A stretch of DNA of 64,000 nucleotides from an archaeon CG10_big_fil_rev_8_21_14_0_10_43_11 (GTDB lineage Archaea; Nanobdellota; Nanobdellia; PEZQ01), in contig PEZQ01000007.1 of assembly GCA_002763265.1 (NCBI GenBank), forward strand, positions 63,368 through 127,367, given 5' to 3'. The notes below the pieces were generated by a model. That model had not been told where the DNA came from. It searched no databases and saw nothing but the letters and a program-made list of their open reading frames with translations. A program made the position numbers and the translations under genes. Positions 1-64,000 of the stretch are shown here, piece after piece (positions within the stretch are counted from its first letter, which is position 1; each line of letters begins with the position of its first letter).

Positions 1-1278
1 GTAATAGCGAAGCGCGCCAAGACCAATCTTTTCTGAGAGCACGCTCATTTGTTTTTTTGTGATGCCTTTGCGCTTTTCAAGCTCGACTTGCGCTTTTTTT
101 GCAAGCTCGTCAAGCAAGTCGTCTGCGTCCACAGTTGTTCCTTCACGTGATTTAATCCTGCCCGTTGGCAGGCCAATCATGCCGTAGCTTAAGTGGCGCA
201 CTCCTTTTGCTGCTTTGAGTTTGAGCATGTTGAGAATTTCAAACAAAACCTTGAAATGGTAATCCTGTTCATTTGCAACCACATACAGCGACTGGTCATA
301 ATGAAAGTCAGCATATTTTTGCTTTGCTAAATACAGGTCTTGTGTGATGTACACGCTTGTGCCATCTGCGCGCAACAACACTTTTTCGCCCAATGGTTTT
401 CCAAGGTCAATTATTACTGCACCATCCTCACGCTTTTTGAACACGCCTTTTTTGACCCCATCAAGAACGAGTTTTTTTCCACGTTCGTAGATATCGCTTT
501 CAAAATATTCTTTGTCAAACTTCAAGCCAAAGCGTTTGTATGTTTCATAAAATCCGTCAAGCGCCCACGCATTCATTTTCTTCCACAACGCGCGAACCTC
601 AGGGTCATTGTTTTCCCATTTGACAAGCATGTCTTGAGCTTCTTTTTGCAGTTCTTCATGTTCTTTTGCTTTTTGTGAAAACAAGACGTAATAATCGCCA
701 ACAAAGTGGTCTGACTTCTTATCCGGCTTCTTATTCTTGCCCCACAACTGGTAGGCAAGCATTGATTTGCAAATGTGAATGCCCCGGTCATTATTCAAAT
801 TCACCGGTTTGACGCGATAACCCTGGCTTTCAAGAATGCGGGAAACTGATTCGCTTAAGACCATGTTTCGCACGTGGCCAATGTGGAGTGGCTTATTTGT
901 GTTTGGCGAGGGCGACTCAAGAACAACCACTTTTTTGTTTGGTTTTTTAAACCCGAATCTTGATTTCTCTTTTGAAATGCAGGACAATACTTGTTTTGAA
1001 AATTCTGCTTTGTCAAAAAACAAATTCACATACGGGCCTTGGGGCTTTGCATCAATAAACAATGCACTCTTTGACACGTCAAGAGTATGAATAATGTCCA
1101 TTGCAATTTGCATAGGGCTTTTTTTGCGCTCTTTTGCTAAACTAAAACACGGAAATGCGATATTTCCAAGAGACTGGTCTGGTGGCGTTTCGAGCAGTGC
1201 AAAAACCTCTTTTGTTTTTAGACCAGTAGGTTTTGCTAAGAGCTTTGTAGCCTCATTAAAACCAAATTCCACACTCAT
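1..1278 (-). CDS. argS: Arginyl-tRNA synthetase (ArgRS), 3' end truncated by window edge
   Basis: Minus-strand translation from ATG at 1278 gives MSVEFGFNEATKLLAKP...; class I HIGH motif PLHIGHVRN verified at about 900-874; C-terminal anticodon-binding region ...KIGLGALRYY runs off position 1. Absent from ORF track because no stop lies in the window. Confidence 0.85.
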   Translation of the reverse strand, partial: MSVEFGFNEATKLLAKPTGLKTKEVFALLETPPDQSLGNIAFPCFSLAKERKKSPMQIAMDIIHTLDVSKSALFIDAKPQGPYVNLFFDKAEFSKQVLSCISKEKSRFGFKKPNKKVVVLESPSPNTNKPLHIGHVRNMVLSESVSRILESQGYRVKPVNLNNDRGIHICKSMLAYQLWGKNKKPDKKSDHFVGDYYVLFSQKAKEHEELQKEAQDMLVKWENNDPEVRALWKKMNAWALDGFYETYKRFGLKFDKEYFESDIYERGKKLVLDGVKKGVFKKREDGAVIIDLGKPLGEKVLLRADGTSVYITQDLYLAKQKYADFHYDQSLYVVANEQDYHFKVLFEILNMLKLKAAKGVRHLSYGMIGLPTGRIKSREGTTVDADDLLDELAKKAQVELEKRKGITKKQMSVLSEKIGLGALRYY

Positions 1279-1306
1279 ACTAAGACAGTCCCTCCCTTTA
1301 AATGAG

Positions 1307-1381
1307 TGGGCGTGGAGGGATTTGAACCCCCGATCCCCTGGTTAGAAGCCAGGTGCCTTATCCAGACTAGGCCACACGCCC
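1307..1381 (-). tRNA. tRNA-Arg (anticodon UCU)
   Basis: Minus-strand sequence GGGCGTGTGGCCTAGTCTGGATAAGGCACCTGGCTTCTAACCAGGGGATCGGGGGTTCAAATCCCTCCACGCCCA folds as a cloverleaf: 7-bp acceptor stem, anticodon stem CCTGG/CCAGG, loop CTTCTAA with anticodon TCT, T-loop TTCAAAT. CCA not encoded. Confidence 0.85.
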
Positions 1382-1500
1382 GTTTAGTATGAGTGCAACT
1401 AAAAAAGTCAGAAGTACTGGCGGTTTCTGGGACACTCACCATACATAACAACAGTTACACCCTTAAATGCCTTAAAAAAGTTTCCACCACCCCAAAAATC

Positions 1501-3126
1501 CTACTTGCGGTAAGGTGAGCTAAAACTCTTATTGCGGTAGAGAAGGTAGCCAACAATTCCTGCTGCTCCGACAAAAATGAAGATGATAAGCGCAGAGACA
1601 AGGGTAATTACCGACTCTTTTTGTGCTAGCGCGCACCCGCTTGTTGTGCATGATGTTTCACATACTTCAACAACAACCCAGGCAAGGCCATCACTTGAAC
1701 AGCGTTCAAGCACGTTGTCAGAACAGCGTGGCTGATTTGGCGTGCAGGCTAAACTCGCTTCTTCAATGAGCGCGTCAGCAAACAATTCTGAGGAAAACCC
1801 GTTTACAAGCGTGTTAAGCACGCTTGAAGAATTAGATATTTCGCGCGAAACCGTGTAGTTTACCACAAACTCGTCACCAGGCTCAACAGAATCGTAGGTA
1901 ATAAGGTATTCAGGGTCTGCAGTAACCACTTGAATAGAACGCGCGCCACGCGCGCTTACGATAATGCTTCCCGCGTGCTCTGCAAACGTTTTTGGAACGC
2001 GCTCGTAGATGGTGAAGTTTTGAACAGAATGATTTCCCGCATAGCGTATTCGTGTGCTCACTACGGTCCTTCCGGGTTCAGCGCGTGCGCTGCGGTCAAT
2101 ACTTGTTTGTGAAGTGATAAGTTGTGAGAGCTGCAATAAGTTCTGCTGAGCAGGGTCTGCAAGCTTATCTGCTGCAAGCACGTTTTCGAGTGCGCCAAGG
2201 AGTTTTGTGTTATTGATAATGCCCCGCGGTGCGATGGTTCGTTGCGTGCGCGCCATTGATTGAGTAACATTACTTAGTGCTTCCTCTTCTGTTTCATTCG
2301 TTGTGGCTGATTGAGTTTGGTTTGTTTGCGTTTCGTTTATTGTCTGCGTCTGGTTCGTGCTGGATGATGGCGTATCATACGATACTACTGTAGTAGTCGT
2401 GCTTGAAGAAGATGCAGTCACCGTAAGAGACGTGTACTCAACAAGCGTTTGCCCGTTGCCACCCGTAATAGTTGTGCTCACGTTATACGTATTAGCTGAT
2501 GATGCTGAAAGCGAGTAATTAAGGTCAATAACTGAACCCCCCGTAATAGAGCCGCTTACAGAGCCTGACACAAGTGACGCACTCACGCCAGAGGGAGATG
2601 AGGAAACACTTACTGAATAATTTGTTGTTTCTCCCCCCGTGTTGTGAACGCTTACTGCCCAATAGGACGCAGCACTTGCAGTAACACTTGAGGCTGAAAG
2701 CGCTGATGAGGACGCAGCCAGACTCGCAGGAGCAGGAACAATAAGCCCGGTTTGCTGACTGTCTGAAAGGCTTCCGCCCGTACCTGAATCAGTGCCTGAA
2801 AGGCTTGCCGTGATTTGACCGGTGTAATCGCCTGCAAGACTAGCAGAACACGACCAGCTGGCAGAACCAGTGCCTGACGCACTTAATGAAACATCTTGAG
2901 GCGTTGAGGGTGAACATGACACGCCTGAAGGCAGGGTGAGTGATGCTTTAACACTTGACACTTGCGAGCCTGAAGCATATAATGAAATTGTGAAAGAAGA
3001 CGCTTGTGACGCGCTGTCAGGAATACTGATGCTCGTAATTGAAAGCGAACCTGCTGCGTGCGCGGGAAGCGCAAACACACTAAACGCTACAAAAAGGGCT
3101 GCAATCAGTAATGCGTTTCGTTTCAT
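1501..3126 (-). CDS. Ser/Thr-rich secreted cell-surface protein with C-terminal Cys cluster and single TM anchor
   Basis: 541-aa ORF; N-terminal signal peptide MKRNALLIAALFVAFSVFALPAHA; very high Ser/Thr content; C-terminal CTPNQPRCSDNVLERCSS...CETSCTTSGCA followed by TM helix and YRNK tail. Start abuts the stop of the upstream 1732-aa gene. Confidence 0.6.
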   Translation of the reverse strand: MKRNALLIAALFVAFSVFALPAHAAGSLSITSISIPDSASQASSFTISLYASGSQVSSVKASLTLPSGVSCSPSTPQDVSLSASGTGSASWSCSASLAGDYTGQITASLSGTDSGTGGSLSDSQQTGLIVPAPASLAASSSALSASSVTASAASYWAVSVHNTGGETTNYSVSVSSSPSGVSASLVSGSVSGSITGGSVIDLNYSLSASSANTYNVSTTITGGNGQTLVEYTSLTVTASSSSTTTTVVSYDTPSSSTNQTQTINETQTNQTQSATTNETEEEALSNVTQSMARTQRTIAPRGIINNTKLLGALENVLAADKLADPAQQNLLQLSQLITSQTSIDRSARAEPGRTVVSTRIRYAGNHSVQNFTIYERVPKTFAEHAGSIIVSARGARSIQVVTADPEYLITYDSVEPGDEFVVNYTVSREISNSSSVLNTLVNGFSSELFADALIEEASLACTPNQPRCSDNVLERCSSDGLAWVVVEVCETSCTTSGCALAQKESVITLVSALIIFIFVGAAGIVGYLLYRNKSFSSPYRK

Positions 3127-6100
3127 TTATGACACCGAAAATATGTTTGTTGCAACTGCAGTTGCTGAAGATATGTCAAGGCGGACAAAGTAATTACCAC
3201 TCATCGTATTCGTGCTGTTGAGCACGCCATAATAATTACTGCCTGATACTTGGTTGAGCGGAGTTGAAAACGAGGTGGTCTCGTTTGATGTTGCATTAAA
3301 CGTAATGGTAGTTGCCGTTGCATTTGCTTCATTAGTCAAAAGATACACGTCTTCGTTACTTGCAAAGCGTGTCGCGTTAGTTGACACACTTGAACCTGTC
3401 CAGATAATTGGAACTGACCCTGACGCAGGCGCAACGCTTACAACTTTTGTCTCGCTTCCCACACCAGGAACAAACGCTTTGAACACGTACAAGCCAGGAC
3501 TTGCAAGGGTGATATTAACAGGCGTGACTTGTGAAATGCCGCCACTCAAAACCACACTTCCATTATCATAAGCAAGGTTTTTTGCTGCAGGCGAGAACAC
3601 AGTAAGATTTGCTGTCGTGCTCGCGCTTGAACTGAGATTTGCAAGGAAACTTTCTCCTGCAACAATTGATGGAACGGAGAGATTGATTTGGGCGCCTGCA
3701 CTCTTTATGCTAATAAACGCAAAGCCAAAACCAACTGACTGGTTTACAAACATGCGCACACCAACAGGGTAGTCGCCAAGAACGCTTGTTTCATTAGGAA
3801 TTGAAATATTTATTATGTATGGCTGGCTTCTACCTGTAGTATTAAATGCCTGTTTGATTTCTCCTTTTGGCGTGAAAATTGAAATTGAACTGCTTGAAGC
3901 ATTAACCTCGCCACCAAGGGTTACATTAATGACCTGCACATTAAGCGTAATGTTCTCGCCTGGCGCGTACTGAGGTTTTGATGAATTAACCACCACTTTT
4001 AAGCGGCTGACTGCAAATCCTGAGTAGAATTGCACACTTGGACTGTTCGTAAGAAAGGCATGGATGAAATAATCGCCGTCAGTGTTGTTTGCAGTTATGT
4101 TGTATGTTATTTTTGCAACACCTGACGCGCCAGTTATTGCCGTTCCAACCGTGGTTGGCTTAAGCGTTTTTGAACCGATTTCAAATGTCACGTTCTTTCC
4201 AGCAATAGCAGTGTTATTCGAGAATGATACGAGTGCACTAAACGTAGCAACATCACCGGGACGGTATGGGTTTTGGAAAGGCTTGTCTGATTTTGCATCA
4301 ATGTTGAGTGCAGTGCCACCGGTAACAACAAAGTGTACTGGCGGCGCAAACCCGCGCTCGCCGCTTGGCGTTGTCACACTCACTTCAAGGTCGTAGCTGT
4401 GTGTTGGCGCGTCTTGCGGGATTGGAAAGCTGATTGTTGCGTTTCCGTCAGTTGTCGTGTTTGATGGAAGCTCAATGCGGTTTCCAAACGCCCAGATAAT
4501 ACCATCAACAACAGAATCGTCTGGCACGTTTCCACTGTTTGACGCATTAATAAAGAGCGTTACAAAAGAGCCCGGTGTTGCGTTGTATGACGTGACTTCG
4601 CTTCCCGCAGTAGCGTTAAGCAAGCTCACTTTAAGCGAAGATACCTGCAATCCAATGAATTGTGATTGACCGCCAACAACGATTCGCACGTAGTTGAAAC
4701 CGGGTTTTGACGCGTTCAAAAGCACGCTTGCCCGACCGGCTTCGTTTGTAGTGCTCACATTCGCGCTTACGTTAATATCATTTGGCGGTTGGGCTTTAAA
4801 GAGCGTTGCTGCAACGGCAGTTGCGTCAATAGCGGTGCCGTTTGGATAACTTACACTAATCGTGACATTCACGTGTTCGTTGGTATCATAACTGAATTTG
4901 TCTGTTTGCGCGTGTATGATGTACGCGTTCACGTCAAAGCCGGTGAAGAATTTTTGAGAATTTGCATTTGCATCAGTAACCGTAAGCTTAACATCGTGAT
5001 GGCCTACCGCATGACTGCTCAAATTAACGTGCCAAAAACCGCCATCAACTTGTTCGCCAGCAAATGAAACTGAATCGTTTCCGTCAACAACGGCGCTTAT
5101 CGAACTTATTGACACGTCAGGCGGGAAGAACATGTTAATGAACACGTCATCAGTAGCTTCGTACACAGGACGATCAGGGTGGACAAAAGAATCAAGACCG
5201 CGAATATCAAAGCCATAGAATGTTTCAATCCGCACCACGTCAGTTCCTGTATCACGCGAGATTTTGAGTTGCACGTTATGGAAGCCAAAACTCCACTGCC
5301 CGTTCGTGCCAAGACTTGCTGGGTCAAGTGAAATACTTGTTTTTCCATCACTGCCCGTGAGATTAATAATTGGCGTATTACTATTATCAACTACTGCCTC
5401 AACAGTTGCATTCACAAGCGGGTCGTTGTCTGCAGCGTTCAATACTTCAACATTCAGCTTGACTATGTCTTCTGGTTTGTATTTTTGGCGTTCTGATTCA
5501 ACTTTGATGTTAAGATTGCTGACTTGAATCCACCGGTTTGAAACACCATACCGTCCGTCTGCTTCAATTTTCACGGTAAGTTCGTAGAAACCCACTGAGG
5601 AAGGCATAGTGAGGTTAAGTGTTCCTTCACCATCAGCAATGCCTGAAGACGCGTTTACGATGCTCACTGCGTTGCCGTTTGCGTCATGCATTTCAACAAT
5701 GATGGCTGACGTGTTTTGCGCAACAGGTCCTGTTGCGTTGAACGCGAATATTTTTGCCGAAACGCTTTGTCCCGTGCCAAAACTAAAGCCCGGTAGGTCA
5801 AGACCAAGCACGAAGTCAAAAAGATTGATAGGAAAAATCGTGGTTGAAGAGAACGTCACGCCGTCAGTACTGTTTGTTGCATTAAGCAGCAACCAGTACT
5901 TGTCACCAATAAGACCGAGTTCGCTTGCGTTAAGGGTTGCATTAAAACTGTTTGCCCCCGGACCGGTTGGGTCAAAGGTGAAATTGATTGGGCTGTCTGT
6001 TGCAGAAGATTTGTTGACAAAAAGTATGTGGCCGGTGAGGTTAACAAAGGTGCTGTTTAATGGTCCGGTGCTGCCCATAACTGATGCAAAGAGTGTATTA

Positions 6101-8325
6101 TTGTCTGAGAGCGTCATTGAGTCAGGAAACATTGGCTGCACCTGCCACGCGTTTCCTCTTCGCAGGTTAACATTTGTTGTTGCTCCTGCAGTAATTGTAA
6201 ATGCTGTGCTGTTATACACACCAAGAAAACGACTCATTTCAAAGCGAGGCGCGAGCTCAATTGTGTAGGAGCCTGCTGGAAGCGGGATGCTGATATTTAG
6301 GTCAGGATTTTGGCCAAAACCAAGAATGTCTTGGAGTATTGTGCCATCAGGGTTGAGGTAGTAGATAGTTTTCCCGTTTACTGAATTTCTAATGACAATG
6401 TTTGTTTCAAACCAGAAATTGAACTGCGAAATGAGTTGCGGACTTCCCCCGGTTGGATTAAAAATATTTTGAAAATCAGTAACTGAAAGATTAAGTGAGC
6501 CCGGCTCTGAAAGATTGCAGGTGCTTGCTGTTGCACTTCCTTGCATAATTGTTACTTCGCTTTGACACACACCAATTGCAGGACTACTCCCCCCTGGCCC
6601 GCCGCCAAACGTGGAATTTTTTCCAAGCAAGTTGAAAAACACATCATCATTAGACACGGGTGCAAGCAGTGAGAGAATCAGGTTTTGCGGCAGCGACACA
6701 CCAGTAAAAATTGAAAGCATGTTGATTTTTCCTGCAACTGCGCTTCTCAAAAGACCGATACCATTTGTAACCACTTTACTTAACTCGCTTAACACAAGAG
6801 CCGCGCTGTTGAGCGTTACATTAATGTCAACGCGACCACCATCCTCGAGTTGAAGGGGTGAGAGAATTACTGTTGCGCTTTGCGCGAAGTAACCGCGGTT
6901 TCCATTTGTTTCCACCGTAGGGAAGTATATTGGCACGCCATCAGTAGTTTCATTGCTGATAATATAAAACTGGTAGATAGGGTATGGATAGGAACCAAAA
7001 TCATCTGAAATCATTTGCGTTGTTGGCACGCTTAAACTAAATCTTCCGTTTGCGTCAGTAACGGTTGAATTAATAAACGAGATACCAAAACCACCACCCC
7101 CTCCCTGATAGAGTTGGGCATAAACAATCGCGTTAGGAACGGCATTTTTTGTGCTGTTTATGACTTTGCCAATAAACGCGGTGTAATTAGTAGTAGTGTT
7201 CACAACAGTGATATCCGCGCCAGTCATGCCAGTTGACGGTGTCATGAACGGATACGAACGCAAGCCGACTCCTGACACGTTTGCTTGGATATTATAGAAG
7301 TGATTGTTTGCAATAAAAAAAGGAAAACCTCCTTTTGGTCCATCACCGCCGCCTTGCGGGGGTACGGAGTGGTAGACAAGTGCGTCGGTTTCATAATCGG
7401 TTAAGTTAAGTTCTGCAATGTTTGGCTGTGAGGGCATGCCTGGTGAAGTGCTGTACAATTGGGGCGAGACAAAACCCACTGCTGCGGGCGTTTGAAGAAT
7501 TACGTTAAGCGCGGTGCCCGGAGTGATATTGACAACCGCGGACGTGTTTGATGTAATAAAATCAAAAGCAAAAATGGATGCGGTCGCGTTTATCTGGCAA
7601 TCACTTGAAGGTCCTTCGCCTTCTGAAGGAAACGGTATGCCCCGCGTTACGCACATGTTATTGGATATGGCGGGTGTTGGGCTGATACAATCACCTGAAT
7701 CAACTTGTCCTAAACAATGAATTGCGTAATACCCTGAGGTATCTGTTGCTGCAGGACCTGACGCGATAAAAGATTTTGTGCCATTATTGTAGGTCATGAG
7801 CAGTGTGTTTTGAATTGGGTTATCATCTTCATCAAGCGCGTGCAACGCAACGTAGTTGATGGTAAACATGCTGCCGTTACAGCCCACGCCTTCGGCGCAT
7901 TCTGCAGCGGTAGTTGCGTAATTTGTTTTGTTAAAAAGCGTGGCATTAATTTGAATCGTACTGTTTGTAAATGGCGCGTTCGTAGCATTTAATACGAGGT
8001 CTACACAACCCCCTCCTGTTTCATTAGTGAGCCCGACTGCGTTGTCGAAGGGAGCACCATTAAGAAGCGTTGCGTTTGTTATGTTAAATTCAGGACTTGA
8101 GAAATTAAAAGGACCCGTGCCATCATACCAGAGGTTGAAATCCTTGACTGTTTGAAGCGTGCCCGCACAAATGGTTATGCTTTGGTTGCCAGCAGTATTG
8201 TACGCGTCAGAAAGACAAAACAGAGTTTGACACGAGTTTTGCAAAACAGCGTAAGACGACGCAGGCAAGAGCAGGATAGGTGCTAAAAACAACAAAACGT
8301 ATACTGCCCCCTTCCCACCCAACAT
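3127..8325 (-). CDS. Giant secreted surface protein (1732 aa), sequon-rich, probable S-layer or adhesin-like glycoprotein
   Basis: Uninterrupted 5.2-kb ORF; signal peptide MLGGKGAVYVLLFLAPILLLPASSYA; many N-x-S/T sequons (NQS, NFS, NIT, NAT, NLT...); no recognisable enzymatic motifs. Confidence 0.6.
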   Translation of the reverse strand: MLGGKGAVYVLLFLAPILLLPASSYAVLQNSCQTLFCLSDAYNTAGNQSITICAGTLQTVKDFNLWYDGTGPFNFSSPEFNITNATLLNGAPFDNAVGLTNETGGGCVDLVLNATNAPFTNSTIQINATLFNKTNYATTAAECAEGVGCNGSMFTINYVALHALDEDDNPIQNTLLMTYNNGTKSFIASGPAATDTSGYYAIHCLGQVDSGDCISPTPAISNNMCVTRGIPFPSEGEGPSSDCQINATASIFAFDFITSNTSAVVNITPGTALNVILQTPAAVGFVSPQLYSTSPGMPSQPNIAELNLTDYETDALVYHSVPPQGGGDGPKGGFPFFIANNHFYNIQANVSGVGLRSYPFMTPSTGMTGADITVVNTTTNYTAFIGKVINSTKNAVPNAIVYAQLYQGGGGGFGISFINSTVTDANGRFSLSVPTTQMISDDFGSYPYPIYQFYIISNETTDGVPIYFPTVETNGNRGYFAQSATVILSPLQLEDGGRVDINVTLNSAALVLSELSKVVTNGIGLLRSAVAGKINMLSIFTGVSLPQNLILSLLAPVSNDDVFFNLLGKNSTFGGGPGGSSPAIGVCQSEVTIMQGSATASTCNLSEPGSLNLSVTDFQNIFNPTGGSPQLISQFNFWFETNIVIRNSVNGKTIYYLNPDGTILQDILGFGQNPDLNISIPLPAGSYTIELAPRFEMSRFLGVYNSTAFTITAGATTNVNLRRGNAWQVQPMFPDSMTLSDNNTLFASVMGSTGPLNSTFVNLTGHILFVNKSSATDSPINFTFDPTGPGANSFNATLNASELGLIGDKYWLLLNATNSTDGVTFSSTTIFPINLFDFVLGLDLPGFSFGTGQSVSAKIFAFNATGPVAQNTSAIIVEMHDANGNAVSIVNASSGIADGEGTLNLTMPSSVGFYELTVKIEADGRYGVSNRWIQVSNLNIKVESERQKYKPEDIVKLNVEVLNAADNDPLVNATVEAVVDNSNTPIINLTGSDGKTSISLDPASLGTNGQWSFGFHNVQLKISRDTGTDVVRIETFYGFDIRGLDSFVHPDRPVYEATDDVFINMFFPPDVSISSISAVVDGNDSVSFAGEQVDGGFWHVNLSSHAVGHHDVKLTVTDANANSQKFFTGFDVNAYIIHAQTDKFSYDTNEHVNVTISVSYPNGTAIDATAVAATLFKAQPPNDINVSANVSTTNEAGRASVLLNASKPGFNYVRIVVGGQSQFIGLQVSSLKVSLLNATAGSEVTSYNATPGSFVTLFINASNSGNVPDDSVVDGIIWAFGNRIELPSNTTTDGNATISFPIPQDAPTHSYDLEVSVTTPSGERGFAPPVHFVVTGGTALNIDAKSDKPFQNPYRPGDVATFSALVSFSNNTAIAGKNVTFEIGSKTLKPTTVGTAITGASGVAKITYNITANNTDGDYFIHAFLTNSPSVQFYSGFAVSRLKVVVNSSKPQYAPGENITLNVQVINVTLGGEVNASSSSISIFTPKGEIKQAFNTTGRSQPYIINISIPNETSVLGDYPVGVRMFVNQSVGFGFAFISIKSAGAQINLSVPSIVAGESFLANLSSSASTTANLTVFSPAAKNLAYDNGSVVLSGGISQVTPVNITLASPGLYVFKAFVPGVGSETKVVSVAPASGSVPIIWTGSSVSTNATRFASNEDVYLLTNEANATATTITFNATSNETTSFSTPLNQVSGSNYYGVLNSTNTMSGNYFVRLDISSATAVATNIFSVS

Positions 8326-8341
8326 TATAACATATTACACT

Positions 8342-8357
8342 GTTAAATATATATAAA
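8342..8357 (-). promoter_or_regulatory. TATA-like promoter element (GTTAAATATATATAAA on + strand) 17 nt upstream of the 1732-aa gene start
   Basis: AT-rich element read on minus strand as TTTATATATATTTAAC; the identical 16-mer recurs at the same spacing upstream of the 544-aa surface protein gene (16795-16810). Confidence 0.5.
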
Positions 8358-8411
8358 CTTGCTTGAAAAAGAGCACAACATTATAATGCATGCACGCGCA
8401 CAAGACACGGT

Positions 8412-9059
8412 ATGGAGCAAGAATTGCGCATCGTTGTTGACCATCGCGAGCTCAAAAGTGGAGTTGTCAAAGAATTGTTTCGAAACAAGGTACATATCAT
8501 AACTGAACAACTCGCGATTGGTGATTTCATTCTTGGCGAGCATGTAGTGTGCGAGCGAAAAGGCGTGGAAGATTTTGTAAACAGCCTACTTGACGGAAGA
8601 CTCTTCAAACAAGTCAAACAGCTTAAAGACGCGTACAAAAAACCGTTTCTTATTATTGAAGGCACGCGAGACATGTACTCGGTTCGAAACGTGCACGCAA
8701 ATGCAATACGCGGGGCAATGGCAAGCCTTGCTCTTGACTTCTCATTACCCATTATTTTTACAAAAGATGAAAAAGATACGGCTCACTTTTTTATCACCAT
8801 TCTCAAGCGCGAAAAAACTGACACGCAGGCAAACCTGCGTGCAGCACCAAAACCTTTAACGGACGTTGAATTGATGGAATACATCGTGTCCTCGTTTCCG
8901 GGAGTGGGAAGACGAACTGCGCAAAATATTCTCTTACAATTCAAAACCATTCATTCATTTGTCACAAGCGAACATGAACAGCTTACAAGCGTTGAGGGTG
9001 TGGGAAAAATCACGGCAGAACGCATTAAAGACATTATACAAAAGAGGTATAAACAATAA
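8412..9059 (+). CDS. XPF/Hef-type structure-specific nuclease (ERCC4 nuclease domain plus C-terminal HhH2)
   Basis: 215 aa; ERCC4 signature VVDHRE...GDFILGEHVVCERKGVEDFVNSLLDGRLFKQ (GDF...ERK...D); C-terminal helix-hairpin-helix FPGVGRRTAQNIL...VEGVGKITAERI. Confidence 0.75.
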   Translation: MEQELRIVVDHRELKSGVVKELFRNKVHIITEQLAIGDFILGEHVVCERKGVEDFVNSLLDGRLFKQVKQLKDAYKKPFLIIEGTRDMYSVRNVHANAIRGAMASLALDFSLPIIFTKDEKDTAHFFITILKREKTDTQANLRAAPKPLTDVELMEYIVSSFPGVGRRTAQNILLQFKTIHSFVTSEHEQLTSVEGVGKITAERIKDIIQKRYKQ

Positions 9060-9373
9060 AAAAATAGCGGGGGGATAGGAGAAAATGCTCTAAATACACG
9101 ACATCCACACTATATGTGAAACGCTATGAATGTTATCAAAAACAAAAGCATCAGGGCTTGAAAAAGATTGAAAACTATGAAAAAACTTGAACCTAAAGTA
9201 ACCAATCAGGAAAACAGGCACGCCTTTATTACGTATTGGTCTGAATACGTGCGAACGCACCCTGATGGAAAACGCAAAACACTTTCCCTTAACTGCAGAA
9301 CAATATTTAACCCTCAAAAAAGAGCCCTACAGCAAGCGCGCGCAAAGATTAAAGATAGCACCACACCTAAAAA

Positions 9374-9997
9374 ATGAGTATGGCATCAAAAAAATGGCAC
9401 GCGTTGTGGACTCCGCAAAACAAAAAACGCCTGCGCGTACTCGAATTCTTCACCCGATTTCTTCTCCTTGCCATCCCGCTCTATCTTATCATGTACTCCC
9501 CACTCTCGCTTTATTTTGCTGAAGACCTTATTGCAAATATCAGCGAATACGCCCTCACTATAAGCGGAAAAGCAGTGTTGAGAAGCGAAGGGGTCGAATA
9601 CAACGGGCTTGCCATGCCCCTACTCTACGTGCAGGGCATTGAAAAAGGCGTGGGAATCGCGCGCGCATGCACGGGCTACCGCTCATTTATCGCGCTTGCT
9701 GCGCTTATCTTCGCGGTGCCGCGCATACCAAACAAGAAACGACTCTTAGGGCTCATAGTCTTTGCACCCATTCTCTTTTTTACAAACATTGTTCGGGTTG
9801 TCTCAACTATCTGGATTGGCGCAACCTTCGGGCTTGACTGGTTTGAGCTCACGCACACATTCTTGTGGAGAGAAGGGCTTATCGCGCTCATCCTGCTCAT
9901 GTGGGTGGTGTGGCTGCTTCGCGTGCAAAACATCTCGATGAGAAGCGTTTGGCGCAGGGCAAAAATGAACGTGACGGGTTTTATACAGAAAATATGA
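9374..9997 (+). CDS. Exosortase/archaeosortase-family membrane protein (short form)
   Basis: 207-aa polytopic membrane protein; ARACTGYRS followed about 35 aa later by TNIVRVVSTIW resembles the Cys-Ser/Thr-Gly and Asn-x-x-Arg signatures of the exosortase/archaeosortase (EpsH) family as recalled from memory. Start codon uncertain. Confidence 0.5.
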   Translation: MSMASKKWHALWTPQNKKRLRVLEFFTRFLLLAIPLYLIMYSPLSLYFAEDLIANISEYALTISGKAVLRSEGVEYNGLAMPLLYVQGIEKGVGIARACTGYRSFIALAALIFAVPRIPNKKRLLGLIVFAPILFFTNIVRVVSTIWIGATFGLDWFELTHTFLWREGLIALILLMWVVWLLRVQNISMRSVWRRAKMNVTGFIQKI

Positions 9998-10024
9998 AAT
10001 ACCCACGCCACATCAAAAACGAGT

Positions 10025-10879
10025 ATGAATGAAAGGGAAGCGCGTGTTGTACAGTACTTGCGAACAAACGGACCAAGCCTGCCAGTACAAGTGTCAAAAG
10101 CACTAGAAGAAAATGTGATGTTTGCTTCAGCACTGCTTGGCGGGCTTGTGGCTACAAAACAAATCAGGCTTACGCGAAAAAAAATCGGCAACTCACCGCT
10201 CTACTTTCTGCCAGAACACATTAATCACGCACGAAGAATCATTTATGACCGACTTGACCCTCGAGAAAAAGAATTAGTTGATTTTGTCACTAAAAAAGGC
10301 GTGGTGCGCGAGGACGAGCTCACCCCAACTGAGCGGTTTTTTATCAAGGACTTGGTTGATTTTTTTGAATCAGAACAAGAAAACAACCAAACGTACTGGA
10401 AAGTGCCCGGAACAAATGCAAAACCAACGCTTGAACCGCCAAAACCTCTTGTGTCAAAACCAGAGCCGAGCGCGCGAAGAGAGGAACAGCAACCCTTTAT
10501 CAAACAAGAAGCAGAACCCCACGAGGAGAAAAAACCCATCCATCTCAAAGATTCAGGTGATGATGAGTTCACGCGCAAAGTAAAACACTTCTTTGTCAAG
10601 CGGGGTATTCGCATTCTCAACACGGATGTGGTGCGAAGCAATGCGGAAATAAACTTTACTGTGCAAATCCAGGGAGACTTGATTCCCCAAACCTATTTTG
10701 TAAAAGCGCGCAAGAAAAAGAAAATCAACGACAACGACCTTATTGCTGCATGGTTTGAGGGACGAAAGCAAAAAGCACCCATACTCTATCTCGCAACAGG
10801 AGAGCTCACTAAAAAAGCGGAAAAATTCTTAAAAGAAGAGTTTGGCGAAAACTTCACGTTTCTCAAAGTAAGCGTGTAG
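10025..10879 (+). CDS. Hypothetical protein, N-terminal winged-helix-like region, acidic linker and C-terminal alpha/beta domain
   Basis: 284-aa ORF with coding-like composition; no catalytic motif recognised with confidence. Confidence 0.35.
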   Translation: MNEREARVVQYLRTNGPSLPVQVSKALEENVMFASALLGGLVATKQIRLTRKKIGNSPLYFLPEHINHARRIIYDRLDPREKELVDFVTKKGVVREDELTPTERFFIKDLVDFFESEQENNQTYWKVPGTNAKPTLEPPKPLVSKPEPSARREEQQPFIKQEAEPHEEKKPIHLKDSGDDEFTRKVKHFFVKRGIRILNTDVVRSNAEINFTVQIQGDLIPQTYFVKARKKKKINDNDLIAAWFEGRKQKAPILYLATGELTKKAEKFLKEEFGENFTFLKVSV

Positions 10880-10916
10880 AAATCTTTAAAATCCAACATG
10901 CAATGTTCTTACATTC

Positions 10917-11894
10917 ATGGAATCAGATGCCAAAATCTATGTTGCAGGACACCGCGGACTTGTAGGCTCCGCGCTTGTGCGAAAACTTGAAGAGCGGGGC
11001 TACACCAATCTTGTGTACAAAACCTCACGCGAACTTGACTTGCGACGACAAAGCAGTGTTGAAGCATTCTTTCAAAAAGAAAAACCAGAGTATGTTATCA
11101 TTTCTGCAGCAAAAGTTGGCGGCATCATGGCAAATAAACAATCACCTGCAACCTTTCTTACTGACAATCTGCTTATTGAAACTAATCTTATCAAAACCGC
11201 GTACGAGACGGGCGTAAAAAAACTATTGTTTCTTGGAAGCTCGTGCGTTTACCCAAAATTCGCGCGCCAACCCATGCGAGAAGAATACTTTCTTACCGGT
11301 CCGCTTGAGCCAACCAATGAAGGGTATTCTGTTGCAAAAATTGCGGGCATGGAACTGTGCAAACACTACCACACCCAATACGGGGCGGAATTTTTCTCAG
11401 TCATGCCCACAAACCTATATGGCCCGCACGACAATTTTGACCTCACGTCTTCGCACGTGATTCCCGCGCTCATACGCCGATTTCACGAAGCAAAAGAGCG
11501 CGCAGACAAGACCGTGACGCTTTGGGGAACGGGCAGTGCAAAGCGCGAGTTCATGCACGTGGACAGCTTGGCAGATGCGCTCGTCTACGTGATGGAACGC
11601 GTGAGTCTCGAAGACATTGCACGCCTTGACTGGGAAGAAAACGCGCCAAACAAAACCTTTGTCAACATTGGCACGGGAACTGACATCAGCATCAAAGACC
11701 TTGCCTACAAGATAAAAGACATTGTCGGCTACTCGGGACGCATTGAACACGACCTTACCAAGCCTGACGGCACGCCACGAAAACTCTTGGACGTATCAAA
11801 ACTCTCACAACTTGGCTGGAAAGCAACCATTGATTTTGACGCAGGCCTTAAACAAACCTACGCATGGTATCTTGAAAACATAGCCTCACGCTAA
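10917..11894 (+). CDS. fcl: GDP-L-fucose synthase (GDP-4-keto-6-deoxy-D-mannose 3,5-epimerase/4-reductase)
   Basis: 325 aa; N-terminal Rossmann IYVAGHRGLVGSAL; SDR catalytic region GSSCVYP...YSVAK; overall collinear with bacterial Fcl/WcaG. Confidence 0.85.
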   Translation: MESDAKIYVAGHRGLVGSALVRKLEERGYTNLVYKTSRELDLRRQSSVEAFFQKEKPEYVIISAAKVGGIMANKQSPATFLTDNLLIETNLIKTAYETGVKKLLFLGSSCVYPKFARQPMREEYFLTGPLEPTNEGYSVAKIAGMELCKHYHTQYGAEFFSVMPTNLYGPHDNFDLTSSHVIPALIRRFHEAKERADKTVTLWGTGSAKREFMHVDSLADALVYVMERVSLEDIARLDWEENAPNKTFVNIGTGTDISIKDLAYKIKDIVGYSGRIEHDLTKPDGTPRKLLDVSKLSQLGWKATIDFDAGLKQTYAWYLENIASR

Positions 11895-12015
11895 AAGACG
11901 CAAGCGCAAATGGAGAGGATACTGAAGAAGCAAAAAGGAAAGATTAAATCTTTAAGTTGAGAACGTGTAGCTGATAATAAGAGTTATATGGCTCAAAGCA
12001 TTATACGTTTTTATA

Positions 12016-12225
12016 ATGAAAGAATTTAATATAATTATTGAAAAAGGTGAAGATGGTTATTTAATTTCTGAAGTAGTTGGACTTCCTGGATGCCATACAC
12101 AAGCAAAATCTATGGATGAATTGATTAAGAGAACTAAAGAAGCAATTTCATTATATCTTAAATCCAAAGATGACTCTGTTGACGTTACAGACACGTTCAT
12201 AGGTATGCAGAAAATAGCACTATAA
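12016..12225 (+). CDS. hicB: HicB-family antitoxin
   Basis: 69-aa protein MKEFNIIIEKGEDGYLISEVVGLPGCHTQAKSMDELIKRTKEAISLYL typical of HicB/UPF0150; immediately followed by hicA with a 1-nt gap. Confidence 0.6.
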   Translation: MKEFNIIIEKGEDGYLISEVVGLPGCHTQAKSMDELIKRTKEAISLYLKSKDDSVDVTDTFIGMQKIAL

Positions 12226-12226
12226 C

Positions 12227-12454
12227 ATGTCAAAATTGCCACTTTTATCCGCTAGAGTATTCTTTAAAGTTTTAAGTAAACTTGGGTTTGAAAAGATAAG
12301 GCAAGAAGGAAGCCACGTATTTTTTAGGCATCCAGACGGAAGAACAACGGTAGTACCGAATTACCCTAGAGAAAAACTGAATCGTGGACTTCTAAATAAA
12401 ATTGTAAAGAAGGATTTGGAAATTACAAGAGATGACTTAATGAAACACGTGTAG
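12227..12454 (+). CDS. hicA: HicA-family toxin (mRNA interferase)
   Basis: 75 aa; KVLSKLGFEKIRQEGSHVFFRHPDGRTTVVPNYP matches the HicA dsRBD-like motif (GSH...H). Confidence 0.7.
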   Translation: MSKLPLLSARVFFKVLSKLGFEKIRQEGSHVFFRHPDGRTTVVPNYPREKLNRGLLNKIVKKDLEITRDDLMKHV

Positions 12455-12584
12455 ACCAACTTTTTCGATTTCGTCTAACTGGGAGAAAAAAGTTAAGGAA
12501 TAGAATACCCTATACGGGTCTAATATAGAACCATCCTATTATTAGTCTGAAAGTACACGCGCGTTGTCATGCGTGTGCGCACGC

Positions 12585-13250
12585 TTAAAGAAGGTGACGC
12601 TGTGCGCGCATCACATATTCGCGCGCCTCGTCATGGCTTAGAAGCTCAATGCTGCCTTTTTTGGCAAGCGCAGTGAGCTCTTCTTTAAGCATGGAGTGAT
12701 AGTTGTCAAAGCCTTTTAGCGCAAGAAGAGCCGATGCATTGTGGCGCGGGTCTTTGATGAATAAGAAACTTTTTTTGTCTTTTGCAAGAAAGCGCGTCCA
12801 TAACCTGTTTTCGGGAATGAGCATGACGCCAATCTTAGCACGCTCAAACGCAATTTGTTCACGCGCATTAAAAAGCAGGGTGCCAAACGCGTTTTTGCCA
12901 ACGCGTGAGCGGCGCTCTTTTGGAATAACGGTAAGGTATTCTAAAAACAGTAAGCGTTTTATAATCGCATCAAGTTTTGGAATTGATAAAAAATCTTGGA
13001 CAAAACCCGCATGGCAGTTTTGAGAAAAGAGCGCGTAGCCAATAACGTGAAACCCGTGTTCTTCGCGTTTTGCAAGCAGTAATACTTCAAACTCGTTGAG
13101 CATGGAAAAAAACGCGCGCGCGTGTTTTTTATTAAACCAGTACCACGCGGCGCGAGCTTGTGCCGGGTTTTTCGCACACGCGAAACAAGTGTTCTTGCGG
13201 TTTTTTGCAATCCGTTGCGTATTCAAGATTTTCAAAAAGCACGTGCGCAT
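12585..13250 (-). CDS. Hypothetical protein, possibly frameshifted (overlapping ORF 13132-13368 in another frame)
   Basis: 221-aa ORF; a 78-aa ORF overlaps its 5' end in a different frame, suggesting a frameshift or alternative start; no confident family assignment. Confidence 0.3.
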   Translation of the reverse strand: MRTCFLKILNTQRIAKNRKNTCFACAKNPAQARAAWYWFNKKHARAFFSMLNEFEVLLLAKREEHGFHVIGYALFSQNCHAGFVQDFLSIPKLDAIIKRLLFLEYLTVIPKERRSRVGKNAFGTLLFNAREQIAFERAKIGVMLIPENRLWTRFLAKDKKSFLFIKDPRHNASALLALKGFDNYHSMLKEELTALAKKGSIELLSHDEAREYVMRAQRHLL

Positions 13251-13400
13251 CGTGGTCGTTTTTGAAGTGAAATACGTGGTAGGGCTCGCTTTGCCATAAC
13301 CGGTTGCGTGCGCATTCGCGCTCTTTTTTCCACACGTTCATACCCGTACGTAAAGCATGTGCGCGCATATAAGAATTGTTGAAAAAAAAGGTGGGGGGTA

Positions 13401-13475
13401 TAGCGGGAGGAGGATTTGAACCTCCGACCTCAGGGTTATGAGCCCTGCGAGCACTCCAAACTGCTCTATCCCGCT
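13401..13475 (-). tRNA. Initiator tRNA-Met (anticodon CAU)
   Basis: Minus-strand AGCGGGATAGAGCAGTTTGGAGTGCTCGCAGGGCTCATAACCCTGAGGTCGGAGGTTCAAATCCTCCTCCCGCTA: A1:U72 pair and three consecutive G:C pairs in the anticodon stem (GGG/CCC) are archaeal initiator hallmarks; loop CTCATAA. Confidence 0.85.
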
Positions 13476-13556
13476 ATCAATAGGTTCTCTAAGGGCTATA
13501 CCCTCGCCGTACTTGAAACATGAAAGCTCCTTTTAAAGTTAACTGAAACGTAGACG

Positions 13557-13587
13557 TTGCACATAACGTGACTATAGTTATGTGCAA
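13557..13587. repeat. Perfect inverted repeat TTGCACATAAC-(9 nt)-GTTATGTGCAA
   Basis: Seen directly: 11-nt arms separated by a 9-nt spacer, between tRNAi-Met and the RelE-like TA pair. Confidence 0.6.
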
Positions 13588-13725
13588 AGCCCAATTCTTA
13601 ATAACTTTTTTAAATGTGAACGACCATTTTAACAAATGTGTTGAGGGATTGAGGGGGAGTCGCATGCTAATTTATAATTCTAGTATTACAAAAAAGTTTA
13701 AAAAGACTTTAGCATTCGCTAACTC

Positions 13726-13965
13726 ATGCTTATGACAAATAAATCGTTCATAGATTCAGAAGATGTGTTGGATGTTGAATTCGCGATTAAGAACGCAGAA
13801 GAATATCAAACCATTGAAGAATTAGCAAATGAGATAAAGAAAAGTAAGAAACTTGTAGAGCGAATCGTCTTTTATTTGCAAGAAAAGAACAGAGTCATAC
13901 TAAACAAGGAGAAAAAGATTATCTGGATTTACCAGCCAGAACTAATAAAAAACGCGGTGTTTTAA
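13726..13965 (+). CDS. Putative antitoxin of RelE/ParE-type TA pair
   Basis: 79-aa ORF placed 3 nt upstream of a RelE-like toxin ORF; AT-rich; assignment by context only. Confidence 0.3.
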   Translation: MLMTNKSFIDSEDVLDVEFAIKNAEEYQTIEELANEIKKSKKLVERIVFYLQEKNRVILNKEKKIIWIYQPELIKNAVF

Positions 13966-13968
13966 AAA

Positions 13969-14307
13969 ATGGCTTGGTGGGAGGATAAGGAAATAAAAGT
14001 GGGTTTCTTAAACAAAGACGTTGAAAACCAGATTGAAGAATTCAACAACAGCAGTTTCAAAGCAATATATCATAAGATACAAGAAATTAAAAAATTGTTG
14101 AAAGACAATCCAGAAATGGGAAGAAACGTTAAAAAGAAGCTCATTCCCAAAAAATATAGGGGTTTTTCAAACCTTAACATAATCAATCTCCCCGACGGTT
14201 ATAGATTATTATACACCATTGGAGGTTCTAATGATATTGAAATTGTGGGCGTTTTGCTTGTAGATTGCTTATCCCACCCTGATTATGATACACTTTTTAA
14301 TTTCTAA
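13969..14307 (+). CDS. RelE/ParE-superfamily toxin (putative)
   Basis: 112 aa; C-terminal PDGYRLLYTIGGSNDIEIVGVLLVDCLSHPDYDTLF resembles the RelE/YoeB core (YR..Y ... I.H..DY). Confidence 0.45.
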   Translation: MAWWEDKEIKVGFLNKDVENQIEEFNNSSFKAIYHKIQEIKKLLKDNPEMGRNVKKKLIPKKYRGFSNLNIINLPDGYRLLYTIGGSNDIEIVGVLLVDCLSHPDYDTLFNF

Positions 14308-14467
14308 TACTGAGCGTTCCCCCTATTTTGGTGAGTTCTCTTAATTCTTTTGATGTCATTATCCAGAATGCGTCATTACTTTCTTTTATGTAGTTGAATA
14401 CGCGGTGAATTGCGCCCAGGCAGACCCCGCAAAAGAATGTGAAAAAAAAGAGTTGGTGATGAACCGT

Positions 14468-15154
14468 TTAGAGTTGGCTCATCATTTGTTTGCGGTACAG
14501 GTAGAGTGCAGCTGCAATAATCACAACTACAATGCCCGCAAGTCCAATCCAAAGCATCCAGTTCGTGCGTGGTTCTTCTTCGCTCACGCCGGTTTGAGCA
14601 GTTACGTTCTCTTCTGCAACCGGTGCTGAGATAACATCTGCTTCTGCACAGTCTGCTTCACAGCTTGCTGTAGTCTCGCTACCTTCACAGACGCCGTCTC
14701 CGCACGTGATGGTTCGTACCGTGACGGTTTGTGCCGCGCTTTCCTGACTGACTGAAGTTGGTGTTGATTGCGCGTACAAGTAGGGTCCAAACGAATAGCT
14801 GCCTTCAGTGATTGGCGCGAGCGTGGTGTACGAAAACGTGGCGCTCGTGAGGTTTTGAAGTGACGTGTCAAATTCAACGTCAATGTTTTGTCCGACAATC
14901 GTGACAGTAACGTAATCTTGTGAGAACCCGCTTACTGACCAGTCTTGCACGCTCCAGCCGTTTGGTAGTTTGTCTGAGAGCGCGAATCCTGCGGGGCTCT
15001 CGGTTACGATGCTAACACTTATAGTCACGATTTCTCCAGATGCTGCGCGCGCGGGGCTGATGCTTCTGCTCACGCTCTCAGCGTGTGCTGCACCTATGAA
15101 TAAGAGGAGTGCGAGTGCGAATACGATTTTTTTCATGATTTTTCTATCCTCCAA
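14468..15154 (-). CDS. Secreted surface protein with C-terminal Cys cluster and single TM anchor
   Basis: Signal peptide MKKIVFALALLLFIGAAHA (from the internal Met); C-terminal CGDGVCEGSETTASCEADC then TM helix and YRKQ tail; same topology as the 541-aa protein. Overlaps the stop of the upstream 544-aa gene. Confidence 0.5.
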   Translation of the reverse strand: MEDRKIMKKIVFALALLLFIGAAHAESVSRSISPARAASGEIVTISVSIVTESPAGFALSDKLPNGWSVQDWSVSGFSQDYVTVTIVGQNIDVEFDTSLQNLTSATFSYTTLAPITEGSYSFGPYLYAQSTPTSVSQESAAQTVTVRTITCGDGVCEGSETTASCEADCAEADVISAPVAEENVTAQTGVSEEEPRTNWMLWIGLAGIVVVIIAAALYLYRKQMMSQL

Positions 15155-16778
15155 AGTATGTTTCTATTGAGTCAAAGAGTTCTCTGAGCGTGAGCGCGCT
15201 TGAACCGCTAAAGTACGAGTCTATCAGGTCAAACAAGTCTCGAAGCGTGCTTATGGTGGTTTCAAGTTTTGCAAAGATTGCAAAGTACGAGAAGCCAGGC
15301 GTTTTTGCTTCAAAGTAGTAGTTCTCGCCGTCACTGCTCACAAGGGTTGTTGGCAACGTGCTCCACGCCCCGTTGTGGAAGCGGGTGAGCCTGATTTGAT
15401 TGGTTTTGTAGCCGTTTTCTTCAAGCCATGCTTTTGGCAGCTGGAATTCTACAACTGCTTCTTCAATGTCATCGTTGCTCACACTTGACGTAAATTCAAG
15501 GTAGCGGTAGATTTCTGAGAGTCCTGCAATTGCAAAGCCTGACGTTTCAGTTGGTTCTTCAGCGAGGGTTTGCACACTTATTGTGACGTTTGTTTGCGTG
15601 TTTTTTGTGGTAATGCTCAGTGATTTAATGTTCGTGCTGCTTGCATTTTCAAATTCAAGTTTTTTAGCAAGTCCCGGCGGCACGATTGGAAGCGTTTTGT
15701 TGACTTTAACCACGTTTACTTGTGCGGGCGTGTTTTTGGTCTTGTTTGTTGCAGGCGTGCTTGTTGAAACCGTGATGGTGACTCCTGCCCCCACTGCGTA
15801 ACTGAGGCTGAAGTATTGGGTTGATGACGTGCCGTAGTTTCCTGCAGCGTCACTGCACGTTACATTGATTGCGTGCTGTCCGTTTGCAAGGTCTGAGGTG
15901 TTGACTGACGTGGCCGTGTTGTTTGTTGCCGAGCCAATCGTAGTATTTGCGCCATCAAGCGTGTAGAGGCACGTGGAAGAGGTTGATATGTCATCCACTG
16001 CCGTGAACGTGACATTAACAAGCGTGGTGTTATAGGTAAGATTCAATGGATACGTCAAGCTCACGGTTGGAGCCACTGAGTCAATTGAGAATGATGTTTT
16101 ATTATTAATGTTAGAATAAATGAAATCACCCGTGCCATCTTGCGCGTGAGCGCTCAAGAATGCAGTATAGTTTCCTGTTGTCGCAAGCGTTTCAGCAGTG
16201 AGGTTCCAGGTAATATTATAGCGAAGTTCGCCTCCCGCATACAAACCAGAATCACTATATCCCGAAACATATCCATACCCATAGCCGTTAGCGAAAGATT
16301 CGTTGTTATTACCATACGACGTTGAGCTTATGTCGTATCCATATCCGTACCCATATAGATTCGTGCTTGACGCATAACCAACCGTGTAAATTGGGTAGAT
16401 AGTAAGATTTCCGCAACCAGAAACTGCAGTACCACCCGGCGTGAACACACACGTTTTGTTGACTTGACCACTAGAAATTGTAAGTGTCAAATTCTTAACA
16501 GGTATTCGCTCACCTGCATCAATATCAACGCCAACAGTAAAGTTTACGGGGTCAAGTGCTTTGTAGGTTGACTTATCTGCAGATGATGTGACGGTGACTG
16601 CCTGAGCTGGTCCTGAAAGAATTAACAAACTGAGTATGAGAAATGATACAATGAATGGACGCAGAATTTTTTTCTTGTCTTTTTTTGCGGGTCCTAGATA
16701 GATGCTCTTAACTTTGCCATCTACTCGTGCTGACTCGTAAAGATATTCCTTCCCATTAATGGTTCGTTTGAAAGCCAT
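15144..16778 (-). CDS. Cell-surface protein with Tyr/Gly repeats and a C-terminal PGF-pre-PGF-like region
   Basis: 544 aa; hydrophobic segment ILRPFIVSFLILSLLILSGPAQA; YGYGYGY and NGYGYGY repeats; near C-terminus ...NGAWSTLPTTLVSSDGENYYFEAKTPGFSYFAIFA followed by two tandem about 14-aa repeats (LRDLFDLIDSYFSG / LRELFDSIETYFGG). Confidence 0.5.
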   Translation of the reverse strand: MAFKRTINGKEYLYESARVDGKVKSIYLGPAKKDKKKILRPFIVSFLILSLLILSGPAQAVTVTSSADKSTYKALDPVNFTVGVDIDAGERIPVKNLTLTISSGQVNKTCVFTPGGTAVSGCGNLTIYPIYTVGYASSTNLYGYGYGYDISSTSYGNNNESFANGYGYGYVSGYSDSGLYAGGELRYNITWNLTAETLATTGNYTAFLSAHAQDGTGDFIYSNINNKTSFSIDSVAPTVSLTYPLNLTYNTTLVNVTFTAVDDISTSSTCLYTLDGANTTIGSATNNTATSVNTSDLANGQHAINVTCSDAAGNYGTSSTQYFSLSYAVGAGVTITVSTSTPATNKTKNTPAQVNVVKVNKTLPIVPPGLAKKLEFENASSTNIKSLSITTKNTQTNVTISVQTLAEEPTETSGFAIAGLSEIYRYLEFTSSVSNDDIEEAVVEFQLPKAWLEENGYKTNQIRLTRFHNGAWSTLPTTLVSSDGENYYFEAKTPGFSYFAIFAKLETTISTLRDLFDLIDSYFSGSSALTLRELFDSIETYFGG

Positions 16779-16794
16779 TACTTTTCATAAGCGT

Positions 16795-16810
16795 GTTAAA
16801 TATATATAAA
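16795..16810 (-). promoter_or_regulatory. TATA-like promoter element (GTTAAATATATATAAA), second copy
   Basis: Identical 16-mer and identical 17-nt spacing to the start codon as at 8342-8357. Confidence 0.5.
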
Positions 16811-16976
16811 GCTTTTTACATTACTCAATAAGGCATTTACACTACGCTAAAAATGTGTTACACTACAGAGTGAGAACGTGTTTATTTCTTTTTCAAGTTC
16901 TTTAAGCTCGTTTATTAACCCATTCCCCTGCGTGGTGTTTTTCAAGAAATTGTGCGGCATTGAAAGTATGTAACAA

Positions 16977-17789
16977 TTAGACTGCTTCTTGTTCTTCTGC
17001 TTCCCCGCTGTTAATCAGCAAACTTGAAATCAGTATGAGCAATCCGCCCGCAATGCTTATTCCAATCCCCAAAGCTCCAATGTCTCTGGTTTTAACGTAT
17101 AAAATTGCTACACCAATGAGCGAAAGCGCTGCACTAAGAAGGTAATCCCCTTTCGTTACTTTTTTTGTCTTCTCTTCTTGTTTGACGGGATGAAAAAAGG
17201 TTGCTGCGCCAAGAATGGATATGATGATTATAGCGTATGTGAAATTTATAGATAATTCTTTGAATTCATTTACGAGAAGTAAACACAAAAAGATAAGGAT
17301 GCTTAATTGAAATGCGTAGTTTATGAGGAGTTCTGTTTTTTGTTCGTGATGAGAATATTCGTGTAATTTTGTATGTGCGTAACGTCTAGTATGTTTGAAC
17401 TGTCTTGACAGGATTATTTTTATATGGTTAACCGTATTGAGAGGTATTCTTTTTTTGAAATACGCCATAGTTTTGCCCACTGTTTTTGCAAGCGCTCGTA
17501 CGTTGCGATTGAATGAAGTGAATGTTTTTTTGAGTAGTTTGCTTATTGTTTTTACGGGTTTTATTCTGTTAAGAAAACAGCGGATACTCACTACATTCCT
17601 GTGCCGTAAACGAAAGTTTATGCGCACAGCGAGTGTGAGTGTTGCAACACCCAGCGTTAAGAGCAGTATCCGTTCTGATAGGTTTTGCAGATACGTGCTT
17701 TCTCCTTTTACAAACCAAAGAACGAGGGTTACCAAAGTTAGGCTGCTTAATGTTTCTCCTAGTATTTGTTTTATTTTTTGTTTTTCCAT
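16977..17789 (-). CDS. Hypothetical polytopic membrane protein
   Basis: 270-aa ORF with several hydrophobic helices and a basic cytoplasmic loop; overlaps the next ORF by 19 nt in a different frame. Confidence 0.35.
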   Translation of the reverse strand: MEKQKIKQILGETLSSLTLVTLVLWFVKGESTYLQNLSERILLLTLGVATLTLAVRINFRLRHRNVVSIRCFLNRIKPVKTISKLLKKTFTSFNRNVRALAKTVGKTMAYFKKRIPLNTVNHIKIILSRQFKHTRRYAHTKLHEYSHHEQKTELLINYAFQLSILIFLCLLLVNEFKELSINFTYAIIIISILGAATFFHPVKQEEKTKKVTKGDYLLSAALSLIGVAILYVKTRDIGALGIGISIAGGLLILISSLLINSGEAEEQEAV

Positions 17790-18175
17790 AATATTTTATT
17801 TTTAAATCTTGACTCATACTTTTTGAAAACTAAAGGAAAGAGGATTATGAGAACGGATTGTATTAAAAGGTTTAACGCGCTTAACTCTATTCTCAAGTAG
17901 TAGTTTGTGAAAAAAGTTAACATTGTCATGCTTGCGATACTAAGTGCAACACTAATCACGAATGTTTCAAGTTTGTCAATTTTTTGGATGAATGTCCTTG
18001 TTATACTATATCCTGGAAGAAAGAGTATAAAGGGAATCCCGTACACCGCGCGTAATGATGAGGTTAACGTAAACGATGGCGTTAGGGCTAGGACTAGCGC
18101 GCATAGCGTTAGTATTACTATACTGGTTCCAGCAAGTACCCACTGCCTACGCAGACTTATTTCTTTCATTATCAA
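17771..18175 (-). CDS. Hypothetical small membrane protein (4 predicted TM)
   Basis: 134-aa hydrophobic ORF; could be the N-terminal part of a frameshifted gene together with 16977-17789. Confidence 0.3.
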   Translation of the reverse strand: MIMKEISLRRQWVLAGTSIVILTLCALVLALTPSFTLTSSLRAVYGIPFILFLPGYSITRTFIQKIDKLETFVISVALSIASMTMLTFFTNYYLRIELSALNLLIQSVLIILFPLVFKKYESRFKNKILWKNKK

Positions 18176-18255
18176 ACGTAAGTGTTGCTAAGTTTTTAAT
18201 GTTATTCAATACGTGACATATTAACTTTTAACTATGCAACCGCTTAGCTATTTGC

Positions 18256-19770
18256 ATGAAAGTGGGGCTTAATTTTTTGAAAAACAAGTATTTCTTACTC
18301 TTGCTCATTTTAGGTCTTGCCTTTGTGTTAAACTTTCATATGCGCCTTGACTACGAATTTCCAATTCATGTTGATGAATGGAAGTCTTGGGCAATTTCGC
18401 AACAAATAGAAAACGACGGCATCCCCTACACAGAACCGTATCTCCAACAAAATGTAGTCCATCGCGATTTAGAAATTGGTACATTCCTTTCCATAAGTAT
18501 AATACAACAGGTAACGGGCATCCCCTGGTTGAATATATTCAGGTTCATGCCCGTAGTACTCTTACTCTTAAGCACTCTCACCGTGTATTGCATTGGAAAA
18601 CGAGAAAATATAGGGTTAGAAAGCGCACTTGTCTACACGCTTATTCCTACAAGTGTACGTTTACTTGGCCCCGTATTTCTTGTTCCAGTTTCATTCACGC
18701 TTCTTTCTGTTCTTATTGGGATACTCTTATTGACGCGAGAATTAAAAACAAAACACATTCTTACAAGTGTAAGTATTATTACACTCTATCTCGCATATGC
18801 GTATCCTCCGGCACTAATCCTATTAGGTTTTATTGTCTTGCCATTTATCGTGTTTCAAAAAAGATTCTTATTAAGTATACCATTTTTTATAGCAATAGTG
18901 GTATCCATTCCACAACATCTTAGGTATGTTATAGAAACAGAGGGGCGAGCACTTTCATTTACAGTTATTCCTGTAGTTCTAGATGTGGCGCGAGAGTTTG
19001 GTGTGGTTCTTACTGCACTCTTTGTTATTGGAGTGTATCTTGTTTGGAAACATGAGAATAGACGACTCAAGTATTTCTCGATCACAAGCATGTTTCTCTT
19101 AGTGATTATCTTCTTGTTTCACATTCAAGATTTTTCGTTTCTCATTCCTCCAACGCGCGCGTATTTCTATCTAATGGTGCTCATGGTTTTTCCAATTGGT
19201 TATACAATAAAAAACCTCATTGAACAAAAGCATGCCGCCCTTACTATAACCCTCCTGATTTTTTTGCCATTTATTCTATTTCTGATTCGAACTAATCCCT
19301 TTACCAAACCAAGTGCGGATTGGATATTTCACATCACGTTCATTCCACTGTGTATAGGAATTGCAAGCATTATGGTCCCCTTGTCTCTTCGTAAAAGAAA
19401 ACACGCGCTTACTATTCTCTGTCTTACTACCCTCATTATTGCTATTGTTATTCCTGCGTTTCAACGGAATTTAGACATGCCATACTACAATGTTATTGAT
19501 GAGCATGAATATACAACATTTCTCTCATTAAAAGAGCAATACACTGGCGGTGTTGTTGCAATTGACCCGTGGAAAGCACTTGCATTTACCCCGTTAACAG
19601 GACTTCCAGTATATTCACGAATTGGTGACGGACCAAATGAATTTTTGGCAGAACGGAATCAAGAGTTAAACTGGTTCTTTGAAGAGAACTGCGAGAATAC
19701 AACATTTATAGAAAACAATAATATTGGTTTATTCTATCCAGATACTTATTGCACACAGATTATTAAATAG
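18256..19770 (+). CDS. Large polytopic membrane protein, possible GT-C-type glycosyltransferase or glycan polymerase
   Basis: 504 aa, more than 10 hydrophobic helices, first gene of the glycan cluster; family not resolvable by eye. Confidence 0.4.
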   Translation: MKVGLNFLKNKYFLLLLILGLAFVLNFHMRLDYEFPIHVDEWKSWAISQQIENDGIPYTEPYLQQNVVHRDLEIGTFLSISIIQQVTGIPWLNIFRFMPVVLLLLSTLTVYCIGKRENIGLESALVYTLIPTSVRLLGPVFLVPVSFTLLSVLIGILLLTRELKTKHILTSVSIITLYLAYAYPPALILLGFIVLPFIVFQKRFLLSIPFFIAIVVSIPQHLRYVIETEGRALSFTVIPVVLDVAREFGVVLTALFVIGVYLVWKHENRRLKYFSITSMFLLVIIFLFHIQDFSFLIPPTRAYFYLMVLMVFPIGYTIKNLIEQKHAALTITLLIFLPFILFLIRTNPFTKPSADWIFHITFIPLCIGIASIMVPLSLRKRKHALTILCLTTLIIAIVIPAFQRNLDMPYYNVIDEHEYTTFLSLKEQYTGGVVAIDPWKALAFTPLTGLPVYSRIGDGPNEFLAERNQELNWFFEENCENTTFIENNNIGLFYPDTYCTQIIK

Positions 19771-19810
19771 ATAGAGTATGGGAGTATAAAACACGGTTAG
19801 TATTATAATC

Positions 19811-21277
19811 ATGAGAATAGATGAAATTATATCAATTAAGAATTCAAACATAGCTAAGGCTTCTATTTTCATATTGTCAAGTAAAATTATCACAATCCCG
19901 ATAGGGATGCTGCTTTTGAGCATTTTAGGAAGAAATTTATCAACGACTGAATTTGGTTTGCTTTCATTTGTACTTTCATCTGCAGTAATAATTTCATCGG
20001 TACTCGAACTGAATATTAACACGGCTATTACCGTGATAAGCTCTTCACATTTTGGGAAAAAAATGAATAAAAACGGATTCGCTGTCTTAAAACTCGGATT
20101 ATTAGCAAAATTAGCTGTTACAATGATATCTTTACCAGTAGGAGTATCACTCTCAGGCCTACTCGCGAATAACGTGTTTCATAATGCTTCATTTGAACTT
20201 CCCTTAGTTTACACGATGATACTTGCCACTGCAATTAACTTAAACAATTATTTATCCACAATTGTTAGAACATTACACAAATTTCGATCAATCTCTCTTA
20301 TTCGAGTGACCGAAGACATCATAAGAATTCTATTAATTTCATTATTCATCATCAAAGCGGATCTTACTGTTAGTAACACTATCATCTCATATATAATAGC
20401 ACTGCTCTTATCAGGGGTAGCCTATGCAAGTATTTCACCAGTAATCAACATATTGACCGCACGGATATCAAAGCGGATTACTCTAGAAGTTATTAATTTT
20501 AATAAATGGTTGATGTTTGGTCTCGCCATAAGTACAATTGGGCACAACATCGCGGCACCAATAATAACTTATTTCATTAGTGTTGAATCTGCAGGGCTAT
20601 TCTATGCTGCATTCAAAATATTAAGCCTTATGTTCCTACTATCCAACTCTTTGTCATTTATACTCCTCCCAACTTTTTCTAGACTTGAAAATGAGGAACG
20701 CTTAAAGAATACACTTAAACTATTAATAGAACGCATGAGCTTAATTGCATTTCCCATTGCTTTTGGTGTCATTGCTATTTCCAAGAATATTATATTAATT
20801 ATCTTTGGAAAAAATTATTTGGCAGCCAGCTCTGTGCTTAACTTATTGATTCCAGGATTGATTGCAGGACTTTTAACTACTGGAGCCGGACAAGCATTAT
20901 TAAGTATTAAACGCGTAAGGGAAGTTCAAATTATCCCCTTAGTTAATCTAATCTCAAATACAATAATCAGTATAGCACTAATCTCTCTTTTTGGTCTAAA
21001 TGGAGCAGCAATAGCCCTTAGCATCGGTTATGTTCTAGAGTTCTTAGTAGCATGGGGCCTAGTGTTTGTATACATACGACCAAATATAGATATACTTAAC
21101 ATTTCCAAATACTTCATCGTTTCGTTGCTTATGTATACATTTGTGTCAAAGATAGTAATTTCAAATATCGTTCTTGACATGATAATAAGTATCCTAGCGG
21201 GGATAATTATATATTCTATTGGCGTTTTCGTACTATTCAATTACCCGAGCAAAAAAAATGAAAGTTGGCCTACTTAG
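19811..21277 (+). CDS. Oligosaccharide flippase (Wzx-like, MOP superfamily polysaccharide biosynthesis protein)
   Basis: 488 aa with about 12-14 TM helices and composition typical of Wzx/polysaccharide-biosynthesis transporters; sits among glycosyltransferases. Confidence 0.65.
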   Translation: MRIDEIISIKNSNIAKASIFILSSKIITIPIGMLLLSILGRNLSTTEFGLLSFVLSSAVIISSVLELNINTAITVISSSHFGKKMNKNGFAVLKLGLLAKLAVTMISLPVGVSLSGLLANNVFHNASFELPLVYTMILATAINLNNYLSTIVRTLHKFRSISLIRVTEDIIRILLISLFIIKADLTVSNTIISYIIALLLSGVAYASISPVINILTARISKRITLEVINFNKWLMFGLAISTIGHNIAAPIITYFISVESAGLFYAAFKILSLMFLLSNSLSFILLPTFSRLENEERLKNTLKLLIERMSLIAFPIAFGVIAISKNIILIIFGKNYLAASSVLNLLIPGLIAGLLTTGAGQALLSIKRVREVQIIPLVNLISNTIISIALISLFGLNGAAIALSIGYVLEFLVAWGLVFVYIRPNIDILNISKYFIVSLLMYTFVSKIVISNIVLDMIISILAGIIIYSIGVFVLFNYPSKKNESWPT

Positions 21278-22358
21278 AGGACCTTATCTCCGCGCGAATG
21301 GGGTACTTCCATGGGAATATCTACATAACCATTCTAACATAGCTGTGACTGCCTACGCTAGCAAACCCAAACGATTTGAATATTCATCTCTTAATATGCC
21401 AGTAAAAGAATTGTTCTGGCCCGAAGGCTATTCAAAGGCTGTTAGATTCGCACTAACTAAATTAAAATTTCCAAGAAATCTGCTTTTCGATATTAAACAA
21501 GTAGTTAACGAAAATGATATTCTACATGTAAGCGAAAACTACCATCTTTTCTCCTATCAGACAGCAAAATATTGTAAGCGAAAACGATTTTTTTTTGCAC
21601 AAGGTGAAAACATCCCGCACCCCTCATCCCAGAACAGTTATTTAATAAAACACATTAAACGGTTTGTTAATAAGAACGCAGAGAAGATAACAACAACCAC
21701 AGAATTAGCAAAGAAAGCATTAATTCATGAAGGAGTAAATGATGAAAAGATATTCATTGTCCCAAACGCAACAGACACGAACCTCTTCACACCAGAACCC
21801 AAAAGAACAAGTGGAACAGACTTACCCAAAGAGCTAGAAACCACATTCAACATTATTTTTGTTGGTCGCCTGAGCGAACAGAAGGGAATACCTTGGCTAC
21901 TAGATGCTTTCAAAAGAATCAAAAAAGAAGATGTGCGACTTATTCTTATTGGAAAAAATGTTGAGCATTTCAATGTACGACATAAGCACATCTATCACAT
22001 CCCTTATGTCGAACATCAACAGTTACCAAGAATTTATAACTTAGCAGACATAGGGATATTACCAAGTATACCTACCAAAAACAATGAAGAACAGTTCGGT
22101 CAAGTTGTGCATGAAGCCATGGCATGCGGAAAGCCTACACTTGTGACAAATGTGGGGGGTATGCCTGAGATAGTTACTGAAAAAACAAGCTTTGTAATAA
22201 ATTATAAATCACCACAGGATATTAAAGAGAATATCTTATACTTTTACCAAAATGAAACGGAAAAGAAAAGAATGGGTCAAGCTGCAAGACAGCATATAGA
22301 AAGAGAATATACTCCACGCATCATCGCAAACAAACTAAAGAGGCTATATCATGAATAA
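21258..22358 (+). CDS. Glycosyltransferase family 4 (GT-B fold)
   Basis: C-terminal GT4 signature EQFGQVVHEAMACGKPTLVTNVGGMPEIV. ORF track starts at 21219; internal Met at 21258 chosen to avoid a 59-nt overlap with the flippase. Confidence 0.75.
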   Translation: MKVGLLRGPYLRANGVLPWEYLHNHSNIAVTAYASKPKRFEYSSLNMPVKELFWPEGYSKAVRFALTKLKFPRNLLFDIKQVVNENDILHVSENYHLFSYQTAKYCKRKRFFFAQGENIPHPSSQNSYLIKHIKRFVNKNAEKITTTTELAKKALIHEGVNDEKIFIVPNATDTNLFTPEPKRTSGTDLPKELETTFNIIFVGRLSEQKGIPWLLDAFKRIKKEDVRLILIGKNVEHFNVRHKHIYHIPYVEHQQLPRIYNLADIGILPSIPTKNNEEQFGQVVHEAMACGKPTLVTNVGGMPEIVTEKTSFVINYKSPQDIKENILYFYQNETEKKRMGQAARQHIEREYTPRIIANKLKRLYHE

Positions 22359-23127
22359 CCAACTTCATGAAACAATATGCAAATTCTCTGAGGTAAACAA
22401 AGAATATAGCCCCGATGAAGTAACGCAAAAATTCTTTCCACAGACAGTATTTCCATCAGCAAAACTGCGAATTAAAGTAATACAGAAATATTCACGAGAA
22501 AGAAGTTTTTTGCTTGATGCAGGATGTGGAACAGGATGGGTTTCTTCTGAGCTTTCGAAAAATAGGAAAATTATATCTCTAGATTTATCAGACTCTGCGC
22601 TGGGAGAAGCTAAAATGCTGAAAACATTCACAAAATCAACAAATACCTTAGTAAAAGCGGATGTTCAAAAAATTCCAATTAAAAATAAAAGCATAGATAC
22701 CATTTTTTCTTTTTCGATGATTGAGCATATACCTAATGTTAATAATGCTCTTGGTGAGTTTAAACGAATTTTAAAAAAAGATGGAAAGATAATAATACTC
22801 GTTCCAAACAAGTATGGCGCTTATTGCGTGCTCTATGATATATTGATGAATAGAGGCGGACAACACAATTATGGGAACATACGCACAGATCATGAGAACT
22901 TACAGGGCTTTTCCGCATGGAAAAATGTCTTTGAAGAGAACAATCTTAAACTATTAGAAACGCTGAATACAGAATTTCTCACACCATTCATCGCATACAT
23001 TTTCAAGAGGAGTAATAAACAACAAAAATCAACAAAAACTCTAAGGAAAATTGACTCTTTCATCGCGAAGTTCGTGCCAAAACATATTGCTTCTGCATGG
23101 ATCTTTATTTTAGAGGAGAGAAAATGA
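22351..23127 (+). CDS. Class I SAM-dependent methyltransferase
   Basis: Motif I LLDAGCGTGWVSSEL; post-I acidic residue; DTIFSFSMIEH. Confidence 0.7.
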   Translation: MNNQLHETICKFSEVNKEYSPDEVTQKFFPQTVFPSAKLRIKVIQKYSRERSFLLDAGCGTGWVSSELSKNRKIISLDLSDSALGEAKMLKTFTKSTNTLVKADVQKIPIKNKSIDTIFSFSMIEHIPNVNNALGEFKRILKKDGKIIILVPNKYGAYCVLYDILMNRGGQHNYGNIRTDHENLQGFSAWKNVFEENNLKLLETLNTEFLTPFIAYIFKRSNKQQKSTKTLRKIDSFIAKFVPKHIASAWIFILEERK

Positions 23128-23912
23128 TCTGCTTAACCGGAGACGTTCACCACATCATAAATTCAAAAGAACAACAAATCTGTGATAAAACTGAACAAGA
23201 ACTTGCAATTACTTACACAGAAATCGCAAGAAAAAATGGACTCAAAATCACACTGTTCCTAACTGGAAAATGCGCGAAGGACAAAGAATTTATTCAAACA
23301 TTACAAAACTTTGAGAACCTAGAAATTGGGGGTCACACATATAGTGCGTTCCGCCCGACAATACTATACAAATTCATGAAAAAGATGAGCGGAAAAACGT
23401 ATGGCCCGTATTTCAATCAGGCACTTGATATTTCTTGGACGATAAAAGCGTTCAAAAAGAGAGGAGTAGACATCACTTCATGGCGCACACACGCCTACGC
23501 ATCTGATGCTAACACAGTGAAAATATTACAAGAACAAGGAATAAAAGTCATATCAGATATCGTTAAACCAAATATTGAACCAAAAGAAGAAAACGGGGTA
23601 ATGATTTTACCAATTAATGTGCTGCCTGACCATGAGCATTTATATCATGGATTTAGAACAAAGACAGTTGTAACTAATTTTCTTAAAACAGGATGGACAG
23701 ATTCCTTCACCAATAAATCATTCAGTGGAGATCAATGGCTCAAACAAGTTAAGGAACAAATAAGAGAAAATGAAAAACAAGGAATTGTTTCTACATTAAT
23801 TGTCCATCCACAATGCATGTACAATCTTAACAAATTTAGCACATTTAAGCAATTATGCAAGACGTTAAAAGGATACGGAACAAGCAATGCACGGGATATC
23901 ATATGCGACTAG
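23124..23912 (+). CDS. Putative polysaccharide deacetylase-like hydrolase
   Basis: Resembles divergent carbohydrate deacetylases (MICLTGDVHH..., GGHTYSAFRP); weak assignment. Start set at the internal Met (ORF track 23097). Confidence 0.35.
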   Translation: MICLTGDVHHIINSKEQQICDKTEQELAITYTEIARKNGLKITLFLTGKCAKDKEFIQTLQNFENLEIGGHTYSAFRPTILYKFMKKMSGKTYGPYFNQALDISWTIKAFKKRGVDITSWRTHAYASDANTVKILQEQGIKVISDIVKPNIEPKEENGVMILPINVLPDHEHLYHGFRTKTVVTNFLKTGWTDSFTNKSFSGDQWLKQVKEQIRENEKQGIVSTLIVHPQCMYNLNKFSTFKQLCKTLKGYGTSNARDIICD

Positions 23913-24868
23913 ATATAATAACTGAATTCACTGAAAAAACTAAAAAACAATGGGATAATCTAATATATCATTCAAAAACAGGCACTTTCTTCCAAACAAC
24001 AGAATGGCTTGAAAGTGTACAAGCAGGATTAAACCTACCAGCAAAGCATCTAGTTGCTTACGAAACAGATAGGTTAATAGGCGTTTTCCCCAACTTCATC
24101 AAAAACAAGAGGGCAAATATCAAGAAAAACGTGTCGATACCTCTTGGCAGTGGAGGACCTGTGATCATCAAAGATGAAAAAAAAATAATACATCTCATGC
24201 TAAAATTACTTGACAAGAACCTATACTCCCAACATAAAATAATCTGTCATGACCACGCATATCTCAGATATAATGATTTTTTTAAGTTGTTTGATTACAA
24301 ATTAGACATGGATAGTTGTAGATTCATTATCGATCTTGATTCCTATAATATTAATAAAGACGTGAAACCTTCAAGAAAGCGAAAGATAAAAAACGCAAAT
24401 AAAAAGATTCAGATTTCAATCCTTCCTTTAACTGAAGATAACCTACGCACTTTTTACGCGCTCTACAGTTCATTAGTAAAAAAATTTGGTTCAACTGCTC
24501 TCCCCTTCAATTTTTTTAGTGTATTATTAGAAAAATGCGCATCAAACATTCTCTTAGTTGGCGCTTCGCTTGAAAAAATTATCATTGGCAGTCACCTGTA
24601 CATACTTGATAACTCGCGTTCAACAATATTTCACTTCCTAAGTGGGATTGAAAAAGGATATACAAATGACCATATATCTGATATACTACACAAGTATGCC
24701 CTTAACTGGAGCGTACAAAACGGATACCGGTACTATGATTTTGGTAATGCTCGCACAAATTTCGAGGATGGGTTATTCAGATACAAAGAAAGCTTTGGCG
24801 GTAGACCTGTACCAACAATCACATGGACGAAAAATTCAAAACTATATAAATTACTGAAAATAAAGTGA
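23900..24868 (+). CDS. FemAB-like / GNAT-fold acyltransferase (Acetyltransf_6-like)
   Basis: About 320 aa two-lobed GNAT-like protein (TEWLESVQAG..., ...LYILDNSRSTIFHFLSGIEKGY...YYDFG) typical of FemAB-related proteins associated with polysaccharide loci. Confidence 0.5.
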   Translation, partial: HMRLDIITEFTEKTKKQWDNLIYHSKTGTFFQTTEWLESVQAGLNLPAKHLVAYETDRLIGVFPNFIKNKRANIKKNVSIPLGSGGPVIIKDEKKIIHLMLKLLDKNLYSQHKIICHDHAYLRYNDFFKLFDYKLDMDSCRFIIDLDSYNINKDVKPSRKRKIKNANKKIQISILPLTEDNLRTFYALYSSLVKKFGSTALPFNFFSVLLEKCASNILLVGASLEKIIIGSHLYILDNSRSTIFHFLSGIEKGYTNDHISDILHKYALNWSVQNGYRYYDFGNARTNFEDGLFRYKESFGGRPVPTITWTKNSKLYKLLKIK

Positions 24869-25470
24869 TAACAATGAAAAGTATAGACTGGACATCTCTA
24901 ACCCGATATTCAAAAGAATTCAAACCAATACGGAGATATCCTCTCATATATGGCAATATCAAAGAGTTTATTGCAAGAGAAGCTCTACCTAACGCAAAAA
25001 TTCTTGACATAGGTGGGGCCGACAAAAATATGAAAAAAACAATGAAAAATAAGATATGTGTTTATAAGTCCTTTGACATCGACAAAAGAAATACGCATGA
25101 CTTCTATTCCATACATAAAATAAACGGCAGATATAACATAGTTCTAATGATTGGGATATTAGACCATTTGGAACTATCTGATGTTTACACTTACCTTAAA
25201 AAAAGTTATGATGTGCTAGACGATAACGGGTTATTGTTCATTCAAGTGAGCAATGTGTACCATCCAACAAGTCAACGACATGATCCGCAACACAGAACCT
25301 ATCTTCCTGGAAAGAACTTATATTCTCTACTAAAAATCTTAGGGTTCAAAAACATAACAATAATTAGAAACGGCGTCCATAAAAATTTTAAACTCCCATT
25401 AAAGAGAATATTGTCTTGGGCGCTTGACATAGATTACGCACCATATTTACTCATAGAAGCTAAAAAATAA
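24865..25470 (+). CDS. SAM-dependent methyltransferase (putative)
   Basis: 201 aa; AKILDIGGADKNM glycine-rich motif I-like; MIGILDHLE. Confidence 0.5.
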   Translation: MITMKSIDWTSLTRYSKEFKPIRRYPLIYGNIKEFIAREALPNAKILDIGGADKNMKKTMKNKICVYKSFDIDKRNTHDFYSIHKINGRYNIVLMIGILDHLELSDVYTYLKKSYDVLDDNGLLFIQVSNVYHPTSQRHDPQHRTYLPGKNLYSLLKILGFKNITIIRNGVHKNFKLPLKRILSWALDIDYAPYLLIEAKK

Positions 25471-25525
25471 AGACAACATCAAATTCACAAAACTATTTAT
25501 ATGATTATCAATTGTTATCTTTCAA

Positions 25526-26923
25526 ATGAAAGTTTTGCTTGTTAATCCCTACTATCCTGAAGATGTACGACGCGAAGAAGATTGGAACGGATTATGTCCC
25601 GGAAGTAAAGTAGTGCCAGAACATATGCTCCAAATAGCAGCAGAAATAAGGAAGGTGCATGACCTAAAAGTTATTGATTGCCTTATAACAAAAACAACTG
25701 TTGATGACATCAATATGCACAATTTTGATGTTGTAATTTCTATGGCCTCTTACAAATTAAAACTTGAGTATGAACTTGCCTATTTAGAGAAAGCAAAGGA
25801 AAGTGGAGCCATTACTATCCTTGTTTTAAATGACGCATATGCAGGGGGTCTTGTTATGAATGAACATCATTTCATTGATATTCTTATGAGAGAAGAGAAA
25901 GAGTTTGTCATAGAGGAATTACTTGACGCAATAGAAAAAGAACGTGACCTAAAGAACATAAAAGGCATATTATTCAGACGAAACGGGCAAATCATTTCAA
26001 CACCAAAATATGTTACAATAGATTTTTCTAAACTGCAATTTCCTGCTTATGATTTAATTGACATGAAAAAATATACTTTTTCACCTGTTCGATCAGCAAA
26101 AGGCTGTCCCTTTAAATGCACTTTTTGCCATCAAGGAGCGTTACATGGAAACCAAGCGAAGTTCGTACCTATGGAAAAGATAATTAAAACGTTATCATAC
26201 ATTAATGAATACAAAAACATCAAGAGAGTTCTTCTTCTCAATGAAGATTTTGCAGTTAATGATCAATATGTTCATGACTTATCAGAACAAATAATTAATA
26301 ATGATATTAATTTAAAATTGACAACATCATTACGAGCATACATGCTAAAGAATGAAACATTATACACATTCAGAAAAGCAGGATTTGACTTGTTGCATCT
26401 TGGTCTTGAAAGTGCAAATGACTTTATACTAAAGAAGATTAAAAAAGGTATTAATAAAAGCATGATTGAACGCGGATTAAAAAAATTGAAGAAATTCAAT
26501 TTTATAATTCATGCTTCAATGATTGTTGGATTTCCGTGGGACAGCAGAGAAACATTATTAGAAATGGAACAGTTTCTTAATGAGTTCTTTCCTAGATATA
26601 TACAAAATTTCGGTGTAAATTTTCTTGTCCCAGAACCTGGAACAGAAATATATACAACGATGAGAGAAATGAAACTAATTAACGGTCCACTACGTGGAGG
26701 TCAACGTGGCTCATTTTTATTTTTAAAACCAAACGCAAAAACACTGTACCTATCCAAAGACGAACTTGCAAGATTAAGAGAACAAATTATTCGTAATGTA
26801 CGATATAACCCTAAAAAAAGACTGCAGGTGTTTCTTAAGCAACAAACTAATGATGTGCAATTTAAAATAAGCGACGCACTAAATATATACGAACAATACA
26901 AACTTCATAAGAGCGAGGTATAA
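25526..26923 (+). CDS. B12-binding radical SAM enzyme (class B radical SAM, probable methyltransferase)
   Basis: N-terminal cobalamin-binding-like domain followed by radical SAM cluster motif CPFKCTFC (CxxxCxxC); 465 aa. Confidence 0.75.
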   Translation: MKVLLVNPYYPEDVRREEDWNGLCPGSKVVPEHMLQIAAEIRKVHDLKVIDCLITKTTVDDINMHNFDVVISMASYKLKLEYELAYLEKAKESGAITILVLNDAYAGGLVMNEHHFIDILMREEKEFVIEELLDAIEKERDLKNIKGILFRRNGQIISTPKYVTIDFSKLQFPAYDLIDMKKYTFSPVRSAKGCPFKCTFCHQGALHGNQAKFVPMEKIIKTLSYINEYKNIKRVLLLNEDFAVNDQYVHDLSEQIINNDINLKLTTSLRAYMLKNETLYTFRKAGFDLLHLGLESANDFILKKIKKGINKSMIERGLKKLKKFNFIIHASMIVGFPWDSRETLLEMEQFLNEFFPRYIQNFGVNFLVPEPGTEIYTTMREMKLINGPLRGGQRGSFLFLKPNAKTLYLSKDELARLREQIIRNVRYNPKKRLQVFLKQQTNDVQFKISDALNIYEQYKLHKSEV

Positions 26924-27963
26924 ACCTGCTTTGTTTTTTCAAAAACAATACTTGGCTTATGCTTTTTAAAATCATATTGGGGTATATTTGATTTCAGAGA
27001 GTTAACAATCGAGGAGGAAAGACCTCTTGGTGTAAAATCAGTAATGCGCGATTCTTTAGGAAAGTATGAAAATTCTGAGATAAAGTCTGGAACCAGAACT
27101 TGTGTTCCACAAAAAAGCGCCTCTAATACAACCCGACCTAACGCCTCTCTCTTTGAGGGAAGGATGAGCATTTTTGCTACGCTAATTAATGATAAAACAG
27201 CAGGAGGGTCTAATTGATCTAAATAATGGATTCTTTGATTTTTACGTGTGTACTTGGCTAAGACTTCTCCAAGAGAATTCTTGCCAATAATAACAAGATG
27301 TAATTTATCCTTTTCAAGAAATTTCATTGCTTTTATCAAATTCAAAAGACCTTTATCATTAGAGGCATCGCCAACAAAAATCAAAAAATTGACTCCATTC
27401 AATCCATAGGTAGAAATTACCTTCTCAACAAAGGACTTTTTAGGAAGCTGCGCCTCAAAAGGCAAGGGTATATAGTTTACTTTTTCTTTGTTAAGTGAGT
27501 TTACGTGTTTTTTGGTATTTTCTGACATTACGATCACTCTATCTCCTTTCGAAAAAATCTTTCTCTCACAACCTGTGTCCCTAACGTCAGTAATTAACGG
27601 CTTTCCTAAAAGTTTAGCAGCAAGGATAGTTCCATAACAGTCAACATGTGAATGCGCATGAACTATTGAAGGATTAAAAAAAGAAATAACAAAGAAAGAT
27701 AAAACAAAAGAAAGAAGATATTTTGTTCGTTCTGCTAAAGCACCAATATATCTAGTTTTCCGCAGATAATTTTTTGGTAAAACTCTAAGAAAAATAATCT
27801 TGCCACGTTTCTCAACGATTTTGGCATGTTTATTAAAAACGGTAAGCAAACAAATAGCATCTACGTCAGGATCATGCGTAAAATAGCCTACAAGCATAGC
27901 AAAGTATATACTGGCTCCGCCTCTTGTCGGTTCAAAAATAGGGCTTACCAACAGCAGTTTCAT
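26905..27963 (-). CDS. Glycosyltransferase family 4
   Basis: GT-B C-terminal motif EALGRVVLEALFCGTQVLV. Confidence 0.65.
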   Translation of the reverse strand: MKLLLVSPIFEPTRGGASIYFAMLVGYFTHDPDVDAICLLTVFNKHAKIVEKRGKIIFLRVLPKNYLRKTRYIGALAERTKYLLSFVLSFFVISFFNPSIVHAHSHVDCYGTILAAKLLGKPLITDVRDTGCERKIFSKGDRVIVMSENTKKHVNSLNKEKVNYIPLPFEAQLPKKSFVEKVISTYGLNGVNFLIFVGDASNDKGLLNLIKAMKFLEKDKLHLVIIGKNSLGEVLAKYTRKNQRIHYLDQLDPPAVLSLISVAKMLILPSKREALGRVVLEALFCGTQVLVPDFISEFSYFPKESRITDFTPRGLSSSIVNSLKSNIPQYDFKKHKPSIVFEKTKQVYTSLL

Positions 27964-29144
27964 CTAACCACTCTTAACTTCGTATAAAATATGTGCAAAG
28001 AAGATTTGTGTTTGTTCCACAGATATTTTGATTCCAAAAGTGATTTCCCATTTTTTGAAAGTAACGCTCGTAGCTTTCTATTACGCGCAAGTTGTCTAAT
28101 TTTTTTTCGAAAATTGGACCAGGTGTCTGCTATTAGAATATTTTTACCATCAGTATAGTCAAGTCCTTCTGCTCCAACTTTTGTAGAGATAACAGGAAGA
28201 GCTGCATTCCAGTAATCAAGAATCTTAAATCTCGTACCCCCTCCTTGTAACAAAGGAACGATAGCTATATCGCACCGAGATAAAAAACTGTATATATCTT
28301 CAACAAAGCCAACAACTTCAACATTTTTAGATGAGACGGAAACCTCACCCGAACCAACAACTACAAACTTAAACTCAGGCATTCTTCTTGCAATATACCG
28401 ATCAATAATCGAAATCGCTTCAAAATTTGGATAGTAGTTTAATGAACCATGAAATATGATAGTACAACCAGTCTTATCAATATTCTTAATTTCATACGAA
28501 GACGCCAACGCATTAGGAATTACCAAAATGTAATCTTTGAGGCCATGCTTTTGTAAAATCGTTTTATCAAGATTAGATGGAACAATAACACCATCAGCTA
28601 ACTTCAAACAAAATAGTTCCCAACTCTTAAGAAGAGATGCTGCTGGCGATTTTCCCTTGCTTCTTAGAACCTTATGAAACTCAATATTATGTTCATCAAC
28701 AACCAGTTTTAATCCTAAAAGACGTGTTAGAAAAAAAGCACCTACAGATAATGCGGGAAATTCAACTTGAATGATATCGAGTTTATGTTTCTTAGCAACA
28801 TATAATACTTTTAAAAAAAGATCTATCCTATACGAAAAAGAGATGTGCGCGGCTTCTGAAAGCGGGAAAGAATTAGAACCACCCAGTATAAAAAATAGAA
28901 ACGAAATTATATTATCAAAAAGAAAGTAAATTGGCAGAAAAAGATAATAAGACATAAAAAGTGGAGTTGGATATTTTAACCTATCAGAATTAGCATAGTA
29001 AAAATTATTTTTATGCACTATGAAAGAATCTACCTGCTTAGATAGTCCACTAATACGAGCAATAGCTCCCGCACTAGAATTTTTTCCAGCAGTATTCTCA
29101 AGATTTAAGTATGTTAAAAAAGCAACTCTCATGACCGCACACAC
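27960..29144 (-). CDS. Glycosyltransferase family 4
   Basis: GT-B organisation; LLQGGGTRFKILDYWNAALPVISTKVGAEG; 4-nt overlap with downstream gene. Confidence 0.65.
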   Translation of the reverse strand: MCAVMRVAFLTYLNLENTAGKNSSAGAIARISGLSKQVDSFIVHKNNFYYANSDRLKYPTPLFMSYYLFLPIYFLFDNIISFLFFILGGSNSFPLSEAAHISFSYRIDLFLKVLYVAKKHKLDIIQVEFPALSVGAFFLTRLLGLKLVVDEHNIEFHKVLRSKGKSPAASLLKSWELFCLKLADGVIVPSNLDKTILQKHGLKDYILVIPNALASSYEIKNIDKTGCTIIFHGSLNYYPNFEAISIIDRYIARRMPEFKFVVVGSGEVSVSSKNVEVVGFVEDIYSFLSRCDIAIVPLLQGGGTRFKILDYWNAALPVISTKVGAEGLDYTDGKNILIADTWSNFRKKIRQLARNRKLRALLSKNGKSLLESKYLWNKHKSSLHIFYTKLRVVR

Positions 29145-29229
29145 AACTTTTTAGTATGGAATACACTATTAAGGATTCTGATATCACAGATGAAAAAAAA
29201 TAGTGCGAGTTCAACAAGAAACGATAGCT

Positions 29230-30297
29230 CTACTGGTCAGACTTAAATACACCCTGTAGCAGATTATGTAAGCTCTCGCCAACAGAACTAAAAGAATAGT
29301 TTTTTAAAACAGTTTTCCGTGCATTAGAACCCGTTTTGTGAAACTTGGAGAAATTTTTTGACATCTTGTTGATATAATTGACGATCTCATCATTATTTAG
29401 CAAGATAATATCGCTATCTAAATTGAACTCATTAAGACCTTCAACACCCTTATCATTAGTGATGGTTGGAATCTCACAAGCAGCTGCTTCTAGAATCTTA
29501 TTAAGACTACCTGAGGTCTTAAATAATGGGATTACTAATAGAACATGATTAGATGCCAAAATATCTGCGTAATTTTCCACATAACCCAAGTAATGAATAG
29601 TTTTAGAGTCAGATTTTTGAGGTGATTTTCCTATAACAAAAAACTCGATATTAGAAGAAAAACATGCCACGTTTTCCTCAACAAAATTAAGCGTGTTTTT
29701 ATTATACACAGAATCGAAAGGACCAACAAGTGCTACTCTAAACACATCATTGTTTTTTCTTTTTGGATAGAAAACGCTTTCATCAATAATATTATTTATT
29801 GTTTGAATCTTTTTAACACCATATTCCCTACGATAATACTTAGTAATATTTCTTGAAGCACAAATAACAAAATCACTCTGCCTAATTATAAATCTCTCAA
29901 GTAATGACTTTCTTCTGGTAACATGAAACTCCCTTGATTCTTCGGAGATGATCCCATGAAAATCGTATATCAATCTTATTCTCTTAAGTTTTGCCACTAC
30001 TGCGATTAAGAAAAAGCCATGTAAAACGCCTGAAACAAGAAATACGTCATAAGTTCGTGACATAAAGAGCAATATTTTCAAATACCATAAGAGACTATAC
30101 AATGGATAAAGAAAAGATTTAAACATTGGGGGGATTCTAGAAAGCAAAAAAGGAGTCTTTTCAAACGTAGACAAGACTTTGACATTATATGAGGGTTCTA
30201 ACATAGATGCAAAATTCTTAGGCCTAACAATATTACCACAATTTTTACTCCAATCTCCAAACACAATAAGCCCTATCTTCACAAAATGAGTATACAA
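29230..30297 (-). CDS. Glycosyltransferase (GT4-like)
   Basis: SGSLNKILEAAACEIPTITNDKGVEGL C-terminal sugar-donor binding motif. Confidence 0.6.
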   Translation of the reverse strand: MYTHFVKIGLIVFGDWSKNCGNIVRPKNFASMLEPSYNVKVLSTFEKTPFLLSRIPPMFKSFLYPLYSLLWYLKILLFMSRTYDVFLVSGVLHGFFLIAVVAKLKRIRLIYDFHGIISEESREFHVTRRKSLLERFIIRQSDFVICASRNITKYYRREYGVKKIQTINNIIDESVFYPKRKNNDVFRVALVGPFDSVYNKNTLNFVEENVACFSSNIEFFVIGKSPQKSDSKTIHYLGYVENYADILASNHVLLVIPLFKTSGSLNKILEAAACEIPTITNDKGVEGLNEFNLDSDIILLNNDEIVNYINKMSKNFSKFHKTGSNARKTVLKNYSFSSVGESLHNLLQGVFKSDQ

Positions 30298-30323
30298 GAA
30301 TTAAAAATAAAAAGTAATAGGTA

Positions 30324-31958
30324 CTACTCTACTTTATATACAGAAATTATTTGAGAAAACACCTTTGTTGTCGGGTCTTTGCCACTTTTTGTGTAAACTA
30401 AATCTAAATGTGAATCATTCGATTCGCTTGCTATATAGTCTGAAAGATAAGGCCACCGCTCATAATGACGTAAAGGATATAAGTGAAGAACAATCAGATA
30501 GTCAACTGAATGATTTTCTATCAATCGCTCAAATTCTATTCTTCTTCTTGGAACGCTTGTTATTTCTTGATTCGCATATACGGTAAGCGCAGTATACGCA
30601 TTAGAGAGGATACTATCAGACGAATTCGTATTTTGGAATATCCAGCTAGCAGCATCTGATAAAAACTCGTCAGATTGAACAGGAAAAAACAGAGATGAAA
30701 AACTAATTAAAACAACAAAGAGGAGGGTTACTGCTAAGAAAAATATACGAGGAGTAAAGACTTTTTTGAAGCTGTACACTACAAGAAAAGAAAATATTGG
30801 TAAAACAAACAGAAGATGTCTTGTTCCATGAGCCCAGTAGACTAAAATAAAAGCAAAGACAGAATAATAAAAAATAAGAATCGCTAATAATATTTGTTTT
30901 GGTATTTTACGCTTACCCAGAAATATAAGAAGTGGTAATCCTATCAACAGAGCAGTGTGACCAAATAGAGAGGCTAGCCTATTTTGAATTATTCCGAGAT
31001 TATCTGATAACGAACGCAAAAATTCAAAGGAGTCTGTTACTAAAAAACTTAAACTCGGCAAGGAAAAAACAAGTAAAACAAAACTCATAATTAAAAAAAG
31101 TTTTATTTTTTTGGAACGGGAAAAGAAGAATAAAGGGAAGAAAATAAAGGAAGATTGTTTAATCAAAAAAGAAAGGGTAAGAAAAATATATGAACTAAAC
31201 AAGAGCGATCTATTCCTTTCTTTGCTATATCTTAAGAATAAGAATAAGCTAAAAGATAATGTAATCGCTAAAAAAATATCAGAGTATAAACGTGGTGAGT
31301 TAAACCATACTGTAGGAAAAACAACTACCAGTAAAGAAGCAAACCACGCTAAACGTTTTGAAAAAAGTGAGCCGATAAGATAGGTAACTATTGGTAATAG
31401 AGATGATAAAAAAATCATCACATAACGCAAAAATAGAAGAGAAAAATGAAGTTCACCGAAAAAAGCAAGAACAAGAGAGAAGAATACACGGAAAATATTT
31501 GAAAGGGCTAAAAAAGTGGAAGGGTGTAAAATAGACCAGGCGTAAGCATATTCATCCTCGGTACCCATCATATGTAAGTTCCGCGTCAGTTGTAAAACTA
31601 AAAAAATAAAAGAAAGGCAGATTATAAAAAGTTCCGATTTCTCAGGATTCACCTGTTTATTGAAGTCTAAAAGGTGCAAGATTGTAAGAACAACAATAAA
31701 CAAGTTGCAAAATAGTAGAGCGCTAATACTAATAAAGTAACTTAAAAACTGTATAATTGAAAAAATACTCAACACTCCTAAAATACCAGCAATCAAAAGC
31801 TCAAGAAAAGAAAAGAGTTTATTAAATGGTTTAAACAAGGTTGCAAAACCAATACCAATAAAGGGTAGTGACAGAACTACAAGAAAGAGAGTATTCTCCT
31901 CTAGTAAGCCTATGTTTAATAAAACCAACCCTATAAGCGGATAAAGCCAAATACGCAT
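30324..31958 (-). CDS. GT-C-type membrane glycosyltransferase or glycan polymerase (ArnT/PMT-like)
   Basis: 544 aa; more than 10 N-terminal TM helices followed by a roughly 120-aa soluble C-terminal domain, the topology of GT39/GT83-like enzymes. Confidence 0.4.
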   Translation of the reverse strand: MRIWLYPLIGLVLLNIGLLEENTLFLVVLSLPFIGIGFATLFKPFNKLFSFLELLIAGILGVLSIFSIIQFLSYFISISALLFCNLFIVVLTILHLLDFNKQVNPEKSELFIICLSFIFLVLQLTRNLHMMGTEDEYAYAWSILHPSTFLALSNIFRVFFSLVLAFFGELHFSLLFLRYVMIFLSSLLPIVTYLIGSLFSKRLAWFASLLVVVFPTVWFNSPRLYSDIFLAITLSFSLFLFLRYSKERNRSLLFSSYIFLTLSFLIKQSSFIFFPLFFFSRSKKIKLFLIMSFVLLVFSLPSLSFLVTDSFEFLRSLSDNLGIIQNRLASLFGHTALLIGLPLLIFLGKRKIPKQILLAILIFYYSVFAFILVYWAHGTRHLLFVLPIFSFLVVYSFKKVFTPRIFFLAVTLLFVVLISFSSLFFPVQSDEFLSDAASWIFQNTNSSDSILSNAYTALTVYANQEITSVPRRRIEFERLIENHSVDYLIVLHLYPLRHYERWPYLSDYIASESNDSHLDLVYTKSGKDPTTKVFSQIISVYKVE

Positions 31959-32020
31959 AAGAAAAGATTACCTAACAGCAGAATTTAAAGTTATTATCAA
32001 TCAAAACTATAGAGAAATCA

Positions 32021-33076
32021 CTAACAAATCTGTTCATATAACTGAGAAACTCTCTGCAAAATAAGAGACCACGAATGATTCTTCATTACGAAATTCCTAC
32101 CGTTTCTTTTAAGCTTTAAACGTAACTCCTTGTTTATAATAATATCAAACATTGCAGCTTCTAATGAATCAATATCTCCAGAATCAATAATCATGGCAGA
32201 ATGCTCTTCCTCAAGAATTCTATGACCCCCAACAGCAGTAGTGATGACTGGAAGCCCAGCTGATAAAGCTTCTAACACTGTTAGTGAAAATCCTTCAAAG
32301 TATGAGGGGTTAAGAAGAACATCTGCTTTATTAAAGACAGTAGGCATGTTAGCATGCGAAATGCTGCCCAAATAAGTAACACCTTCAGTTTCTTTTGCAA
32401 GAGACAAGAGGGATCCCTTACCTGCAACTAAGAGTTGAACAGTTTTATATTTAGCATGCACGCGTTCAAATGCAGAAATTACATCATGAAATCCCTTTGC
32501 TTTTGTCAGACTTGACGCAAAAAGAAACGTGTTTGAAAAACGCTTTTGAACAGGGTAAAAAAGCTCAGTATCAACTGGATTCGGCAGATATGAAGAGGAA
32601 ACTTTGTTAATTTCGCTCTGGTAGCTTCTCTGTGAATTCCTATCACAAAACGCAACGTGATCTGGAGAGAAAAGTGACAACATGATTTTTTTATAGTGGT
32701 TAGAACCTGCGTTTGGCGTTTTAAGAGAATTGAGGGAATGAAAAAGAAAAGGAACTTTTGTTTTTAGAGAGACAACTCGAAGTGCTGGTATTGAAGACCA
32801 AGAAACGGAATGAATGATATCACATTCTTTGAAATATGCGACATGTTTCAAGATAGATCTGCTATTCTTAAAAAAACGAATCGGAAACGACGCAGTAGTG
32901 TTTGAAAGCGCATTCGTAAATGCAGCTTTGATTTTTTCTTCATTATTAGAAAAAGAAAAAATAGTGGTTTCAATACCCTTTTTTTGCAAAGAAACAGCTA
33001 AATCATGGATATGATTAGTTCCACCATAGTTATGGTCAGAAAGATTCATATCATCAATAATAAGACAAGCTTTCAT
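32021..33076 (-). CDS. Glycosyltransferase family 4
   Basis: YFEGFSLTVLEALSAGLPVITTAVGG motif. Confidence 0.7.
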   Translation of the reverse strand: MKACLIIDDMNLSDHNYGGTNHIHDLAVSLQKKGIETTIFSFSNNEEKIKAAFTNALSNTTASFPIRFFKNSRSILKHVAYFKECDIIHSVSWSSIPALRVVSLKTKVPFLFHSLNSLKTPNAGSNHYKKIMLSLFSPDHVAFCDRNSQRSYQSEINKVSSSYLPNPVDTELFYPVQKRFSNTFLFASSLTKAKGFHDVISAFERVHAKYKTVQLLVAGKGSLLSLAKETEGVTYLGSISHANMPTVFNKADVLLNPSYFEGFSLTVLEALSAGLPVITTAVGGHRILEEEHSAMIIDSGDIDSLEAAMFDIIINKELRLKLKRNGRNFVMKNHSWSLILQRVSQLYEQIC

Positions 33077-33720
33077 TATCTCACTCCTACCTTCTTTGCT
33101 ATCACTACAGTATAGGGTGCAATAAGTTTAAGAGGGAATCCTATTCCCTTTGTCCGGATAATTTCAAAACCACTATCTTGAAGTAATTTTTGTATCGTGG
33201 CAAAGGACCTACTGCATAACAGAAATTCATCACTGCTTTTTTTTCGATATCTCCACCACAAGAGGGGGTTACATGAATTTTTGAACTCAAAAATTAGAAT
33301 TCCTTCTTTCTTAAGAACGGCGTGCATTTGTTTAAGAGAGTTGACAACAACATCATCGGGAAGGTGGTGCATCACATCCACACAAAGAACAAAATCGAAG
33401 GAACTGTCCCTGAACGGTAAATTTTCCGCATCAGCATTAACGGGGCAGGGTGGAAACTGAACAGTCTTCTTAAAAAATTGCAACATATTAAATGAAAAAT
33501 CAACTGAAACAACAGATAAGCCGCGTTTAAGTAGTTGCGAAGAGTAAATACCAGGACCACAACCAAGGTCAAGTAACGTGCCTGAACGATTTTCTAAAAA
33601 ATCAAGCACGTAAGATAGTTCTCTTTTTTTAAGACGACCCCATGGTTTTGAGTCATCAAACATAGCCATAGGGGGGTCATTATCATAATGTTTTCTAATA
33701 TTATCTTTAGCGATTACCAT
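33076..33720 (-). CDS. Class I SAM-dependent methyltransferase
   Basis: LLDLGCGPGIYSSQL motif I; CVDVMHHL. Confidence 0.7.
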   Translation of the reverse strand: MVIAKDNIRKHYDNDPPMAMFDDSKPWGRLKKRELSYVLDFLENRSGTLLDLGCGPGIYSSQLLKRGLSVVSVDFSFNMLQFFKKTVQFPPCPVNADAENLPFRDSSFDFVLCVDVMHHLPDDVVVNSLKQMHAVLKKEGILIFEFKNSCNPLLWWRYRKKSSDEFLLCSRSFATIQKLLQDSGFEIIRTKGIGFPLKLIAPYTVVIAKKVGVR

Positions 33721-34327
33721 TTTTTATCACAGCGATATAAAAATGTCTAAATGGCTTAGAATAGTTCTCATACAACACTTTTGCCCCAGACTGCTCATAC
33801 AATTCATGCCATTCAGTTAATGTTCTATACTTTGTTCCCCCATCAAGACATTTCCACCATATATTCTTTATCAAACGCACAAACCCCTTGTTGGAATTAA
33901 TATTATCCAATATTAACGTGTAGCTTGAAACACGTAATGATTCCTCAATAGCATAAACTACTTTACCAATAGGTATATGATGCACAACCGATGACAAAAC
34001 GCTCAAATCAAAACTGTTATCACGGAAGGGAGCATTTTCTGCGCGACCTACGACAAATGACTTAGTTAGGTTAGATGCATGTTTAACCATTTCAAAACTT
34101 GGATCTATTCCATAAAATTTTTCAACATCCAATCCTAAATTCGTTTGTAAATCCCCCCGACCACAACCAAGATCAACAATAGAACGAACATTAAACCTTA
34201 AAACTATATCTTGAACGTCCCATGTCTTCTTAAAATAACGCTTAGCATATTTCCCTACTCTTGATAAAAGCACTATCTTCATTCGATAAAGTGAGGGTGT
34301 ATCAAATATCCTTTCTTGTAAACTCAT
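33707..34327 (-). CDS. Class I SAM-dependent methyltransferase
   Basis: IVDLGCGRGDL motif I; VLSSVVHHI. Confidence 0.7.
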   Translation of the reverse strand: MSLQERIFDTPSLYRMKIVLLSRVGKYAKRYFKKTWDVQDIVLRFNVRSIVDLGCGRGDLQTNLGLDVEKFYGIDPSFEMVKHASNLTKSFVVGRAENAPFRDNSFDLSVLSSVVHHIPIGKVVYAIEESLRVSSYTLILDNINSNKGFVRLIKNIWWKCLDGGTKYRTLTEWHELYEQSGAKVLYENYSKPFRHFYIAVIKNGNR

Positions 34328-35430
34328 TTTAATATCCCCTTATAAAAATTAATCGTAGCTAAACCAACATGTTTCCATGAATATTTTAAAGCTATAACCC
34401 CTTTTAATTTGTATCCTACCTGCGTAATATCTCTTTTATTGTTAATAAACTTCATAATAGCTCTACCCAACGCCTTACCCGAATAAGGTTCTATAACCAC
34501 TCCTAGTTTCTCCTTTAAAAATAATTCAGAAACACCCGCACCATACGTAACAATCACTGGTTTGCCCATAGCGCCGGCTTCAAGGGCAACCATACCAAAA
34601 CTTTCCTCAATCGACGGGGAGGGTAGCACGAACACATCACACTCTTCATACATCTTTAGAAGCTCTTTTTCTGGGAGAAAGTTCCGAAAAATTATTTTTC
34701 TCTCAAGACCAAGTTCAAGTACTTTTTTCTTAATCATTGCTTCTTGCGGACCATTGCCAACAATAGTAAAACTCACCTTTTCATTCTCGAGTAACTTTGC
34801 AGCGTCAACTAAATAGTCCAATCCCTTATAACGTCGTAAAGCACCCACAAACAAGACTTGTAACGGAGAATGAAGATTTCTCTTTTTGGCAACAAATTTT
34901 TTCGTGTCAACACCATGATAAATAACGTTTATTTTCTTCTTGTACCTTGAAAGAAATTTTGATGATTTAATTGCCTTACGCGAATTAACAATGATACCTG
35001 CAGCATGCTTCAAAATGAAAGTATAACAAAACTTATTATACAACGAAGAAGGCAATCCGAAAAACCAGTTCATGCGAATCTCTTTACCATGAGAATAGAC
35101 AACATAGGTCTTTCTCGCAATAATACATGCAAGAGCCCCAATATCTAAAAAAATAGGATGCGGATAATGGAGTTGCACGATATCCGCATCAGACTTCAAA
35201 ATTTCAAAGAAAATCCCTAAAGAAAAAGGCATACCAAGAATGGATAGTGATTTAACTCGCTTTATGGGAATTCCATCCATAACTTCAAAAGATTTTTTAG
35301 AGCCTAAAGTCGAGGTAAGCACTGAAACATCATGACCTTGTTTCATCATTTCTTTGCTCAAATAATACACGTAGTAAGGCACCCCACCTTTTCGTGGAAG
35401 AAACGTTGAAGGAACTTGCAATATCTTCAT
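34324..35430 (-). CDS. Glycosyltransferase family 4
   Basis: ESFGMVALEAGAMGKPVIVTYGAGVSE motif. Confidence 0.75.
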   Translation of the reverse strand: MKILQVPSTFLPRKGGVPYYVYYLSKEMMKQGHDVSVLTSTLGSKKSFEVMDGIPIKRVKSLSILGMPFSLGIFFEILKSDADIVQLHYPHPIFLDIGALACIIARKTYVVYSHGKEIRMNWFFGLPSSLYNKFCYTFILKHAAGIIVNSRKAIKSSKFLSRYKKKINVIYHGVDTKKFVAKKRNLHSPLQVLFVGALRRYKGLDYLVDAAKLLENEKVSFTIVGNGPQEAMIKKKVLELGLERKIIFRNFLPEKELLKMYEECDVFVLPSPSIEESFGMVALEAGAMGKPVIVTYGAGVSELFLKEKLGVVIEPYSGKALGRAIMKFINNKRDITQVGYKLKGVIALKYSWKHVGLATINFYKGILK

Positions 35431-36518
35431 CCAAACAATTCCTCCATTAGTGGTACGACACGCGCGTCAACAGGTATTCCCAAAACCCGCGAAGCCAGAC
35501 TATCCGAAACAGGACACACCCCTCTCTCAACAGGAAACCCACCAAACAAGGAAACTGCTTCAACCCCTTGCTTCTTTAGTCTGAGGATTGTATTCGCTTT
35601 ATAGTCTGTTGAAAACATAAGACGATTAAACGTGCTTTTTCCATTTTCTTTTTGCACAACAAAGCCGTGTTCACTTAGTTTTTTCCTCAAGAGAAGTGAC
35701 ACTTTTCGTCTATGCTCTAATTCAAGGGAAAAGTCACGCAATTTCACAATTCCCAGTGACGCGAGATACTGTGACGGATTCGCAGCTAATTGCGATGATA
35801 GATGGGCATATTGAGTTTTGAGACGTTTCTGTTTGACAAAATGTCCTGCATATGAATAGACTGTTTCATTAGTAAGGACAGACGCCACAAAATTTCGTAC
35901 GAAATTCGTTAGGCCTTGTGATGAAAAGGCAACACGCTGTTTTATGAATGAGTGCACCCCCTCATTATTTGTTGCAACAGATCCTAAACCACCAAGGGCA
36001 AGCGATTTTCCCAAACCAAAACTAAAAATAGTTGCATCAGCAAAAGAACCTACACACCTATTTTTGTATCGTGCACCAAATGCGGTTGCTGCATCATCAA
36101 TAAAAAAAAGTTCATTATCCTGACAAAAATCGTGCAACTCATCTAAGCGCGCAGGATTACCAAAAGGGTCAACTGAAATAAGAATCTTTGAACCAGTTTT
36201 TGCAAAATCCACATTTTCTGAGTCAAGCGCATAATCCTCACTACGCACGTCAGCAAGAACAGGTTTTGCCCCAGCATATTTCACAACGTCTGCAACAATG
36301 TCTGCAGTAAACGCGGGCATGACAACTTTTGACGGCGCGCCAGCGTACTTTAGTAGGTGAAACAATGCCTGTCTTCCAGATGCACAGAGCGCAACATATT
36401 TTACTCCCAAAAAGTCACTCAGTTCCTTCTCGAACTGGGATATGGATTGCTTGTTCATCCTAAAAAGTGCAGTGTATGCTTCGTTCAGACTTAATTGAGG
36501 TGTGTGAGCAGGAATCAA
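35427..36518 (-). CDS. DegT/DnrJ/EryC1/StrS-family PLP-dependent sugar aminotransferase
   Basis: 363 aa; fold-type I aminotransferase pattern with Asp (FFIDDAATAFGA) and Lys-containing loop (SFGLGKSLA). Confidence 0.7.
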   Translation of the reverse strand: MIPAHTPQLSLNEAYTALFRMNKQSISQFEKELSDFLGVKYVALCASGRQALFHLLKYAGAPSKVVMPAFTADIVADVVKYAGAKPVLADVRSEDYALDSENVDFAKTGSKILISVDPFGNPARLDELHDFCQDNELFFIDDAATAFGARYKNRCVGSFADATIFSFGLGKSLALGGLGSVATNNEGVHSFIKQRVAFSSQGLTNFVRNFVASVLTNETVYSYAGHFVKQKRLKTQYAHLSSQLAANPSQYLASLGIVKLRDFSLELEHRRKVSLLLRKKLSEHGFVVQKENGKSTFNRLMFSTDYKANTILRLKKQGVEAVSLFGGFPVERGVCPVSDSLASRVLGIPVDARVVPLMEELFG

Positions 36519-37535
36519 CTACGGAAACCTCCGTTTTATCTGAGGGCCGATATAGGGATTGCATAAGACTCTTTGAGCATGCTTGACAAGCGGAGAAAGA
36601 AAAAGAAATTTTTTCTTATCTATGCTCTCCCCTTTTACGTGCACGCTATTGAGAATGGCTTGTTTTGAACCCCACTTGCTTTTAAAACGCATATACGAAT
36701 CACGGGGTTGGGTTCTACCAAAATCTATGCGAGAACAGCCTACATCTAATGCATGTTTTATTTGTTCATTATACAGCACATCATTTGACATGCAAGAACT
36801 ATATGATAAGTTAGAGGCCATGTTCCACATAAGTGCTGTTTTTCCATGATAAAACGTAAGCATCACTCCAATAGGGATTTCATACGTATAGCACATGGTA
36901 AAACGGGCACAGTTCACATATGAGTTTATATTCGTAAATAATGACTTTGCATGCGGCGGACTTCCCAATTCTTTCATTCGTTTGATATAGAATGAATAGT
37001 ATGTATCAATATCCTTGGTTTCACACACATGAATGCCTGAATTATTTGCTTTACGGATTGCTTTTCGAATTCCAGATTTTTTTGTGTAAACACCATGCCA
37101 AATATCATTATCAAAATCTTTTCCAGCAATGTCAAGATAGTACAGGTAACCATTCAGTTTCTTGTTCTCATGGGCAATAGGATAAAATGGAGACTCTCTA
37201 AATTCGATAACGTCCGCATCAAATGACTTGTAAAATTCAATAAATTTTTGTATATCCTCAACTCTGTTGACAAGAGGATACCCGTACTCAGCAAAAGGCT
37301 GAGAAACAATAGAGTTACCCTTAATTGTTTTAACAAGAAAAGCAGGGCAAACACCAACAATCTTGCCTTTATCCTCGAGAATAGTGTAAAGTGGTTTGTA
37401 GCCATACGTTTCTTCTAACACTCGCTTCCAACCAAGCGTGTGAAAAATAGTGCTATGCGGATGTTTTTTGACATACTCATGATAGGTGCGTTCTTGTGCT
37501 GATTCCAGCAATTTTACCGGCATTGTATTTAACAA
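36519..37535 (-). CDS. FemAB-like / GNAT-fold acyltransferase (second copy)
   Basis: 338 aa, same two-lobed architecture as 23900-24868. Confidence 0.5.
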   Translation of the reverse strand: MLNTMPVKLLESAQERTYHEYVKKHPHSTIFHTLGWKRVLEETYGYKPLYTILEDKGKIVGVCPAFLVKTIKGNSIVSQPFAEYGYPLVNRVEDIQKFIEFYKSFDADVIEFRESPFYPIAHENKKLNGYLYYLDIAGKDFDNDIWHGVYTKKSGIRKAIRKANNSGIHVCETKDIDTYYSFYIKRMKELGSPPHAKSLFTNINSYVNCARFTMCYTYEIPIGVMLTFYHGKTALMWNMASNLSYSSCMSNDVLYNEQIKHALDVGCSRIDFGRTQPRDSYMRFKSKWGSKQAILNSVHVKGESIDKKKFLFLSPLVKHAQRVLCNPYIGPQIKRRFP

Positions 37536-38359
37536 CCTCCATGATATGTTATCACGTTCTTAGGATACAAGTTAAGCATATCACGAAAACAAGTGAAATT
37601 AAAATCTTCATCTTGCAACGTATCCAAAACAGAACCAAACACACTTTGATAATAGTTTCCTGTTCTCCAGCGAACTCTAAACGGGAGAGGTGTTGATGCC
37701 AGATTAAGAAATTCCCAAGGGTGAAAATACAAACAAATTGTCTGCGAGTGCGCAGTCAAACGTTGCACCCCATCTAAAACAAATTGTTTTCCAAGCAAGC
37801 GAACCCACGCACCACCCAAGGGCAATTTAAAAACAGGATGAACTGACAACGGAAATTCAGGAATACTCATATTTTGAGGAAATTTCTTACCGCCATAAAA
37901 AAAAGGTATTTTAATGCTTGGCATATAAGAGCTACTATACTGATACCCGGCTTGCTTAAGCAGGTGATAATCTTCGTGGTTCATGCTAAACGTTGGAGCT
38001 CGAAAGCCAATCACTTTTTTTCCTGAAATTTTTTCAAGCACCTTCTTAGATTCCACAACTTCTCGTCTAAAATCATCTTTTGTACAGCGGTTAAGAAACG
38101 GGTGCGTTTGAGAATGTGACGCGATTTCATGTTTTCGCGCAATTTCTTTGATTATATGTTGGTTCTTTTGGGCAAACTCACCTACCACGAAAAACGTTGC
38201 CAAAACATCGTGATTGGCCAACATATCAAGAATCAAACCAAGCGCGTGAGAAAGGTCTAGGTCAAGCTCATCTTTTCTCACGCCCCGTCTCAACGCTTTT
38301 TTTCCTGCAGGAATGTGATACAAGTTCTCAACATCAAAGGAAATAATTGCTTGTTTCAC
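37529..38359 (-). CDS. Polysaccharide deacetylase family protein
   Basis: N-terminal ISFDVEN...LATFFVVGEFAQKN...HEIASHSQTHP resembles NodB-type deacetylases (DVE in place of D-D, His-containing motif). Confidence 0.6.
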   Translation of the reverse strand: MKQAIISFDVENLYHIPAGKKALRRGVRKDELDLDLSHALGLILDMLANHDVLATFFVVGEFAQKNQHIIKEIARKHEIASHSQTHPFLNRCTKDDFRREVVESKKVLEKISGKKVIGFRAPTFSMNHEDYHLLKQAGYQYSSSYMPSIKIPFFYGGKKFPQNMSIPEFPLSVHPVFKLPLGGAWVRLLGKQFVLDGVQRLTAHSQTICLYFHPWEFLNLASTPLPFRVRWRTGNYYQSVFGSVLDTLQDEDFNFTCFRDMLNLYPKNVITYHGGC

Positions 38360-38607
38360 GTTTTCCCCTTCCTCCTCCTTGATTGAACGCGCACAAGACT
38401 CAACTCATCATTTAAGACAGAAAGTTTAACCTCAAGATTCTTAACTTCCTTAAACAACATGAACAGTAAGAACACAATAACAAGAATGCTAAAACCAAGA
38501 ATTGCATTTGTTCTCGTCCCAATACCCGTTATAACAAGGACATATTTAACAAAATCCACACCCACTGAATAGAGCAGCATTGCAAGACCAACAAGCGACC
38601 AGCTCAC
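38356..38607 (-). CDS. Small membrane protein with C-terminal coiled coil (DUF2304-like GT2 partner)
   Basis: 83 aa; two TM helices then EVKNLEVKLSVLNDELSLVRVQ. Confidence 0.35.
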   Translation of the reverse strand: MSWSLVGLAMLLYSVGVDFVKYVLVITGIGTRTNAILGFSILVIVFLLFMLFKEVKNLEVKLSVLNDELSLVRVQSRRRKGKT

Positions 38608-38702
38608 AAATTCAAAAAATTCAAGCTTACTTTTTCGCGCAAGCGTATAACTCTTAAAGAGAATAAAAATACCAAGAGCAAAACTGACAGCATAAAGGAG
38701 TG

Positions 38703-39401
38703 CTATTTTCTACCACCGCCAAATATAAGAAACGTAAAAATAATATTTGTCATGCGAACAGGATAAAAAAAGAAGCTCTTAAATGAATTGAGATGAGAAG
38801 AACCATGTTCGCGAAGCGTCATTTTTACTGATACCTCTTTTATCTTAAATCCTTTACGTGCCATCTCAAGCATTTGCTGAACAGCAGGATACATATCAGC
38901 ACAGCGTTCAAGTTTTTTCAGACTCGAAACCTTAAACACTTTATAACCTGAAGTAACATCAGTAATGTCAAGCTTGGCAAGATGCCTTACTACAAACGTG
39001 AACCACGCGATGCCGCAGCGACGAACAAAACTAAACTTTTTATGGCTGCCATTCAAAAACCTGCTACCAATAACTAAATCATATTTACCGCTCAAAGCAG
39101 GACGCAAAAGTTTAGGAATATATTTTGGGTTATGCTGAGCATCCCCATCTAATTGAATAACATAATTATATCCTTCACGAATAGCATACAAGTGACCTGT
39201 TCTTTGCGCAGCACCATAACCCCCCGCCCAAACACGCGAGATAACAAAGGCGCCTGCTTGGCGCGCTAATTGAGCAGTTCTGTCTCCTGACCCATCATCA
39301 ATTACAACCACGTCCCGCACGTATTTTTTGGTTTGAGAAACCACACCAGCTATGGTTGCTTCTTCATTATGCGCAGGAATAATCGCAAGTACGCGAGGCA
39401 T
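38703..39401 (-). CDS. Glycosyltransferase family 2 (dolichyl-phosphate sugar synthase-like)
   Basis: LAIIPAHNEEATIAGVV...VVVIDDGSGDRT (GT-A DxD region); 232 aa. Confidence 0.8.
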   Translation of the reverse strand: MPRVLAIIPAHNEEATIAGVVSQTKKYVRDVVVIDDGSGDRTAQLARQAGAFVISRVWAGGYGAAQRTGHLYAIREGYNYVIQLDGDAQHNPKYIPKLLRPALSGKYDLVIGSRFLNGSHKKFSFVRRCGIAWFTFVVRHLAKLDITDVTSGYKVFKVSSLKKLERCADMYPAVQQMLEMARKGFKIKEVSVKMTLREHGSSHLNSFKSFFFYPVRMTNIIFTFLIFGGGRK

Positions 39402-39454
39402 ACGTATGTAATGTTGCTAACTGTTTAAAAGAATTGTTTTCTCACAGAACGGAC

Positions 39455-39721
39455 TTACACATCCTCTTCTTCCACTAGCATGGGCGCAGCCAATGCAGGG
39501 GGTGAGAACGTAAAATAAACCGTGTCAAAAAAATTGATTCGCGCCCACACGCGTTCGTGCGCGTAATAGATAACAAGCGTGAGAAACAATTCTAACGCGC
39601 TCACAGACAATGCAAGCGTCATTTTTCTGGTGAATATAAATACAAGAAAAAACGTGGTAAGCGTTGCAACAAAACGCCAACTAATACTTTTTGCAATGCT
39701 CTTAACATGAGAATCACTCAT
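39455..39721 (-). CDS. Small membrane protein (DUF2061-like)
   Basis: 88 aa; KSISWRF...YYAHERVW motif recalled as characteristic of DUF2061. Confidence 0.35.
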   Translation of the reverse strand: MSDSHVKSIAKSISWRFVATLTTFFLVFIFTRKMTLALSVSALELFLTLVIYYAHERVWARINFFDTVYFTFSPPALAAPMLVEEEDV

Positions 39722-39723
39722 AA

Positions 39724-40953
39724 CTATAACACCACGCCAGCACCAATTGGTCTGCCGTTGCGCAACAAGACTAAGCGACCAAGACTCTCCACATCCGAGA
39801 ACTTCTCAAACGCAAGATTTTCACGCGTGGTTAATAACACCATGCCTGCCTCGTTCTCGGCTAACAGATTATTGTCAAGAACAGCATCTTCACCAGCGGT
39901 ATTGACTTTTTGCACGATACGCAAGACGCGGGCTTGAACTAAACGCGTGCCAAGGCGAATATCAATATCTTCACCTTCACGAAGTTCATTGTCAGTAAAC
40001 ACAATAACCTGCGAATTAATAGTATTGCTCACTGCAGTGAGGCTTTGCGTGTATGACACCGCACCAATAAGCTCAGACGTTACAAGCGCGCCATTGAGTT
40101 TTAAACCAACACTCTGACCCTCTCTTGCACTCATAAGCGAACCCGTAAAATCGCGCACATCAACCACTGTTGCAAAAAGACCGTGAGGCGCGATTCCCAC
40201 TTTCTCACCCACACGCAATGAACCGCTCACAACCGTTCCAAGCGCGTAGTTTTCACCATCAATGTCTATCACATCCTGAATTGGCATGCGAAAATGCTGT
40301 TCTTTTGCTTCTTTTTGTGCAGCCTTCTTGTCAAGAATTTGCATAAACGTTTTTGGATACCATGCCAAGTTTGCAGAGGGTTCAATCACATTATCCCCCA
40401 CTTTCGCTGAAAGCGGGACAAAGGTCATGTGCTGTTGTTCAAAACCAACAGAAGTCAAATATTCCCCCACAACACGCTTCACTTCATTAAAACGTGTCTG
40501 AGAGTAATCAACAAGGTCCATTTTGTTTACGGCAACAATGACTTTTTTGATGCCAAGAAAATTAAGCAAGAACGAGTGTCGCTTGGTTTGTTCTTCAACC
40601 CCCTCTTTTGCAGAAACAAGGAGCACTGCTGCTTCTGCCTGGCTCGCGCCTGAAATCATGTTTTTGATAAACTCTTTATGACCCGGACAGTCAATAATTT
40701 GATACTCATAGTTTTCACTCAAAAAAGGGATTCGAATAATGTCAATAGTGATGCCCTGTTCGCGCTCTTCTAAAAAACTGTCAAGCACAAATGAATACTC
40801 AATATCTTTTCCAAGCGCTTTGCTTTGAGCAAGGACTTCATTGACTTTTTCTGGTTTAAGAGAATTCGTGTCAAAAAGCAAACGACCAATGAGCGTTGAC
40901 TTCCCATGGTCAATGTGGCCTACAAATACCAAACGAATAACCGGCTTTTCCAT
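39724..40953 (-). CDS. cysN: Sulfate adenylyltransferase subunit 1 (GTPase, CysN-like)
   Basis: EF-Tu-like GTPase motifs GHIDHGKST, DCPGH, NKMD; 409 aa; directly downstream of cysD with a 6-nt gap. No APS-kinase domain fused. Confidence 0.8.
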   Translation of the reverse strand: MEKPVIRLVFVGHIDHGKSTLIGRLLFDTNSLKPEKVNEVLAQSKALGKDIEYSFVLDSFLEEREQGITIDIIRIPFLSENYEYQIIDCPGHKEFIKNMISGASQAEAAVLLVSAKEGVEEQTKRHSFLLNFLGIKKVIVAVNKMDLVDYSQTRFNEVKRVVGEYLTSVGFEQQHMTFVPLSAKVGDNVIEPSANLAWYPKTFMQILDKKAAQKEAKEQHFRMPIQDVIDIDGENYALGTVVSGSLRVGEKVGIAPHGLFATVVDVRDFTGSLMSAREGQSVGLKLNGALVTSELIGAVSYTQSLTAVSNTINSQVIVFTDNELREGEDIDIRLGTRLVQARVLRIVQKVNTAGEDAVLDNNLLAENEAGMVLLTTRENLAFEKFSDVESLGRLVLLRNGRPIGAGVVL

Positions 40954-40959
40954 TACGTA

Positions 40960-41754
40960 TCACATATATCCAAGACTGCGAAGCTTTTGCATCGTGTACG
41001 TGTCCTCTTTATCCTGCGCACGACCTGACCGCTCAGAAAGGTTGCTTGTCTTAAGCTCGTCAACAATCTCTTGTATACTGCTTGCTGTTGAATCAACAGG
41101 GAACGTGCAGGGTTGGCAGCCAAGACTTCGGTAGCGCTTGCCATTTTGTGCAAAATAAAGAGGGTTTGTTGGGATACCCTCCTGCAACACGTACTCCCAC
41201 ACATTTAACTCAGTCCAATCCAAGATAGGATGCACGCGCGTGTGCGTACCTTCATCAGTTGATTTCACAAACAAATCCCACATCTCAGCAGGCTGGTTTT
41301 GATAATCCCACTTAAACTCCTTATTGCGCGGTGAAAACACGCGCTCTTTTCCGCGAATGCCATGCTCATCACGTCTAATAGCAAGAATAAGCGCATCAAA
41401 CCCGTACTCTGCCATGCAATCTTTAAGCGCTTGCGTTTTAAGCGCGTTACAGCATTCAAACTTGCGCACGTTTGACATGCCATCAGCAAGTGCTTTTTTG
41501 TTTTGCGCAACAATCAAATCAAGATTCCACTCATCAACAAGCCGGTCACGAAACGCGTACATCTCCTTAAACTTGTAACTCGTATCAATATGAATAACTG
41601 GAAACGGGACTTTACCAAAGAATGCTTTTTTTGCAAGCCACACGTTTGCCGTAGAATCTTTTCCCACGCTCCACATCATAGCAGGGTTTTTGAATTGCTT
41701 TTTTGCTTCCCGAATAATATAAATGCTCTTATTTTCTAATTCCTTCAAATCCAT
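40960..41754 (-). CDS. cysD: Sulfate adenylyltransferase subunit 2 (CysD)
   Basis: PAPS-reductase-like fold with SVGKDS P-loop; collinear with E. coli CysD including the C-terminal ...LGY tail. Confidence 0.85.
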   Translation of the reverse strand: MDLKELENKSIYIIREAKKQFKNPAMMWSVGKDSTANVWLAKKAFFGKVPFPVIHIDTSYKFKEMYAFRDRLVDEWNLDLIVAQNKKALADGMSNVRKFECCNALKTQALKDCMAEYGFDALILAIRRDEHGIRGKERVFSPRNKEFKWDYQNQPAEMWDLFVKSTDEGTHTRVHPILDWTELNVWEYVLQEGIPTNPLYFAQNGKRYRSLGCQPCTFPVDSTASSIQEIVDELKTSNLSERSGRAQDKEDTYTMQKLRSLGYM

Positions 41755-41769
41755 GACATAACCACCAGT

Positions 41770-42018
41770 TTAATCTAAATAACCAAGAGAACGCAAACGC
41801 GCTTTCACTTCCTCCTCATCATCTTTTGAGGGGGTAGATGTTTGCTTGCCTTTGGGCAATACATCACTGTCTTTTCGTTCAAGCTCTGAAACAACTTGGC
41901 GCAACACATACGTTACGTAATCCGAAACACTTGTAAACCCGCTTCCCTCCAACCGTTTTTCAATGTTCTCATAGAGCTTTCGAGGAATCGAAACCGTTGT
42001 ATGTTTTCTCCCCAACAT
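41770..42018 (-). CDS. Ribbon-helix-helix (CopG-like) protein with CysD-like C-terminal tail
   Basis: 82 aa; N-terminal beta-strand and helices TTVSIPRKLYENIEKRL...SVSDYVTYVLRQ typical of RHH; C-terminus ...EEEVKARLRSLGYLD resembles the CysD tail ...MQKLRSLGYM. Confidence 0.5.
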   Translation of the reverse strand: MLGRKHTTVSIPRKLYENIEKRLEGSGFTSVSDYVTYVLRQVVSELERKDSDVLPKGKQTSTPSKDDEEEVKARLRSLGYLD

Positions 42019-42118
42019 AACACTGTGTTTTAATTAAACTGCATTAATAAGCATTACGCCTCTGAGCTGGAGTACTGACGAAATACTTTTATTATACTGC
42101 CCGTTAAAGTAGTGCGTT

Positions 42119-43399
42119 ATGCGTGGGAGAACCGTTATTTTTGGCATTGATGGCGTACCCTATGAACTCATGCAAGATTTATCAGATAGAGGAGTCATGC
42201 CTCACTTCAAAAAATTACGGGAACAAGGCACCTTCAAAAAATTGCGCTCAAGCATTCCTGACATTTCTTCTATTGCATGGAGTTCAATGATTACGGGGAA
42301 AAATGCAGGCGAGCACAACGTGTACGGTTTTATTGACTTAATTGAAGGAACCTACACCATGCGTTTTCCCAATTTTAAAAGCGTCATGCAACCTGCATTT
42401 TGGCAAGAAGATGATAAAAAGTACGTGATTTTGAACGTTCCCTCAACATATCCTGCAAAAGAAATCAATGGCCTGCATGTATCTGGATTTGTTGCAATTG
42501 ATATGGATAAAGCAGTCTATCCCGCAGACTATTTGCAAACACTCAACAATATAGACTACCGAATTGATGTTGACTCAATGCTTGGGCACGAAGCGCAGGA
42601 ATTATTTATCAAAGATTTGTTCTACACGCTTGAAAAACGAAAAGCACTACTCGATAAAACGTGGACAGAATTTGAGTGGGATACGTTCATGTATGTGGTC
42701 ACCGGCAGTGACCGGCTCGGCCATTTCTTATGGGAAGCATACCACAACGCAGAACACAAGCACCACCAAGATTTTTTAAATTTTTTCAAAAAAGTAGACG
42801 AACAAATTGGTGACGTGGTCTCGCGCATGCATGAAGATGATAAACTCCTCATGCTCTCAGACCATGGTATGGAACAGGTTAAAACAAACGTGTTCGTGAA
42901 TGCATTCCTGCGAGAAAAAGGATTTTTGAACGCGGATTATGACCTGCGCGCAGGCTACAATAATATCAAAGAAGGAACCAAGGCATTCTGTCTTGACCCA
43001 GGACGAATTTATCTGAATCGAAAAGGAAAATATCCAAAAGGTGAAGTACTTCTTGAAGAAGAAGCAGAAATTATTACTGAATTAATCAAAGCGTTTGAAT
43101 CGCTTGAATGGAACGCTCAAAAGGTCGTTGCAAAAATCTACAAACGAGATGACATCTATCATGGTCCCTACACGAAAAACGCGCCAGACCTTGTGATTGA
43201 GGGAGCGTCAGGTTTTAACATGCGAGGAAACATCATCAAAAAAGAAATCTTTGCAGACGAAATTTTCACGGGCAAACACACCCTCGAAAACGCGTTCATC
43301 TATGTTAACACAAAACAACCAAACATCATCCCAGAAAATCCCACCATTGAAGACGTGGTGGACATTATGAAAAAACTCCAACACGTGAATGAACAATGA
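42119..43399 (+). CDS. Alkaline-phosphatase-superfamily protein (type I phosphodiesterase / nucleotide pyrophosphatase family)
   Basis: VIFGIDGVPYEL...IPDISSIAWSSMITGKNAGEHNVYGF matches metal-site motifs of the phosphodiesterase/AlkP family. Confidence 0.65.
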   Translation: MRGRTVIFGIDGVPYELMQDLSDRGVMPHFKKLREQGTFKKLRSSIPDISSIAWSSMITGKNAGEHNVYGFIDLIEGTYTMRFPNFKSVMQPAFWQEDDKKYVILNVPSTYPAKEINGLHVSGFVAIDMDKAVYPADYLQTLNNIDYRIDVDSMLGHEAQELFIKDLFYTLEKRKALLDKTWTEFEWDTFMYVVTGSDRLGHFLWEAYHNAEHKHHQDFLNFFKKVDEQIGDVVSRMHEDDKLLMLSDHGMEQVKTNVFVNAFLREKGFLNADYDLRAGYNNIKEGTKAFCLDPGRIYLNRKGKYPKGEVLLEEEAEIITELIKAFESLEWNAQKVVAKIYKRDDIYHGPYTKNAPDLVIEGASGFNMRGNIIKKEIFADEIFTGKHTLENAFIYVNTKQPNIIPENPTIEDVVDIMKKLQHVNEQ

Positions 43400-44916
43400 A
43401 CTGCAAAAACGGAAACAAAACCTGCTGGAACTGTCCTGCCGCCGTATTCAAAGGAAATGTTGACTTTCGCGCGTGCGGACAATCAAAAGAAGACATCAAA
43501 TCAAAACAAGGCGACAAAGGCCAAATTATGATTGAATGCTCACGACGACCTGAACTTGGCTACTTTGAACCAAACTTGACATTTGAACAATGCAACCAAT
43601 GGGAAGAAAGCGAATACGGCTACAAACTAAAAGACATGCGCGTCATGATTCTTGGCATGGATGGCTACCTTGGCTGGAGTCTTGCCCTCAAACTCGCACG
43701 ACTCGGCTACAAAGTATCAGGGTTTGACAATTACTGGAGACGACGTTGCGTTGCAGAAAAAAATTCGCACTCAATCACGCCAATCCTCCCCATGCAAGAG
43801 CGCTTGCAAGCAGCAAAAGAAGTATTTGATGTTGACATCGCCTTTGCAGAAATTGATATTCGCGAGCGAGACAAACTCAAAAACTTTCTTAAAGAACACA
43901 AACCAGAAGTAATTATCCATTATGCAGAATGCCCAAGCGCACCCTACAGCATGGTAAACGCTGAGCACGCGATAAACGTACAAGACAATAACGTACTTGG
44001 CACACTCGGGCTACTCTTCTTAATTAAAGAACTTGTTCCAGAATCAACACTCATAAAACTTGGAACTATGGGCGAGTACGGAGCCCCCCTCACGGGCAGG
44101 CCAATTTTTGAGGGGCTCTTTCCTGCAGATGCTACAATTGAGTGGAAAGGGCAAACGTGGAGTCTTGGCGGGGAGATGACACCACGAGACCCCGTAAGCT
44201 TTTATCACGTTTCAAAAGTGCAAGACACGTTCAACGTATATGAAGCATGCAAGTACTGGTGGTTGCGCTCATATGATATCATGCAGGGCGTGATTTATGG
44301 CGTGCACACAAACGAAATCAGTAAAGATAAACGATTACTTACCCGTTTTGATGCTGATGAATGGTTTGGCACGGTAATAAACCGTTTTGTTGCTCAAGCA
44401 ATTCTTGGTATTCCCCTCACTATATATGGAAGCGGCGAACAAATACGCGGATTCATCGCGTTAGAAGACGCCATGCAGTGCATGGTGCGCCTCATCAATT
44501 CACCGCCAGAACCCGGACAATATGATGTAGTCAATCAAGTGTCTGGACTCTACAAAGTACGAGAACTTGCAGATACCGTAGCAAAGGTTGGCAAAGAATT
44601 TGGCTATACTGTTCGTATACAACGAATCGAAAATCCGCGAGTGGAAGCTGACAATCATCCCCTTGAAGTAGTGTCAACAAAACTTCCAAACACGTTTGGA
44701 TTCAAGACGCAAACTACGCTTGAGCAGGAAGTGCGACACATGTTTGAAATTCTCACACAACCCGAATCTCTTGAACGCCTTGAAGCAATGAAACATGCAA
44801 TCATCCCTGAAACACGCTGGGATGGGACTAAGAAAAAATCAGAAACGCTTGAACTCTACAATAACACAGTCAACACTAAAACAAGCAGATTCGAACCAAA
44901 GCTTCATGAAACATGA
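43396..44916 (+). CDS. UDP-sulfoquinovose synthase (SQD1/SqdB/Agl3-like) with about 80-aa Cys-containing N-terminal extension
   Basis: From internal Met at 43636: MRVMILGMDGYLGW...HYAECPSAPYSMVNAEHAINVQDNNVLGTLGLLFLIKE...KLGTMGEYGAP, near-collinear with plant SQD1 (...SAPYSM...HNNV.GTLNVLFAIKE...KLGTMGEYGTP). Upstream 80 codons in-frame contain CWNC...C...C. Confidence 0.8.
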   Translation: MNCKNGNKTCWNCPAAVFKGNVDFRACGQSKEDIKSKQGDKGQIMIECSRRPELGYFEPNLTFEQCNQWEESEYGYKLKDMRVMILGMDGYLGWSLALKLARLGYKVSGFDNYWRRRCVAEKNSHSITPILPMQERLQAAKEVFDVDIAFAEIDIRERDKLKNFLKEHKPEVIIHYAECPSAPYSMVNAEHAINVQDNNVLGTLGLLFLIKELVPESTLIKLGTMGEYGAPLTGRPIFEGLFPADATIEWKGQTWSLGGEMTPRDPVSFYHVSKVQDTFNVYEACKYWWLRSYDIMQGVIYGVHTNEISKDKRLLTRFDADEWFGTVINRFVAQAILGIPLTIYGSGEQIRGFIALEDAMQCMVRLINSPPEPGQYDVVNQVSGLYKVRELADTVAKVGKEFGYTVRIQRIENPRVEADNHPLEVVSTKLPNTFGFKTQTTLEQEVRHMFEILTQPESLERLEAMKHAIIPETRWDGTKKKSETLELYNNTVNTKTSRFEPKLHET

Positions 44917-45227
44917 CAAAAGAAATCAGCGATAAAACATTTAAACAAGAGGTTCTAGAGAAAACGCTTCCTGTTATTGTCAAGTTTTGGGCAAGCTGGT
45001 GTCCGCCATGCAAGGTAATGGAGCCCATGATAGAATCACTTGAAAAACAAATACGCGGACAAGCCATTATTGTGAACCTTAATGCTGACAAAAATCCTTT
45101 CACAACTGCCCACTACAACGTAAAAGGGTTGCCAACACTTATCTTTTTCAAAAACGGTGAAGAAAAAGCACGACTCATTGGCGCACAAGGACCACAAACT
45201 ATACTAAACACACTTGAAACAATATAA
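44913..45227 (+). CDS. Thioredoxin (CPPC active site)
   Basis: 104 aa; VKFWASWCPPCK active-site motif; thioredoxin-fold length; 4-nt overlap with the upstream synthase gene. Confidence 0.8.
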   Translation: MTKEISDKTFKQEVLEKTLPVIVKFWASWCPPCKVMEPMIESLEKQIRGQAIIVNLNADKNPFTTAHYNVKGLPTLIFFKNGEEKARLIGAQGPQTILNTLETI

Positions 45228-45229
45228 CC

Positions 45230-46177
45230 ATGAACATCTTGATTACCGGCGGACTGGGATTTATTGGTAGCAACTTCACCGAATACGTGCTCAAAAACAC
45301 AGACTGGACAGTGCGAATTTTTGACAATTCAACTGACACCGCTTTGCTTGAAAAAAATGAAGACACCGACAACAACAGGGTTACAATCATAGAGGGAGAC
45401 ATTAAAAACAAACAACAAATCGAAAACGCAGTTGAAGGATGCGACTTTGTTGTGCACCTCGCAGCACAAGTAGGCGTAATAGAATCAATAGAAGACCCTC
45501 TTTTTGATGCACACACCAACGTGATAGGAACCATTAACATGCTTAACGCATGCAAAAAATATGCCGTCAAACGTGTCGTGCTTGCCTCATCAGCCGCACC
45601 GCTTGGCGAACAAGAACCTCCCGTTCATGAACAAAAAGTGCCAAGACCACTCAGCCCTTATGGTGCGAGCAAACTTGCAAATGAAGCGTACGCAAGCGCG
45701 TTTGCAGGCTCATATGGACTTAGAACTATCGCATTACGATTCTCAAACGTGTATGGCCCAAAATCAACCAACAAAACAAGCGCTGTTTCAAAATTCATCA
45801 AACAAATCGTGGCAGGCGAACAAATCACCATATACGGAGATGGCAAGCAAACCCGCGACCTTATTCACACACACGACATCAGTACCGCAATTTACTTAGC
45901 GCTCACAAAAGAACTCAAAAACGCGTTCTCCCTTTTCCAGCTTGGAACAGGAAAAGAAACAAGTGTGAACACGCTTTTCTCGCTTATAGAAGAATCCTGC
46001 AAAAAACACGGAATCAGCGTAAAACCGCCTGTGCACGAGCCAGCGCGTGCAGGCGAGATTCTGCGCAATTATTCTGATATTTCTCTTGCAAGAAAAGAGC
46101 TTGGTTTTGAGCCGGATGTTAGTATTGAACAAGGCATTGACAGGACCGTTACCTGGTTTGTTCAAACAGCTACATGA
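45230..46177 (+). CDS. NAD-dependent sugar epimerase/dehydratase (SDR family)
   Basis: MNILITGGLGFIGSNF Rossmann motif; catalytic YGASK. Confidence 0.8.
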   Translation: MNILITGGLGFIGSNFTEYVLKNTDWTVRIFDNSTDTALLEKNEDTDNNRVTIIEGDIKNKQQIENAVEGCDFVVHLAAQVGVIESIEDPLFDAHTNVIGTINMLNACKKYAVKRVVLASSAAPLGEQEPPVHEQKVPRPLSPYGASKLANEAYASAFAGSYGLRTIALRFSNVYGPKSTNKTSAVSKFIKQIVAGEQITIYGDGKQTRDLIHTHDISTAIYLALTKELKNAFSLFQLGTGKETSVNTLFSLIEESCKKHGISVKPPVHEPARAGEILRNYSDISLARKELGFEPDVSIEQGIDRTVTWFVQTAT

Positions 46178-46644
46178 TTATTAAGCATTAAAAAAACAAG
46201 GCTTAGAAAAATAAAAACCATGTCAAGGGTGAGTTCTTCAAAACTTATGGGATACAGCCAGTGCCCTACTTTTACCAAACGCTCATGCGCCTTTCTAAAA
46301 TAGGTGTGGTCAAACAACCAGTGAGAAAGAGCCGCACAAAATACAATAACACCAGATACTGGTGAAAAAATCATGATAAAAGAGGAAACCACCATAAAAA
46401 AGAGAATGCCATACTTGCGATGCAAAAAGCTTCGTTCAAAACCCAAATGCTCAAACGCAGTATTCCACGCTTTTTGCACGCTTAATTCTCCTTTCACACG
46501 CCAAAAATTAATCACGTGGTCAAGGTCGATGATTGCTGCAACAAAACCTGCAAGCAAAAAATGCCACCATGCGAGCGGTAAAAAAAGATTGATAACTGCA
46601 GCTACACAAAAACCAATCAACACGTGCGTTCGAGGCATCATCAT
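46162..46644 (-). CDS. Membrane-bound metal-dependent hydrolase-like protein (DUF457/YdjM-like)
   Basis: 160-aa, 4-5 TM helices, AGFVAAIIDLDHV His/Asp motif. Confidence 0.45.
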   Translation of the reverse strand: MMMPRTHVLIGFCVAAVINLFLPLAWWHFLLAGFVAAIIDLDHVINFWRVKGELSVQKAWNTAFEHLGFERSFLHRKYGILFFMVVSSFIMIFSPVSGVIVFCAALSHWLFDHTYFRKAHERLVKVGHWLYPISFEELTLDMVFIFLSLVFLMLNNHVAV

Positions 46645-46889
46645 TTCACGTAAAGCGCGTCTATTTGTTTTGCAAGAGAATAATCCTTTTCGGTTACTCT
46701 CTTCTTGGCATGCGTAACTAACATAATACGCACCGTATTATATGAATAAATCAACACATCAGGATGATGATTTGCCTGCTCTGCTAGCAACCCAATATGA
46801 TTAACAAAACCAACTGCAGACATAAAATCCTCAAAAGAAAACTCTTTTACCAACTGCCCATTCTCAAGCTTCCATGCCATACCACACAT
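46641..46889 (-). CDS. Pterin-4a-carbinolamine dehydratase (PCD/DCoH)
   Basis: 82 aa; EQANHHPDV...VTH signature. Confidence 0.7.
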   Translation of the reverse strand: MCGMAWKLENGQLVKEFSFEDFMSAVGFVNHIGLLAEQANHHPDVLIYSYNTVRIMLVTHAKKRVTEKDYSLAKQIDALYVK

Positions 46890-46920
46890 GATAGGAACGC
46901 GTGTTTATTAAAAGCTGCGC

Positions 46921-48732
46921 TTACCCAGCTCCGCCTCCACCACCGCCAGCGCCGCCACCAAAACCCCCGCCGCCACCAAAACCGCCAGCGCCACCCGAAC
47001 TCTTGGGCGAACCAGCAGCATACGCGCTATTAAAACCAATATAAAACGCAGGATACCACAAAACAGGCCCAAGCGAACTTCTCTCAAAATCAGGCATAAA
47101 CAATTCCATTGCCTTAATCACGTTCTGCGCTTCGCCAAGGGCAATACCATACACCAAATATTGTTCCCAGAGCACAACTGATTGAGGAGGGTGTTCTTTT
47201 ATCAAGCTAAAATCTGACAAGAACTTCTTAAAATTATTCCACTTATAATAAAACAAGGCACCCTCAACAGTTCTGCGCCCCACAACCGCCATAGGCACGA
47301 CAAGCGTGAGTGCGCTTATCACCACAGAAAAAAGGGTTGCCCACCCAATACTAATTGCAGGATACGAATACGCGCTACTTGACACAAGCACAAAAAACAT
47401 AAGCGCGACAAAGATGGTAACAAGACTTGTGCCAAGAACAACGTGCACCCCTGTTGCGTCAAATAATTGTTTTTTTGAGAAGCGAGAACTCACCAAGTAT
47501 TTCCATTCTTTAAACACGCGGTCAAAAGCACGCCAATTTGTTTGATTCTGTATGTGGCCTTGAAACTCGCTCCACAACAATTCATTGCCTTGAGCCACGC
47601 TTTTCACGTATTCAAGAACCAACTCTTCAAAATCGCGCAACGGTTTTTTTGCGTGCACAAAGGTAAGTTTGAAATCCTTTTCAACCTTTTTTCCAAAAAG
47701 ACCCGCTTTCTTGTGTGACACGCGTGTGAGTTTGACAAAACCTTTTGTAACAAGGTCAAAAAGGGTTGCTAAAAACCCGTCAAGCGTAGGTTCACTACTC
47801 CTGCCAAGGCTTGCAAGAAACATCGCATTCACTTCAGCAGGCGCGTGCTCAGTTGGGGGTTCACGCTCGTACACGCCAAAATACTCAACGTCAGGCTCGC
47901 GACCAAATTTGAGATACACGAGCGCAAACACGAAAAGAGGGAGCAAAATCAAAAGAGGCATGAGTTGGAAAACATAAAACACGAGCGCGTTTTGTGTGTT
48001 ATGAGTGTTTTGCTGTGCAAGAATTTTTTCCTCTCCAAGACCCGGCATGCGCTGTGCAACATTAGGTTTGGTGAACGCTGCACCGGGCATAAGAGCGCGA
48101 AACTCAAGCCACTGCCCTTTTGGCAAATCCTTTGCGGTAATGGTGTACATGCTTTGTGAAGACGCGTAGCGCGCATTCACGCCATAATAGGGTTGAAGCC
48201 AGAAGTTACTAACAGGCGTCGAGAAATTAATTGTGGCATACACGTTTTCAAGTGCTTCCCACTCGCGACCCCACACCTGAAAATGAATGTCTGCTACATC
48301 ATCATACACGTACACCGCACCATTAAGCACGTAGTCAAAACTGACAACCTGTTTTTGATTACATACAGGATTTGTGAACGTGATTTTTCCCGTAGCCTGC
48401 GCTGATGAACCACCAATCAACACGGTGTTTGGTATGTTGGCGCTTGGCGCAAAGTTTGTAACACGCTGACCTTGCGCAAGCGGGATGGTACGGTACGCAA
48501 ACGTGTAGCACCCCGTAAAATCAAACATGATGTCTTCATGAACCGCAATAGAACCGTTTTGGAGCACGTTCACCGTCACGTTTGCGTCAGAAAGCGCGTA
48601 ATGCTTTTGTGAAAATGAGGAAATGACAAGAGTCGGATGAAAAACTGCAAGCAAAAAAAGAAAAACGCCTAGTGAAAATATAAAAAAAACAAAAACGCGT
48701 TCAAATGTGTTGCTTTGAATAATGCGTGCCAT
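46921..48732 (-). CDS. DUF2207-family membrane protein with C-terminal Gly-rich tail
   Basis: 603 aa; N-terminal signal/TM, large extracytoplasmic domain, central TM helices, cytoplasmic domain and SGGAGGFGGGGGFGGGAGGGGGGAG tail; located directly downstream of lemA. Confidence 0.55.
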   Translation of the reverse strand: MARIIQSNTFERVFVFFIFSLGVFLFLLAVFHPTLVISSFSQKHYALSDANVTVNVLQNGSIAVHEDIMFDFTGCYTFAYRTIPLAQGQRVTNFAPSANIPNTVLIGGSSAQATGKITFTNPVCNQKQVVSFDYVLNGAVYVYDDVADIHFQVWGREWEALENVYATINFSTPVSNFWLQPYYGVNARYASSQSMYTITAKDLPKGQWLEFRALMPGAAFTKPNVAQRMPGLGEEKILAQQNTHNTQNALVFYVFQLMPLLILLPLFVFALVYLKFGREPDVEYFGVYEREPPTEHAPAEVNAMFLASLGRSSEPTLDGFLATLFDLVTKGFVKLTRVSHKKAGLFGKKVEKDFKLTFVHAKKPLRDFEELVLEYVKSVAQGNELLWSEFQGHIQNQTNWRAFDRVFKEWKYLVSSRFSKKQLFDATGVHVVLGTSLVTIFVALMFFVLVSSSAYSYPAISIGWATLFSVVISALTLVVPMAVVGRRTVEGALFYYKWNNFKKFLSDFSLIKEHPPQSVVLWEQYLVYGIALGEAQNVIKAMELFMPDFERSSLGPVLWYPAFYIGFNSAYAAGSPKSSGGAGGFGGGGGFGGGAGGGGGGAG

Positions 48733-48738
48733 GCCTTT

Positions 48739-49320
48739 TTAAAATGATACTTTTGGCGCACCCTTCTCAGCTTCAGGCAGGTTGAACACGTCTTTTTGCG
48801 CAAACCCAAATAGTTTTGCAAACATGTTTGATGGAAACATTTGCACTTTATTGTTGTACATAAGCACTGTGTCGTTGTAGAACTGTCTTGCATACGCGAG
48901 TTTATCCTCAGTTTCTGCAAGTTGTGCTTGCAAGCTCACAAAATTCTCATTTGCACGAAGCTTTGGATAATTCTCTGCAACCGCAAACAACGTCTTAAGC
49001 GCAGAGGTTAACATATTATTTGCACTCAACTTATCCTCAGTTGATTGTGCAGACATCATGCTTGCACGCGCTTTTGTGACATTTTCAAACACACTTTTTT
49101 CATGCTTTGCATACCCCTTAACGGTCTCAACCAGATTTGGAATAAGGTCTGCTCGACGCTTGAGCTGCACGTTTATTTGACCAAGTGAATTCTCAACACG
49201 ATTTTTGAGCACGACAAGTGAATTGTACACGCTCCACGCCACAATGACAAGGAGCACAATTAACCCAATGGCAATAGCGCCAATCCACTCTAACATACTA
49301 TCACACAAGACCGAACACAC
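48739..49320 (-). CDS. lemA: LemA-family protein
   Basis: N-terminal TM then [44 protein letters not shown], characteristic of LemA. Confidence 0.8.
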
Positions 49321-49350
49321 TTAAAACCATTATGTTTTTCAAAAAAAGAA

Positions 49351-49782
49351 TTATATAAAACGGGTATATATCTTCGTGGTAAATTGTATAACTATCTCTG
49401 CATACTCTTTATCGAACTGTTTGCCATAATACAAAATACCATTTCTAAAATAGCGCAATTTATTCAAGAGGCGAACTTCTGTTTCAGAAAACTTAAGTTT
49501 TCTCGAAAAGGCAACTTCCGCTTCATGAGCGCCATGCCCTACACTTGAAAACCCTTGTTCATACATCTTTGCTCGTATTAAAAACATAATAATATTATAA
49601 CAGTATTCAACATAATCATTTGCATTCGTATCATCTATGCCAAGTCTATCTACCATGTTCTGTAAAATGAAGAATTTTCGCTTCGCTTCTGACAACATAC
49701 TTCGTGCTCGCTCTACATCGTTACTTCCTTTTTTTATAACCCCCTCTTCAAGAAATTCTTCAAAAGACTTTACTATTCTCAT
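49351..49782 (-). CDS. HEPN-like / nucleotidyltransferase substrate-binding protein (putative toxin partner)
   Basis: 143-aa all-helical ORF overlapping by 4 nt the upstream minimal nucleotidyltransferase gene; family inferred mostly from context. Confidence 0.4.
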   Translation of the reverse strand: MRIVKSFEEFLEEGVIKKGSNDVERARSMLSEAKRKFFILQNMVDRLGIDDTNANDYVEYCYNIIMFLIRAKMYEQGFSSVGHGAHEAEVAFSRKLKFSETEVRLLNKLRYFRNGILYYGKQFDKEYAEIVIQFTTKIYTRFI

Positions 49783-50318
49783 AACTCAACACCCCCCTCT
49801 AAAACAATGCCATTAAGAAGATTATTTTTAAGATGTTTGTGTATAGATTTCCAAGAATCATAAAAATTAATGTTTATCATCTTGTGTAATTCTTTTTCGT
49901 ATGCCGCAACATTAAGGTATTTTTCTTTTCTTCCAATCACTGCAATGTCAATGTCTGATCCTTTTGTATCTTCTCCTCTTGCATAACTACCAAAGAGAAT
50001 AATCGTTGCACCTGCAAGTTTTTCCTCAAGAAAATCAGATAAACCAGAAACATAGACCAATCTAAGATTTTCAACACGTTTAAGTTGAATCGCTCGTGGA
50101 TAGTTTATATTAAAAGACACGAAATGTGCAGTTCTAGTCTTTTCTCGCTTCGCGAGATTCTCATCTAAAAGCCGATGTACTGCTTTAGAAACAGCAGTAG
50201 GAGAAACGGATAATAAACCAGCTAGTTCTCGCTGACTTAATTTTTCTCCCGCCCGCTTGCACAACAAAGAAAATAATGCTGTTTCAAGTCGTGTAAACTC
50301 TTGTTTATACTTATCCAT
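49779..50318 (-). CDS. Minimal nucleotidyltransferase (MNT) with N-terminal HTH
   Basis: GSYARGEDTKGSDIDIAV (GS...DxD NTase motif); N-terminal HTH LSQRELAGLLSVSPTAVSKAVHRL. Confidence 0.7.
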   Translation of the reverse strand: MDKYKQEFTRLETALFSLLCKRAGEKLSQRELAGLLSVSPTAVSKAVHRLLDENLAKREKTRTAHFVSFNINYPRAIQLKRVENLRLVYVSGLSDFLEEKLAGATIILFGSYARGEDTKGSDIDIAVIGRKEKYLNVAAYEKELHKMININFYDSWKSIHKHLKNNLLNGIVLEGGVEL

Positions 50319-50654
50319 TTTAGTTTAAATGTGTCTATTTTAGTTTATATATGTTTTGATAGACAACCACTCAAAAAAAGAGAATTTTAAAAACTATGAG
50401 CAGGTGATAAAACACTATAAAAATCTGGACTGAAATTGGTTACGTTGCATACTACACTCAAAATCTCAGAAAGGACAAACAATTATTCAAACAAAAAAAA
50501 TTATAGACTCACAAATAAAAGCAAGCAGGGCGCTATGTAACAAACGCGTTACGCATAAAAATTATAAACCACAAGCACGAAACTATTTGCACTCAATCAA
50601 TCTCGTATAACCACCCCACCATTTAACAAAAAAAAAGCAAAAACTATTTATAAT

Positions 50655-50670
50655 GTTCGTATATACGAAC
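50655..50670. promoter_or_regulatory. Perfect 16-bp palindrome GTTCGTATATACGAAC, candidate DtxR-family operator
   Basis: Seen directly; ends 6 nt upstream of the likely DtxR start (ATG 50677). Confidence 0.45.
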
Positions 50671-50676
50671 AAAGTA

Positions 50677-51084
50677 ATGACTACTGAGACGCGTGAAGAC
50701 TACATTCGCGCCATCTGGAAACTCAAAGAAAAAAACGGCGCGGTCAAATCAAAAGACGTGGCAGAAATGACGGGTCTTGCAAAATCAACGATTTCTGAGC
50801 GCCTGCGCGGCCTCAAAGATGAGGGGCTTGTCACTTTCAAACCCTACACCGACATAACACTCACCAAAAAAGGAGAAGCGCTTGCAGCAGAGCTCACGTA
50901 CAAGCACAGGCTCATTGAAGTTTTTTTACACAAAACACTGGGCATGCCCATCAACAAGATTCATGACGAAGCAAACCGGCTTGAACACGCGTTTTCTGAC
51001 GAGTCAATCACGCATCTTGCGCGCTTTCTTGGCAACCCAAAAAAAGACCCGCACGGCAGCCCCCTACGAGGCAAAAAACCATGA
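50677..51084 (+). CDS. DtxR-family metal-dependent transcriptional repressor (MntR/SirR/TroR-like)
   Basis: TETREDYIRAIWKL...VKSKDVAEMTGLAKSTISERLRGLKDEGLV (wHTH) plus metal-binding helical domain. ORF track starts at 50653; internal Met 50677 preferred. Confidence 0.8.
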   Translation: MTTETREDYIRAIWKLKEKNGAVKSKDVAEMTGLAKSTISERLRGLKDEGLVTFKPYTDITLTKKGEALAAELTYKHRLIEVFLHKTLGMPINKIHDEANRLEHAFSDESITHLARFLGNPKKDPHGSPLRGKKP

Positions 51085-51992
51085 ACAAGCTCATCATCGC
51101 TCTGTTTGGGCTCCTGCTTTTGGGCGGGTGCACCGCGCAAACTACGACTGATGACGCGCGCATACGCGTCGTGACCACGATTGGCATGATTACTGACATC
51201 GTCCAAAACGTGGGCGGCGACTACGTACGCGTGACGGGTCTTATGGGTCCTGGCGTTGACCCGCACCTCTACAAAACAAGTGAAGGAGACGTGCGCGCCA
51301 TGAGCAGCACAGACATCATCTTCTACAACGGACTGCATCTGGAATCAAAAATGGGCGACGTGATTGAAGGCATGGAACAGCTCACGCACGTTGTTGCCGT
51401 TACTGACTACCTTAACAAAAGTGAACTGCTTGATTTTCCCGCGTTTCCCGGACAATACGACCCGCACGTCTGGTTTAACGTGAAATACTGGATGAACGCA
51501 ACACAAAAAGTCCGCGATGAACTCATCAGATACGACCCTGCACACGCGCAGTACTACAAAGACAACGCACAAACCTATCAGGCAGGTCTTGAAGCGCTTG
51601 ACGCGTACGTGACTGCCCAGATTCAGCGTGTACCCGAACAACAGCGCGTACTCATCACAGCCCATGACGCGTTTAGTTATTTTGGGCGCGAATACGGCCT
51701 TGACGTGCGCGGACTCCAAGGCATCAGCACTGAAGCTCAGGCAGGCACAGGCGACGTGCAAGAACTTGTTGACTTCATTGTTTTGCAAAAAATAAAAGCC
51801 ATCTTCATTGAATCATCTGTTCCTGAACGAAACATAAAAGCAGTGGAAGAAGCAGTTGAGGCAAAAGGCTGGAACGTGTCAATTGGCGGCGAACTCTTCT
51901 CTGACGCCATGGGTGACGCGGGCACGTTTGAAGGCACGTACATAGGCATGGTCACGCACAACGTGGATACCATCGTGGGCGCACTCTCGTGA
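51081..51992 (+). CDS. Metal ABC transporter substrate-binding lipoprotein (TroA/ZnuA/MntC family)
   Basis: Lipoprotein signal MNKLIIALFGLLLLGGC; cluster-9 SBP length and His/Asp-rich metal-site regions. Confidence 0.8.
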   Translation: MNKLIIALFGLLLLGGCTAQTTTDDARIRVVTTIGMITDIVQNVGGDYVRVTGLMGPGVDPHLYKTSEGDVRAMSSTDIIFYNGLHLESKMGDVIEGMEQLTHVVAVTDYLNKSELLDFPAFPGQYDPHVWFNVKYWMNATQKVRDELIRYDPAHAQYYKDNAQTYQAGLEALDAYVTAQIQRVPEQQRVLITAHDAFSYFGREYGLDVRGLQGISTEAQAGTGDVQELVDFIVLQKIKAIFIESSVPERNIKAVEEAVEAKGWNVSIGGELFSDAMGDAGTFEGTYIGMVTHNVDTIVGALS

Positions 51993-52735
51993 TTAGTATG
52001 AAAAAAGAATTAGCACTCAGCGTAGACGACTTAACCGTTGCGTACAACGAAAAACCAGTACTTTGGGACATTGACGCGCACGTGCCTCAAGGCGTGCTGC
52101 TTGCCATTGTCGGACCAAACGGGGCGGGAAAAACAACGTTTATCAAAAGCGTGCTTGGACTTATTAAACCCGCAGCGGGCACGGTCACGTTTTTTGCCAA
52201 ACCCTACCAGGCAAAACGAAAAAAAATAGCGTACGTGCCTCAGCGAACCAGCGTTGACTGGGATTTTCCCGCAACCGTGCTTGACGTGGTGCTTATGGGA
52301 ACGTACGGCCAGCTTGGCTGGATTCGCCGTGCTGGAAAAAAACAAAAACAACACGCATATCAAAGCCTTGAGCGCGTTGGCATGAGTAAATTTGCAGACC
52401 GCCACATCAGCCAACTCTCAGGCGGCCAACAACAACGCGTCTTTCTTGCGCGCGCACTTGTTCAAGACGCTGACGTGTATCTCATGGACGAACCCTTTGC
52501 AGGCGTTGACACAACCACTGAACAAGCAATTCTCGCACTCTTGCAAAACCTGCGAAAAAAAGGAAAAACCGTGATTGTTGTGCACCACGACTTGCAGACC
52601 GTGAAAAAATATTTCGACTGGGTCATGCTTCTTAACGTGCGAAAAATCGGTTTTGGACCAGTTGAAAGCGTGATGACAAACGAGAACTTGAAAAAAACGT
52701 ACGGGGGCACGGCTGCATTTCTAGAAAACGAGTGA
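51989..52735 (+). CDS. Metal ABC transporter ATP-binding protein
   Basis: Walker A GPNGAGKTT, signature LSGGQQQRV, Walker B DVYLMDEP. Confidence 0.85.
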   Translation: MISMKKELALSVDDLTVAYNEKPVLWDIDAHVPQGVLLAIVGPNGAGKTTFIKSVLGLIKPAAGTVTFFAKPYQAKRKKIAYVPQRTSVDWDFPATVLDVVLMGTYGQLGWIRRAGKKQKQHAYQSLERVGMSKFADRHISQLSGGQQQRVFLARALVQDADVYLMDEPFAGVDTTTEQAILALLQNLRKKGKTVIVVHHDLQTVKKYFDWVMLLNVRKIGFGPVESVMTNENLKKTYGGTAAFLENE

Positions 52736-52744
52736 AACCACACC

Positions 52745-53887
52745 ATGCTTGAACTCTTGTACAACCTTTTTTTTGATTACACACTTCGAAATGTGGCGCT
52801 TGGCTCTGCCACTATTGGGGTGCTCTCAGGCGTGCTTGGTAGCTTTGCTGTGCTTCGAAAAAAAAGCCTGCTTGGAGACGCAATCTCGCACGCAGCCCTT
52901 CCTGGCATTGCACTCGCATTTCTTTTTACCCTTAGCAAAAATTCGCTTGTACTCCTTTTTGGCGCCATGCTCGCCGGTCTTGCAGGCGCAAGCATCGTGC
53001 TTATCGTGCACAAAAACAGCAAGATAAGTGAAGACGCCGCGCTTGGCATTGTCCTCTCCTCATTTTTTGGGCTGGGTATTTTTCTTCTCACCATTATACA
53101 ACGCATTGCAAGCGCAAAAAAAGCAGGTCTTGAAACCTTCCTGTTTGGCAACGCATCAACCATGCTTGCAAGCGACGTGTACACCCTGCTCTTTTTTGCA
53201 GGCCTCGCGCTCGCGCTGACCGCGCTTTTTTGGAAAGAGTTCAAGCTCGTTTCCTTTGATTACGCGTACGCTAAAACCCTGGGGTTTCACACTCTTGGCA
53301 TTGAAGCGCTCATTACTGCGCTTATCGTGCTTGCTATTGTGATTGGACTCCAAACTGTTGGCGTCGTGCTTATGAGCGCGTTTATTATTGCGCCTGCAGT
53401 TGCAGCACGCCAATGGACTAAAACCCTCTTTGGCATGGTCACACTCTCAGCACTGTTTGGCGCCGTCTCAGGCGTGAGTGGCGCCATGATAAGCAGCGCT
53501 CAGCGAAACGTGCCAACAGGACCCGTTATCGTAATTGTCATGAGTTGCATTGTCTTTTTTTCCCTGCTCTTTTCTCCAACACGCGGCATTGTAAGCGAAA
53601 AAATCAAAGACGCAAAAAAACGAAAAAACCTTGACGTCAAAGGCGTGCTCATAGACGTGTTCTTACTCTCACACAATCACGCGAAACGAACCCACCCTCA
53701 CCACGTGAGCGCGATTCAGGCAGTGTCGCACGCGTCAGCAAAAAACAGTCTTGACGTGCTTGAACAACTCGGGCTTGTAACACAAGACGCGCACGAGTAT
53801 TGGCGCCTTACTCCTGCTGGCGTGCTGGAAGCAGAAAAAATACTGCAAAAAAAAGGAGGTGGTCCCTCACATGTTAGTGCAAGCTGA
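52745..53887 (+). CDS. Metal ABC transporter permease (ABC-3 family) with C-terminal winged-helix-like extension
   Basis: About 270-aa polytopic permease core followed by about 100-aa soluble tail (...LDVLEQLGLVTQDAHEYWRLTPAGVLEA...). Confidence 0.75.
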   Translation: MLELLYNLFFDYTLRNVALGSATIGVLSGVLGSFAVLRKKSLLGDAISHAALPGIALAFLFTLSKNSLVLLFGAMLAGLAGASIVLIVHKNSKISEDAALGIVLSSFFGLGIFLLTIIQRIASAKKAGLETFLFGNASTMLASDVYTLLFFAGLALALTALFWKEFKLVSFDYAYAKTLGFHTLGIEALITALIVLAIVIGLQTVGVVLMSAFIIAPAVAARQWTKTLFGMVTLSALFGAVSGVSGAMISSAQRNVPTGPVIVIVMSCIVFFSLLFSPTRGIVSEKIKDAKKRKNLDVKGVLIDVFLLSHNHAKRTHPHHVSAIQAVSHASAKNSLDVLEQLGLVTQDAHEYWRLTPAGVLEAEKILQKKGGGPSHVSAS

Positions 53888-54992
53888 AATCATCCTGCTT
53901 GCAAGCGTAGTCGCAAGCGCGTGCGCCATTCCCGGTGTGTTCTTGGTATTGCGAAAAATGAGCTTACTAAGCGACGCAATAGGCCATTCTATTCTTTTAG
54001 GAATCGTGCTCGGGTTTTTTATCTCACGCACCCTCAACTCACCGCTCCTCATTATAGGCGCAGCACTCATGGGCGTGTTCTCTGTTTTTTTAACCCAAAA
54101 AATCAAGAACACCGGCAGAGTTAAAGAAGACGCTTCAATTGGACTGGTGTTTCCCTTTCTCTTCTCGCTTGGCGTTATTCTTATCACGCGATTTGCAAGC
54201 AGAGTGCACATTGACACTGACGCAGTCCTGCTTGGAGAAATTGGGCTTGCACCATTCAACCGGCTCGTGCTTGGAGGCATTGACCTTGGACCCGTTTCAT
54301 TATGGATTATGAGCACAGTACTCGCGCTCAACGTGCTCTATGTTATCACATTCTACAAAGAGCTCAAGCTTGTAAGTTTTGACCAGGGACTTGCAAAAAG
54401 CCTTGGCTTCTCAACAGGATTTATCCATTACAGTCTTATGACTTTAGTAAGCATCACCACAGTAAGCGCGTTTGACTCAGTTGGCGCCGTGCTCGTTGTT
54501 GCCCTTATCATCGCGCCAGCTGCGAGCGCCTACCTTCTTGTTAATAGTGTGTCATCAATGCTTTTTTTGAGCGCGGTTTTTGGTGTGCTCTCAGCAGTCA
54601 CGGGCTACGCGCTTGCAAGCATGTTTAACGCATCTATCGCAGGCGCTATCGCAGTCATGACGGGCGTGTTCTTTTTGTGCGCATTTCTTTTCTCACCCCG
54701 CCACGGTGCGTTTTTCAGGCTTGCAAAGAAACGGGGGCAGAAAAAACTGTTTTCACTCCACATGCTGCTTGTGCACTTGCTTGACCATGAAAAAACACGT
54801 GATGAACCAGTGGAGAACACGATTGCAAACGCAGTAGAGCACATGAAATGGGCGCCTGCTTTTTCGCGCGAACTCGTCTTGCTTGGCACAAAAAAAGACT
54901 GGCTCTACGAAAAAAAACAGCGCCTCTACCTCACCTCCACGGGCAGAAGCGTTGCAAAACAGGTCATGCAAACGACAAGAATGGAGTATTAA
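53859..54992 (+). CDS. Metal ABC transporter permease (ABC-3 family) with C-terminal winged-helix-like extension
   Basis: Second permease paralogue; tail ...LVLLGTKKDWLYEKKQRLYLTSTGRSVAKQV... Confidence 0.75.
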   Translation: MVPHMLVQAEIILLASVVASACAIPGVFLVLRKMSLLSDAIGHSILLGIVLGFFISRTLNSPLLIIGAALMGVFSVFLTQKIKNTGRVKEDASIGLVFPFLFSLGVILITRFASRVHIDTDAVLLGEIGLAPFNRLVLGGIDLGPVSLWIMSTVLALNVLYVITFYKELKLVSFDQGLAKSLGFSTGFIHYSLMTLVSITTVSAFDSVGAVLVVALIIAPAASAYLLVNSVSSMLFLSAVFGVLSAVTGYALASMFNASIAGAIAVMTGVFFLCAFLFSPRHGAFFRLAKKRGQKKLFSLHMLLVHLLDHEKTRDEPVENTIANAVEHMKWAPAFSRELVLLGTKKDWLYEKKQRLYLTSTGRSVAKQVMQTTRMEY

Positions 54993-56278
54993 GCAATAAA
55001 CTGCATGCCCTTAAACAAAATAAGCGGAGCAATAAATGCTGATTTTTGAATTGGCTCACTGCCGATTGCGTTGATTTTCTTGATTGTATCAAACACGTTT
55101 CCGCTTATCATGCCTGACGAAATCGCGTGCGTTACCTCACCATTCTCAATTGCATACGCTTTTGCAAGCTCATTGCTAAAATCGCCTGACACGGGATTGC
55201 TCATGTGCGCGCCAGACACGCTTGACACGAGCACGCCTTTTTTAATTCCTGAAATAATATCGCTGCGCGATGCTGTTCCTCGCGCGATTACCACATTTGA
55301 TGCACCAATTGCAGGACGAGCAGTAAGTGATGAACAATTGCCTGTTGATTTTCTCTTTGCCAGATTTGCAGTGTAATAATCGTAGAGTCCTGACTTGAGC
55401 ACGCCTTTTTCAATAAGCACCGTCTTTTTTGCGCCAACACCTTCACTGTCAGACTCGTACGAGCCAAGACCATACTCAATTGTGGCATCATCAACAATGG
55501 AGAGTTTTGGTGACGCAACTTTTTCGCCAATCTTATGCGAAAAAAACGAATCTCCTTTGTGCAGAGCATACCCGTTGAGCGCTGAAACAAGGGTTTCACC
55601 AATCACATCCTGCAACGCCTCATGCTCCAAAACAACCGGGTACGTGCCGGTTTGGATTGGCTTTGGGTTTTGACTCTTGAGACATTCATCAATTGCTTCT
55701 TTTGCCACTTTTCCCGGGTTTGGTTGTTTTACAAACATATGACCTGACGAGCCAGTAATGTTGTTTTTGATAACATCCAGGCTCATTGAAACACCTGCAC
55801 GTATGTGCGAGTTTGACACGCCATTTGAATTTGCAACCAAGACCCGATGATGGCCTGTGCCCAGCCAAAGACCATGCATGCTCACCTTTGCGTGTTTTAC
55901 CATATCAAGCATGAGTTTTGCGTGCGCACCCAAATCCTCAACACTCATATCAAGGAGCGCAGGCTCAAAGAGCTTGACTGACGCTTTTGTGTCCTCAACA
56001 GGCAACCCCTTGAAGTGCCGGTCTTTTTCTGAGATGCGCGCAAGCTTTGTTGCCTGTTTGAGCGTTTCCTCCCACGTATCAGTGCGCGACGTGGTTGCAA
56101 CACCAGTTCTGCCATCAGGAAGCGTGACGCGAATAATCATGCGCTTTGAGTGCGAAAAATGAGGATAGAGAAGTTTATCTTTTTCATATACAAGCGACGT
56201 TTGCGTGCTCTCAGTAATACCCAGTTCTATATTATTGCGTTTATCACGTTTAATGATTTTATTACTCAGCTCTTCCAC
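54989..56278 (-). CDS. PmbA/TldE-family protein (TldD/PmbA metalloprotease partner)
   Basis: TldD/PmbA-fold protein immediately downstream of TldD. ORF track start 56395 overlaps tldD by 134 nt; GTG at 56278 (or TTG at 56281) just after the TldD stop is the more plausible start. Confidence 0.65.
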   Translation of the reverse strand: MEELSNKIIKRDKRNNIELGITESTQTSLVYEKDKLLYPHFSHSKRMIIRVTLPDGRTGVATTSRTDTWEETLKQATKLARISEKDRHFKGLPVEDTKASVKLFEPALLDMSVEDLGAHAKLMLDMVKHAKVSMHGLWLGTGHHRVLVANSNGVSNSHIRAGVSMSLDVIKNNITGSSGHMFVKQPNPGKVAKEAIDECLKSQNPKPIQTGTYPVVLEHEALQDVIGETLVSALNGYALHKGDSFFSHKIGEKVASPKLSIVDDATIEYGLGSYESDSEGVGAKKTVLIEKGVLKSGLYDYYTANLAKRKSTGNCSSLTARPAIGASNVVIARGTASRSDIISGIKKGVLVSSVSGAHMSNPVSGDFSNELAKAYAIENGEVTHAISSGMISGNVFDTIKKINAIGSEPIQKSAFIAPLILFKGMQFIA

Positions 56279-57635
56279 CAACAACCACCTTACTAATACG
56301 CATGTGCGGCGCAAACTCGCCAACAGGCACGCTTTGACCTGCTTTTCCGCAAAAACCTCCTTCTGAGAGCACACTCTTTTTGCCAATACCATCAATAAGT
56401 TGCAGAGTTTTGAGAATGTTTCCTGTCAAACTCACATCGCGAAGCGGTGTCGTTATCTCGCCATCCTTGATGAGCCATGCTTCTTGCGCGCCAAACACGA
56501 ATTTTCCCTCAGTGGGAATGACTTGGCCGCCACTTGAACCTGCCGCGTACACTCCCTCTTTTATGTCACGTATGAGTTCGTCTTTTGTGAACGTTCCCGG
56601 TCTAAGAATAGACGTGCTCATGCGAGGAATGGGAAAATGATAGACTGACTGGCTTCTGCCATTACCGGTTGGCTCTGCTTTCATTTTTGATGCGGTATCA
56701 AGTGAGTGCAAATAACCCGTGAGCACGCCATCCTTGATAAGCGGAGTCGTGGTTTTTTTCACCCCCTCACTATCATACTGGTACGAGCCAAAACTATGCT
56801 GGACCAGGCCGTCGCTAAAACTCACCAAAGGGCTTGCAACCGCTTTGCCCATCATGCCTTTCATCACTGACGCACCCTCCAAAATTGCATCAGCCTCGCA
56901 GGCGTGGCCTACTGCTTCATGAAAAAACACGCCAGAAAGTGCGCCATCACACACAAGCGGAAGCGTTTTTGCCGGCGCGTGTTTTGCATGCAATAAGCGA
57001 AGCGCCATAGCAACCGTATCTTGGGCAAGACCAACAATGCCCTTGTCATAAAACACTTCCAAACCCCCCGTGCGCGCATCACCTTTGTGCGCGCGCTGCA
57101 TAACATCTCCTTCGCGCGCAAGCGCGCTTACGCTATACATGGTTTTGTAATCAGTCTCAAAGAGCATACTTCCTTCACTGTCATAAAACTCGTTTTTTGA
57201 TTTCACACTTGCAAGCGTTGCAAACACGCGTCTGACGCGTTTGTCAACACCTTTTGTTGTTTTTGAAAGTAAGAGTACGCGTTTGAGTTGCTTTTCAAGG
57301 TCTTCGCCAAACGGGTTTTTCTCAGGAGTAACGGTTACGCTGTCTTTAACGCGCTGTTTTTTAATATGCACGTTTGCGCCGCGAACGCGGCCAAGCTTGA
57401 GTGCTTCACGAAACGCGTCTTGAAGGTTTTTCGTGTTTTGGGATGATACCATAACCCATGAGCCCTTATACACGCCGCGAACCCACAATGCTTTTGCATT
57501 ATGTGCACCAAGCGATTTTACGGACTGGTCTTCAACTGCAAGGTTTTGCGCAATTGAATCAGAAATAAGCATATCCCAATAATCAAACTCGTTTGCAATG
57601 CGTGGAATCTTCATCAAAACAATACTATGGTTCAA
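56262..57635 (-). CDS. tldD: TldD-family metalloprotease
   Basis: 457 aa with HEAVGH zinc-binding motif and C-terminal Gly-rich region typical of TldD. Confidence 0.8.
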   Translation of the reverse strand: MNHSIVLMKIPRIANEFDYWDMLISDSIAQNLAVEDQSVKSLGAHNAKALWVRGVYKGSWVMVSSQNTKNLQDAFREALKLGRVRGANVHIKKQRVKDSVTVTPEKNPFGEDLEKQLKRVLLLSKTTKGVDKRVRRVFATLASVKSKNEFYDSEGSMLFETDYKTMYSVSALAREGDVMQRAHKGDARTGGLEVFYDKGIVGLAQDTVAMALRLLHAKHAPAKTLPLVCDGALSGVFFHEAVGHACEADAILEGASVMKGMMGKAVASPLVSFSDGLVQHSFGSYQYDSEGVKKTTTPLIKDGVLTGYLHSLDTASKMKAEPTGNGRSQSVYHFPIPRMSTSILRPGTFTKDELIRDIKEGVYAAGSSGGQVIPTEGKFVFGAQEAWLIKDGEITTPLRDVSLTGNILKTLQLIDGIGKKSVLSEGGFCGKAGQSVPVGEFAPHMRISKVVVGGRAE

Positions 57636-57648
57636 ACGTTATTAAGGT

Positions 57649-59013
57649 TTACTTCACCACGCTGCTAATCTTCTTGCTCACATCCTGACTGTTTTTTAGC
57701 GCGTGCTTAACCACTTCAGAAATAGTCTTAACCGGAATAATTCTTATGCCCTGCAATTCCTTTTTTGAGAGCACCACATCTTTTTCGTTCATAGCAGGAA
57801 TAATCACCGTTTTGTATCCTGCGCGCACTGCTGCTTCTATTTTTTCGTTCACGCCGCCAACAGGCATGACCTCACCAGAAATTGACAAGCTGCCGGTCAT
57901 TGCTATTTCCTGTTTGACTGGCAATTTTTCAAGAGAAGAAATAATCGCGGTTGCAATGCTAATTGACGCGCTATCGCCTTCAACACCCTCATACGTTTGC
58001 AAGAACTGGATGTGAATATCATAATTCTCAATATTTTTTGACGAGTACTGTTTGATGACTGCGCTCACGTTTTGCACTGCCTCTTTTGCAATATCTCCAA
58101 GCCGTCCGGTTGCAATAATTTGTGACTCGCTCTTGCCAAACGAGCGGGCAACAACCGCTTCAATAGGCAGCACGATTCCTGAATGCGTTTCAGCACTGCC
58201 CAACACGGCAAGACCATTCACGCGGCCAACTTCTGCACCCTTGTTTCGAAGGATTTGATAGTCTTTCTTTTCAGTGGTGAATTTCTCAGTCATTTGCTGT
58301 TCAAGAGAACGCGCATACGTTTTTGCAGAGGTCACATCTTCTGGCTGTACATGTGTATGCTTTTTTTCGCGCGCAATATCACCTGCAACACGGATAAGAC
58401 CGCCAAGGTCGCGAAGTTTGAGCGTGAGATGTCCTTTTCTTCCTGCACGGCGTCGTGATTCATTAACAATTTCAAGCACAGCATCACGCGTGAAATGAGG
58501 AATTTTTGTGTCCTTAACTACTTCCTGAGCTACAAATCTAGCGAGGTATTCGCGGTTTTCTGGCGTGTCTGGCATCGTGTCATTCATGAATACTTCATAT
58601 CCATATCCGCGGATACGCGAGCGAAGCGCAGGATGCATTTTCTGCGTGGTTTCAGCATTTCCTGCAGCAACAAGAATAAAATCGCAGGGAGCGGGCTCGG
58701 TTTGAATCATGGCGCCGCTTGAACGTTCGCTTCTTCCAGTGATTGTCATTCTCTTTTCCTGCATGGCAGTCAAGAGTTCAATTTGCGTTTTTGGGCTCAT
58801 AGTTGCGATTTCATCAACAAACAAGACGCCCTTGTTTGCTTTGTGAATCGCGCCTGCAACCACTAACTCGTGGGCGGGCGTACCAAGACCGCCAGAATTA
58901 GTGGCTAACACGTCGCTTGCGATAACATTACCCGATTCAGTAGTAATATTATAGATATGCTCATCAACATCAATTTCACGAATTGATGTAATCTTATCCT
59001 CTTTCAAACTCAT
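57649..59013 (-). CDS. lonB: Split LonB protease, C-terminal half: intein C-fragment (39 aa) fused to LonB C-extein (Walker B and Ser-Lys protease domain)
   Basis: Begins [39 protein letters not shown] (intein blocks F/G, terminal Asn) then [10 protein letters not shown]...VLFVDEI (Walker B)...GDSASISIA (catalytic Ser region). Confidence 0.8.
58897..59013 (-). other. Intein C-terminal fragment (IntC, 39 aa) of split LonB intein
   Basis: Own ATG; block F-like [18 protein letters not shown]; terminal Asn followed by +1 Ser of the extein; same size class as known IntC fragments. Confidence 0.7.
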
Positions 59014-59036
59014 CTAGAATTGATAGGTCCGCTATC

Positions 59037-59054
59037 TTTAAAATAGTTTTTATA
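59037..59054 (-). promoter_or_regulatory. AT-rich TATA-like element (TATAAAAACTATTTTAAA on minus strand) 24-41 nt upstream of the IntC-LonB start
   Basis: Lies inside the 57-nt spacer between the two intein halves, which also carries four in-frame stop codons. Confidence 0.4.
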
Positions 59055-59070
59055 CGATGTGCAGAAAGAA

Positions 59071-60081
59071 TCATGCCACAAGAATAGTGTTTCCTACTCT
59101 TAAATCACGCGCAGCTACTTGTCCGTTATTTGTAAATATCTTATGTTCTGGGGTAACGGTTACTTTTTTCCCGCTCTCTGTTTTTATTTCAAACATTTTT
59201 CCACAATAGGGTCTCCTGTTTACTGCCACTACACCAACAGGTGCAACCATGTCCTCCTTAGCTCCAAGAATTGAATACTCTTTTTTTGGAAGGAAAACAG
59301 CCTCATAGCCTTCATCATTCCTTTCAACTGAATCTTTGTATTTTAATAAAATATCATCTACAAATTCCTTTATTTCAACAACCTTCTCTTCTTCTTTATC
59401 TCTTAAGGTTACATAATTAGAAGCCAAAAAACATTGAAACGGATCGTGCTTGACATCTCCTAAAAGCGCACCCTCATGACTGCCAGTTGCATCAACAAAG
59501 GGAGCCATTGCTTTTCCGGTGTTGTCTACCACGATTTTTGGCGCAAGCACTTGCACGCGCTGTTTTCGAAGCTGGTAGGATGCTAAATACACCATAAACA
59601 CAATAAGAAGCGCAAGCGTGGTAATCGTGCTTGCAATGCGGTTTGCTGCTTGCAGCACATCACTCTCACCCCTGCTTAAAAAGTCAAAAACAAAACCAAC
59701 AAGATTGATAACAAGAAGCATGCCAATCAGAATAAAGAGCGTTCTGTCGCGCCCGCTTGTCATGCTGCGCACTTGCTCTTTTATGCGCATTGTTCTTCCT
59801 TCACCTGCAGGAACCGTGGTGATAAGCGGGTGGTCTGTGTCTTTATCATTTGGAAGGCTGAGGATGTCAACAAGCTTTTCTTTTGACAATAATTCAGCAA
59901 GCGCTTGACCAAGCATTGACTTTCCGGTTCCCGGAGAACCAATAAGAAGGATATTTCTTCGCTGACGCGCTGCTTTTTGCACGATTTCAACTGCTTTTTC
60001 CTGACCAATAACTTGGTTAAGCGTTTGCTTGTCAACGCTAATCTCGCTTGTTGTTTTAAAGCCAAACTCTTTAGACACCAT
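59071..60081 (-). CDS. lonB: Split LonB protease, N-terminal half: LonB N-extein (Walker A and membrane anchor) fused to intein N-fragment (about 120 aa)
   Basis: GSPGTGKS Walker A; two TM helices inserted in the ATPase domain (LonB hallmark); extein ends ...GDVKHDPFQ, then CFLASNYVTL... (intein block A, Cys1) ...VTVTPEHKIFT (block B TxxH)...NTILVA followed by stop. Confidence 0.8.
   Translation of the reverse strand: MVSKEFGFKTTSEISVDKQTLNQVIGQEKAVEIVQKAARQRRNILLIGSPGTGKSMLGQALAELLSKEKLVDILSLPNDKDTDHPLITTVPAGEGRTMRIKEQVRSMTSGRDRTLFILIGMLLVINLVGFVFDFLSRGESDVLQAANRIASTITTLALLIVFMVYLASYQLRKQRVQVLAPKIVVDNTGKAMAPFVDATGSHEGALLGDVKHDPFQCFLASNYVTLRDKEEEKVVEIKEFVDDILLKYKDSVERNDEGYEAVFLPKKEYSILGAKEDMVAPVGVVAVNRRPYCGKMFEIKTESGKKVTVTPEHKIFTNNGQVAARDLRVGNTILVA
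59074..59433 (-). other. Intein N-terminal fragment (IntN, about 120 aa) of split LonB intein
   Basis: Starts with Cys codon TGT at 59433-59431 immediately after the extein Gln; block B TPEH present; ends at TGA 59071-59073. Confidence 0.7.
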
Positions 60082-60126
60082 GCACTAGTGATAGATACCG
60101 TTCTATTTTATATATCGTTCGAAACT

Positions 60127-61323
60127 TCAAAGACCATCATCAACACTTTTGAGAATAATATCATCATCAATGCGAAGACCAAGCGCGGGAATAATAGACA
60201 AACTAATGAGCGCAACAAGCAACACCCCCGCGCCAAGACCAAACAATTCGCTTGCCAACCCCACAGGAATAATTATTAACACAAAAATAAAGCTGTTTAC
60301 AATCGCGCTAAACGAACCAATAGTTGCGCGCGTCATTGACGGAACAAACCGGTTTTGGTAATCGGCAAACACCGCGCCAAAAAGCCCGCTTACAAACATG
60401 AACAGGTGCGCGTTTACCAAAAAGAACACAAGCGAGTCTGAAATGCCAAGAAGCCCAAGAGACGCAGCATACAATATCATCACAAGAATTGAGAAATATT
60501 TTGGTTTCAAAAACGTTTCAATAAAAGAACCCACCTTAACACCAACTCCCTGCATAATGGCAAGCGCGGCGTACACAAACCCAAACAAGAACAAATTTAC
60601 GCCAAATCCCGCAAGATAAAACTGGATGTAGATAAGAATAACAAGGCTGATATTGCTAAGCACCGCAAGCGCGAGCATGAGAATCACATAGGGGCGAACA
60701 TGCAGCATCAGCGTGATTGCATTAATGGTTTCCTTCCACACCGTTTTTGCTTTGATGCGCGCAGTTGATTCAGGCTCTTTGAATTTAAGAGCAACAAAAA
60801 GCGCGATAAGAGATATTACACTCATAAGCGCAAAATTGAGGCGATAATTGATTGACGCAATAAACGCGCCAAGAATAACTGCACTTCCAAGACCAATAAG
60901 ACGAAAAAGCGCGTTGTTGCTAAACGCGAGTTTTGCAAAGCGCGTTCTGCGTTCCTCACGAAGCGAATCATACATAAGCGCGTCACCTGACCCGCTATAA
61001 AACGTGCTGCCAAACGCGGCTAGAGAGAGCACAAAAAGAAATGAGAAAAAAGAGTGGGAAAAAATAGTAAGAAACGAGGCAAGCCCAAAGAGCACGCACG
61101 CAACCACAATTGACTTTTTTCTTCCTGAAACATCAGCAAACACGCCGGTTGGAAGCTCGCTTAAAAGAATAACAAGAGGACCTATTGCCTGAAGAATAAA
61201 GATTTGTGCAACAGACAAACCATTATCCTGCAAGAACACGACAATTGTTGACGCAGCGAGATTTGCAAATAAAAAGAATGAAAGAATATAATTGAGCCCA
61301 ATGTTTCTTCGATATGCACTCAT
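60127..61323 (-). CDS. MFS transporter
   Basis: 398 aa, 12 predicted TM helices, MFS signature GVFADVSGRKK between TM2 and TM3. Confidence 0.75.
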   Translation of the reverse strand: MSAYRRNIGLNYILSFFLFANLAASTIVVFLQDNGLSVAQIFILQAIGPLVILLSELPTGVFADVSGRKKSIVVACVLFGLASFLTIFSHSFFSFLFVLSLAAFGSTFYSGSGDALMYDSLREERRTRFAKLAFSNNALFRLIGLGSAVILGAFIASINYRLNFALMSVISLIALFVALKFKEPESTARIKAKTVWKETINAITLMLHVRPYVILMLALAVLSNISLVILIYIQFYLAGFGVNLFLFGFVYAALAIMQGVGVKVGSFIETFLKPKYFSILVMILYAASLGLLGISDSLVFFLVNAHLFMFVSGLFGAVFADYQNRFVPSMTRATIGSFSAIVNSFIFVLIIIPVGLASELFGLGAGVLLVALISLSIIPALGLRIDDDIILKSVDDGL

Positions 61324-61361
61324 TGCGTATCAAGTGAAAGGAGGGCAAAACACTAAAAGGT

Positions 61362-61652
61362 TTACTCAAAAGCGTCTTCAAATTCAACTGACGGCCGGTC
61401 ACCAACACTGGGGACCGCTGCTTTTGAGATAATCATGATATCAGAGATTGCTCGAACCATTTGGTGCGGAACAATGACGCCACGAGCGCCGCGCAATACC
61501 TTGAAAATAGGGCTTTCAGGGGTTGCATTAATCTTCCATCCCAGTACTTTATTCTGCTGAACAATCGCGTCATCAACTTCTCCAAAGAACTCTCCAGCAT
61601 CAGTGTAGACAGGAATGTTCCAGACGCTGCTTACAATTTTAGTTTGAATCAA
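61362..61652 (-). CDS. PRC-barrel domain protein
   Basis: 96 aa; ...TDAGEFFGEVDDAIV...GVIVPHQMVRAISD pattern typical of PRC barrels. Confidence 0.45.
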   Translation of the reverse strand: MIQTKIVSSVWNIPVYTDAGEFFGEVDDAIVQQNKVLGWKINATPESPIFKVLRGARGVIVPHQMVRAISDIMIISKAAVPSVGDRPSVEFEDAFE

Positions 61653-61729
61653 TTAACCGTCACCTACGCATATGATATCAGACCGCATTTAATTAAGTTT
61701 TCTCTTATCCTAATATACTATTAAGGGCG

Positions 61730-62410
61730 CTAGCTTGAAAAAAAGTCATTTGCCGTGTTTCTATCCCCTTCCTGCACGGTTTTAATAGGTTCAGGCTCTG
61801 ATTTTTTAGGCTCAGCAGTTTTTTCTTCTTGTTTTGGCTGCTTGACTGCTTTTGGTTTTTTTGGAGATTTTTGCTTTTGTTCAGGCTCAGCCACGGGTTC
61901 AACGAGTTTTTGCTGGGTTTCTCCGGGTGTTTTAGTAAACGCTTGTTTGAGCTGTTTTTCTGTAACATTAAAATATTTAAAAAATTTGGGCGTGAGACGC
62001 AAAAGCTTTGTTTTACCATACTCTTCTGCCTGCACCAAGCCAAGAGCAATTAATTCATTTACGTGACTATAACTCTTGTTTCCGCGCGCCTTGATAATGT
62101 CTGACTGCGTGATTGGCGAGCGGTACGCAACAATAGCAAGCGTCTTGAGAAGCGTGCTTGAAAATTCTGCTTCCAAAAAATTCTTGATTTCAGGAACAAA
62201 CTCATCTTCAACATTGAGTATGACCTGCTGGCTCGTGCTTGAAATTTTAAACGACGAGTTGGTTTGCACATACTTTTTTTGCAAACCAGACACTAACTCA
62301 TCTAGTTGCTGGTCGTTTAATGACATAAAACGCTTTATTTTCTGGCGTGCGAGCGCTCCTTCGCTTGCAAAAAGCAATGCTTCTAAAAACCGTTGTTTTT
62401 TTTCTGACAC
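61730..62410 (-). CDS. scpB: Segregation and condensation protein B (ScpB) with Lys/Pro/Glu-rich C-terminal tail
   Basis: LEALLFASEGALARQKIKRFMS N-terminal wHTH; second wHTH LKTLAIVAYRSPITQSDIIKARG; downstream of scpA. Confidence 0.7.
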   Translation of the reverse strand: MSEKKQRFLEALLFASEGALARQKIKRFMSLNDQQLDELVSGLQKKYVQTNSSFKISSTSQQVILNVEDEFVPEIKNFLEAEFSSTLLKTLAIVAYRSPITQSDIIKARGNKSYSHVNELIALGLVQAEEYGKTKLLRLTPKFFKYFNVTEKQLKQAFTKTPGETQQKLVEPVAEPEQKQKSPKKPKAVKQPKQEEKTAEPKKSEPEPIKTVQEGDRNTANDFFSS

Positions 62411-62469
62411 GTCTCAAAATCCTCCCTCTCTGCTAATGCAAGACTGTAGTATGCGATGCGCGTTTAAAA

Positions 62470-63243
62470 TCATTGTTGTTCATCGTTCTCGTTTAACTCT
62501 TCTTTGGCAAGGTCAGAATCATCAACAATCTCAACCATGATGTCGCCAAAACTTTTTTCTTGCAAAAGGTTCACCCGACCCCGGTTTGAGAGAATAATAA
62601 GCGGGATAAATGTCCAGATAATATCCTCACGCGACTGCGAGGGCGTGAGTTTTGAAAAGGGCAAGGTGCGCTTTTTTAACGTAGAAAAAAGGCTTCGCAA
62701 ACGGTCAAACACAAGAGTCAATTTTTGGCTGATTTTCATTTCTTTAAACGTGTGCTCAAACTTTTTTCGCTCTTGAAGTGCGTGCATGCGCTCGTGGCGC
62801 GCTTCTTTTCTATTTTTTACGGTGAGTGCGGAATCAAGCGCGCCCATGAGCTCTTGGAGCGTGACTTTGCGCGTTTTTGGTAAGGGAATTCGTGGCTCCA
62901 AATCCCGCACTTCAAGGGTAATGTCTTCTAGCAGGGAAACATGTTCTTGTTGTTCTTGCTCGTTTTTGTCTTCTTTGAACGCAAAATGTTTGCTTTTCAT
63001 GCGCAAAAGAATGGCAGCAATAAGAAGGATTTTTCCAGATAGCCTGAAATTGAGGTCTTTTAATTCTTTGATTTTTGCAAGGTACGCTTTTGTGAGTTTT
63101 GAAACGTCAATGTTCCACGGGTCAATGCCCTGCTCGCGCACAATATCAATAACCAAATTCTCCCACGTGAGTTCGTCATTGAGAATTTTTTGGTATAAAT
63201 CTTCACGTTTTTGCTCTTGACCATTCTCACTCATAGATAACAC
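62470..63243 (-). CDS. scpA: Segregation and condensation protein A (ScpA, kleisin)
   Basis: N-terminal ...IDIVREQGIDPWNIDVSKLTKAYL and C-terminal winged helix typical of ScpA. Confidence 0.75.
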   Translation of the reverse strand: MLSMSENGQEQKREDLYQKILNDELTWENLVIDIVREQGIDPWNIDVSKLTKAYLAKIKELKDLNFRLSGKILLIAAILLRMKSKHFAFKEDKNEQEQQEHVSLLEDITLEVRDLEPRIPLPKTRKVTLQELMGALDSALTVKNRKEARHERMHALQERKKFEHTFKEMKISQKLTLVFDRLRSLFSTLKKRTLPFSKLTPSQSREDIIWTFIPLIILSNRGRVNLLQEKSFGDIMVEIVDDSDLAKEELNENDEQQ

Positions 63244-63381
63244 ACGTGCATGCGGGAAATAAAAAGAATGTGCTACTTAGTCCTACTTGTAGTTGTCGCA
63301 CGCGTAGCCGTCTCCACTATTGAAGAGTTCAGTGATTTCTGTTGCATTCAAGGTTTTGTTAAACACCATGAACTCGTCAAT

Positions 63382-63789
63382 CTATCCGCTTGAACAAACC
63401 GCAGCATCAATAGTCACTTTCTCTCCAGATACAAGAAACACATGACAGGGCGAGCCACCTGTTATGATTGTGTCATAACAATGATCAACATCAGTTGAGT
63501 TACCATCTTCGCTAATACTGAACGTGGTGGCACAATAGGGGAGACTCTTTGCATCATCAGTATTATTAATGAAATTGTCCATTGACAAACAATGCTGAGC
63601 ACACTGATTACGGAGATTTACAATAGCGGGGCTTGTAACCGCTTCAGGTGAACTTGCAGTCGAAGATGATGGAAACAAAATATCATGCAATACAGGGTAT
63701 AGAACAAACAGGGATACGGCAAAACTCAAACCTAACAATACTCCAACACCAAGCAAGAAATATTTGTTTGCGAGTAAGCGCCCCTTCAC
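63382..63789 (-). CDS. Hypothetical membrane-anchored Cys-containing protein
   Basis: 135 aa; N-terminal TM/signal then Ser-rich linker and a domain with 6 Cys. Confidence 0.3.
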   Translation of the reverse strand: MKGRLLANKYFLLGVGVLLGLSFAVSLFVLYPVLHDILFPSSSTASSPEAVTSPAIVNLRNQCAQHCLSMDNFINNTDDAKSLPYCATTFSISEDGNSTDVDHCYDTIITGGSPCHVFLVSGEKVTIDAAVCSSG

Positions 63790-64000
63790 AAGTACTTACC
63801 ATTCACACGTGATTATAAAATTTTCTCAACTAACTTGTGAAAACCGTTGCGGTAATGACAGAAAAAAGGAGCACAGAAATTGATAGAAGAAAAATGAACA
63901 GATACTTCTTCTGATTCACGCAAGCCCTCCACTAGGGTACGGGCAAAGCAAGTATATAAAATGATAAGGAAATCTTGGAAAAAAGAGACAACAGAAATCC

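Follow-up and report, generated by a model that had tools for sequence, protein, structure and literature searches.

The 16-mer GTTAAATATATATAAA, which recurs upstream of two surface-protein genes, is best read as a core promoter that heads each of two independent two-gene transcription units of an uncultured DPANN archaeon, a reading to which we assign a probability of about 80%. It would thus be an ordinary archaeal TATA-box promoter and not, as the sequence-only reading had proposed, part of a duplicated gene module. Position and comparison are our basis for inferring that the element acts as a promoter, how strong it is and that its transcripts start without a leader. The features listed here all lie on the minus strand of the window, which is the whole 64-kb stretch of DNA that was analysed.

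1474-1498, minus strand: candidate oligo-T terminators of operon 1, a T5 run (1498-1494) and a T6 run (1479-1474) directly 3′ of the 541-aa stop codon
1501-3126, minus strand: 541-aa partner of operon 1, with a signal peptide, N-terminal region, middle region, Cys cluster, C-terminal TM helix and basic tail
3127-8325, minus strand: 1732-aa secreted protein of operon 1, with a signal peptide and Ig/MG-like beta-sandwich arrays (Pfam MG2, E 7.8e-16)
8341-8357, minus strand: putative shared promoter core, copy 1, with the TATA box TTTATATA at 8357-8350, which is −32 to −25 from the ATG at 8325
14442-14449, minus strand: candidate oligo-T terminator of operon 2, a T8 run that begins 18 nt past the 222-aa stop codon
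14468-15136, minus strand: 222-aa partner of operon 2, with a signal peptide, an Ig-like beta-sandwich at residues 21-140 (pLDDT 85-92), a disordered linker and a TM helix at residues 193-221
15144-16778, minus strand: 544-aa surface protein of operon 2, with an AlphaFold2 model and a PGF-pre-PGF domain (TIGR04213)
16794-16810, minus strand: putative shared promoter core, copy 2, with the TATA box TTTATATA at 16810-16803, which is −32 to −25 from the ATG at 16778
16816-16866, minus strand: phased GTAGTGTAA / GTAATGTAA array of three copies (16858-16866, 16837-16845 and 16816-16824) with a period of 21 nt

The 16-mer occurs at 8342-8357 and 16795-16810, as originally described, and these are its only two copies in the 64-kb window when up to 2 mismatches are allowed. 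Dinucleotide shuffles of the window gave a mean of 0.14 matches, and two matches were reached in 1 of 100 shuffles. Exact identity extends to 17 nt (8341-8357 versus 16794-16810), with the minus strand giving TTTATATATATTTAAC(A); since the genes of both loci are on the minus strand, the functional reading of the shared element is TTTATATATATTTAACA. The start codons are the ATGs at 8325 for the 1732-aa gene and at 16778 for the 544-aa gene. The identical spacing reported for the two loci was confirmed, with 16 nt intervening at each, the earlier figure of 17 nt being the difference in coordinates when counted from the 16-mer's last base. Between the 17-mer and the ATG, the only bases common to the two loci are the 'TA' directly 5′ of the ATG. 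Among 325 promoter-region pairs of the window, an in-register identical run of 17 is an outlier, the next longest being 10, 9 and 7.

The first 8 nt of the shared element match the consensus for the archaeal TATA box or 'A box' (TTTAWATA / TTTATATA) at all eight positions at both loci, and in the window only the 1732-aa and 544-aa genes have an 8/8 box at −32. The box's 3′ edge is 24 nt away from the ATG. In 94% of mapped Methanocaldococcus jannaschii promoters, the distance from this edge to the site where transcription starts (TSS) is 23 ± 2 nt (PMC2699501); the gap observed here fits that rule, so that transcription is predicted to start at −1/+1 and to yield a leaderless mRNA. Across the 31 operon-first genes of the window, the TATA score peaks at offsets −32 to −28, where its mean is 3.5-4.4 against a background of about 2.7. 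Genes that score at least 6/8 number 3-6 per offset in this interval and elsewhere mostly 0-1, with at most 3. No such peak was found for the 30 internal genes of the window. The placement of the TATA box at both loci is the rule among the operon-first genes and fits leaderless starts, and the identical spacing is explained by this general architecture, not by duplication.

The six bases 5′ of the TATA box, AAAAGC at the 1732-aa locus and AGCAAG at the 544-aa locus, are A- and purine-rich and might represent a BRE. No Shine-Dalgarno-like (GGAGG-like) motif is present in the 16 nt 5′ of either first-gene ATG. The internal genes have such motifs, GGTG at 3136-3133 for the 541-aa gene and GGAGGA at 15152-15147, within the 544-aa gene's 3′ end, for the 222-aa gene. 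Confinement of Shine-Dalgarno motifs to internal genes is a property shared with archaeal leaderless units. More broadly, the two promoters resemble archaeal BRE/TATA promoters of leaderless transcripts (the 'A box' of methanogens, TTTATATA / TWTATATA; the transcriptomes of Sulfolobus and haloarchaea, rich in leaderless mRNAs) in the 8/8 box, the upstream purine-rich stretch and the 24-nt box-to-ATG gap, compared with 23 ± 2 nt to the TSS (PMC2699501), but differ from the consensus in having 9 more bases in common. TTTAAC-type boxes are found at several other promoters of the window. The same 17-mer also stands 13 nt 5′ of the ATG of an unrelated ORF in a Woesearchaeota genome (L017), which fits a generic DPANN leaderless promoter. 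Mapped promoters are not known to us from this group of uncultured DPANN archaea.

The proposal that the 16-mer is a promoter element is supported by the perfect TATA box, by an offset common to operon-first genes and by the TATA boxes of orthologs. The latter lie at −29 to −34 in L130, L140, L143, L007 and L145: L130 has an exact TTTATATA at −32, L140 has TTTATAAG at −34, L143 has TTTATATA at −29, and the boxes of L007 and L145 are at −31 and −30, respectively. A-rich bases (AAAAAG(A), AAAAAC or AAAAA) are found 5′ of the ortholog boxes. L131 is an exception, with a TATA box at −49 and a GGTGA leader with a Shine-Dalgarno motif, showing that leaderless expression is not universal in this gene family. 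For the two units studied here, the earlier suggestion of short or leaderless transcripts is supported; judging from how far the TATA box stands from the ATG, they very probably have no leader or almost none.

In the mechanism we envisage, TBP would bind the TATA box and TFB the BRE, and RNA polymerase would start about 23-24 nt 3′ of the TATA 3′ edge, either on the A of the common 'TA' that precedes the ATG or on the start codon itself. The resulting mRNA would be leaderless or have a 1-nt leader, so that the first gene would be translated without a Shine-Dalgarno sequence. Translation of the second gene of each unit would begin from the internal motif (GGTG or GGAGGA), and an oligo-T tract would end each transcription unit. 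Very high expression of both units is plausible, given the 8/8 TATA match and genes that encode surface glycoproteins.

The sizes first given for the large genes, 1732 aa and 544 aa, were correct, and a smaller Cys-cluster/TM gene does lie directly 3′ of each (541 aa and 222 aa). The 1732-aa protein belongs to a conserved full-length family with 33-62% identity and contains 76 N-glycosylation sequons versus 29 expected. Its named relatives are labelled Aenigmarchaeota, plus one Micrarchaeota, and the named relatives of the source archaeon's proteins are mostly Aenigmarchaeota. The ATG of the 541-aa gene abuts the stop codon of the 1732-aa gene, and its product has a conserved N-terminal region at about residues 26-240. 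A large gene followed by a TM-anchored partner was found in 10 of 10 orthologous loci, with gaps of 0-9 nt or overlaps. An exosortase/archaeosortase-family gene (9374-9997) adjoins this operon, and the synteny is kept in L143.

In the AlphaFold2 model, the 544-aa protein has a beta-sheet at residues 1-30, a TM/signal helix at 36-54, two beta-sandwich regions and two short C-terminal helices. Its PGF-pre-PGF domain spans residues 373-502 (TIGR04213; E 2.9e-28; 98.8 bits versus a cut-off of 28). It contains 20 N-glycosylation sequons versus 9 expected, and sequons in the proteins of both operons are enriched ~10-fold relative to other window proteins. The 222-aa partner starts at the ATG at 15136, 7 nt past the 544-aa stop codon (an upstream TTG would give 228 aa), and carries the invariant motif TVRTITCGDGxCE..E....C..DC as well as a basic tail. 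A tightly coupled pair of a 544-aa-type gene and its partner is also present in L007.

The common layout, in which a gene for a large secreted protein precedes one for a small Cys-cluster/TM-anchored protein, could mean that the operons are paralogous, that a promoter-plus-two-gene module was duplicated and that the 16-mer is a remnant of the event. Comparison of the partner families gave an hhalign probability of 92.5% (E 5e-7), over only 63 columns including the signal peptide, and the L131 ortholog of the 541-aa family bears the CGDGxC...C..DC motif of the 222-aa family. However, the two large proteins show no relationship to each other (BLASTP E 0.13; hhalign of the family alignments, probability 1%). 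The two small partners, which the sequence-only reading had singled out for comparison, align at most over their signal peptides and some 40 residues at the start of the mature proteins (BLASTP E 0.10). Through its PGF-pre-PGF domain, the 544-aa family is itself a homolog of operon 1's small partner family and not of the large gene there. At the DNA level, similarity stops at the 17-mer: when 155 nt surrounding the two starts were aligned, identity was confined to the 17-mer and TAATG, with unalignable flanks, and a repeat search of positions 1-20000 recovered only the 17-nt pair. A duplicated module is further opposed by the GTAGTGTAA array, which is present at the 544-aa promoter and absent at the 1732-aa promoter. 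Finally, the closest relative carries both operons, yet its two promoters have only TTTATATAC in common, indicating that the long identity is young and the operons old. The two operons are not paralogs, and the duplicated-module reading, to which we give very little credence, is largely refuted.

The generic-promoter model does leave one feature unexplained. At both loci, the TATA box is followed by 9 further identical bases, TATTTAACA, at −24 to −16, and the chance of such an identity is ~1e-5 by composition. These bases and the TATA box might form a shared operator, or an element specific to a TFB/TBP paralog, that co-regulates both envelope operons in this lineage. The rank of the 17-nt identity among the promoter pairs is in keeping with this, as are the use of TTTAAC-type boxes by several other window promoters and the fact that both genes code for envelope glycoproteins, whose coordinated expression is plausible. 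Nonetheless, none of the orthologs of the two genes has kept TATTTAACA, not even those in the closest relative (62-66% protein identity), and a third copy of the motif is absent from the 64 kb. Presence of the GTAGTGTAA array at the 544-aa promoter only also argues for different regulation of the two operons, and we consider co-regulation through this element unlikely. The last copy of the array stops 5 nt 5′ of the 544-aa TATA box. Arrays are present in orthologs, with three copies at a period of 32 in L007 and two copies at a period of 21 in L145, and we regard the array as a candidate transcription-factor binding site cluster that only the 544-aa promoter of the two possesses.

In its TA-rich core, ATATATAT, the 16-mer is self-complementary, and a divergent ERCC4/XPF nuclease gene (8412-9059, plus strand) lies only 86 nt from the 1732-aa gene, with synteny kept in L143. 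The 16-mer could be taken for a palindromic, bidirectional TATA element which, at 8342-8357, mainly drives the nuclease gene plus the 1732-aa gene. But the second locus has no divergent gene, the upstream 270-aa gene being on the same strand, and the ERCC4 gene has a TATA-like box of its own, ATTATAAT, at −33 to −26 from its ATG. The distance from the 16-mer to the ERCC4 ATG, 54 nt, is outside the usual spacing in this genome. Such an arrangement is highly improbable, and a core promoter for each two-gene unit remains the preferred reading.

Three known systems offer points of comparison for the encoded proteins. Bacterial alpha-2-macroglobulin-like surface proteins are of the same size class (~1700 aa) as the 1732-aa protein, which has the significant MG2 match and weak, sub-threshold matches to MG4 and the bait region (Pfam). 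The thioester CxEQ (C.EQ) motif is present in 0 of 20 members of the 1732-aa family, and no Pfam match to a thioester or receptor-binding domain was found in the 1732-aa protein. A generic MG/Ig-like beta-sandwich is the sole common feature. The second comparison is with PGF-pre-PGF/PGF-CTERM proteins and archaeosortase A, as exemplified by the Haloferax volcanii S-layer glycoprotein. The PGF-pre-PGF domain occurs in the 544-aa protein and, in other genomes, in the majority of the partners that accompany the 1732-aa family, and the gene adjoining the 1732-aa operon is of the exosortase/archaeosortase family. Unlike PGF-CTERM proteins, the 544-aa protein has a C-terminus (...LRELFDSIETYFGG) made up of two short helices, and it lacks the PGF motif, TM helix and basic tail of a PGF-CTERM anchor. 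The sortase homolog matches the generic family signature only and reaches no subfamily cut-off, and the small partners revealed no recognisable sorting signal.

The third is the slaA-slaB S-layer operon of Sulfolobales, in which, as here, the gene for a large secreted glycoprotein is followed by a smaller, apparently co-transcribed gene. The smaller protein here likewise combines beta-sandwich domains with one C-terminal TM helix, a possible membrane stalk, and the pairing of large and small genes is conserved across the 1732-aa family. The pair studied here differs in the Cys cluster of the partner. Profile searches with one large-protein family and one partner family against all PDB chain sequences, among which we take the structures of SlaA and SlaB to be present, gave no relevant match. 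The resemblance to slaA-slaB is one of layout and does not amount to membership of that family. Both units combine a large, heavily N-glycosylated secreted protein with a small C-terminal-TM protein, the 'canopy plus anchor' layout of an envelope. Within it, the 1732-aa protein is a candidate major envelope or S-layer-type protein, and the small partners would serve as the anchors.

The 16-mer GTTAAATATATATAAA occurs twice in the 64-kb window, at 8342-8357 and 16795-16810, and at no other position when up to 2 mismatches are allowed; shuffled sequences gave a mean chance expectation of 0.14 matches. Exact identity extends to 17 nt (8341-8357 and 16794-16810), making this the sole perfect repeat of such length within the first 20 kb, and on the coding (minus) strand the motif reads TTTATATATATTTAACA. 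Each copy precedes a large gene that is directly followed by a smaller one, as listed here.

1501-3126, minus strand: 541-aa partner gene of operon 1, its ATG abutting the stop of the 1732-aa gene
3127-8325, minus strand: 1732-aa gene of operon 1
14468-15136 (from ATG), minus strand: 222-aa partner gene of operon 2, 7 nt after the stop of the 544-aa gene
15144-16778, minus strand: 544-aa gene of operon 2

The sequence-only reading had placed an identical 16-mer exactly 17 nt upstream of two large secreted-protein genes, each trailed by a gene for a smaller, TM-anchored protein with a Cys cluster, and its positions, spacing, gene sizes and gene order hold in all particulars. The 17 nt is a coordinate difference, corresponding to 16 intervening nt between 16-mer and ATG at both loci. 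The 541-aa and 222-aa partners are present as described, each with a signal peptide, a C-terminal Cys cluster, one TM helix and a basic tail.

Within the repeat, TTTATATA is an archaeal TATA box. Methanogen stable-RNA promoters carry the same box as the 'A box', and mapped protein promoters of M. jannaschii have TWTATATA (PMC2699501). The box spans -32 to -25 from the A of the ATG; given the 24 nt that separate box and ATG, initiation is predicted at the A of a 'TA' shared by both loci (-2/-1) or at the ATG itself, which would yield an mRNA that is leaderless or has a 1-nt leader. ORFs of the window with an upstream gap of at least 45 nt were classed as operon-first (31 genes) and the others as internal (30 genes), and both sets were scored against TTTAWATA. 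Operon-first genes showed a score peak at offsets -32 to -28 (mean 3.5-4.4 vs a background of ~2.7), where 3-6 genes per offset scored at least 6/8 as against mostly 0-1 (maximum 3) elsewhere, and the internal genes showed no peak. A perfect 8/8 box at -32 was found, among window genes, at the two surface-protein genes only. The short or leaderless transcripts proposed earlier are thus predicted from the TATA position and gain support from the offset rule of the genome. No Shine-Dalgarno-like motif is present in the 16 nt before either first-gene ATG; motifs of this type precede the partner genes (GGTG, 3136-3133; GGAGGA, 15152-15147), and oligo-T runs (1474-1498 and 14442-14449) lie 3′ of both. 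Box position, Shine-Dalgarno pattern and oligo-T runs fit two-gene units with a predicted leaderless first cistron.

Orthologous promoters were compared using metagenomic loci together with those of GCA_053534155.1, the closest sequenced relative (62-66% protein identity), whose 1732-aa and 544-aa family loci are L143 and L007, respectively.

TATA boxes at orthologous loci, with box position
L130, 1732-aa family: AAAAA-TTTATATA, exactly -32
L140, 1732-aa family: TTTATAAG, -34
L143, 1732-aa family: TTTATATA, -29
L131, 1732-aa family, the exception: box at -49, then a leader with GGTGA
L007, 544-aa family: AAAAAGA-TTTATATA, -31
L145, 544-aa family: AAAACA-TTTATAAG, -30

The 9 nt that follow the box in the window, TATTTAACA, are conserved in none of the orthologs examined, and the two promoters of the closest relative have TTTATATAC alone in common, out of register. 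This comparison indicates long-term conservation of the TATA box and of its position, with the 17-nt identity confined to this genome.

The two operons had been taken for paralogous copies of one duplicated module, a claim that did not survive comparison. Between the upstream regions, the match downstream of the 17-mer is limited to the 'TA' right before the ATG, and sequences farther upstream do not align. The large proteins are unrelated (BLASTP E 0.13; profile-profile probability 1%), and their paralogy was rejected on these values. Alignment of the two partners, proposed as a check, gave a mixed outcome: BLASTP returned E 0.10, and a family-level comparison (hhalign probability 92.5%, E 5e-7) recovered a short N-terminal match of 63 columns, limited to the signal peptide and first strands, with nothing beyond. 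Homology does run crosswise: the 544-aa family matches the family of small partners found in the 1732-aa operon (probability 99.9%, E 8e-33) through the PGF-pre-PGF domain, which is present in most partners of the 1732-aa family. The CGDGxC...C..DC motif of the 222-aa family also occurs in one ortholog of the 541-aa family, at L131. Crosswise homology and the common Cys motif thus indicate that the four proteins draw on one common set of envelope modules; neither operon is a copy of the other.

How the nine bases after the box came to be identical is a separate matter. Among 325 promoter pairs the 17-nt run is an outlier (the next longest are 10, 9 and 7), and with the TATA box taken as shared, nine extra identical bases have a probability of ~1e-5 under local composition. 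Module duplication, long-term selection and extended homology are excluded as causes. The remaining options are an operator or TFB contact common to both promoters in this lineage, a short promoter patch copied from one locus to the other, and luck. A search of genome contigs returned at least 120 single matches to the 17-mer, those listed being mostly from unrelated AT-rich bacteria, which shows that it can arise by chance in AT-rich DNA. The 17-mer TTTATATATATTTAACA is also found in a Candidatus Woesearchaeota MAG (CAZNQS010000006.1; L017 2071-2103). There it precedes the ATG of an unrelated 138-aa ORF by 13 nt, a spacing like that in the window, and the ORF diverges from a prolyl-tRNA synthetase gene; the sequence can therefore arise as a generic DPANN promoter. 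The motif represents two consensus-strength TATA-box promoters in the leaderless register general to the genome; as a standard archaeal promoter in this arrangement it is ordinary, and the repeat is of little importance.

Upstream of the core promoter, the 544-aa gene has a phased array that is without counterpart at the 1732-aa promoter.

Arrays upstream of 544-aa family promoters
Window 16816-16866, minus strand: GTAGTGTAA / GTAATGTAA, three copies at 16858, 16837 and 16816, period 21
L007 9390-9462: three exact copies, period 32
L145 346-375: two copies, period 21

In the window, as at L007 and L145, 5 nt lie between the end of the last copy and the TATA box. Elsewhere in the fetched loci (~150 kb) the motif is absent save for one isolated GTAATGTAA in L129. 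The GTAGTGTAA array looks like a candidate binding array for a gene-specific transcription factor, and its presence at the 544-aa promoter argues that the operons are differently regulated despite their identical core promoter.

Identical proteins are recorded as hypothetical COT72_03840, COT72_03905 and COT72_03910 of archaeon CG10_big_fil_rev_8_21_14_0_10_43_11, and JGI groundwater contigs and a 271-kb ENA contig encode the same proteins. The 1732-aa family is conserved over its full length (1710-1813 aa, 33-62% identity), with one member of 2354 aa that has extra PQQ-propeller domains; named relatives belong to Aenigmarchaeota and one Micrarchaeota. Its one significant Pfam match is MG2, and membership of the alpha-2-macroglobulins was rejected because the thioester motif is absent. 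The 1732-aa protein carries 76 N-glycosylation sequons, where composition predicts 29, a density ~10x that of other window proteins. A partner of the 541-aa type directly follows the large gene in all 10 orthologous loci examined, and a search of 1.84 billion cluster representatives found 232 relatives of the 541-aa protein. Its C-terminal half (residues ~290-541, window 1501-2250), comprising a middle domain, the Cys cluster and the TM helix, also stands at the C-termini of far larger relatives (1000-2500 aa) and may be a reusable membrane-anchor module. In most other genomes (L129-L141) the small partner of the 1732-aa family has a PGF-pre-PGF domain. A different middle domain takes its place in this genome and in the closest relative, where PGF-pre-PGF resides on the separate 544-aa protein. 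NCBIfam gave no PGF-pre-PGF match in the 541-aa partner, which therefore lost or replaced the domain. The 1732-, 541- and 544-aa families have no sequence relative among solved structures.

The AlphaFold2 model of the 544-aa protein (pLDDT 70, 8 sequences) predicts a three-stranded N-terminal mini-domain, a TM/signal helix, beta-sandwich domains, PGF-pre-PGF (TIGR04213, E 2.9e-28) and, where a PGF-CTERM anchor would stand, two short C-terminal helices. The mini-domain corresponds to a conserved segment, MAFKRTINGKEYLYESARVDGKVKSIYLG, ahead of the hydrophobic helix (residues 1-30; 16689-16778, minus strand), modeled as a three-stranded sheet at pLDDT ~75; with this sheet before the helix, the protein may sit in the membrane in type II orientation and keep a small domain in the cytoplasm, instead of being secreted and cleaved. 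After PGF-pre-PGF, residues 512-544 (15147-15245, minus strand) hold a short helical repeat in two copies, LRDLFDLIDSYF and LRELFDSIETYF, which could be where the TM-anchored 222-aa partner docks. The partner model (pLDDT 72.5) has one predicted Ig-like sandwich, the Cys motif, a disordered linker and the TM helix, and Foldseek matched it to generic Ig-like, pilin, adhesin and cohesin folds only. In the closest relative (L007 4405-11854) two tandem paralogs of 731 and 887 aa stand before the 543-aa ortholog and a 238-aa partner after it; the copy number of the PGF-pre-PGF locus therefore differs between close genomes.

The neighbourhood looks archaeal and envelope-related in character.

8412-11894, plus strand: genes divergent from the 1732-aa operon, encoding a short ERCC4/XPF-HhH nuclease, a sortase-family protein, a 284-aa protein of unknown function and a sugar epimerase
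19811-21277: polysaccharide-biosynthesis/flippase-type gene (Polysacc_synt/MurJ) in a low-GC block, at least one such gene

A bidirectional-promoter reading of the motif was judged unlikely. Synteny of ERCC4, sortase and large gene is kept in the closest relative (L143 1591-3910). The sortase-family gene (207 aa, exosortase/archaeosortase family) has the TIGR04178 signature only, reaching no subfamily cut-off, and a DUF1616 membrane protein gene is also present. The low-GC block (~18000-34000; GC 32-38% vs 40-49% elsewhere) may be a glycosylation island, either acquired horizontally or evolving fast, that adjoins the surface-protein genes. Toxin-antitoxin genes, comprising a ParE-like toxin with a 79-aa upstream partner and a HicA/HicB pair, lie between a tRNA-Met gene and operon 2 (13726-14307 and nearby; L001 7325-7635). 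An Rfam search found two tRNAs only.

The layout of a large glycoprotein with a TM-anchored partner is like the Sulfolobales slaA-slaB operon in function only, and from it we infer a putative S-layer role for the 1732-aa/541-aa pair. By this analogy the pair could be an undescribed two-component S-layer of Aenigmarchaeota-like DPANN, SlaA/SlaB-analogous and sequence-unrelated. A published Micrarchaeota S-layer protein (101 kDa, S-layer-domain homology; bioRxiv 10.1101/2021.04.28.441871) was set aside as a reference, being unlike the 1732-aa protein by description alone. Operon 2 could encode a PGF-pre-PGF surface protein that is variable and is controlled by a novel upstream activating array of 2-3 phased copies, and the lineage-specific 17-nt identity could be a shared operator or copied promoter patch linking expression of both operons. 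For these readings, which go further than an ordinary promoter, we put the probability at roughly one in four.

The motif backs the start codons annotated for both large surface-protein genes, and it probably marks the strongest promoters of this part of an uncultured DPANN genome, where predicted leaderless expression is a habit of the lineage. Its practical value is modest; novelty is confined to the uncharacterised protein families and the upstream array, and the surrounding protein biology is the more useful. The conserved operon of glycoprotein and TM partner makes a good candidate for the scaffold of the cell envelope in Aenigmarchaeota-like archaea, and array and operon together provide testable leads for work on the DPANN envelope and host attachment.

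Follow-up and report, generated by a model that had tools for sequence, protein, structure and literature searches.

The gene at positions 9374..9997 on the forward strand of a 64-kb stretch of DNA from the uncultured DPANN archaeon CG10_big_fil_rev_8_21_14_0_10_43_11 (the whole stretch that was analysed, hereafter the window) probably codes for a functional, minimal member of the archaeosortase/exosortase family with four transmembrane (TM) helices and a sorting role that we assign by homology. The gene encodes a protein of 207 aa and represents the only long open frame at this place, the opposite strand being rich in stop codons. In public gene calls, the start of the identical protein (P0001) is set at the ATG at 9380, two codons later, which results in a protein of 205 aa.

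Membership in this family had been proposed by a sequence-only reading of the same DNA and was borne out by the curated cut-offs of two models, both of which were exceeded: the exosortase/archaeosortase signature model TIGR04178 matched with 61.3 bits against a cut-off of 23 (E = 8.3e-17), and PF09721 with 50.7 bits against a cut-off of 25.7 (E = 2.1e-13). By these scores, the family match of the 207-aa protein is far beyond chance. The features that mark membership were found in the protein as Cys99, Arg141 (together with Asn138) and His161, one at the end of each of three successive TM helices. In an NCBIfam scan, the protein reached the cut-off of no curated Art or Xrt subfamily model, with scores of 41.7 bits for XrtX (cut-off 170), 39.6 bits for XrtH (86), 36.0 bits for pacearchaeosortase (NF033505; 80), 33.6 bits for heimdallarchaeosortase (NF045528; 130), 31.5 bits for ArtB (150), 30.8 bits for the ArtA model TIGR04125 (75) and 25.6 bits for ArtE (95). 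The protein had also been described as far shorter than classical family members and as possibly representing a minimal or novel subfamily. The size of about 200 aa stands, but it is not exceptional, as at least 11 curated subfamily models have 150-200 positions, namely XrtX (168), XrtH (158), pacearchaeosortase (167), heimdallarchaeosortase (199), ArtB (156) and XrtS (155) and, likewise in NCBIfam, ArtE (153), XrtM (150), XrtR (160), XrtG (187) and XrtF (174). With regard to novelty, the idea holds only insofar as no curated subfamily model was reached; the clade around the protein is large and has already been given a generic family name by NCBI, where several homologs are called 'exosortase/archaeosortase family protein'. 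Judged from its sequence, the 207-aa protein is recognisable with standard models and is mostly an ordinary member of the family.

A profile search against 1.84 billion representatives yielded 3638 proteins at E<=1e-3, 541 at E<=1e-10 and 117 at E<=1e-30, and most of the best 150 matches were 165-200 aa in length. The 49 close homologs measured between 155 and 241 aa, contained PF09721 in every case and originated from metagenome-assembled genomes (MAGs) of Nano-, Parv- and Aenigmatarchaeota; Undinarchaeota MAGs were also among the sources of the closest relatives. TIGR04178 was matched by all 101 clade members scanned, and the best E-values for subfamily models among these were 2.8e-20 for ArtB, 2.1e-18 for XrtH and 3.7e-13 for pacearchaeosortase. 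Since the subfamily cut-offs were missed by the 207-aa protein and were reached by none of the 100 relatives scanned besides it, we assign the protein to an unnamed DPANN clade. By these model and profile searches, short archaeosortases of about 165-200 aa form a sizeable clade in DPANN archaea, with neither a curated subfamily model nor a name. A literature search on the names of the short subfamilies returned nothing useful, and we found no solved structure of the archaeosortase/exosortase family in the PDB.

The two motifs that had been noticed in the protein beforehand were confirmed at residues 98-104 (ACTGYRS; 9665..9685, + strand) and 137-144 (TNIVRVVS; 9782..9805, + strand), separated by 32 residues. 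The former is located at the outer start of TM2 and contains the predicted nucleophile Cys99 (nt 9668-9670), and the latter lies at the outer end of TM3 and contains Asn138 and Arg141 (nt 9794-9796). At the outer start of TM4, the motif HTFLWR (residues 161-166; 9854..9871, + strand) begins with the near-invariant His161. For the family as a whole, Cys, Arg and His have been proposed as the catalytic triad (10.1101/2023.06.07.544157, PMC4343526), and ArtA of Haloferax volcanii requires the conserved residues Cys173, Arg214 and Arg253 (PMC9263693). To assess conservation, 63 close homologs were aligned, and a set of 151 representatives of clusters at 50% identity was examined. Asn138, Arg141, His161, Trp165 and Arg166 were invariant in all 63 close homologs; among the 151 representatives, Asn138 and Arg141 were present in 149 and His161 in 147, and Arg166, which is conserved just among close relatives, was kept in 68 only.

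Position 99 was occupied by Cys or Ser in all but two of the 151 representatives, the exceptions being one Phe and one gap. The window protein is of the Cys type. Ser, typically in the context WDSTGWKS, was found in 32 of the 63 close homologs and in 29 of the 151 representatives, which corresponds to 19-50% of clade members. As the Cys of the family has been described as almost perfectly conserved (10.1101/2023.06.07.544157), its replacement by Ser in these alignments appears notable. The absence of the Cys from half of the close homologs, together with the lack of a substrate signal in our searches, could be taken to mean that the protein has lost catalysis and persists as a relic, or that its role in the membrane is purely structural. 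We consider this very improbable, since the window protein retains Cys99, Asn138, Arg141 and His161, the catalytic positions are strongly constrained over hundreds of diverged sequences and, apart from the two exceptions, a lost Cys is replaced by Ser only, as would be the pattern of active enzymes. The exchange of Cys for another nucleophile with Asn, Arg and His held fixed thus argues, at the level of these alignments, for retained catalysis.

Two clade members turned out to be rare fusion proteins: P0106 is fused to a C-terminal cytoplasmic Zn-ribbon, and the Ser-type protein P0155 to a glycosylated ectodomain of 240 aa, the N-terminus of which is pilin-like. We considered these fusions as functional clues and set them aside, as they are single cases and not decisive. 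In the Undinarchaeota locus L011, the gene downstream of the sortase gene (10704..11732) encodes an ectodomain, a TM helix, a basic cluster and a Zn-ribbon, in a layout that recalls ArtA substrates with an internal tripartite signal.

Hydropathy analysis gave four TM segments, and an AF2 model of the protein, built on an alignment, reached a pLDDT of 91 and a pTM of 0.81. The model contains long helices at residues 14-41, 102-113, 120-152 and 154-184; residues 47-86 form a further helix and a beta-hairpin. TM1 comprises residues 22-41 (9437..9496, + strand) by hydropathy and falls into the first of these helices. It is followed by an extracytoplasmic segment of residues 42-97 (9497..9664, + strand), in which the model places an amphipathic helix (47-63) and a beta-hairpin (68-74/80-86). 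This segment is the most variable part of the protein in the alignment of the clade and has a net negative charge family-wide, and we regard it as a candidate substrate-recognition region. Lys and Arg residues number 6 in the 21 residues of the N-terminus, 4 in the 8 residues of the loop between TM2 and TM3 and 5 in the 24 residues of the C-terminus, and the mean net charge of these regions across 151 clade members was +4.0, +2.9 and +2.7, respectively, compared to -2.1 and -0.5 for the two other loops. As Lys and Arg are thus enriched in both termini and in the loop between TM2 and TM3, the positive-inside rule points to a topology with both termini in the cytoplasm. In the predicted arrangement, four TM helices span the membrane, and Cys99, Asn138/Arg141 and His161 would be located at the outer face, at the ends of TM2 to TM4. 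Whether the Cys and the Arg lie on the same side of the membrane had been raised as a check on the family assignment; based on the charge distribution and the AF2 helices, both Cys99 and Arg141 are predicted to be extracytoplasmic. Outward-facing catalytic residues correspond to the orientation predicted for ArtA (PMC4343526).

From the family membership, the conservation of the catalytic residues and the predicted topology we infer the activity of the protein, the chemistry of cleavage and the kind of target. A working sortase of this type would sit in the cytoplasmic membrane with both termini inside and with Cys99, Asn138/Arg141 and His161 gathered at the outer face. By analogy to Haloferax ArtA, it would recognise secreted proteins that are held by a C-terminal TM helix, and would cleave them beside this helix via an acyl-enzyme on the Cys, so that the mature protein would stay at the cell surface, possibly bound to a lipid. 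The open reading frames of the window show that the same genome encodes secreted proteins that end in a TM helix and a basic tail.

To our knowledge, ArtA of Haloferax is the only archaeosortase that has been studied experimentally. The H. volcanii protein (HVO_0915) belongs to the same superfamily as the window sortase by TIGR04178 and PF09721, shares with it an outward-facing, conserved Cys and Arg where consecutive TM helices end, and the job expected of both is the removal of the C-terminal TM anchor of secreted surface proteins. In contrast to the four TM segments of the window sortase, ArtA has 7 (PMC4343526), and its substrates are PGF-CTERM proteins, none of which was found among the window proteins scanned. 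Closer in size are ArtB (with VPXXXP-CTERM substrates), ArtE, XrtH, XrtX, pacearchaeosortase and heimdallarchaeosortase, whose models have 153-199 positions and which are likewise minimal in consisting of one leading TM helix and a three-helix catalytic core; judging by its name, pacearchaeosortase is also a DPANN subfamily. The window sortase differs from these six in scoring far below each of their curated cut-offs. Sortase A of Gram-positive bacteria, which acts on LPXTG proteins, is analogous in having a Cys/Arg/His site and in its recognition of a C-terminal motif followed by a TM helix and a basic tail, but its fold is unrelated, a soluble beta-barrel on a single anchor, whereas the window sortase is a polytopic membrane enzyme.

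The sortase gene had been described as lying between two operons for surface proteins with C-terminal TM helices and basic tails, with the implication that these could be its substrates. Both operons exist, one encoding proteins of 1732 and 541 aa at 1501..8325 (- strand) and the other proteins of 544 and 228 aa at 14468..16778 (- strand); the second pair is located 4.5 kb from the sortase gene, beyond toxin-antitoxin genes and a tRNA-Met gene. The described C-terminus, however, applies to the smaller, downstream protein of each pair and not to the larger partner. In the whole window, the combination of a signal peptide, a C-terminal TM helix and a basic tail is found only in the 541-aa protein (1501..3126, - strand), which in addition contains a Cys-rich module and ends in RNKSFSSPYRK, and in the 228-aa protein (14468..15154, - strand), which ends in RKQMMSQL. 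The 1732-aa partner contains an MG2 domain and is secreted without an anchor. The 544-aa partner (15144..16778, - strand) is also secreted and carries a PGF-pre-PGF domain (TIGR04213, 98.8 bits), a domain that usually precedes the PGF-CTERM signal of ArtA substrates or accompanies such substrates, and ends without a TM helix or a PGF-CTERM tail. Both pairs have the same layout, in which a large unanchored secreted protein is followed by a smaller TM-anchored one, with stop and start codons that abut or overlap.

NCBIfam and Pfam scans of the 541-, 228-, 1732- and 544-aa proteins gave no match to any CTERM sorting-domain model, and the 228-aa protein matched the LPXTG-anchor model below threshold (12 bits versus 15.9). 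A hydropathy screen of all open reading frames of the window and of 20 loci detected no more than four secreted proteins with a TM helix at the C-terminus, two of them in the window and two in L004, the locus of the closest relative (a 560-aa ortholog of the 541-aa protein and a 1088-aa protein), and no motif common to the four. Between the 541-aa protein and its 560-aa ortholog, the juxtamembrane sequence differs and the tail of the latter is longer, with 'SPY' as the one conserved element of the cytoplasmic part. When the last 187 aa of the 541-aa protein were searched against a database, a fragment of this same protein was the sole match.

These data bear on the reading that the 541-aa and 228-aa neighbours are the substrates of the sortase, cleaved at their C-terminal TM helices, and that they anchor the 1732-aa and 544-aa partners. 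Besides the domain layout of the two smaller proteins and the PGF-pre-PGF domain of the 544-aa partner, this reading is favoured by L004, in which a pair of the 1732/541 type is also divergently adjacent to XPF and the sortase gene, and by an 'EEP[RK]T' stretch that precedes the TM helix in both the 228-aa protein and the L004 560-aa protein. On the other hand, no CTERM model was matched, and the juxtamembrane region of the 541-aa protein is unlike that of its ortholog, whereas known sorting signals carry a conserved motif directly abutting the TM helix (10.1101/2023.06.07.544157). Moreover, cytoplasmic tails of 8-20 residues with a conserved 'SPY' suit a permanent anchor, and adjacency to a surface-protein pair is absent in 18 of 20 loci, recurring only in L004, the sortase of which is 54% identical to that of the window. 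The layout of the pairs also resembles that of the SlaA/SlaB S-layers of Sulfolobales, where a large unanchored secreted protein is encoded beside a smaller one with a C-terminal TM helix and this TM anchor is kept in organisms that have no archaeosortase (PMC6098224). The window pairs differ from SlaA/SlaB in that they have no detectable sequence similarity to them and in that the window genome does have an archaeosortase. All in all, the implied enzyme-substrate link gained no support beyond proximity, in view of the missing CTERM match and the missing shared motif; the 541-aa and 228-aa proteins are possible substrates, and we judge the full reading, with cleavage of both and anchoring of their partners, to be rather unlikely.

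Across the clade, proximity of the sortase gene to genes for surface proteins or polysaccharides is not conserved, and a different set of neighbours recurs far more widely. In 18 of 20 distinct DPANN loci, the sortase gene is preceded on the same strand by a gene for a Hef helicase and/or an XPF nuclease, with XPF upstream on the same strand in 17 of the 20. In 12 of those 18 loci, XPF and the sortase gene are separated by a DUF460 gene, the end of which often overlaps the sortase start. This Hef-XPF-(DUF460)-sortase string was found in the window (8412..10879) and in L004, L006-L009, L013-L016, L018 and L020-L026; it spans Nanoarchaeota, Parvarchaeota and Aenigmatarchaeota and is absent in Undinarchaeota (L011, L017). 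It persists across phyla at a sortase identity to the window protein of no more than 26-54%. On the 3' side, the sortase gene is followed by a gene for a winged-helix protein in Nano- and Parvarchaeota and by genes for a coiled-coil protein and then a topoisomerase in Aenigmatarchaeota.

In the window, the conserved upstream neighbour is an XPF-type nuclease with ERCC4 and HhH2 domains (8412..9059, + strand; PF02732, 115 bits). Between this gene and the sortase gene lies a very basic 66-aa open reading frame (9177..9377, + strand), the stop codon of which overlaps the sortase ATG (ATGA). It has no homologs outside identical contigs and is absent in L004 and L006, and its status as a real gene is doubtful. 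The idea that it is a decayed DUF460 was rejected, as the DUF460 profile gave no signal. The downstream neighbour (10025..10879, + strand) encodes a 284-aa protein in which two winged-helix domains are joined by a disordered linker of ~35 residues to a PD-(D/E)xK-like fold at the C-terminus; its AF2 model has a pLDDT of 86.6, and Foldseek matched it to the winged helices of ScpB and MarR and to MspJI. No Pfam or NCBIfam model matched this protein, which belongs to a DPANN-wide hypothetical family that adjoins the sortase gene only in the Nano/Parvarchaeota group; its sequence is identical to that of a hypothetical protein recorded for archaeon CG10_big_fil_rev_8_21_14_0_10_43_11. Elsewhere, members of the 284-aa family sit beside genes for the tRNA-splicing endonuclease or FEN1. 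We rejected the 284-aa gene as a dedicated partner of the sortase, as it is not adjacent to the sortase gene in more distant genomes (L027-L029).

The recurrent string raises the question of a role in genome maintenance, in which the sortase would be co-expressed with Hef, XPF and DUF460 and would process or tether a factor for DNA repair, DNA uptake or the attachment of the chromosome to the membrane. Hef and/or XPF are directly upstream in these 18 loci, with small gaps or overlapping frames, DUF460 is an archaeal RNase H-fold protein resembling Holliday-junction resolvases (PMC3985635), and the downstream genes are DNA-related as well, be it the winged-helix and PD-(D/E)xK protein or the coiled-coil protein and topoisomerase. 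From the gene orders compared here, we nevertheless read the string mainly as retained ancestral gene order, because it also includes unrelated genes such as those for diphthamide synthase, YjbQ and AMMECR1 within each phylum, because the winged-helix gene lies elsewhere in more distant genomes, because Undinarchaeota lack the linkage, and because the active site of the sortase is predicted to face away from the cytoplasm and hence from DNA. Ancestral order would be enough to explain the synteny, and in the window the gap between XPF and the sortase gene amounts to 314 nt. We therefore hold a genome-maintenance role to be quite unlikely.

There is, in our estimate, a similarly slim chance that the clade constitutes a distinct, unnamed DPANN subfamily of minimal four-helix enzymes with a Cys/Ser switch at the nucleophile and a gene locked in the Hef-XPF-DUF460 string across at least two phyla, with either a non-classical role or a sorting signal that has no motif. 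If this were true, the clade might, for instance, process a membrane factor coupled to DNA repair, uptake or segregation in host-dependent archaea or, alternatively, use a new type of sorting signal without a signature motif. The reading we prefer is that of a probable sorting enzyme of the known family.

The window contains several other features worth recording. A gene for the LonB protease is split over two open reading frames at 57649..60081 (- strand): the first (59071..60081) covers the N-terminal part with the AAA domain and has an intein N-terminal splicing domain (PF14890) at its end, and in the second (57649..59013) an intein-C-like stretch precedes the remainder of LonB. The intein may be naturally split, or a stop codon may have interrupted it. 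A block at about 18000..38000 has a GC content of 32-38%, compared to 44-47% in the flanks, and appears, judged from its open reading frames, to be an island for surface glycosylation, of which two products were scanned, namely a Polysacc_synt/MurJ-type flippase (19811..21277, in L001) and a protein of the PMT_2 family (30324..31958). From its composition, the block may have been acquired horizontally. Between the sortase gene and the second surface-protein pair lie a HicB/HicA module (12016..12454) and a ParE-like toxin module (13726..14307). The window has tRNA genes at 1306..1381 and 13400..13476, and the tRNA-Met gene is likewise situated between the sortase gene and the second pair; the stretch with the HicB/HicA and ParE-like modules and tRNA-Met looks like a small mobile or variable region. 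Finally, the stretch at 46921..49320 (- strand) holds a gene for a 603-aa DUF2207 membrane protein, which ends in some 25 residues rich in Gly, beside a LemA gene, and a DUF2207 and LemA pair is also found near the sortase gene in the relative L006.

Since the sortase is already recognisable with standard models, the practical gain from the window is small. Curation would be worthwhile for a subfamily model of the DPANN clade and for the natural Cys/Ser variation at the nucleophile, as would a search for the targets. An enzyme of ~200 aa with four helices would conveniently serve as a minimal model of the family in studies of mechanism and structure. Archaeosortases decide the mode of attachment of archaeal surface proteins, and DPANN archaea live attached to hosts, a lifestyle for which surface proteins matter.

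Follow-up and report, generated by a model that had tools for sequence, protein, structure and literature searches.

A compositionally foreign surface-glycan island of the ordinary variable type in an uncultured DPANN-like archaeon, with exchange as its probable origin

A block of about 22 kb in the archaeon CG10_big_fil_rev_8_21_14_0_10_43_11, an uncultured, DPANN-like organism known from a Crystal Geyser groundwater MAG, is compositionally foreign to its host in GC, GC3, codon usage, amino acids and tetranucleotides. We read this block, with modest confidence, as the variable portion of a cell-surface glycan locus of modular build, whose GT2-headed unit was most likely replaced or extended through exchange with lower-GC relatives. 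The island is of the ordinary variable type, probably a product of exchange, and is not a new kind of system. All coordinates refer to the window, i.e., the whole 64-kb stretch of DNA that was analyzed (Table 1).

Table 1. Features of the glycan island and its surroundings, in window coordinates
Feature	Coordinates	Strand	Remarks
Two large secreted surface proteins	1501-8325	-	541 aa (14 sequons), 1732 aa (76 sequons)
Two secreted/anchored surface proteins	14468-16778	-	Native composition, abutting the island; 544-aa protein with 20 N-X-S/T sequons
Low-GC island core	16626-34525		GC 0.345, pooled GC3 ~0.30; from segmentation, codon LLR, TETRA
Two overlapping membrane-protein ORFs	16977-18175	-	270 aa (6 TM by crude count, no family) and 134 aa
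504-aa protein	18256-19770	+	~12 TM segments and a soluble C-terminal part
MOP-family (Wzx/MurJ-like) lipid-linked glycan flippase	19811-21277	+	Polysacc_synt_3, Polysacc_synt, MurJ above cut-off
GT4	21219-22358	+	
SAM methyltransferase	22351-23127	+	
Deacetylase-like	23097-23912	+	Weak, below Pfam cut-offs
FemAB-like	23855-24868	+	
SAM methyltransferase	24865-25470	+	
B12-binding radical SAM enzyme	25526-26923	+	
Three GT4	26905-27963, 27960-29144, 29230-30297	-	Pfam
PMT_2-family GT-C membrane glycosyltransferase	30324-31958	-	PF13231, 27.9 bits (cut-off 26.1)
GT4	32021-33076	-	
Two SAM methyltransferases	33076-33720, 33707-34327	-	
GT4	34324-35430	-	
Intermediate-GC segment	34526-39175		GC 0.390, GC3 0.342, still island-like; DegT, FemAB-like, deacetylase, DUF2304, GT2
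DegT-family sugar aminotransferase	35427-36518	-	
FemAB-like acyl/aminoacyl-transferase	36519-37535	-	
DUF3473-type polysaccharide deacetylase	37529-38359	-	
DUF2304 small membrane protein	38356-38702	-	Pfam; first canonical start GTG at 38607
GT2, polyprenyl-phosphate sugar synthase-like (AglJ/PpgS-like)	38703-39401	-	PF00535
Promoter-like TATA/BRE-like motif AACAATTCTTTTAAAC	39423-39438	-	16 nt, ~25 nt upstream of the GT2 start codon
Native-composition unit	39455-42018	-	RHH-like, 82 aa (41770-42018); CysD (40960-41754); CysN-like GTPase (39724-40953); DUF2061 (39455-39721)
Conserved motif TTATTAATGCAGTTTAATTAAA	42029-42050	-	Divergent promoter region between RHH and AP-superfamily genes
Divergent precursor module	42119-46177	+	AP-superfamily 'Phosphodiest' enzyme, UDP-sulfoquinovose synthase-like, thioredoxin, NDP-sugar dehydratase/epimerase

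A first-pass annotation of this DNA had pointed to an AT-rich block with a composition break, and computation bears this out: with the window itself and the 43% GC of the bin name, rather than the whole genome, as the host reference, the GC content of 16977-38607 is 35.4%, against 44.5% in the left flank (1-16976) and 43.9% in the right flank (38608-64000). Binary segmentation sets the core and the intermediate segment between 1-16625 (GC 0.447) and 39176-64000 (0.440). A one-island model finds its best interval at 16500-39000 with an LLR of 234.8, as against 30.6 +/- 9.4 (maximum 64.9) in 200 shuffles of 500-nt blocks. The island genes have a GC3 of 0.24-0.35, compared to 0.41-0.59 for most flank genes, and under a leave-one-out synonymous-codon likelihood 18 of the 18 core genes fall on the island side (negative LLR) and the flank genes on the flank side, the exceptions being toxin-antitoxin genes, the thioredoxin gene and one 135-aa ORF. 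TETRA z-scores correlate at 0.84 between the two flanks, but the core reaches only 0.56 and 0.61 against them, and the amino-acid composition is shifted (FYMINK 35.6% in the island versus 27.9%). The GC, codon-usage and tetranucleotide checks all deviate, ruling out a uniform composition across the window. Low GC and a codon usage like that of the island are also found in the toxin-antitoxin genes, which lie elsewhere in the window, suggesting that low GC here marks a flexible gene pool.

On the right, the composition changes at about 39.2-39.45 kb. The boundary had earlier been drawn at 38607, which lies inside a gene: the coding-like frame of DUF2304 extends up to the GT2 stop codon, as indicated by tblastn against the intact 117-aa protein of our main relative (GCA_053534155.1, hereafter L174). 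Since the homology continues upstream of the GTG, the 95-nt gap at 38608-38702 is only apparent and is itself coding.

The gene list given at first holds for the most part. Profile searches recover six GT4 glycosyltransferases, four class-I SAM methyltransferases and two FemAB-like proteins, along with single copies of a MOP/Wzx flippase, a B12-type radical SAM enzyme, a DegT aminotransferase, a PMT_2 GT-C and a clear DUF3473 deacetylase; the calls for a further GT-C-like protein and a second deacetylase proved weak. The 504-aa protein had no match in Pfam, NCBIfam or PDB sequence searches, and its AF2 single-sequence model (pLDDT 47.8) is unusable; it could be a GT-C, a Wzy-like polymerase or a ligase. 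Several further assignments lie below the respective cut-offs, namely, the match of the 134-aa ORF to the N-terminal third of DUF1616 (Pfam E=6.9e-6), those of the flippase to the TuaB and MOP flippase NCBIfam models, and the best NCBIfam matches of the GT2, AglJ and PpgS. Among 1.84 billion representatives, no sequence is more than 33% identical to the radical SAM enzyme, the nearest non-self ones being at 32-33%; of the genes lacking a counterpart in the part of L174 compared below, this orphan-like enzyme is the one that was searched.

L174, the one syntenic relative available for comparison, has a locus with a GC of 0.366 and no break, of which 21 kb were compared. It retains the order RHH-cysD-cysN-DUF2061-GT2-DUF2304-deacetylase-FemAB-like-DegT-GT4-GT4...PMT_2 at 39-88% protein identity (RHH-like 88%, CysD 81%, CysN-like 56%, DUF2061 51%, GT2 70%, the GT4s at 32021-33076 and 34324-35430 63% and 60%, and PMT_2 39% to a 560-aa protein). 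The latter two GT4 genes adjoin each other in L174, lacking the intervening methyltransferases. These two methyltransferases, along with the plus-strand operon and the three GT4 genes at 26905-30297, account for about 15 kb (16.6-30.3 kb plus the methyltransferases) that have no counterpart in the 21 kb compared.

The locus joins a conserved precursor module of native composition (RHH-CysD-CysN-DUF2061 and the divergent AP enzyme, UDP-sulfoquinovose synthase, thioredoxin and epimerase) to an adjoining assembly unit of GT2/DUF2304, deacetylase, FemAB-like, DegT, several GT4s, methyltransferases and the PMT_2 GT-C. To these, a convergent operon contributes the polytopic membrane protein, the Wzx-like flippase, another GT4, further methyltransferases, the B12 radical SAM enzyme and a second pair of deacetylase and FemAB-like genes. 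Whereas composition, gene families, synteny, conserved motifs and the absence of mobility genes are observed, the mode and direction of transfer are inferred: the GT2-headed unit (~16.6-39.4 kb) would most likely have been replaced or extended by recombinational exchange with lower-GC members of one archaeal gene pool (relatives of 35-37% GC), as in the hypervariable O-antigen, capsule and agl loci, and without an integrative element.

The distinction between the precursor module and the GT2-headed unit is reflected in GC3 offsets (window minus relatives' orthologues, the two relatives used being different MAGs), which are raised for the housekeeping genes (+0.071, z=4.7) and the cys/SQD module (+0.060, z=4.1), and not significant from GT2 to DegT (+0.024, z=1.3) or for GT4/GT4/PMT_2 (-0.017, z=-1.0). 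The upstream cysD/cysN module looks native, its offset being close to that of the housekeeping genes. The relative L181, with housekeeping synteny (ScpA/ScpB/LonB/TldD/PmbA), has a GC of 0.354 and, like L174, is low in GC all along the compared locus. The original description of the upstream module as native holds in this respect but not throughout: the cysDN/sulfoquinovose module is itself a cassette present in unrelated genomes of 36-62% GC, and GT2, which had been counted with it, lies on the low-GC3 side (0.318). The RHH-cysD-cysN order recurs at 54 of 160 cysN loci, and the AP-enzyme/sulfoquinovose precursor module is syntenic in L174, L017 and L156. Its UDP-sulfoquinovose synthase-like protein scores 425.7 bits to NF041015 and bears a Cys-rich N-terminal extension.

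Lateral acquisition, as first suggested, agrees with the foreign composition, but sequence searches yielded neither a donor nor a near-identical cassette. The block is a genomic island by GC, codon usage and oligonucleotide signature relative to the host but not by mobility: there is no integrase or transposase among the Pfam matches, there are no significant flanking direct repeats, and no tRNA lies at the junction, tRNA-Met being separated from the island by 3.1 kb that hold genes of native composition.

A serious, though less likely, alternative is that the whole locus was inherited vertically and drifted toward AT in place, AT-biased mutation in quickly evolving accessory glycan genes of low expression being weakly countered by selection or biased gene conversion as the rest of the genome rose to ~44% GC. 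The synteny of the backbone in L174, including GT4, GT4 and PMT_2, and the failure to find a donor or mobility signature are in line with such drift. GC3 also falls along the array of L174 (from 0.41 to 0.28), without a genome-level discrepancy there, so that the genes themselves account for some of the gradient. Moreover, low-GC glycan cassettes recur in unrelated contigs, which could be a property of such genes but also counts in favor of exchange: Methanoperedens has a homologous deacetylase-FemAB-DegT-GT4 cassette within an island of 28-36% GC beside DNA of 46-51% GC, and two other contigs show weaker GC dips. Drift accounts poorly, however, for the sharp GC3 step between neighboring genes at the left edge, from 0.450 (15144-16778) to 0.351 (16977-17789), or for a tetranucleotide signature that differs though normalized for lower-order composition. 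It is also at odds with the third positions of the soluble, conserved enzymes (DegT, radical SAM, methyltransferases), which are as AT-rich as those of the membrane proteins, with the ~15 kb lacking a counterpart in the compared L174 locus, and with the same signature in toxin-antitoxin genes, which are classically mobile. Against exchange, too, the GT4, GT4 and PMT_2 genes, which show no GC elevation, are syntenic at only 39-63% identity, which is also compatible with vertical descent.

The model first put forward, in which the recent joining of a foreign cassette to a native GT2/cysN/cysD module gave a chimeric operon under a native promoter, is unlikely. The minus-strand array from 42018 to 26905 is indeed co-directional and tightly packed, with several 4-nt overlaps and true gaps of 53, 62, 26 and 85 nt, and GC does step up toward its upstream end; this step falls between GT2 and cysN/DUF2061, leaving GT2 outside the native module. 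Yet L174 carries the same gene array, with the same order across the junction at 51-88% identity. Hence, the cysN/GT2 junction belongs to the ancestral architecture of the locus, either older than the divergence of the two lineages or a standard layout, rather than being a new fusion. Further, the break in GC3 and codon usage coincides exactly with the promoter-like motif AACAATTCTTTTAAAC in the 53-nt gap before GT2, which is identical at 15 of 16 positions at equal distance in L174 and is the sole match with fewer than two mismatches in the window. Its TTTTAAAC part is positioned like the TATA-like boxes at -26 to -33 before other genes here. Such boxes are also seen within the array before PMT_2 (-31) and the GT4 at 29230 (-43/-41), as well as before the radical SAM and flippase genes. 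The motif TTATTAATGCAGTTTAATTAAA at the divergent end is likewise kept in L174, with one occurrence in the window and 0 in 100 shuffles. The motif before GT2 and the TATA-like boxes within the array suggest that the break marks a probable transcription-unit boundary, not an operon interior, and that the array is probably not a single long operon. The locus thus offers a caution that a GC break within a tightly packed array need not imply a chimeric operon.

An assembly or binning chimera, with the block misjoined from another, lower-GC organism, is very improbable: the core does resemble low-GC relatives in GC and tetranucleotide signature (TETRA r of 0.72 to L174) and certain short-read assemblies end at 17.7-18.2 kb and 35.6 kb, but two independent ENA assemblies run across the left junction, and four (one from Logan, one from JGI and two from ENA) run across the right. 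Where they overlap the window, all of them are 100% identical to it bar one mismatch in L168, and L174 has the same junction order.

As regards function, the cytoplasmic GT4s would build sugars on a polyprenyl-phosphate carrier, and these sugars would be aminated, methylated, and de-N-acetylated with subsequent re-acylation or aminoacylation. The MOP flippase would flip the product, and the GT-C, which presumably takes a polyprenyl-phosphate sugar donor, would finish it outside the membrane with the lipid-phosphate sugar made by GT2. The glycan would probably decorate the sequon-rich surface proteins encoded nearby: the adjacent surface proteins carry 3.7-4.4 sequons per 100 aa versus ~0.5 elsewhere, and the proteins at 1501-8325 are candidate acceptors. 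No AglB/STT3 turned up among the window's ORFs of 100 aa or more that were taken as genes and scanned, though one may be encoded elsewhere in the genome; nor does the window hold an initiating phosphoglycosyltransferase (PF00953/PF02397) or a PCP/Wzz, so that pathway and acceptors stand as predictions. The deacetylase/FemAB-like module occurs twice in this locus, and the pair was found in every context looked up (L174, L175, L177/178, L179/180). We tentatively suggest that DPANN archaea of this clade might keep a fixed glycan scaffold (the sulfo-sugar module and GT2-headed unit) and swap the distal cassette in serotype-like fashion, the cassette here perhaps specifying an undescribed, heavily methylated sulfoquinovose or sulfated glycan whose amino sugars a conserved but uncharacterized archaeal deacetylase and FemAB-like module would de-N-acetylate and subsequently re-acylate or aminoacylate.

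Bacterial O-antigen and capsule clusters tend to have a low GC content and to be swapped through recombination in the conserved DNA on either side. The present island resembles these Wzx-dependent 'replacement' flexible islands in being a low-GC block of glycosyltransferase, sugar-modifying and Wzx-type genes at a fixed site between conserved genes, in lacking mobility genes and, to judge from the one relative compared, in apparently varying in content between relatives. It differs in its archaeal host and in that no Wzy, Wzz or initiating phosphoglycosyltransferase was recognized in the window, the 12-TM protein that accompanies the Wzx-like flippase having no family match. A variable, probably exchanged cassette on a conserved scaffold would be an archaeal counterpart of bacterial serotype loci, at the very surface by which DPANN archaea hold on to their hosts and encounter viruses, and would show which genes deserve tracking when populations of these uncultured organisms are studied. 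Current understanding is not overturned by this locus.

The archaeal agl clusters, including the UDP-sulfoquinovose route of Sulfolobus Agl3, share with it an AglJ/PpgS-like GT2, glycosyltransferases (here six GT4s), methyltransferases, a flippase and a UDP-sulfoquinovose synthase homologue, and sequon-rich surface proteins are encoded next door here. In contrast to those clusters, AglB/STT3 is absent from the window, and every agl-type match falls below the curated cut-offs. To our knowledge, the deacetylase/FemAB-like pair is not known from characterized agl pathways; biochemical work could reasonably turn to this recurrent pair and to the RHH-CysDN-AP-enzyme-sulfoquinovose module. For the deacetylase, the two FemAB-like proteins and two of the GT4s, the best NCBIfam matches come from bacterial PEP-CTERM/XrtA EPS loci (TIGR03006, TIGR03019, stp GT4s), but with scores far below the equivalog cut-offs (e.g., 123.6 versus 260 and 134 versus 276). 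An exosortase/archaeosortase-family gene 27 kb away matches the generic signature (61.3 bits versus 23) but not XrtA (16 versus 208) and fits no known subclass, and inspection by eye found no PEP-CTERM-type sorting signal at the C-termini of the surface proteins; the locus thus lacks the recognizable hallmarks of a PEP-CTERM/XrtA EPS system. Finally, the islands of 'Ca. Mancarchaeum acidiphilum' Mia14 encode glycosyltransferases and laminin-G surface proteins, and the largest is described as an integration splitting a host gene (PMC5498576). Both cases represent compositional islands of DPANN archaea with glycosyltransferase, toxin-antitoxin and surface-protein genes, although the present locus bears no integration scar. 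A laminin-G protein is also encoded inside the array of L174.

The AT-rich surface-glycan island is a genuine break in composition. In a 1-kb profile of the window, GC is 0.31-0.38 at 17-35 kb, 0.38-0.40 at 35-39 kb, and 0.41-0.52 over most of the flanking DNA, which also dips briefly at 12-13 kb and at 49-51 kb. Over the span proposed in the first-pass annotation (16977-38607), GC is 0.354, with 0.445 on the left side and 0.439 on the right. Likelihood segmentation yields four segments (see the table), and a one-island model places the best single island at 16500-39000 with an LLR of 234.8, where 200 shuffles of 500-nt blocks reached a maximum of 64.9. Genes of the block have a GC3 of 0.24-0.35, most of those in the flanks one of 0.41-0.59; the block is also lower in GC1 and GC2, and the usage of FYMINK amino acids is shifted upward there (35.6% vs 27.9%). 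By leave-one-out synonymous-codon likelihood, all core genes fall on the island side and the flank genes on the flank side, except for the toxin-antitoxin genes, the thioredoxin, and one 135-aa ORF. TETRA z-score correlation is 0.84 for flank versus flank and 0.56-0.61 for core versus flanks. As all these measures concur, the break is real; the uniform GC and codon usage set beforehand as the opposing outcome is not what computation gave.

Features of the window, with start or range in window coordinates
Feature	Start or range	Strand	Basis or remark
Composition segment	1-16625		GC 0.447, likelihood segmentation
Composition segment (core)	16626-34525		GC 0.345, likelihood segmentation
Composition segment	34526-39175		GC 0.390, likelihood segmentation
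Composition segment	39176-64000		GC 0.440, likelihood segmentation
Exosortase/archaeosortase-family protein	9374-9997	+	207 aa
Toxin-antitoxin-like pairs (three)	12016-12454, 13726-14307, 49351-50318
tRNA-Met	13400-13476
DUF1616-like ORF and overlapping ORF	16977-18175	-
12-TM protein	18256		504 aa
MOP/Wzx-type flippase	19811		Pfam/NCBIfam
GT4 glycosyltransferases (six)	21219, 26905, 27960, 29230, 32021, 34324		Pfam/NCBIfam
Class-I SAM methyltransferases (four)	22351, 24865, 33076, 33707		Pfam/NCBIfam
Second "deacetylase"	23097		weak call
FemAB-like proteins (two)	23855, 36519		Pfam/NCBIfam
B12-type radical SAM enzyme	25526		Pfam/NCBIfam
PMT_2 GT-C	30324		Pfam/NCBIfam
DegT aminotransferase	35427		Pfam/NCBIfam
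DUF3473 polysaccharide deacetylase	37529		Pfam/NCBIfam
Deacetylase/FemAB-like pair	23097-24868	+
Deacetylase/FemAB-like pair	36519-38359	-
DUF2304 frame upstream of GTG	38608-38706	-	31 codons
RHH-like protein	41770-42018	-	82 aa
Motif with TTTAATTAAA palindrome	42029-42050		22 nt
AP-superfamily protein	42119-43399	+
Cys-rich N-terminal extension	43396-43640	+	~80 aa
Split LonB	57649-60081	-	two adjacent ORFs

Gene families were assigned with Pfam and NCBIfam. The first-pass gene list holds for all the classes so confirmed, but is weaker for the second deacetylase, which lies under the Pfam cut-offs, and for the 504-aa protein called GT-C-like, which has no family match in Pfam or NCBIfam and no PDB sequence match, and whose single-sequence AlphaFold model (pLDDT 47.8) is unusable. 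At the island's left edge, a 134-aa ORF matching only the N-terminal third of DUF1616 overlaps a 270-aa, 6-TM ORF by 19 nt; the two may represent a split or frameshifted DUF1616 gene. The island in a Methanoperedens locus (L175) is bordered by an intact DUF1616 gene. At two places in the window a FemAB-like (Acetyltransf_6) gene comes immediately after a deacetylase gene. Identity between the two FemAB-like copies is ~20%, and BLASTP gives no match between the two deacetylase-like proteins. All related archaeal clusters examined, including L175 and those on two other contigs (L177 and L179), also have such a pair, in many cases with DegT or a hexapeptide acetyltransferase next; the pair looks like a sugar-modification module that is conserved but uncharacterised. 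A literature search on AglU/MMP1084 as a possible FemAB-like analogue returned nothing relevant among the papers covered.

Upstream of the deacetylase on the minus strand lie genes for DUF2304, an AglJ/PpgS-like GT2, DUF2061, a CysN-like GTPase, CysD, and the RHH-like protein. The seeming 95-nt gap at 38608-38702 is coding, with in-frame homology to intact DUF2304 up to the GT2 stop codon, and the right boundary first drawn at 38607 therefore falls within a gene. The homology upstream of the GTG at 38607 stays in one frame, which rules out the frameshift first suspected in DUF2304; the problem is instead a missing canonical start codon. That GTG is the first canonical start, none of the 31 upstream codons, conserved with a relative's intact 117-aa protein, being ATG, GTG, or TTG; an ATA overlaps the GT2 stop codon at the upstream end of the frame. 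Either DUF2304 uses a non-canonical start, or its start codon and first TM helix have been lost. The break in GC3 and codon usage is between DUF2061 and GT2, in whose 53-nt gap AACAATTCTTTTAAAC sits ~25 nt upstream of the GT2 start. In L174, the locus of a syntenic relative, 15 of its 16 positions are identical and its distance from GT2 is the same, with the proteins only ~60% identical. TATA-like boxes are found at -26 to -33 upstream of many window genes, including those for PMT_2, the radical SAM enzyme, and the flippase, and a second conserved motif precedes the RHH gene. The promoter-like motif at the break and these boxes suggest that the composition break most likely coincides with a transcription-unit boundary, and does not lie inside one operon as had been claimed.

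A CysN search of two large collections of genome and metagenome contigs recovered full-length matches at best 41-43% identical, one partial match at 47%, and no close syntenic relatives. GDP-fucose synthase was rejected as a left-flank anchor, its family being too promiscuous and its sole close match (83%) lying on a 2-kb contig. The FemAB-like protein led to a 60% homologue on GCA_053534155.1, where the 21 kb seen make up L174. The shared order there (protein identities in parentheses) comprises, on the precursor side, YdjM, epimerase (55%), thioredoxin (47%), sulfoquinovose synthase (76%), and AP enzyme (64%); then, divergently, RHH (81%), CysD (88%), CysN (56%), DUF2061 (51%), GT2 (70%), and DUF2304 (56%); and onward deacetylase (64%), FemAB-like (60%), DegT (52%), and two GT4s (60% and 63%), the second followed by a laminin-G protein and then a PMT_2 homologue (39%). 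By this gene order, the cysN/DUF2061/GT2 junction belongs to the usual architecture of the locus and is no new fusion, and the backbone common to both extends well into the low-GC core. The 21 kb seen of L174 lack counterparts of the membrane ORFs at 17.0-18.2 kb, of the complete plus-strand operon (18.3-26.9 kb), of three GT4 genes at 26.9-30.3 kb, and of the two methyltransferases lying between GT4 genes; window genes without a counterpart there total ~15 kb. For one of them, the radical SAM enzyme, a search of 1.84 billion representatives turned up no homologue exceeding 33% identity, so that no donor can be named.

L174 has a GC of 0.366 and a uniform GC3 (0.27-0.41) with no break, and a second relative, L181 (GCA_053534095.1), recognised by ScpA/ScpB/split-LonB/TldD/PmbA synteny, has a GC of 0.354. 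The difference in GC3, window minus relative, is +0.071 for housekeeping genes (vs L181; z 4.7), +0.060 for the cys/sulfoquinovose module (vs L174; z 4.1), +0.024 from GT2 to DegT (vs L174; z 1.3), and -0.017 for GT4, GT4, and PMT_2 (vs L174; z -1.0). The tetranucleotide signature of the core correlates with that of L174 at 0.72, at least equal to its correlation with its own flanks. Thus, GC of the host genome appears to have been raised relative to its relatives, and that of the GT2-headed unit not. To read the GT2-to-DegT segment as an older layer that has ameliorated would be too strong: at 0.342, its GC3 lies near the core value and does not significantly exceed that of the relative.

On balance we favor, with moderate confidence, an origin in which the GT2-headed unit was exchanged with or replaced by lower-GC members of the same gene pool. 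Such an exchange would have occurred at a conserved locus with no integrative element involved. By Pfam there is no integrase or transposase gene in the window, flanking repeats or att sites amount to short chance matches, and native-composition genes separate the nearest tRNA from the island. Exchange is favored by the low GC and island-like codon usage of the window's toxin-antitoxin genes, by a homologous deacetylase-FemAB-DegT-GT4 cassette of Methanoperedens that sits in a 28-36% GC island beside 46-51% GC DNA, and by weaker GC dips on two other contigs. The main rival, in situ AT drift within fast-evolving accessory genes, is possible if rather doubtful; it draws on the backbone synteny with L174, on GC3 falling along the array there too, and on the failure to find a donor. 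The first-pass model, a foreign cassette newly fused to a native cysN/cysD/GT2 module in a single operon, is improbable: its difference in composition from the flanks stands, but the newly made junction does not, the order being shared with L174. An assembly chimera is very improbable because independent assemblies span both composition boundaries: 13 contigs (ENA, JGI, and Logan assemblies) carry the locus, 12 of them 100% nucleotide-identical and one with a single mismatch in 21 kb. Being identical, these same-population contigs are uninformative on strain variation. Some same-population metagenome contigs end at 17.7-18.2 kb and 35.6 kb, which could be assembly-graph branches. The toxin-antitoxin-like pairs (HicB/HicA; a 79-aa protein with a ParE-like toxin; a 143-aa protein with an NTP_transf_2 protein) form small pockets of low GC, and the tRNA-Met lies between the first two.

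In the pathway that we propose, CysDN and the sulfoquinovose-synthase module would supply a sulfo-sugar, GT2 would form a polyprenyl-phosphate sugar, and the GT4s would lengthen a lipid-linked glycan; DegT, the two deacetylase/FemAB-like pairs, the four methyltransferases, and the radical SAM enzyme would modify its sugars, and the MOP protein would flip the product, with the PMT_2 GT-C, and perhaps the 504-aa protein, acting outside the membrane. The likely acceptors would be sequon-rich surface proteins: secreted proteins adjoining the island have 3.7-4.4 N-X-S/T sequons per 100 residues versus ~0.5 in other proteins, a density that makes them plausible glycan acceptors. Neither AglB nor an initiating phosphoglycosyltransferase is encoded within the window, which alone does not show the complete set of an agl or Wzx/Wzy pathway. 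Low in GC, variable, and non-mobile, this surface-glycan island is the counterpart in archaea of O-antigen, capsule, or agl loci. Similar islands with glycosyltransferase genes are known from a DPANN genome (PMC5498576). Membership tests place it outside the PEP-CTERM/XrtA system. The window's exosortase/archaeosortase-family protein passes the generic family signature only and fits no described subclass, and no shared C-terminal sorting motif is evident in neighbouring surface proteins.

Divergent from RHH-cysDN are genes for an AP-superfamily enzyme, a UDP-sulfoquinovose-synthase homologue, a thioredoxin, and an NDP-sugar dehydratase/epimerase; loci from the CysN search show the RHH-cysDN-AP-enzyme module to be widespread. 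As here, cysD-cysN is led by the RHH-like protein in 54 of 160 cysN loci, which come from very diverse taxa. The C-terminus of the RHH-like protein (...RLRSLGYLD) resembles that of CysD (...KLRSLGYM), and the relative also has the palindromic motif that lies upstream of the RHH gene; the protein may serve as an autoregulator or as a CysN-binding mimic. Of the 160 loci, 63 have the AP-superfamily "type I phosphodiesterase" protein together with cysDN, and it stands alongside sulfoquinovose synthase and thioredoxin in L174 and in two further loci with the module (L017 and L156). There is no APS reductase or APS kinase gene within the window, so either route, from APS to sulfite or to sulfated sugar, is possible. 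The synthase homologue bears a Cys-rich N-terminal extension (C3, C10, C13, C27, C48, C66), the start of which is conserved in the relative, and the thioredoxin gene is directly 3' of the synthase gene.

The LonB fragment matches a protein of "archaeon CG10_big_fil_rev_8_21_14_0_10_43_11", a Crystal Geyser MAG, at 100% identity, and its closest named relatives belong to the DPANN groups Nanoarchaeota, Woesearchaeota, and Diapherotrites. Both in the window and in L181 (7954-11359), LonB is split inside an intein into two adjacent ORFs; in the window, 57 nt separate them. The intein N-half (CFLAS...TPEH...ILVA*) closes the 336-aa N-part, and the 454-aa C-part starts with an intein C-half of ~39 aa (MSLKED...VLATN/S, the slash marking the junction). 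Stand-alone proteins of 452-457 aa are numerous among DPANN homologues of LonB, and the arrangement seems to be a split intein or split gene shared across the lineage.
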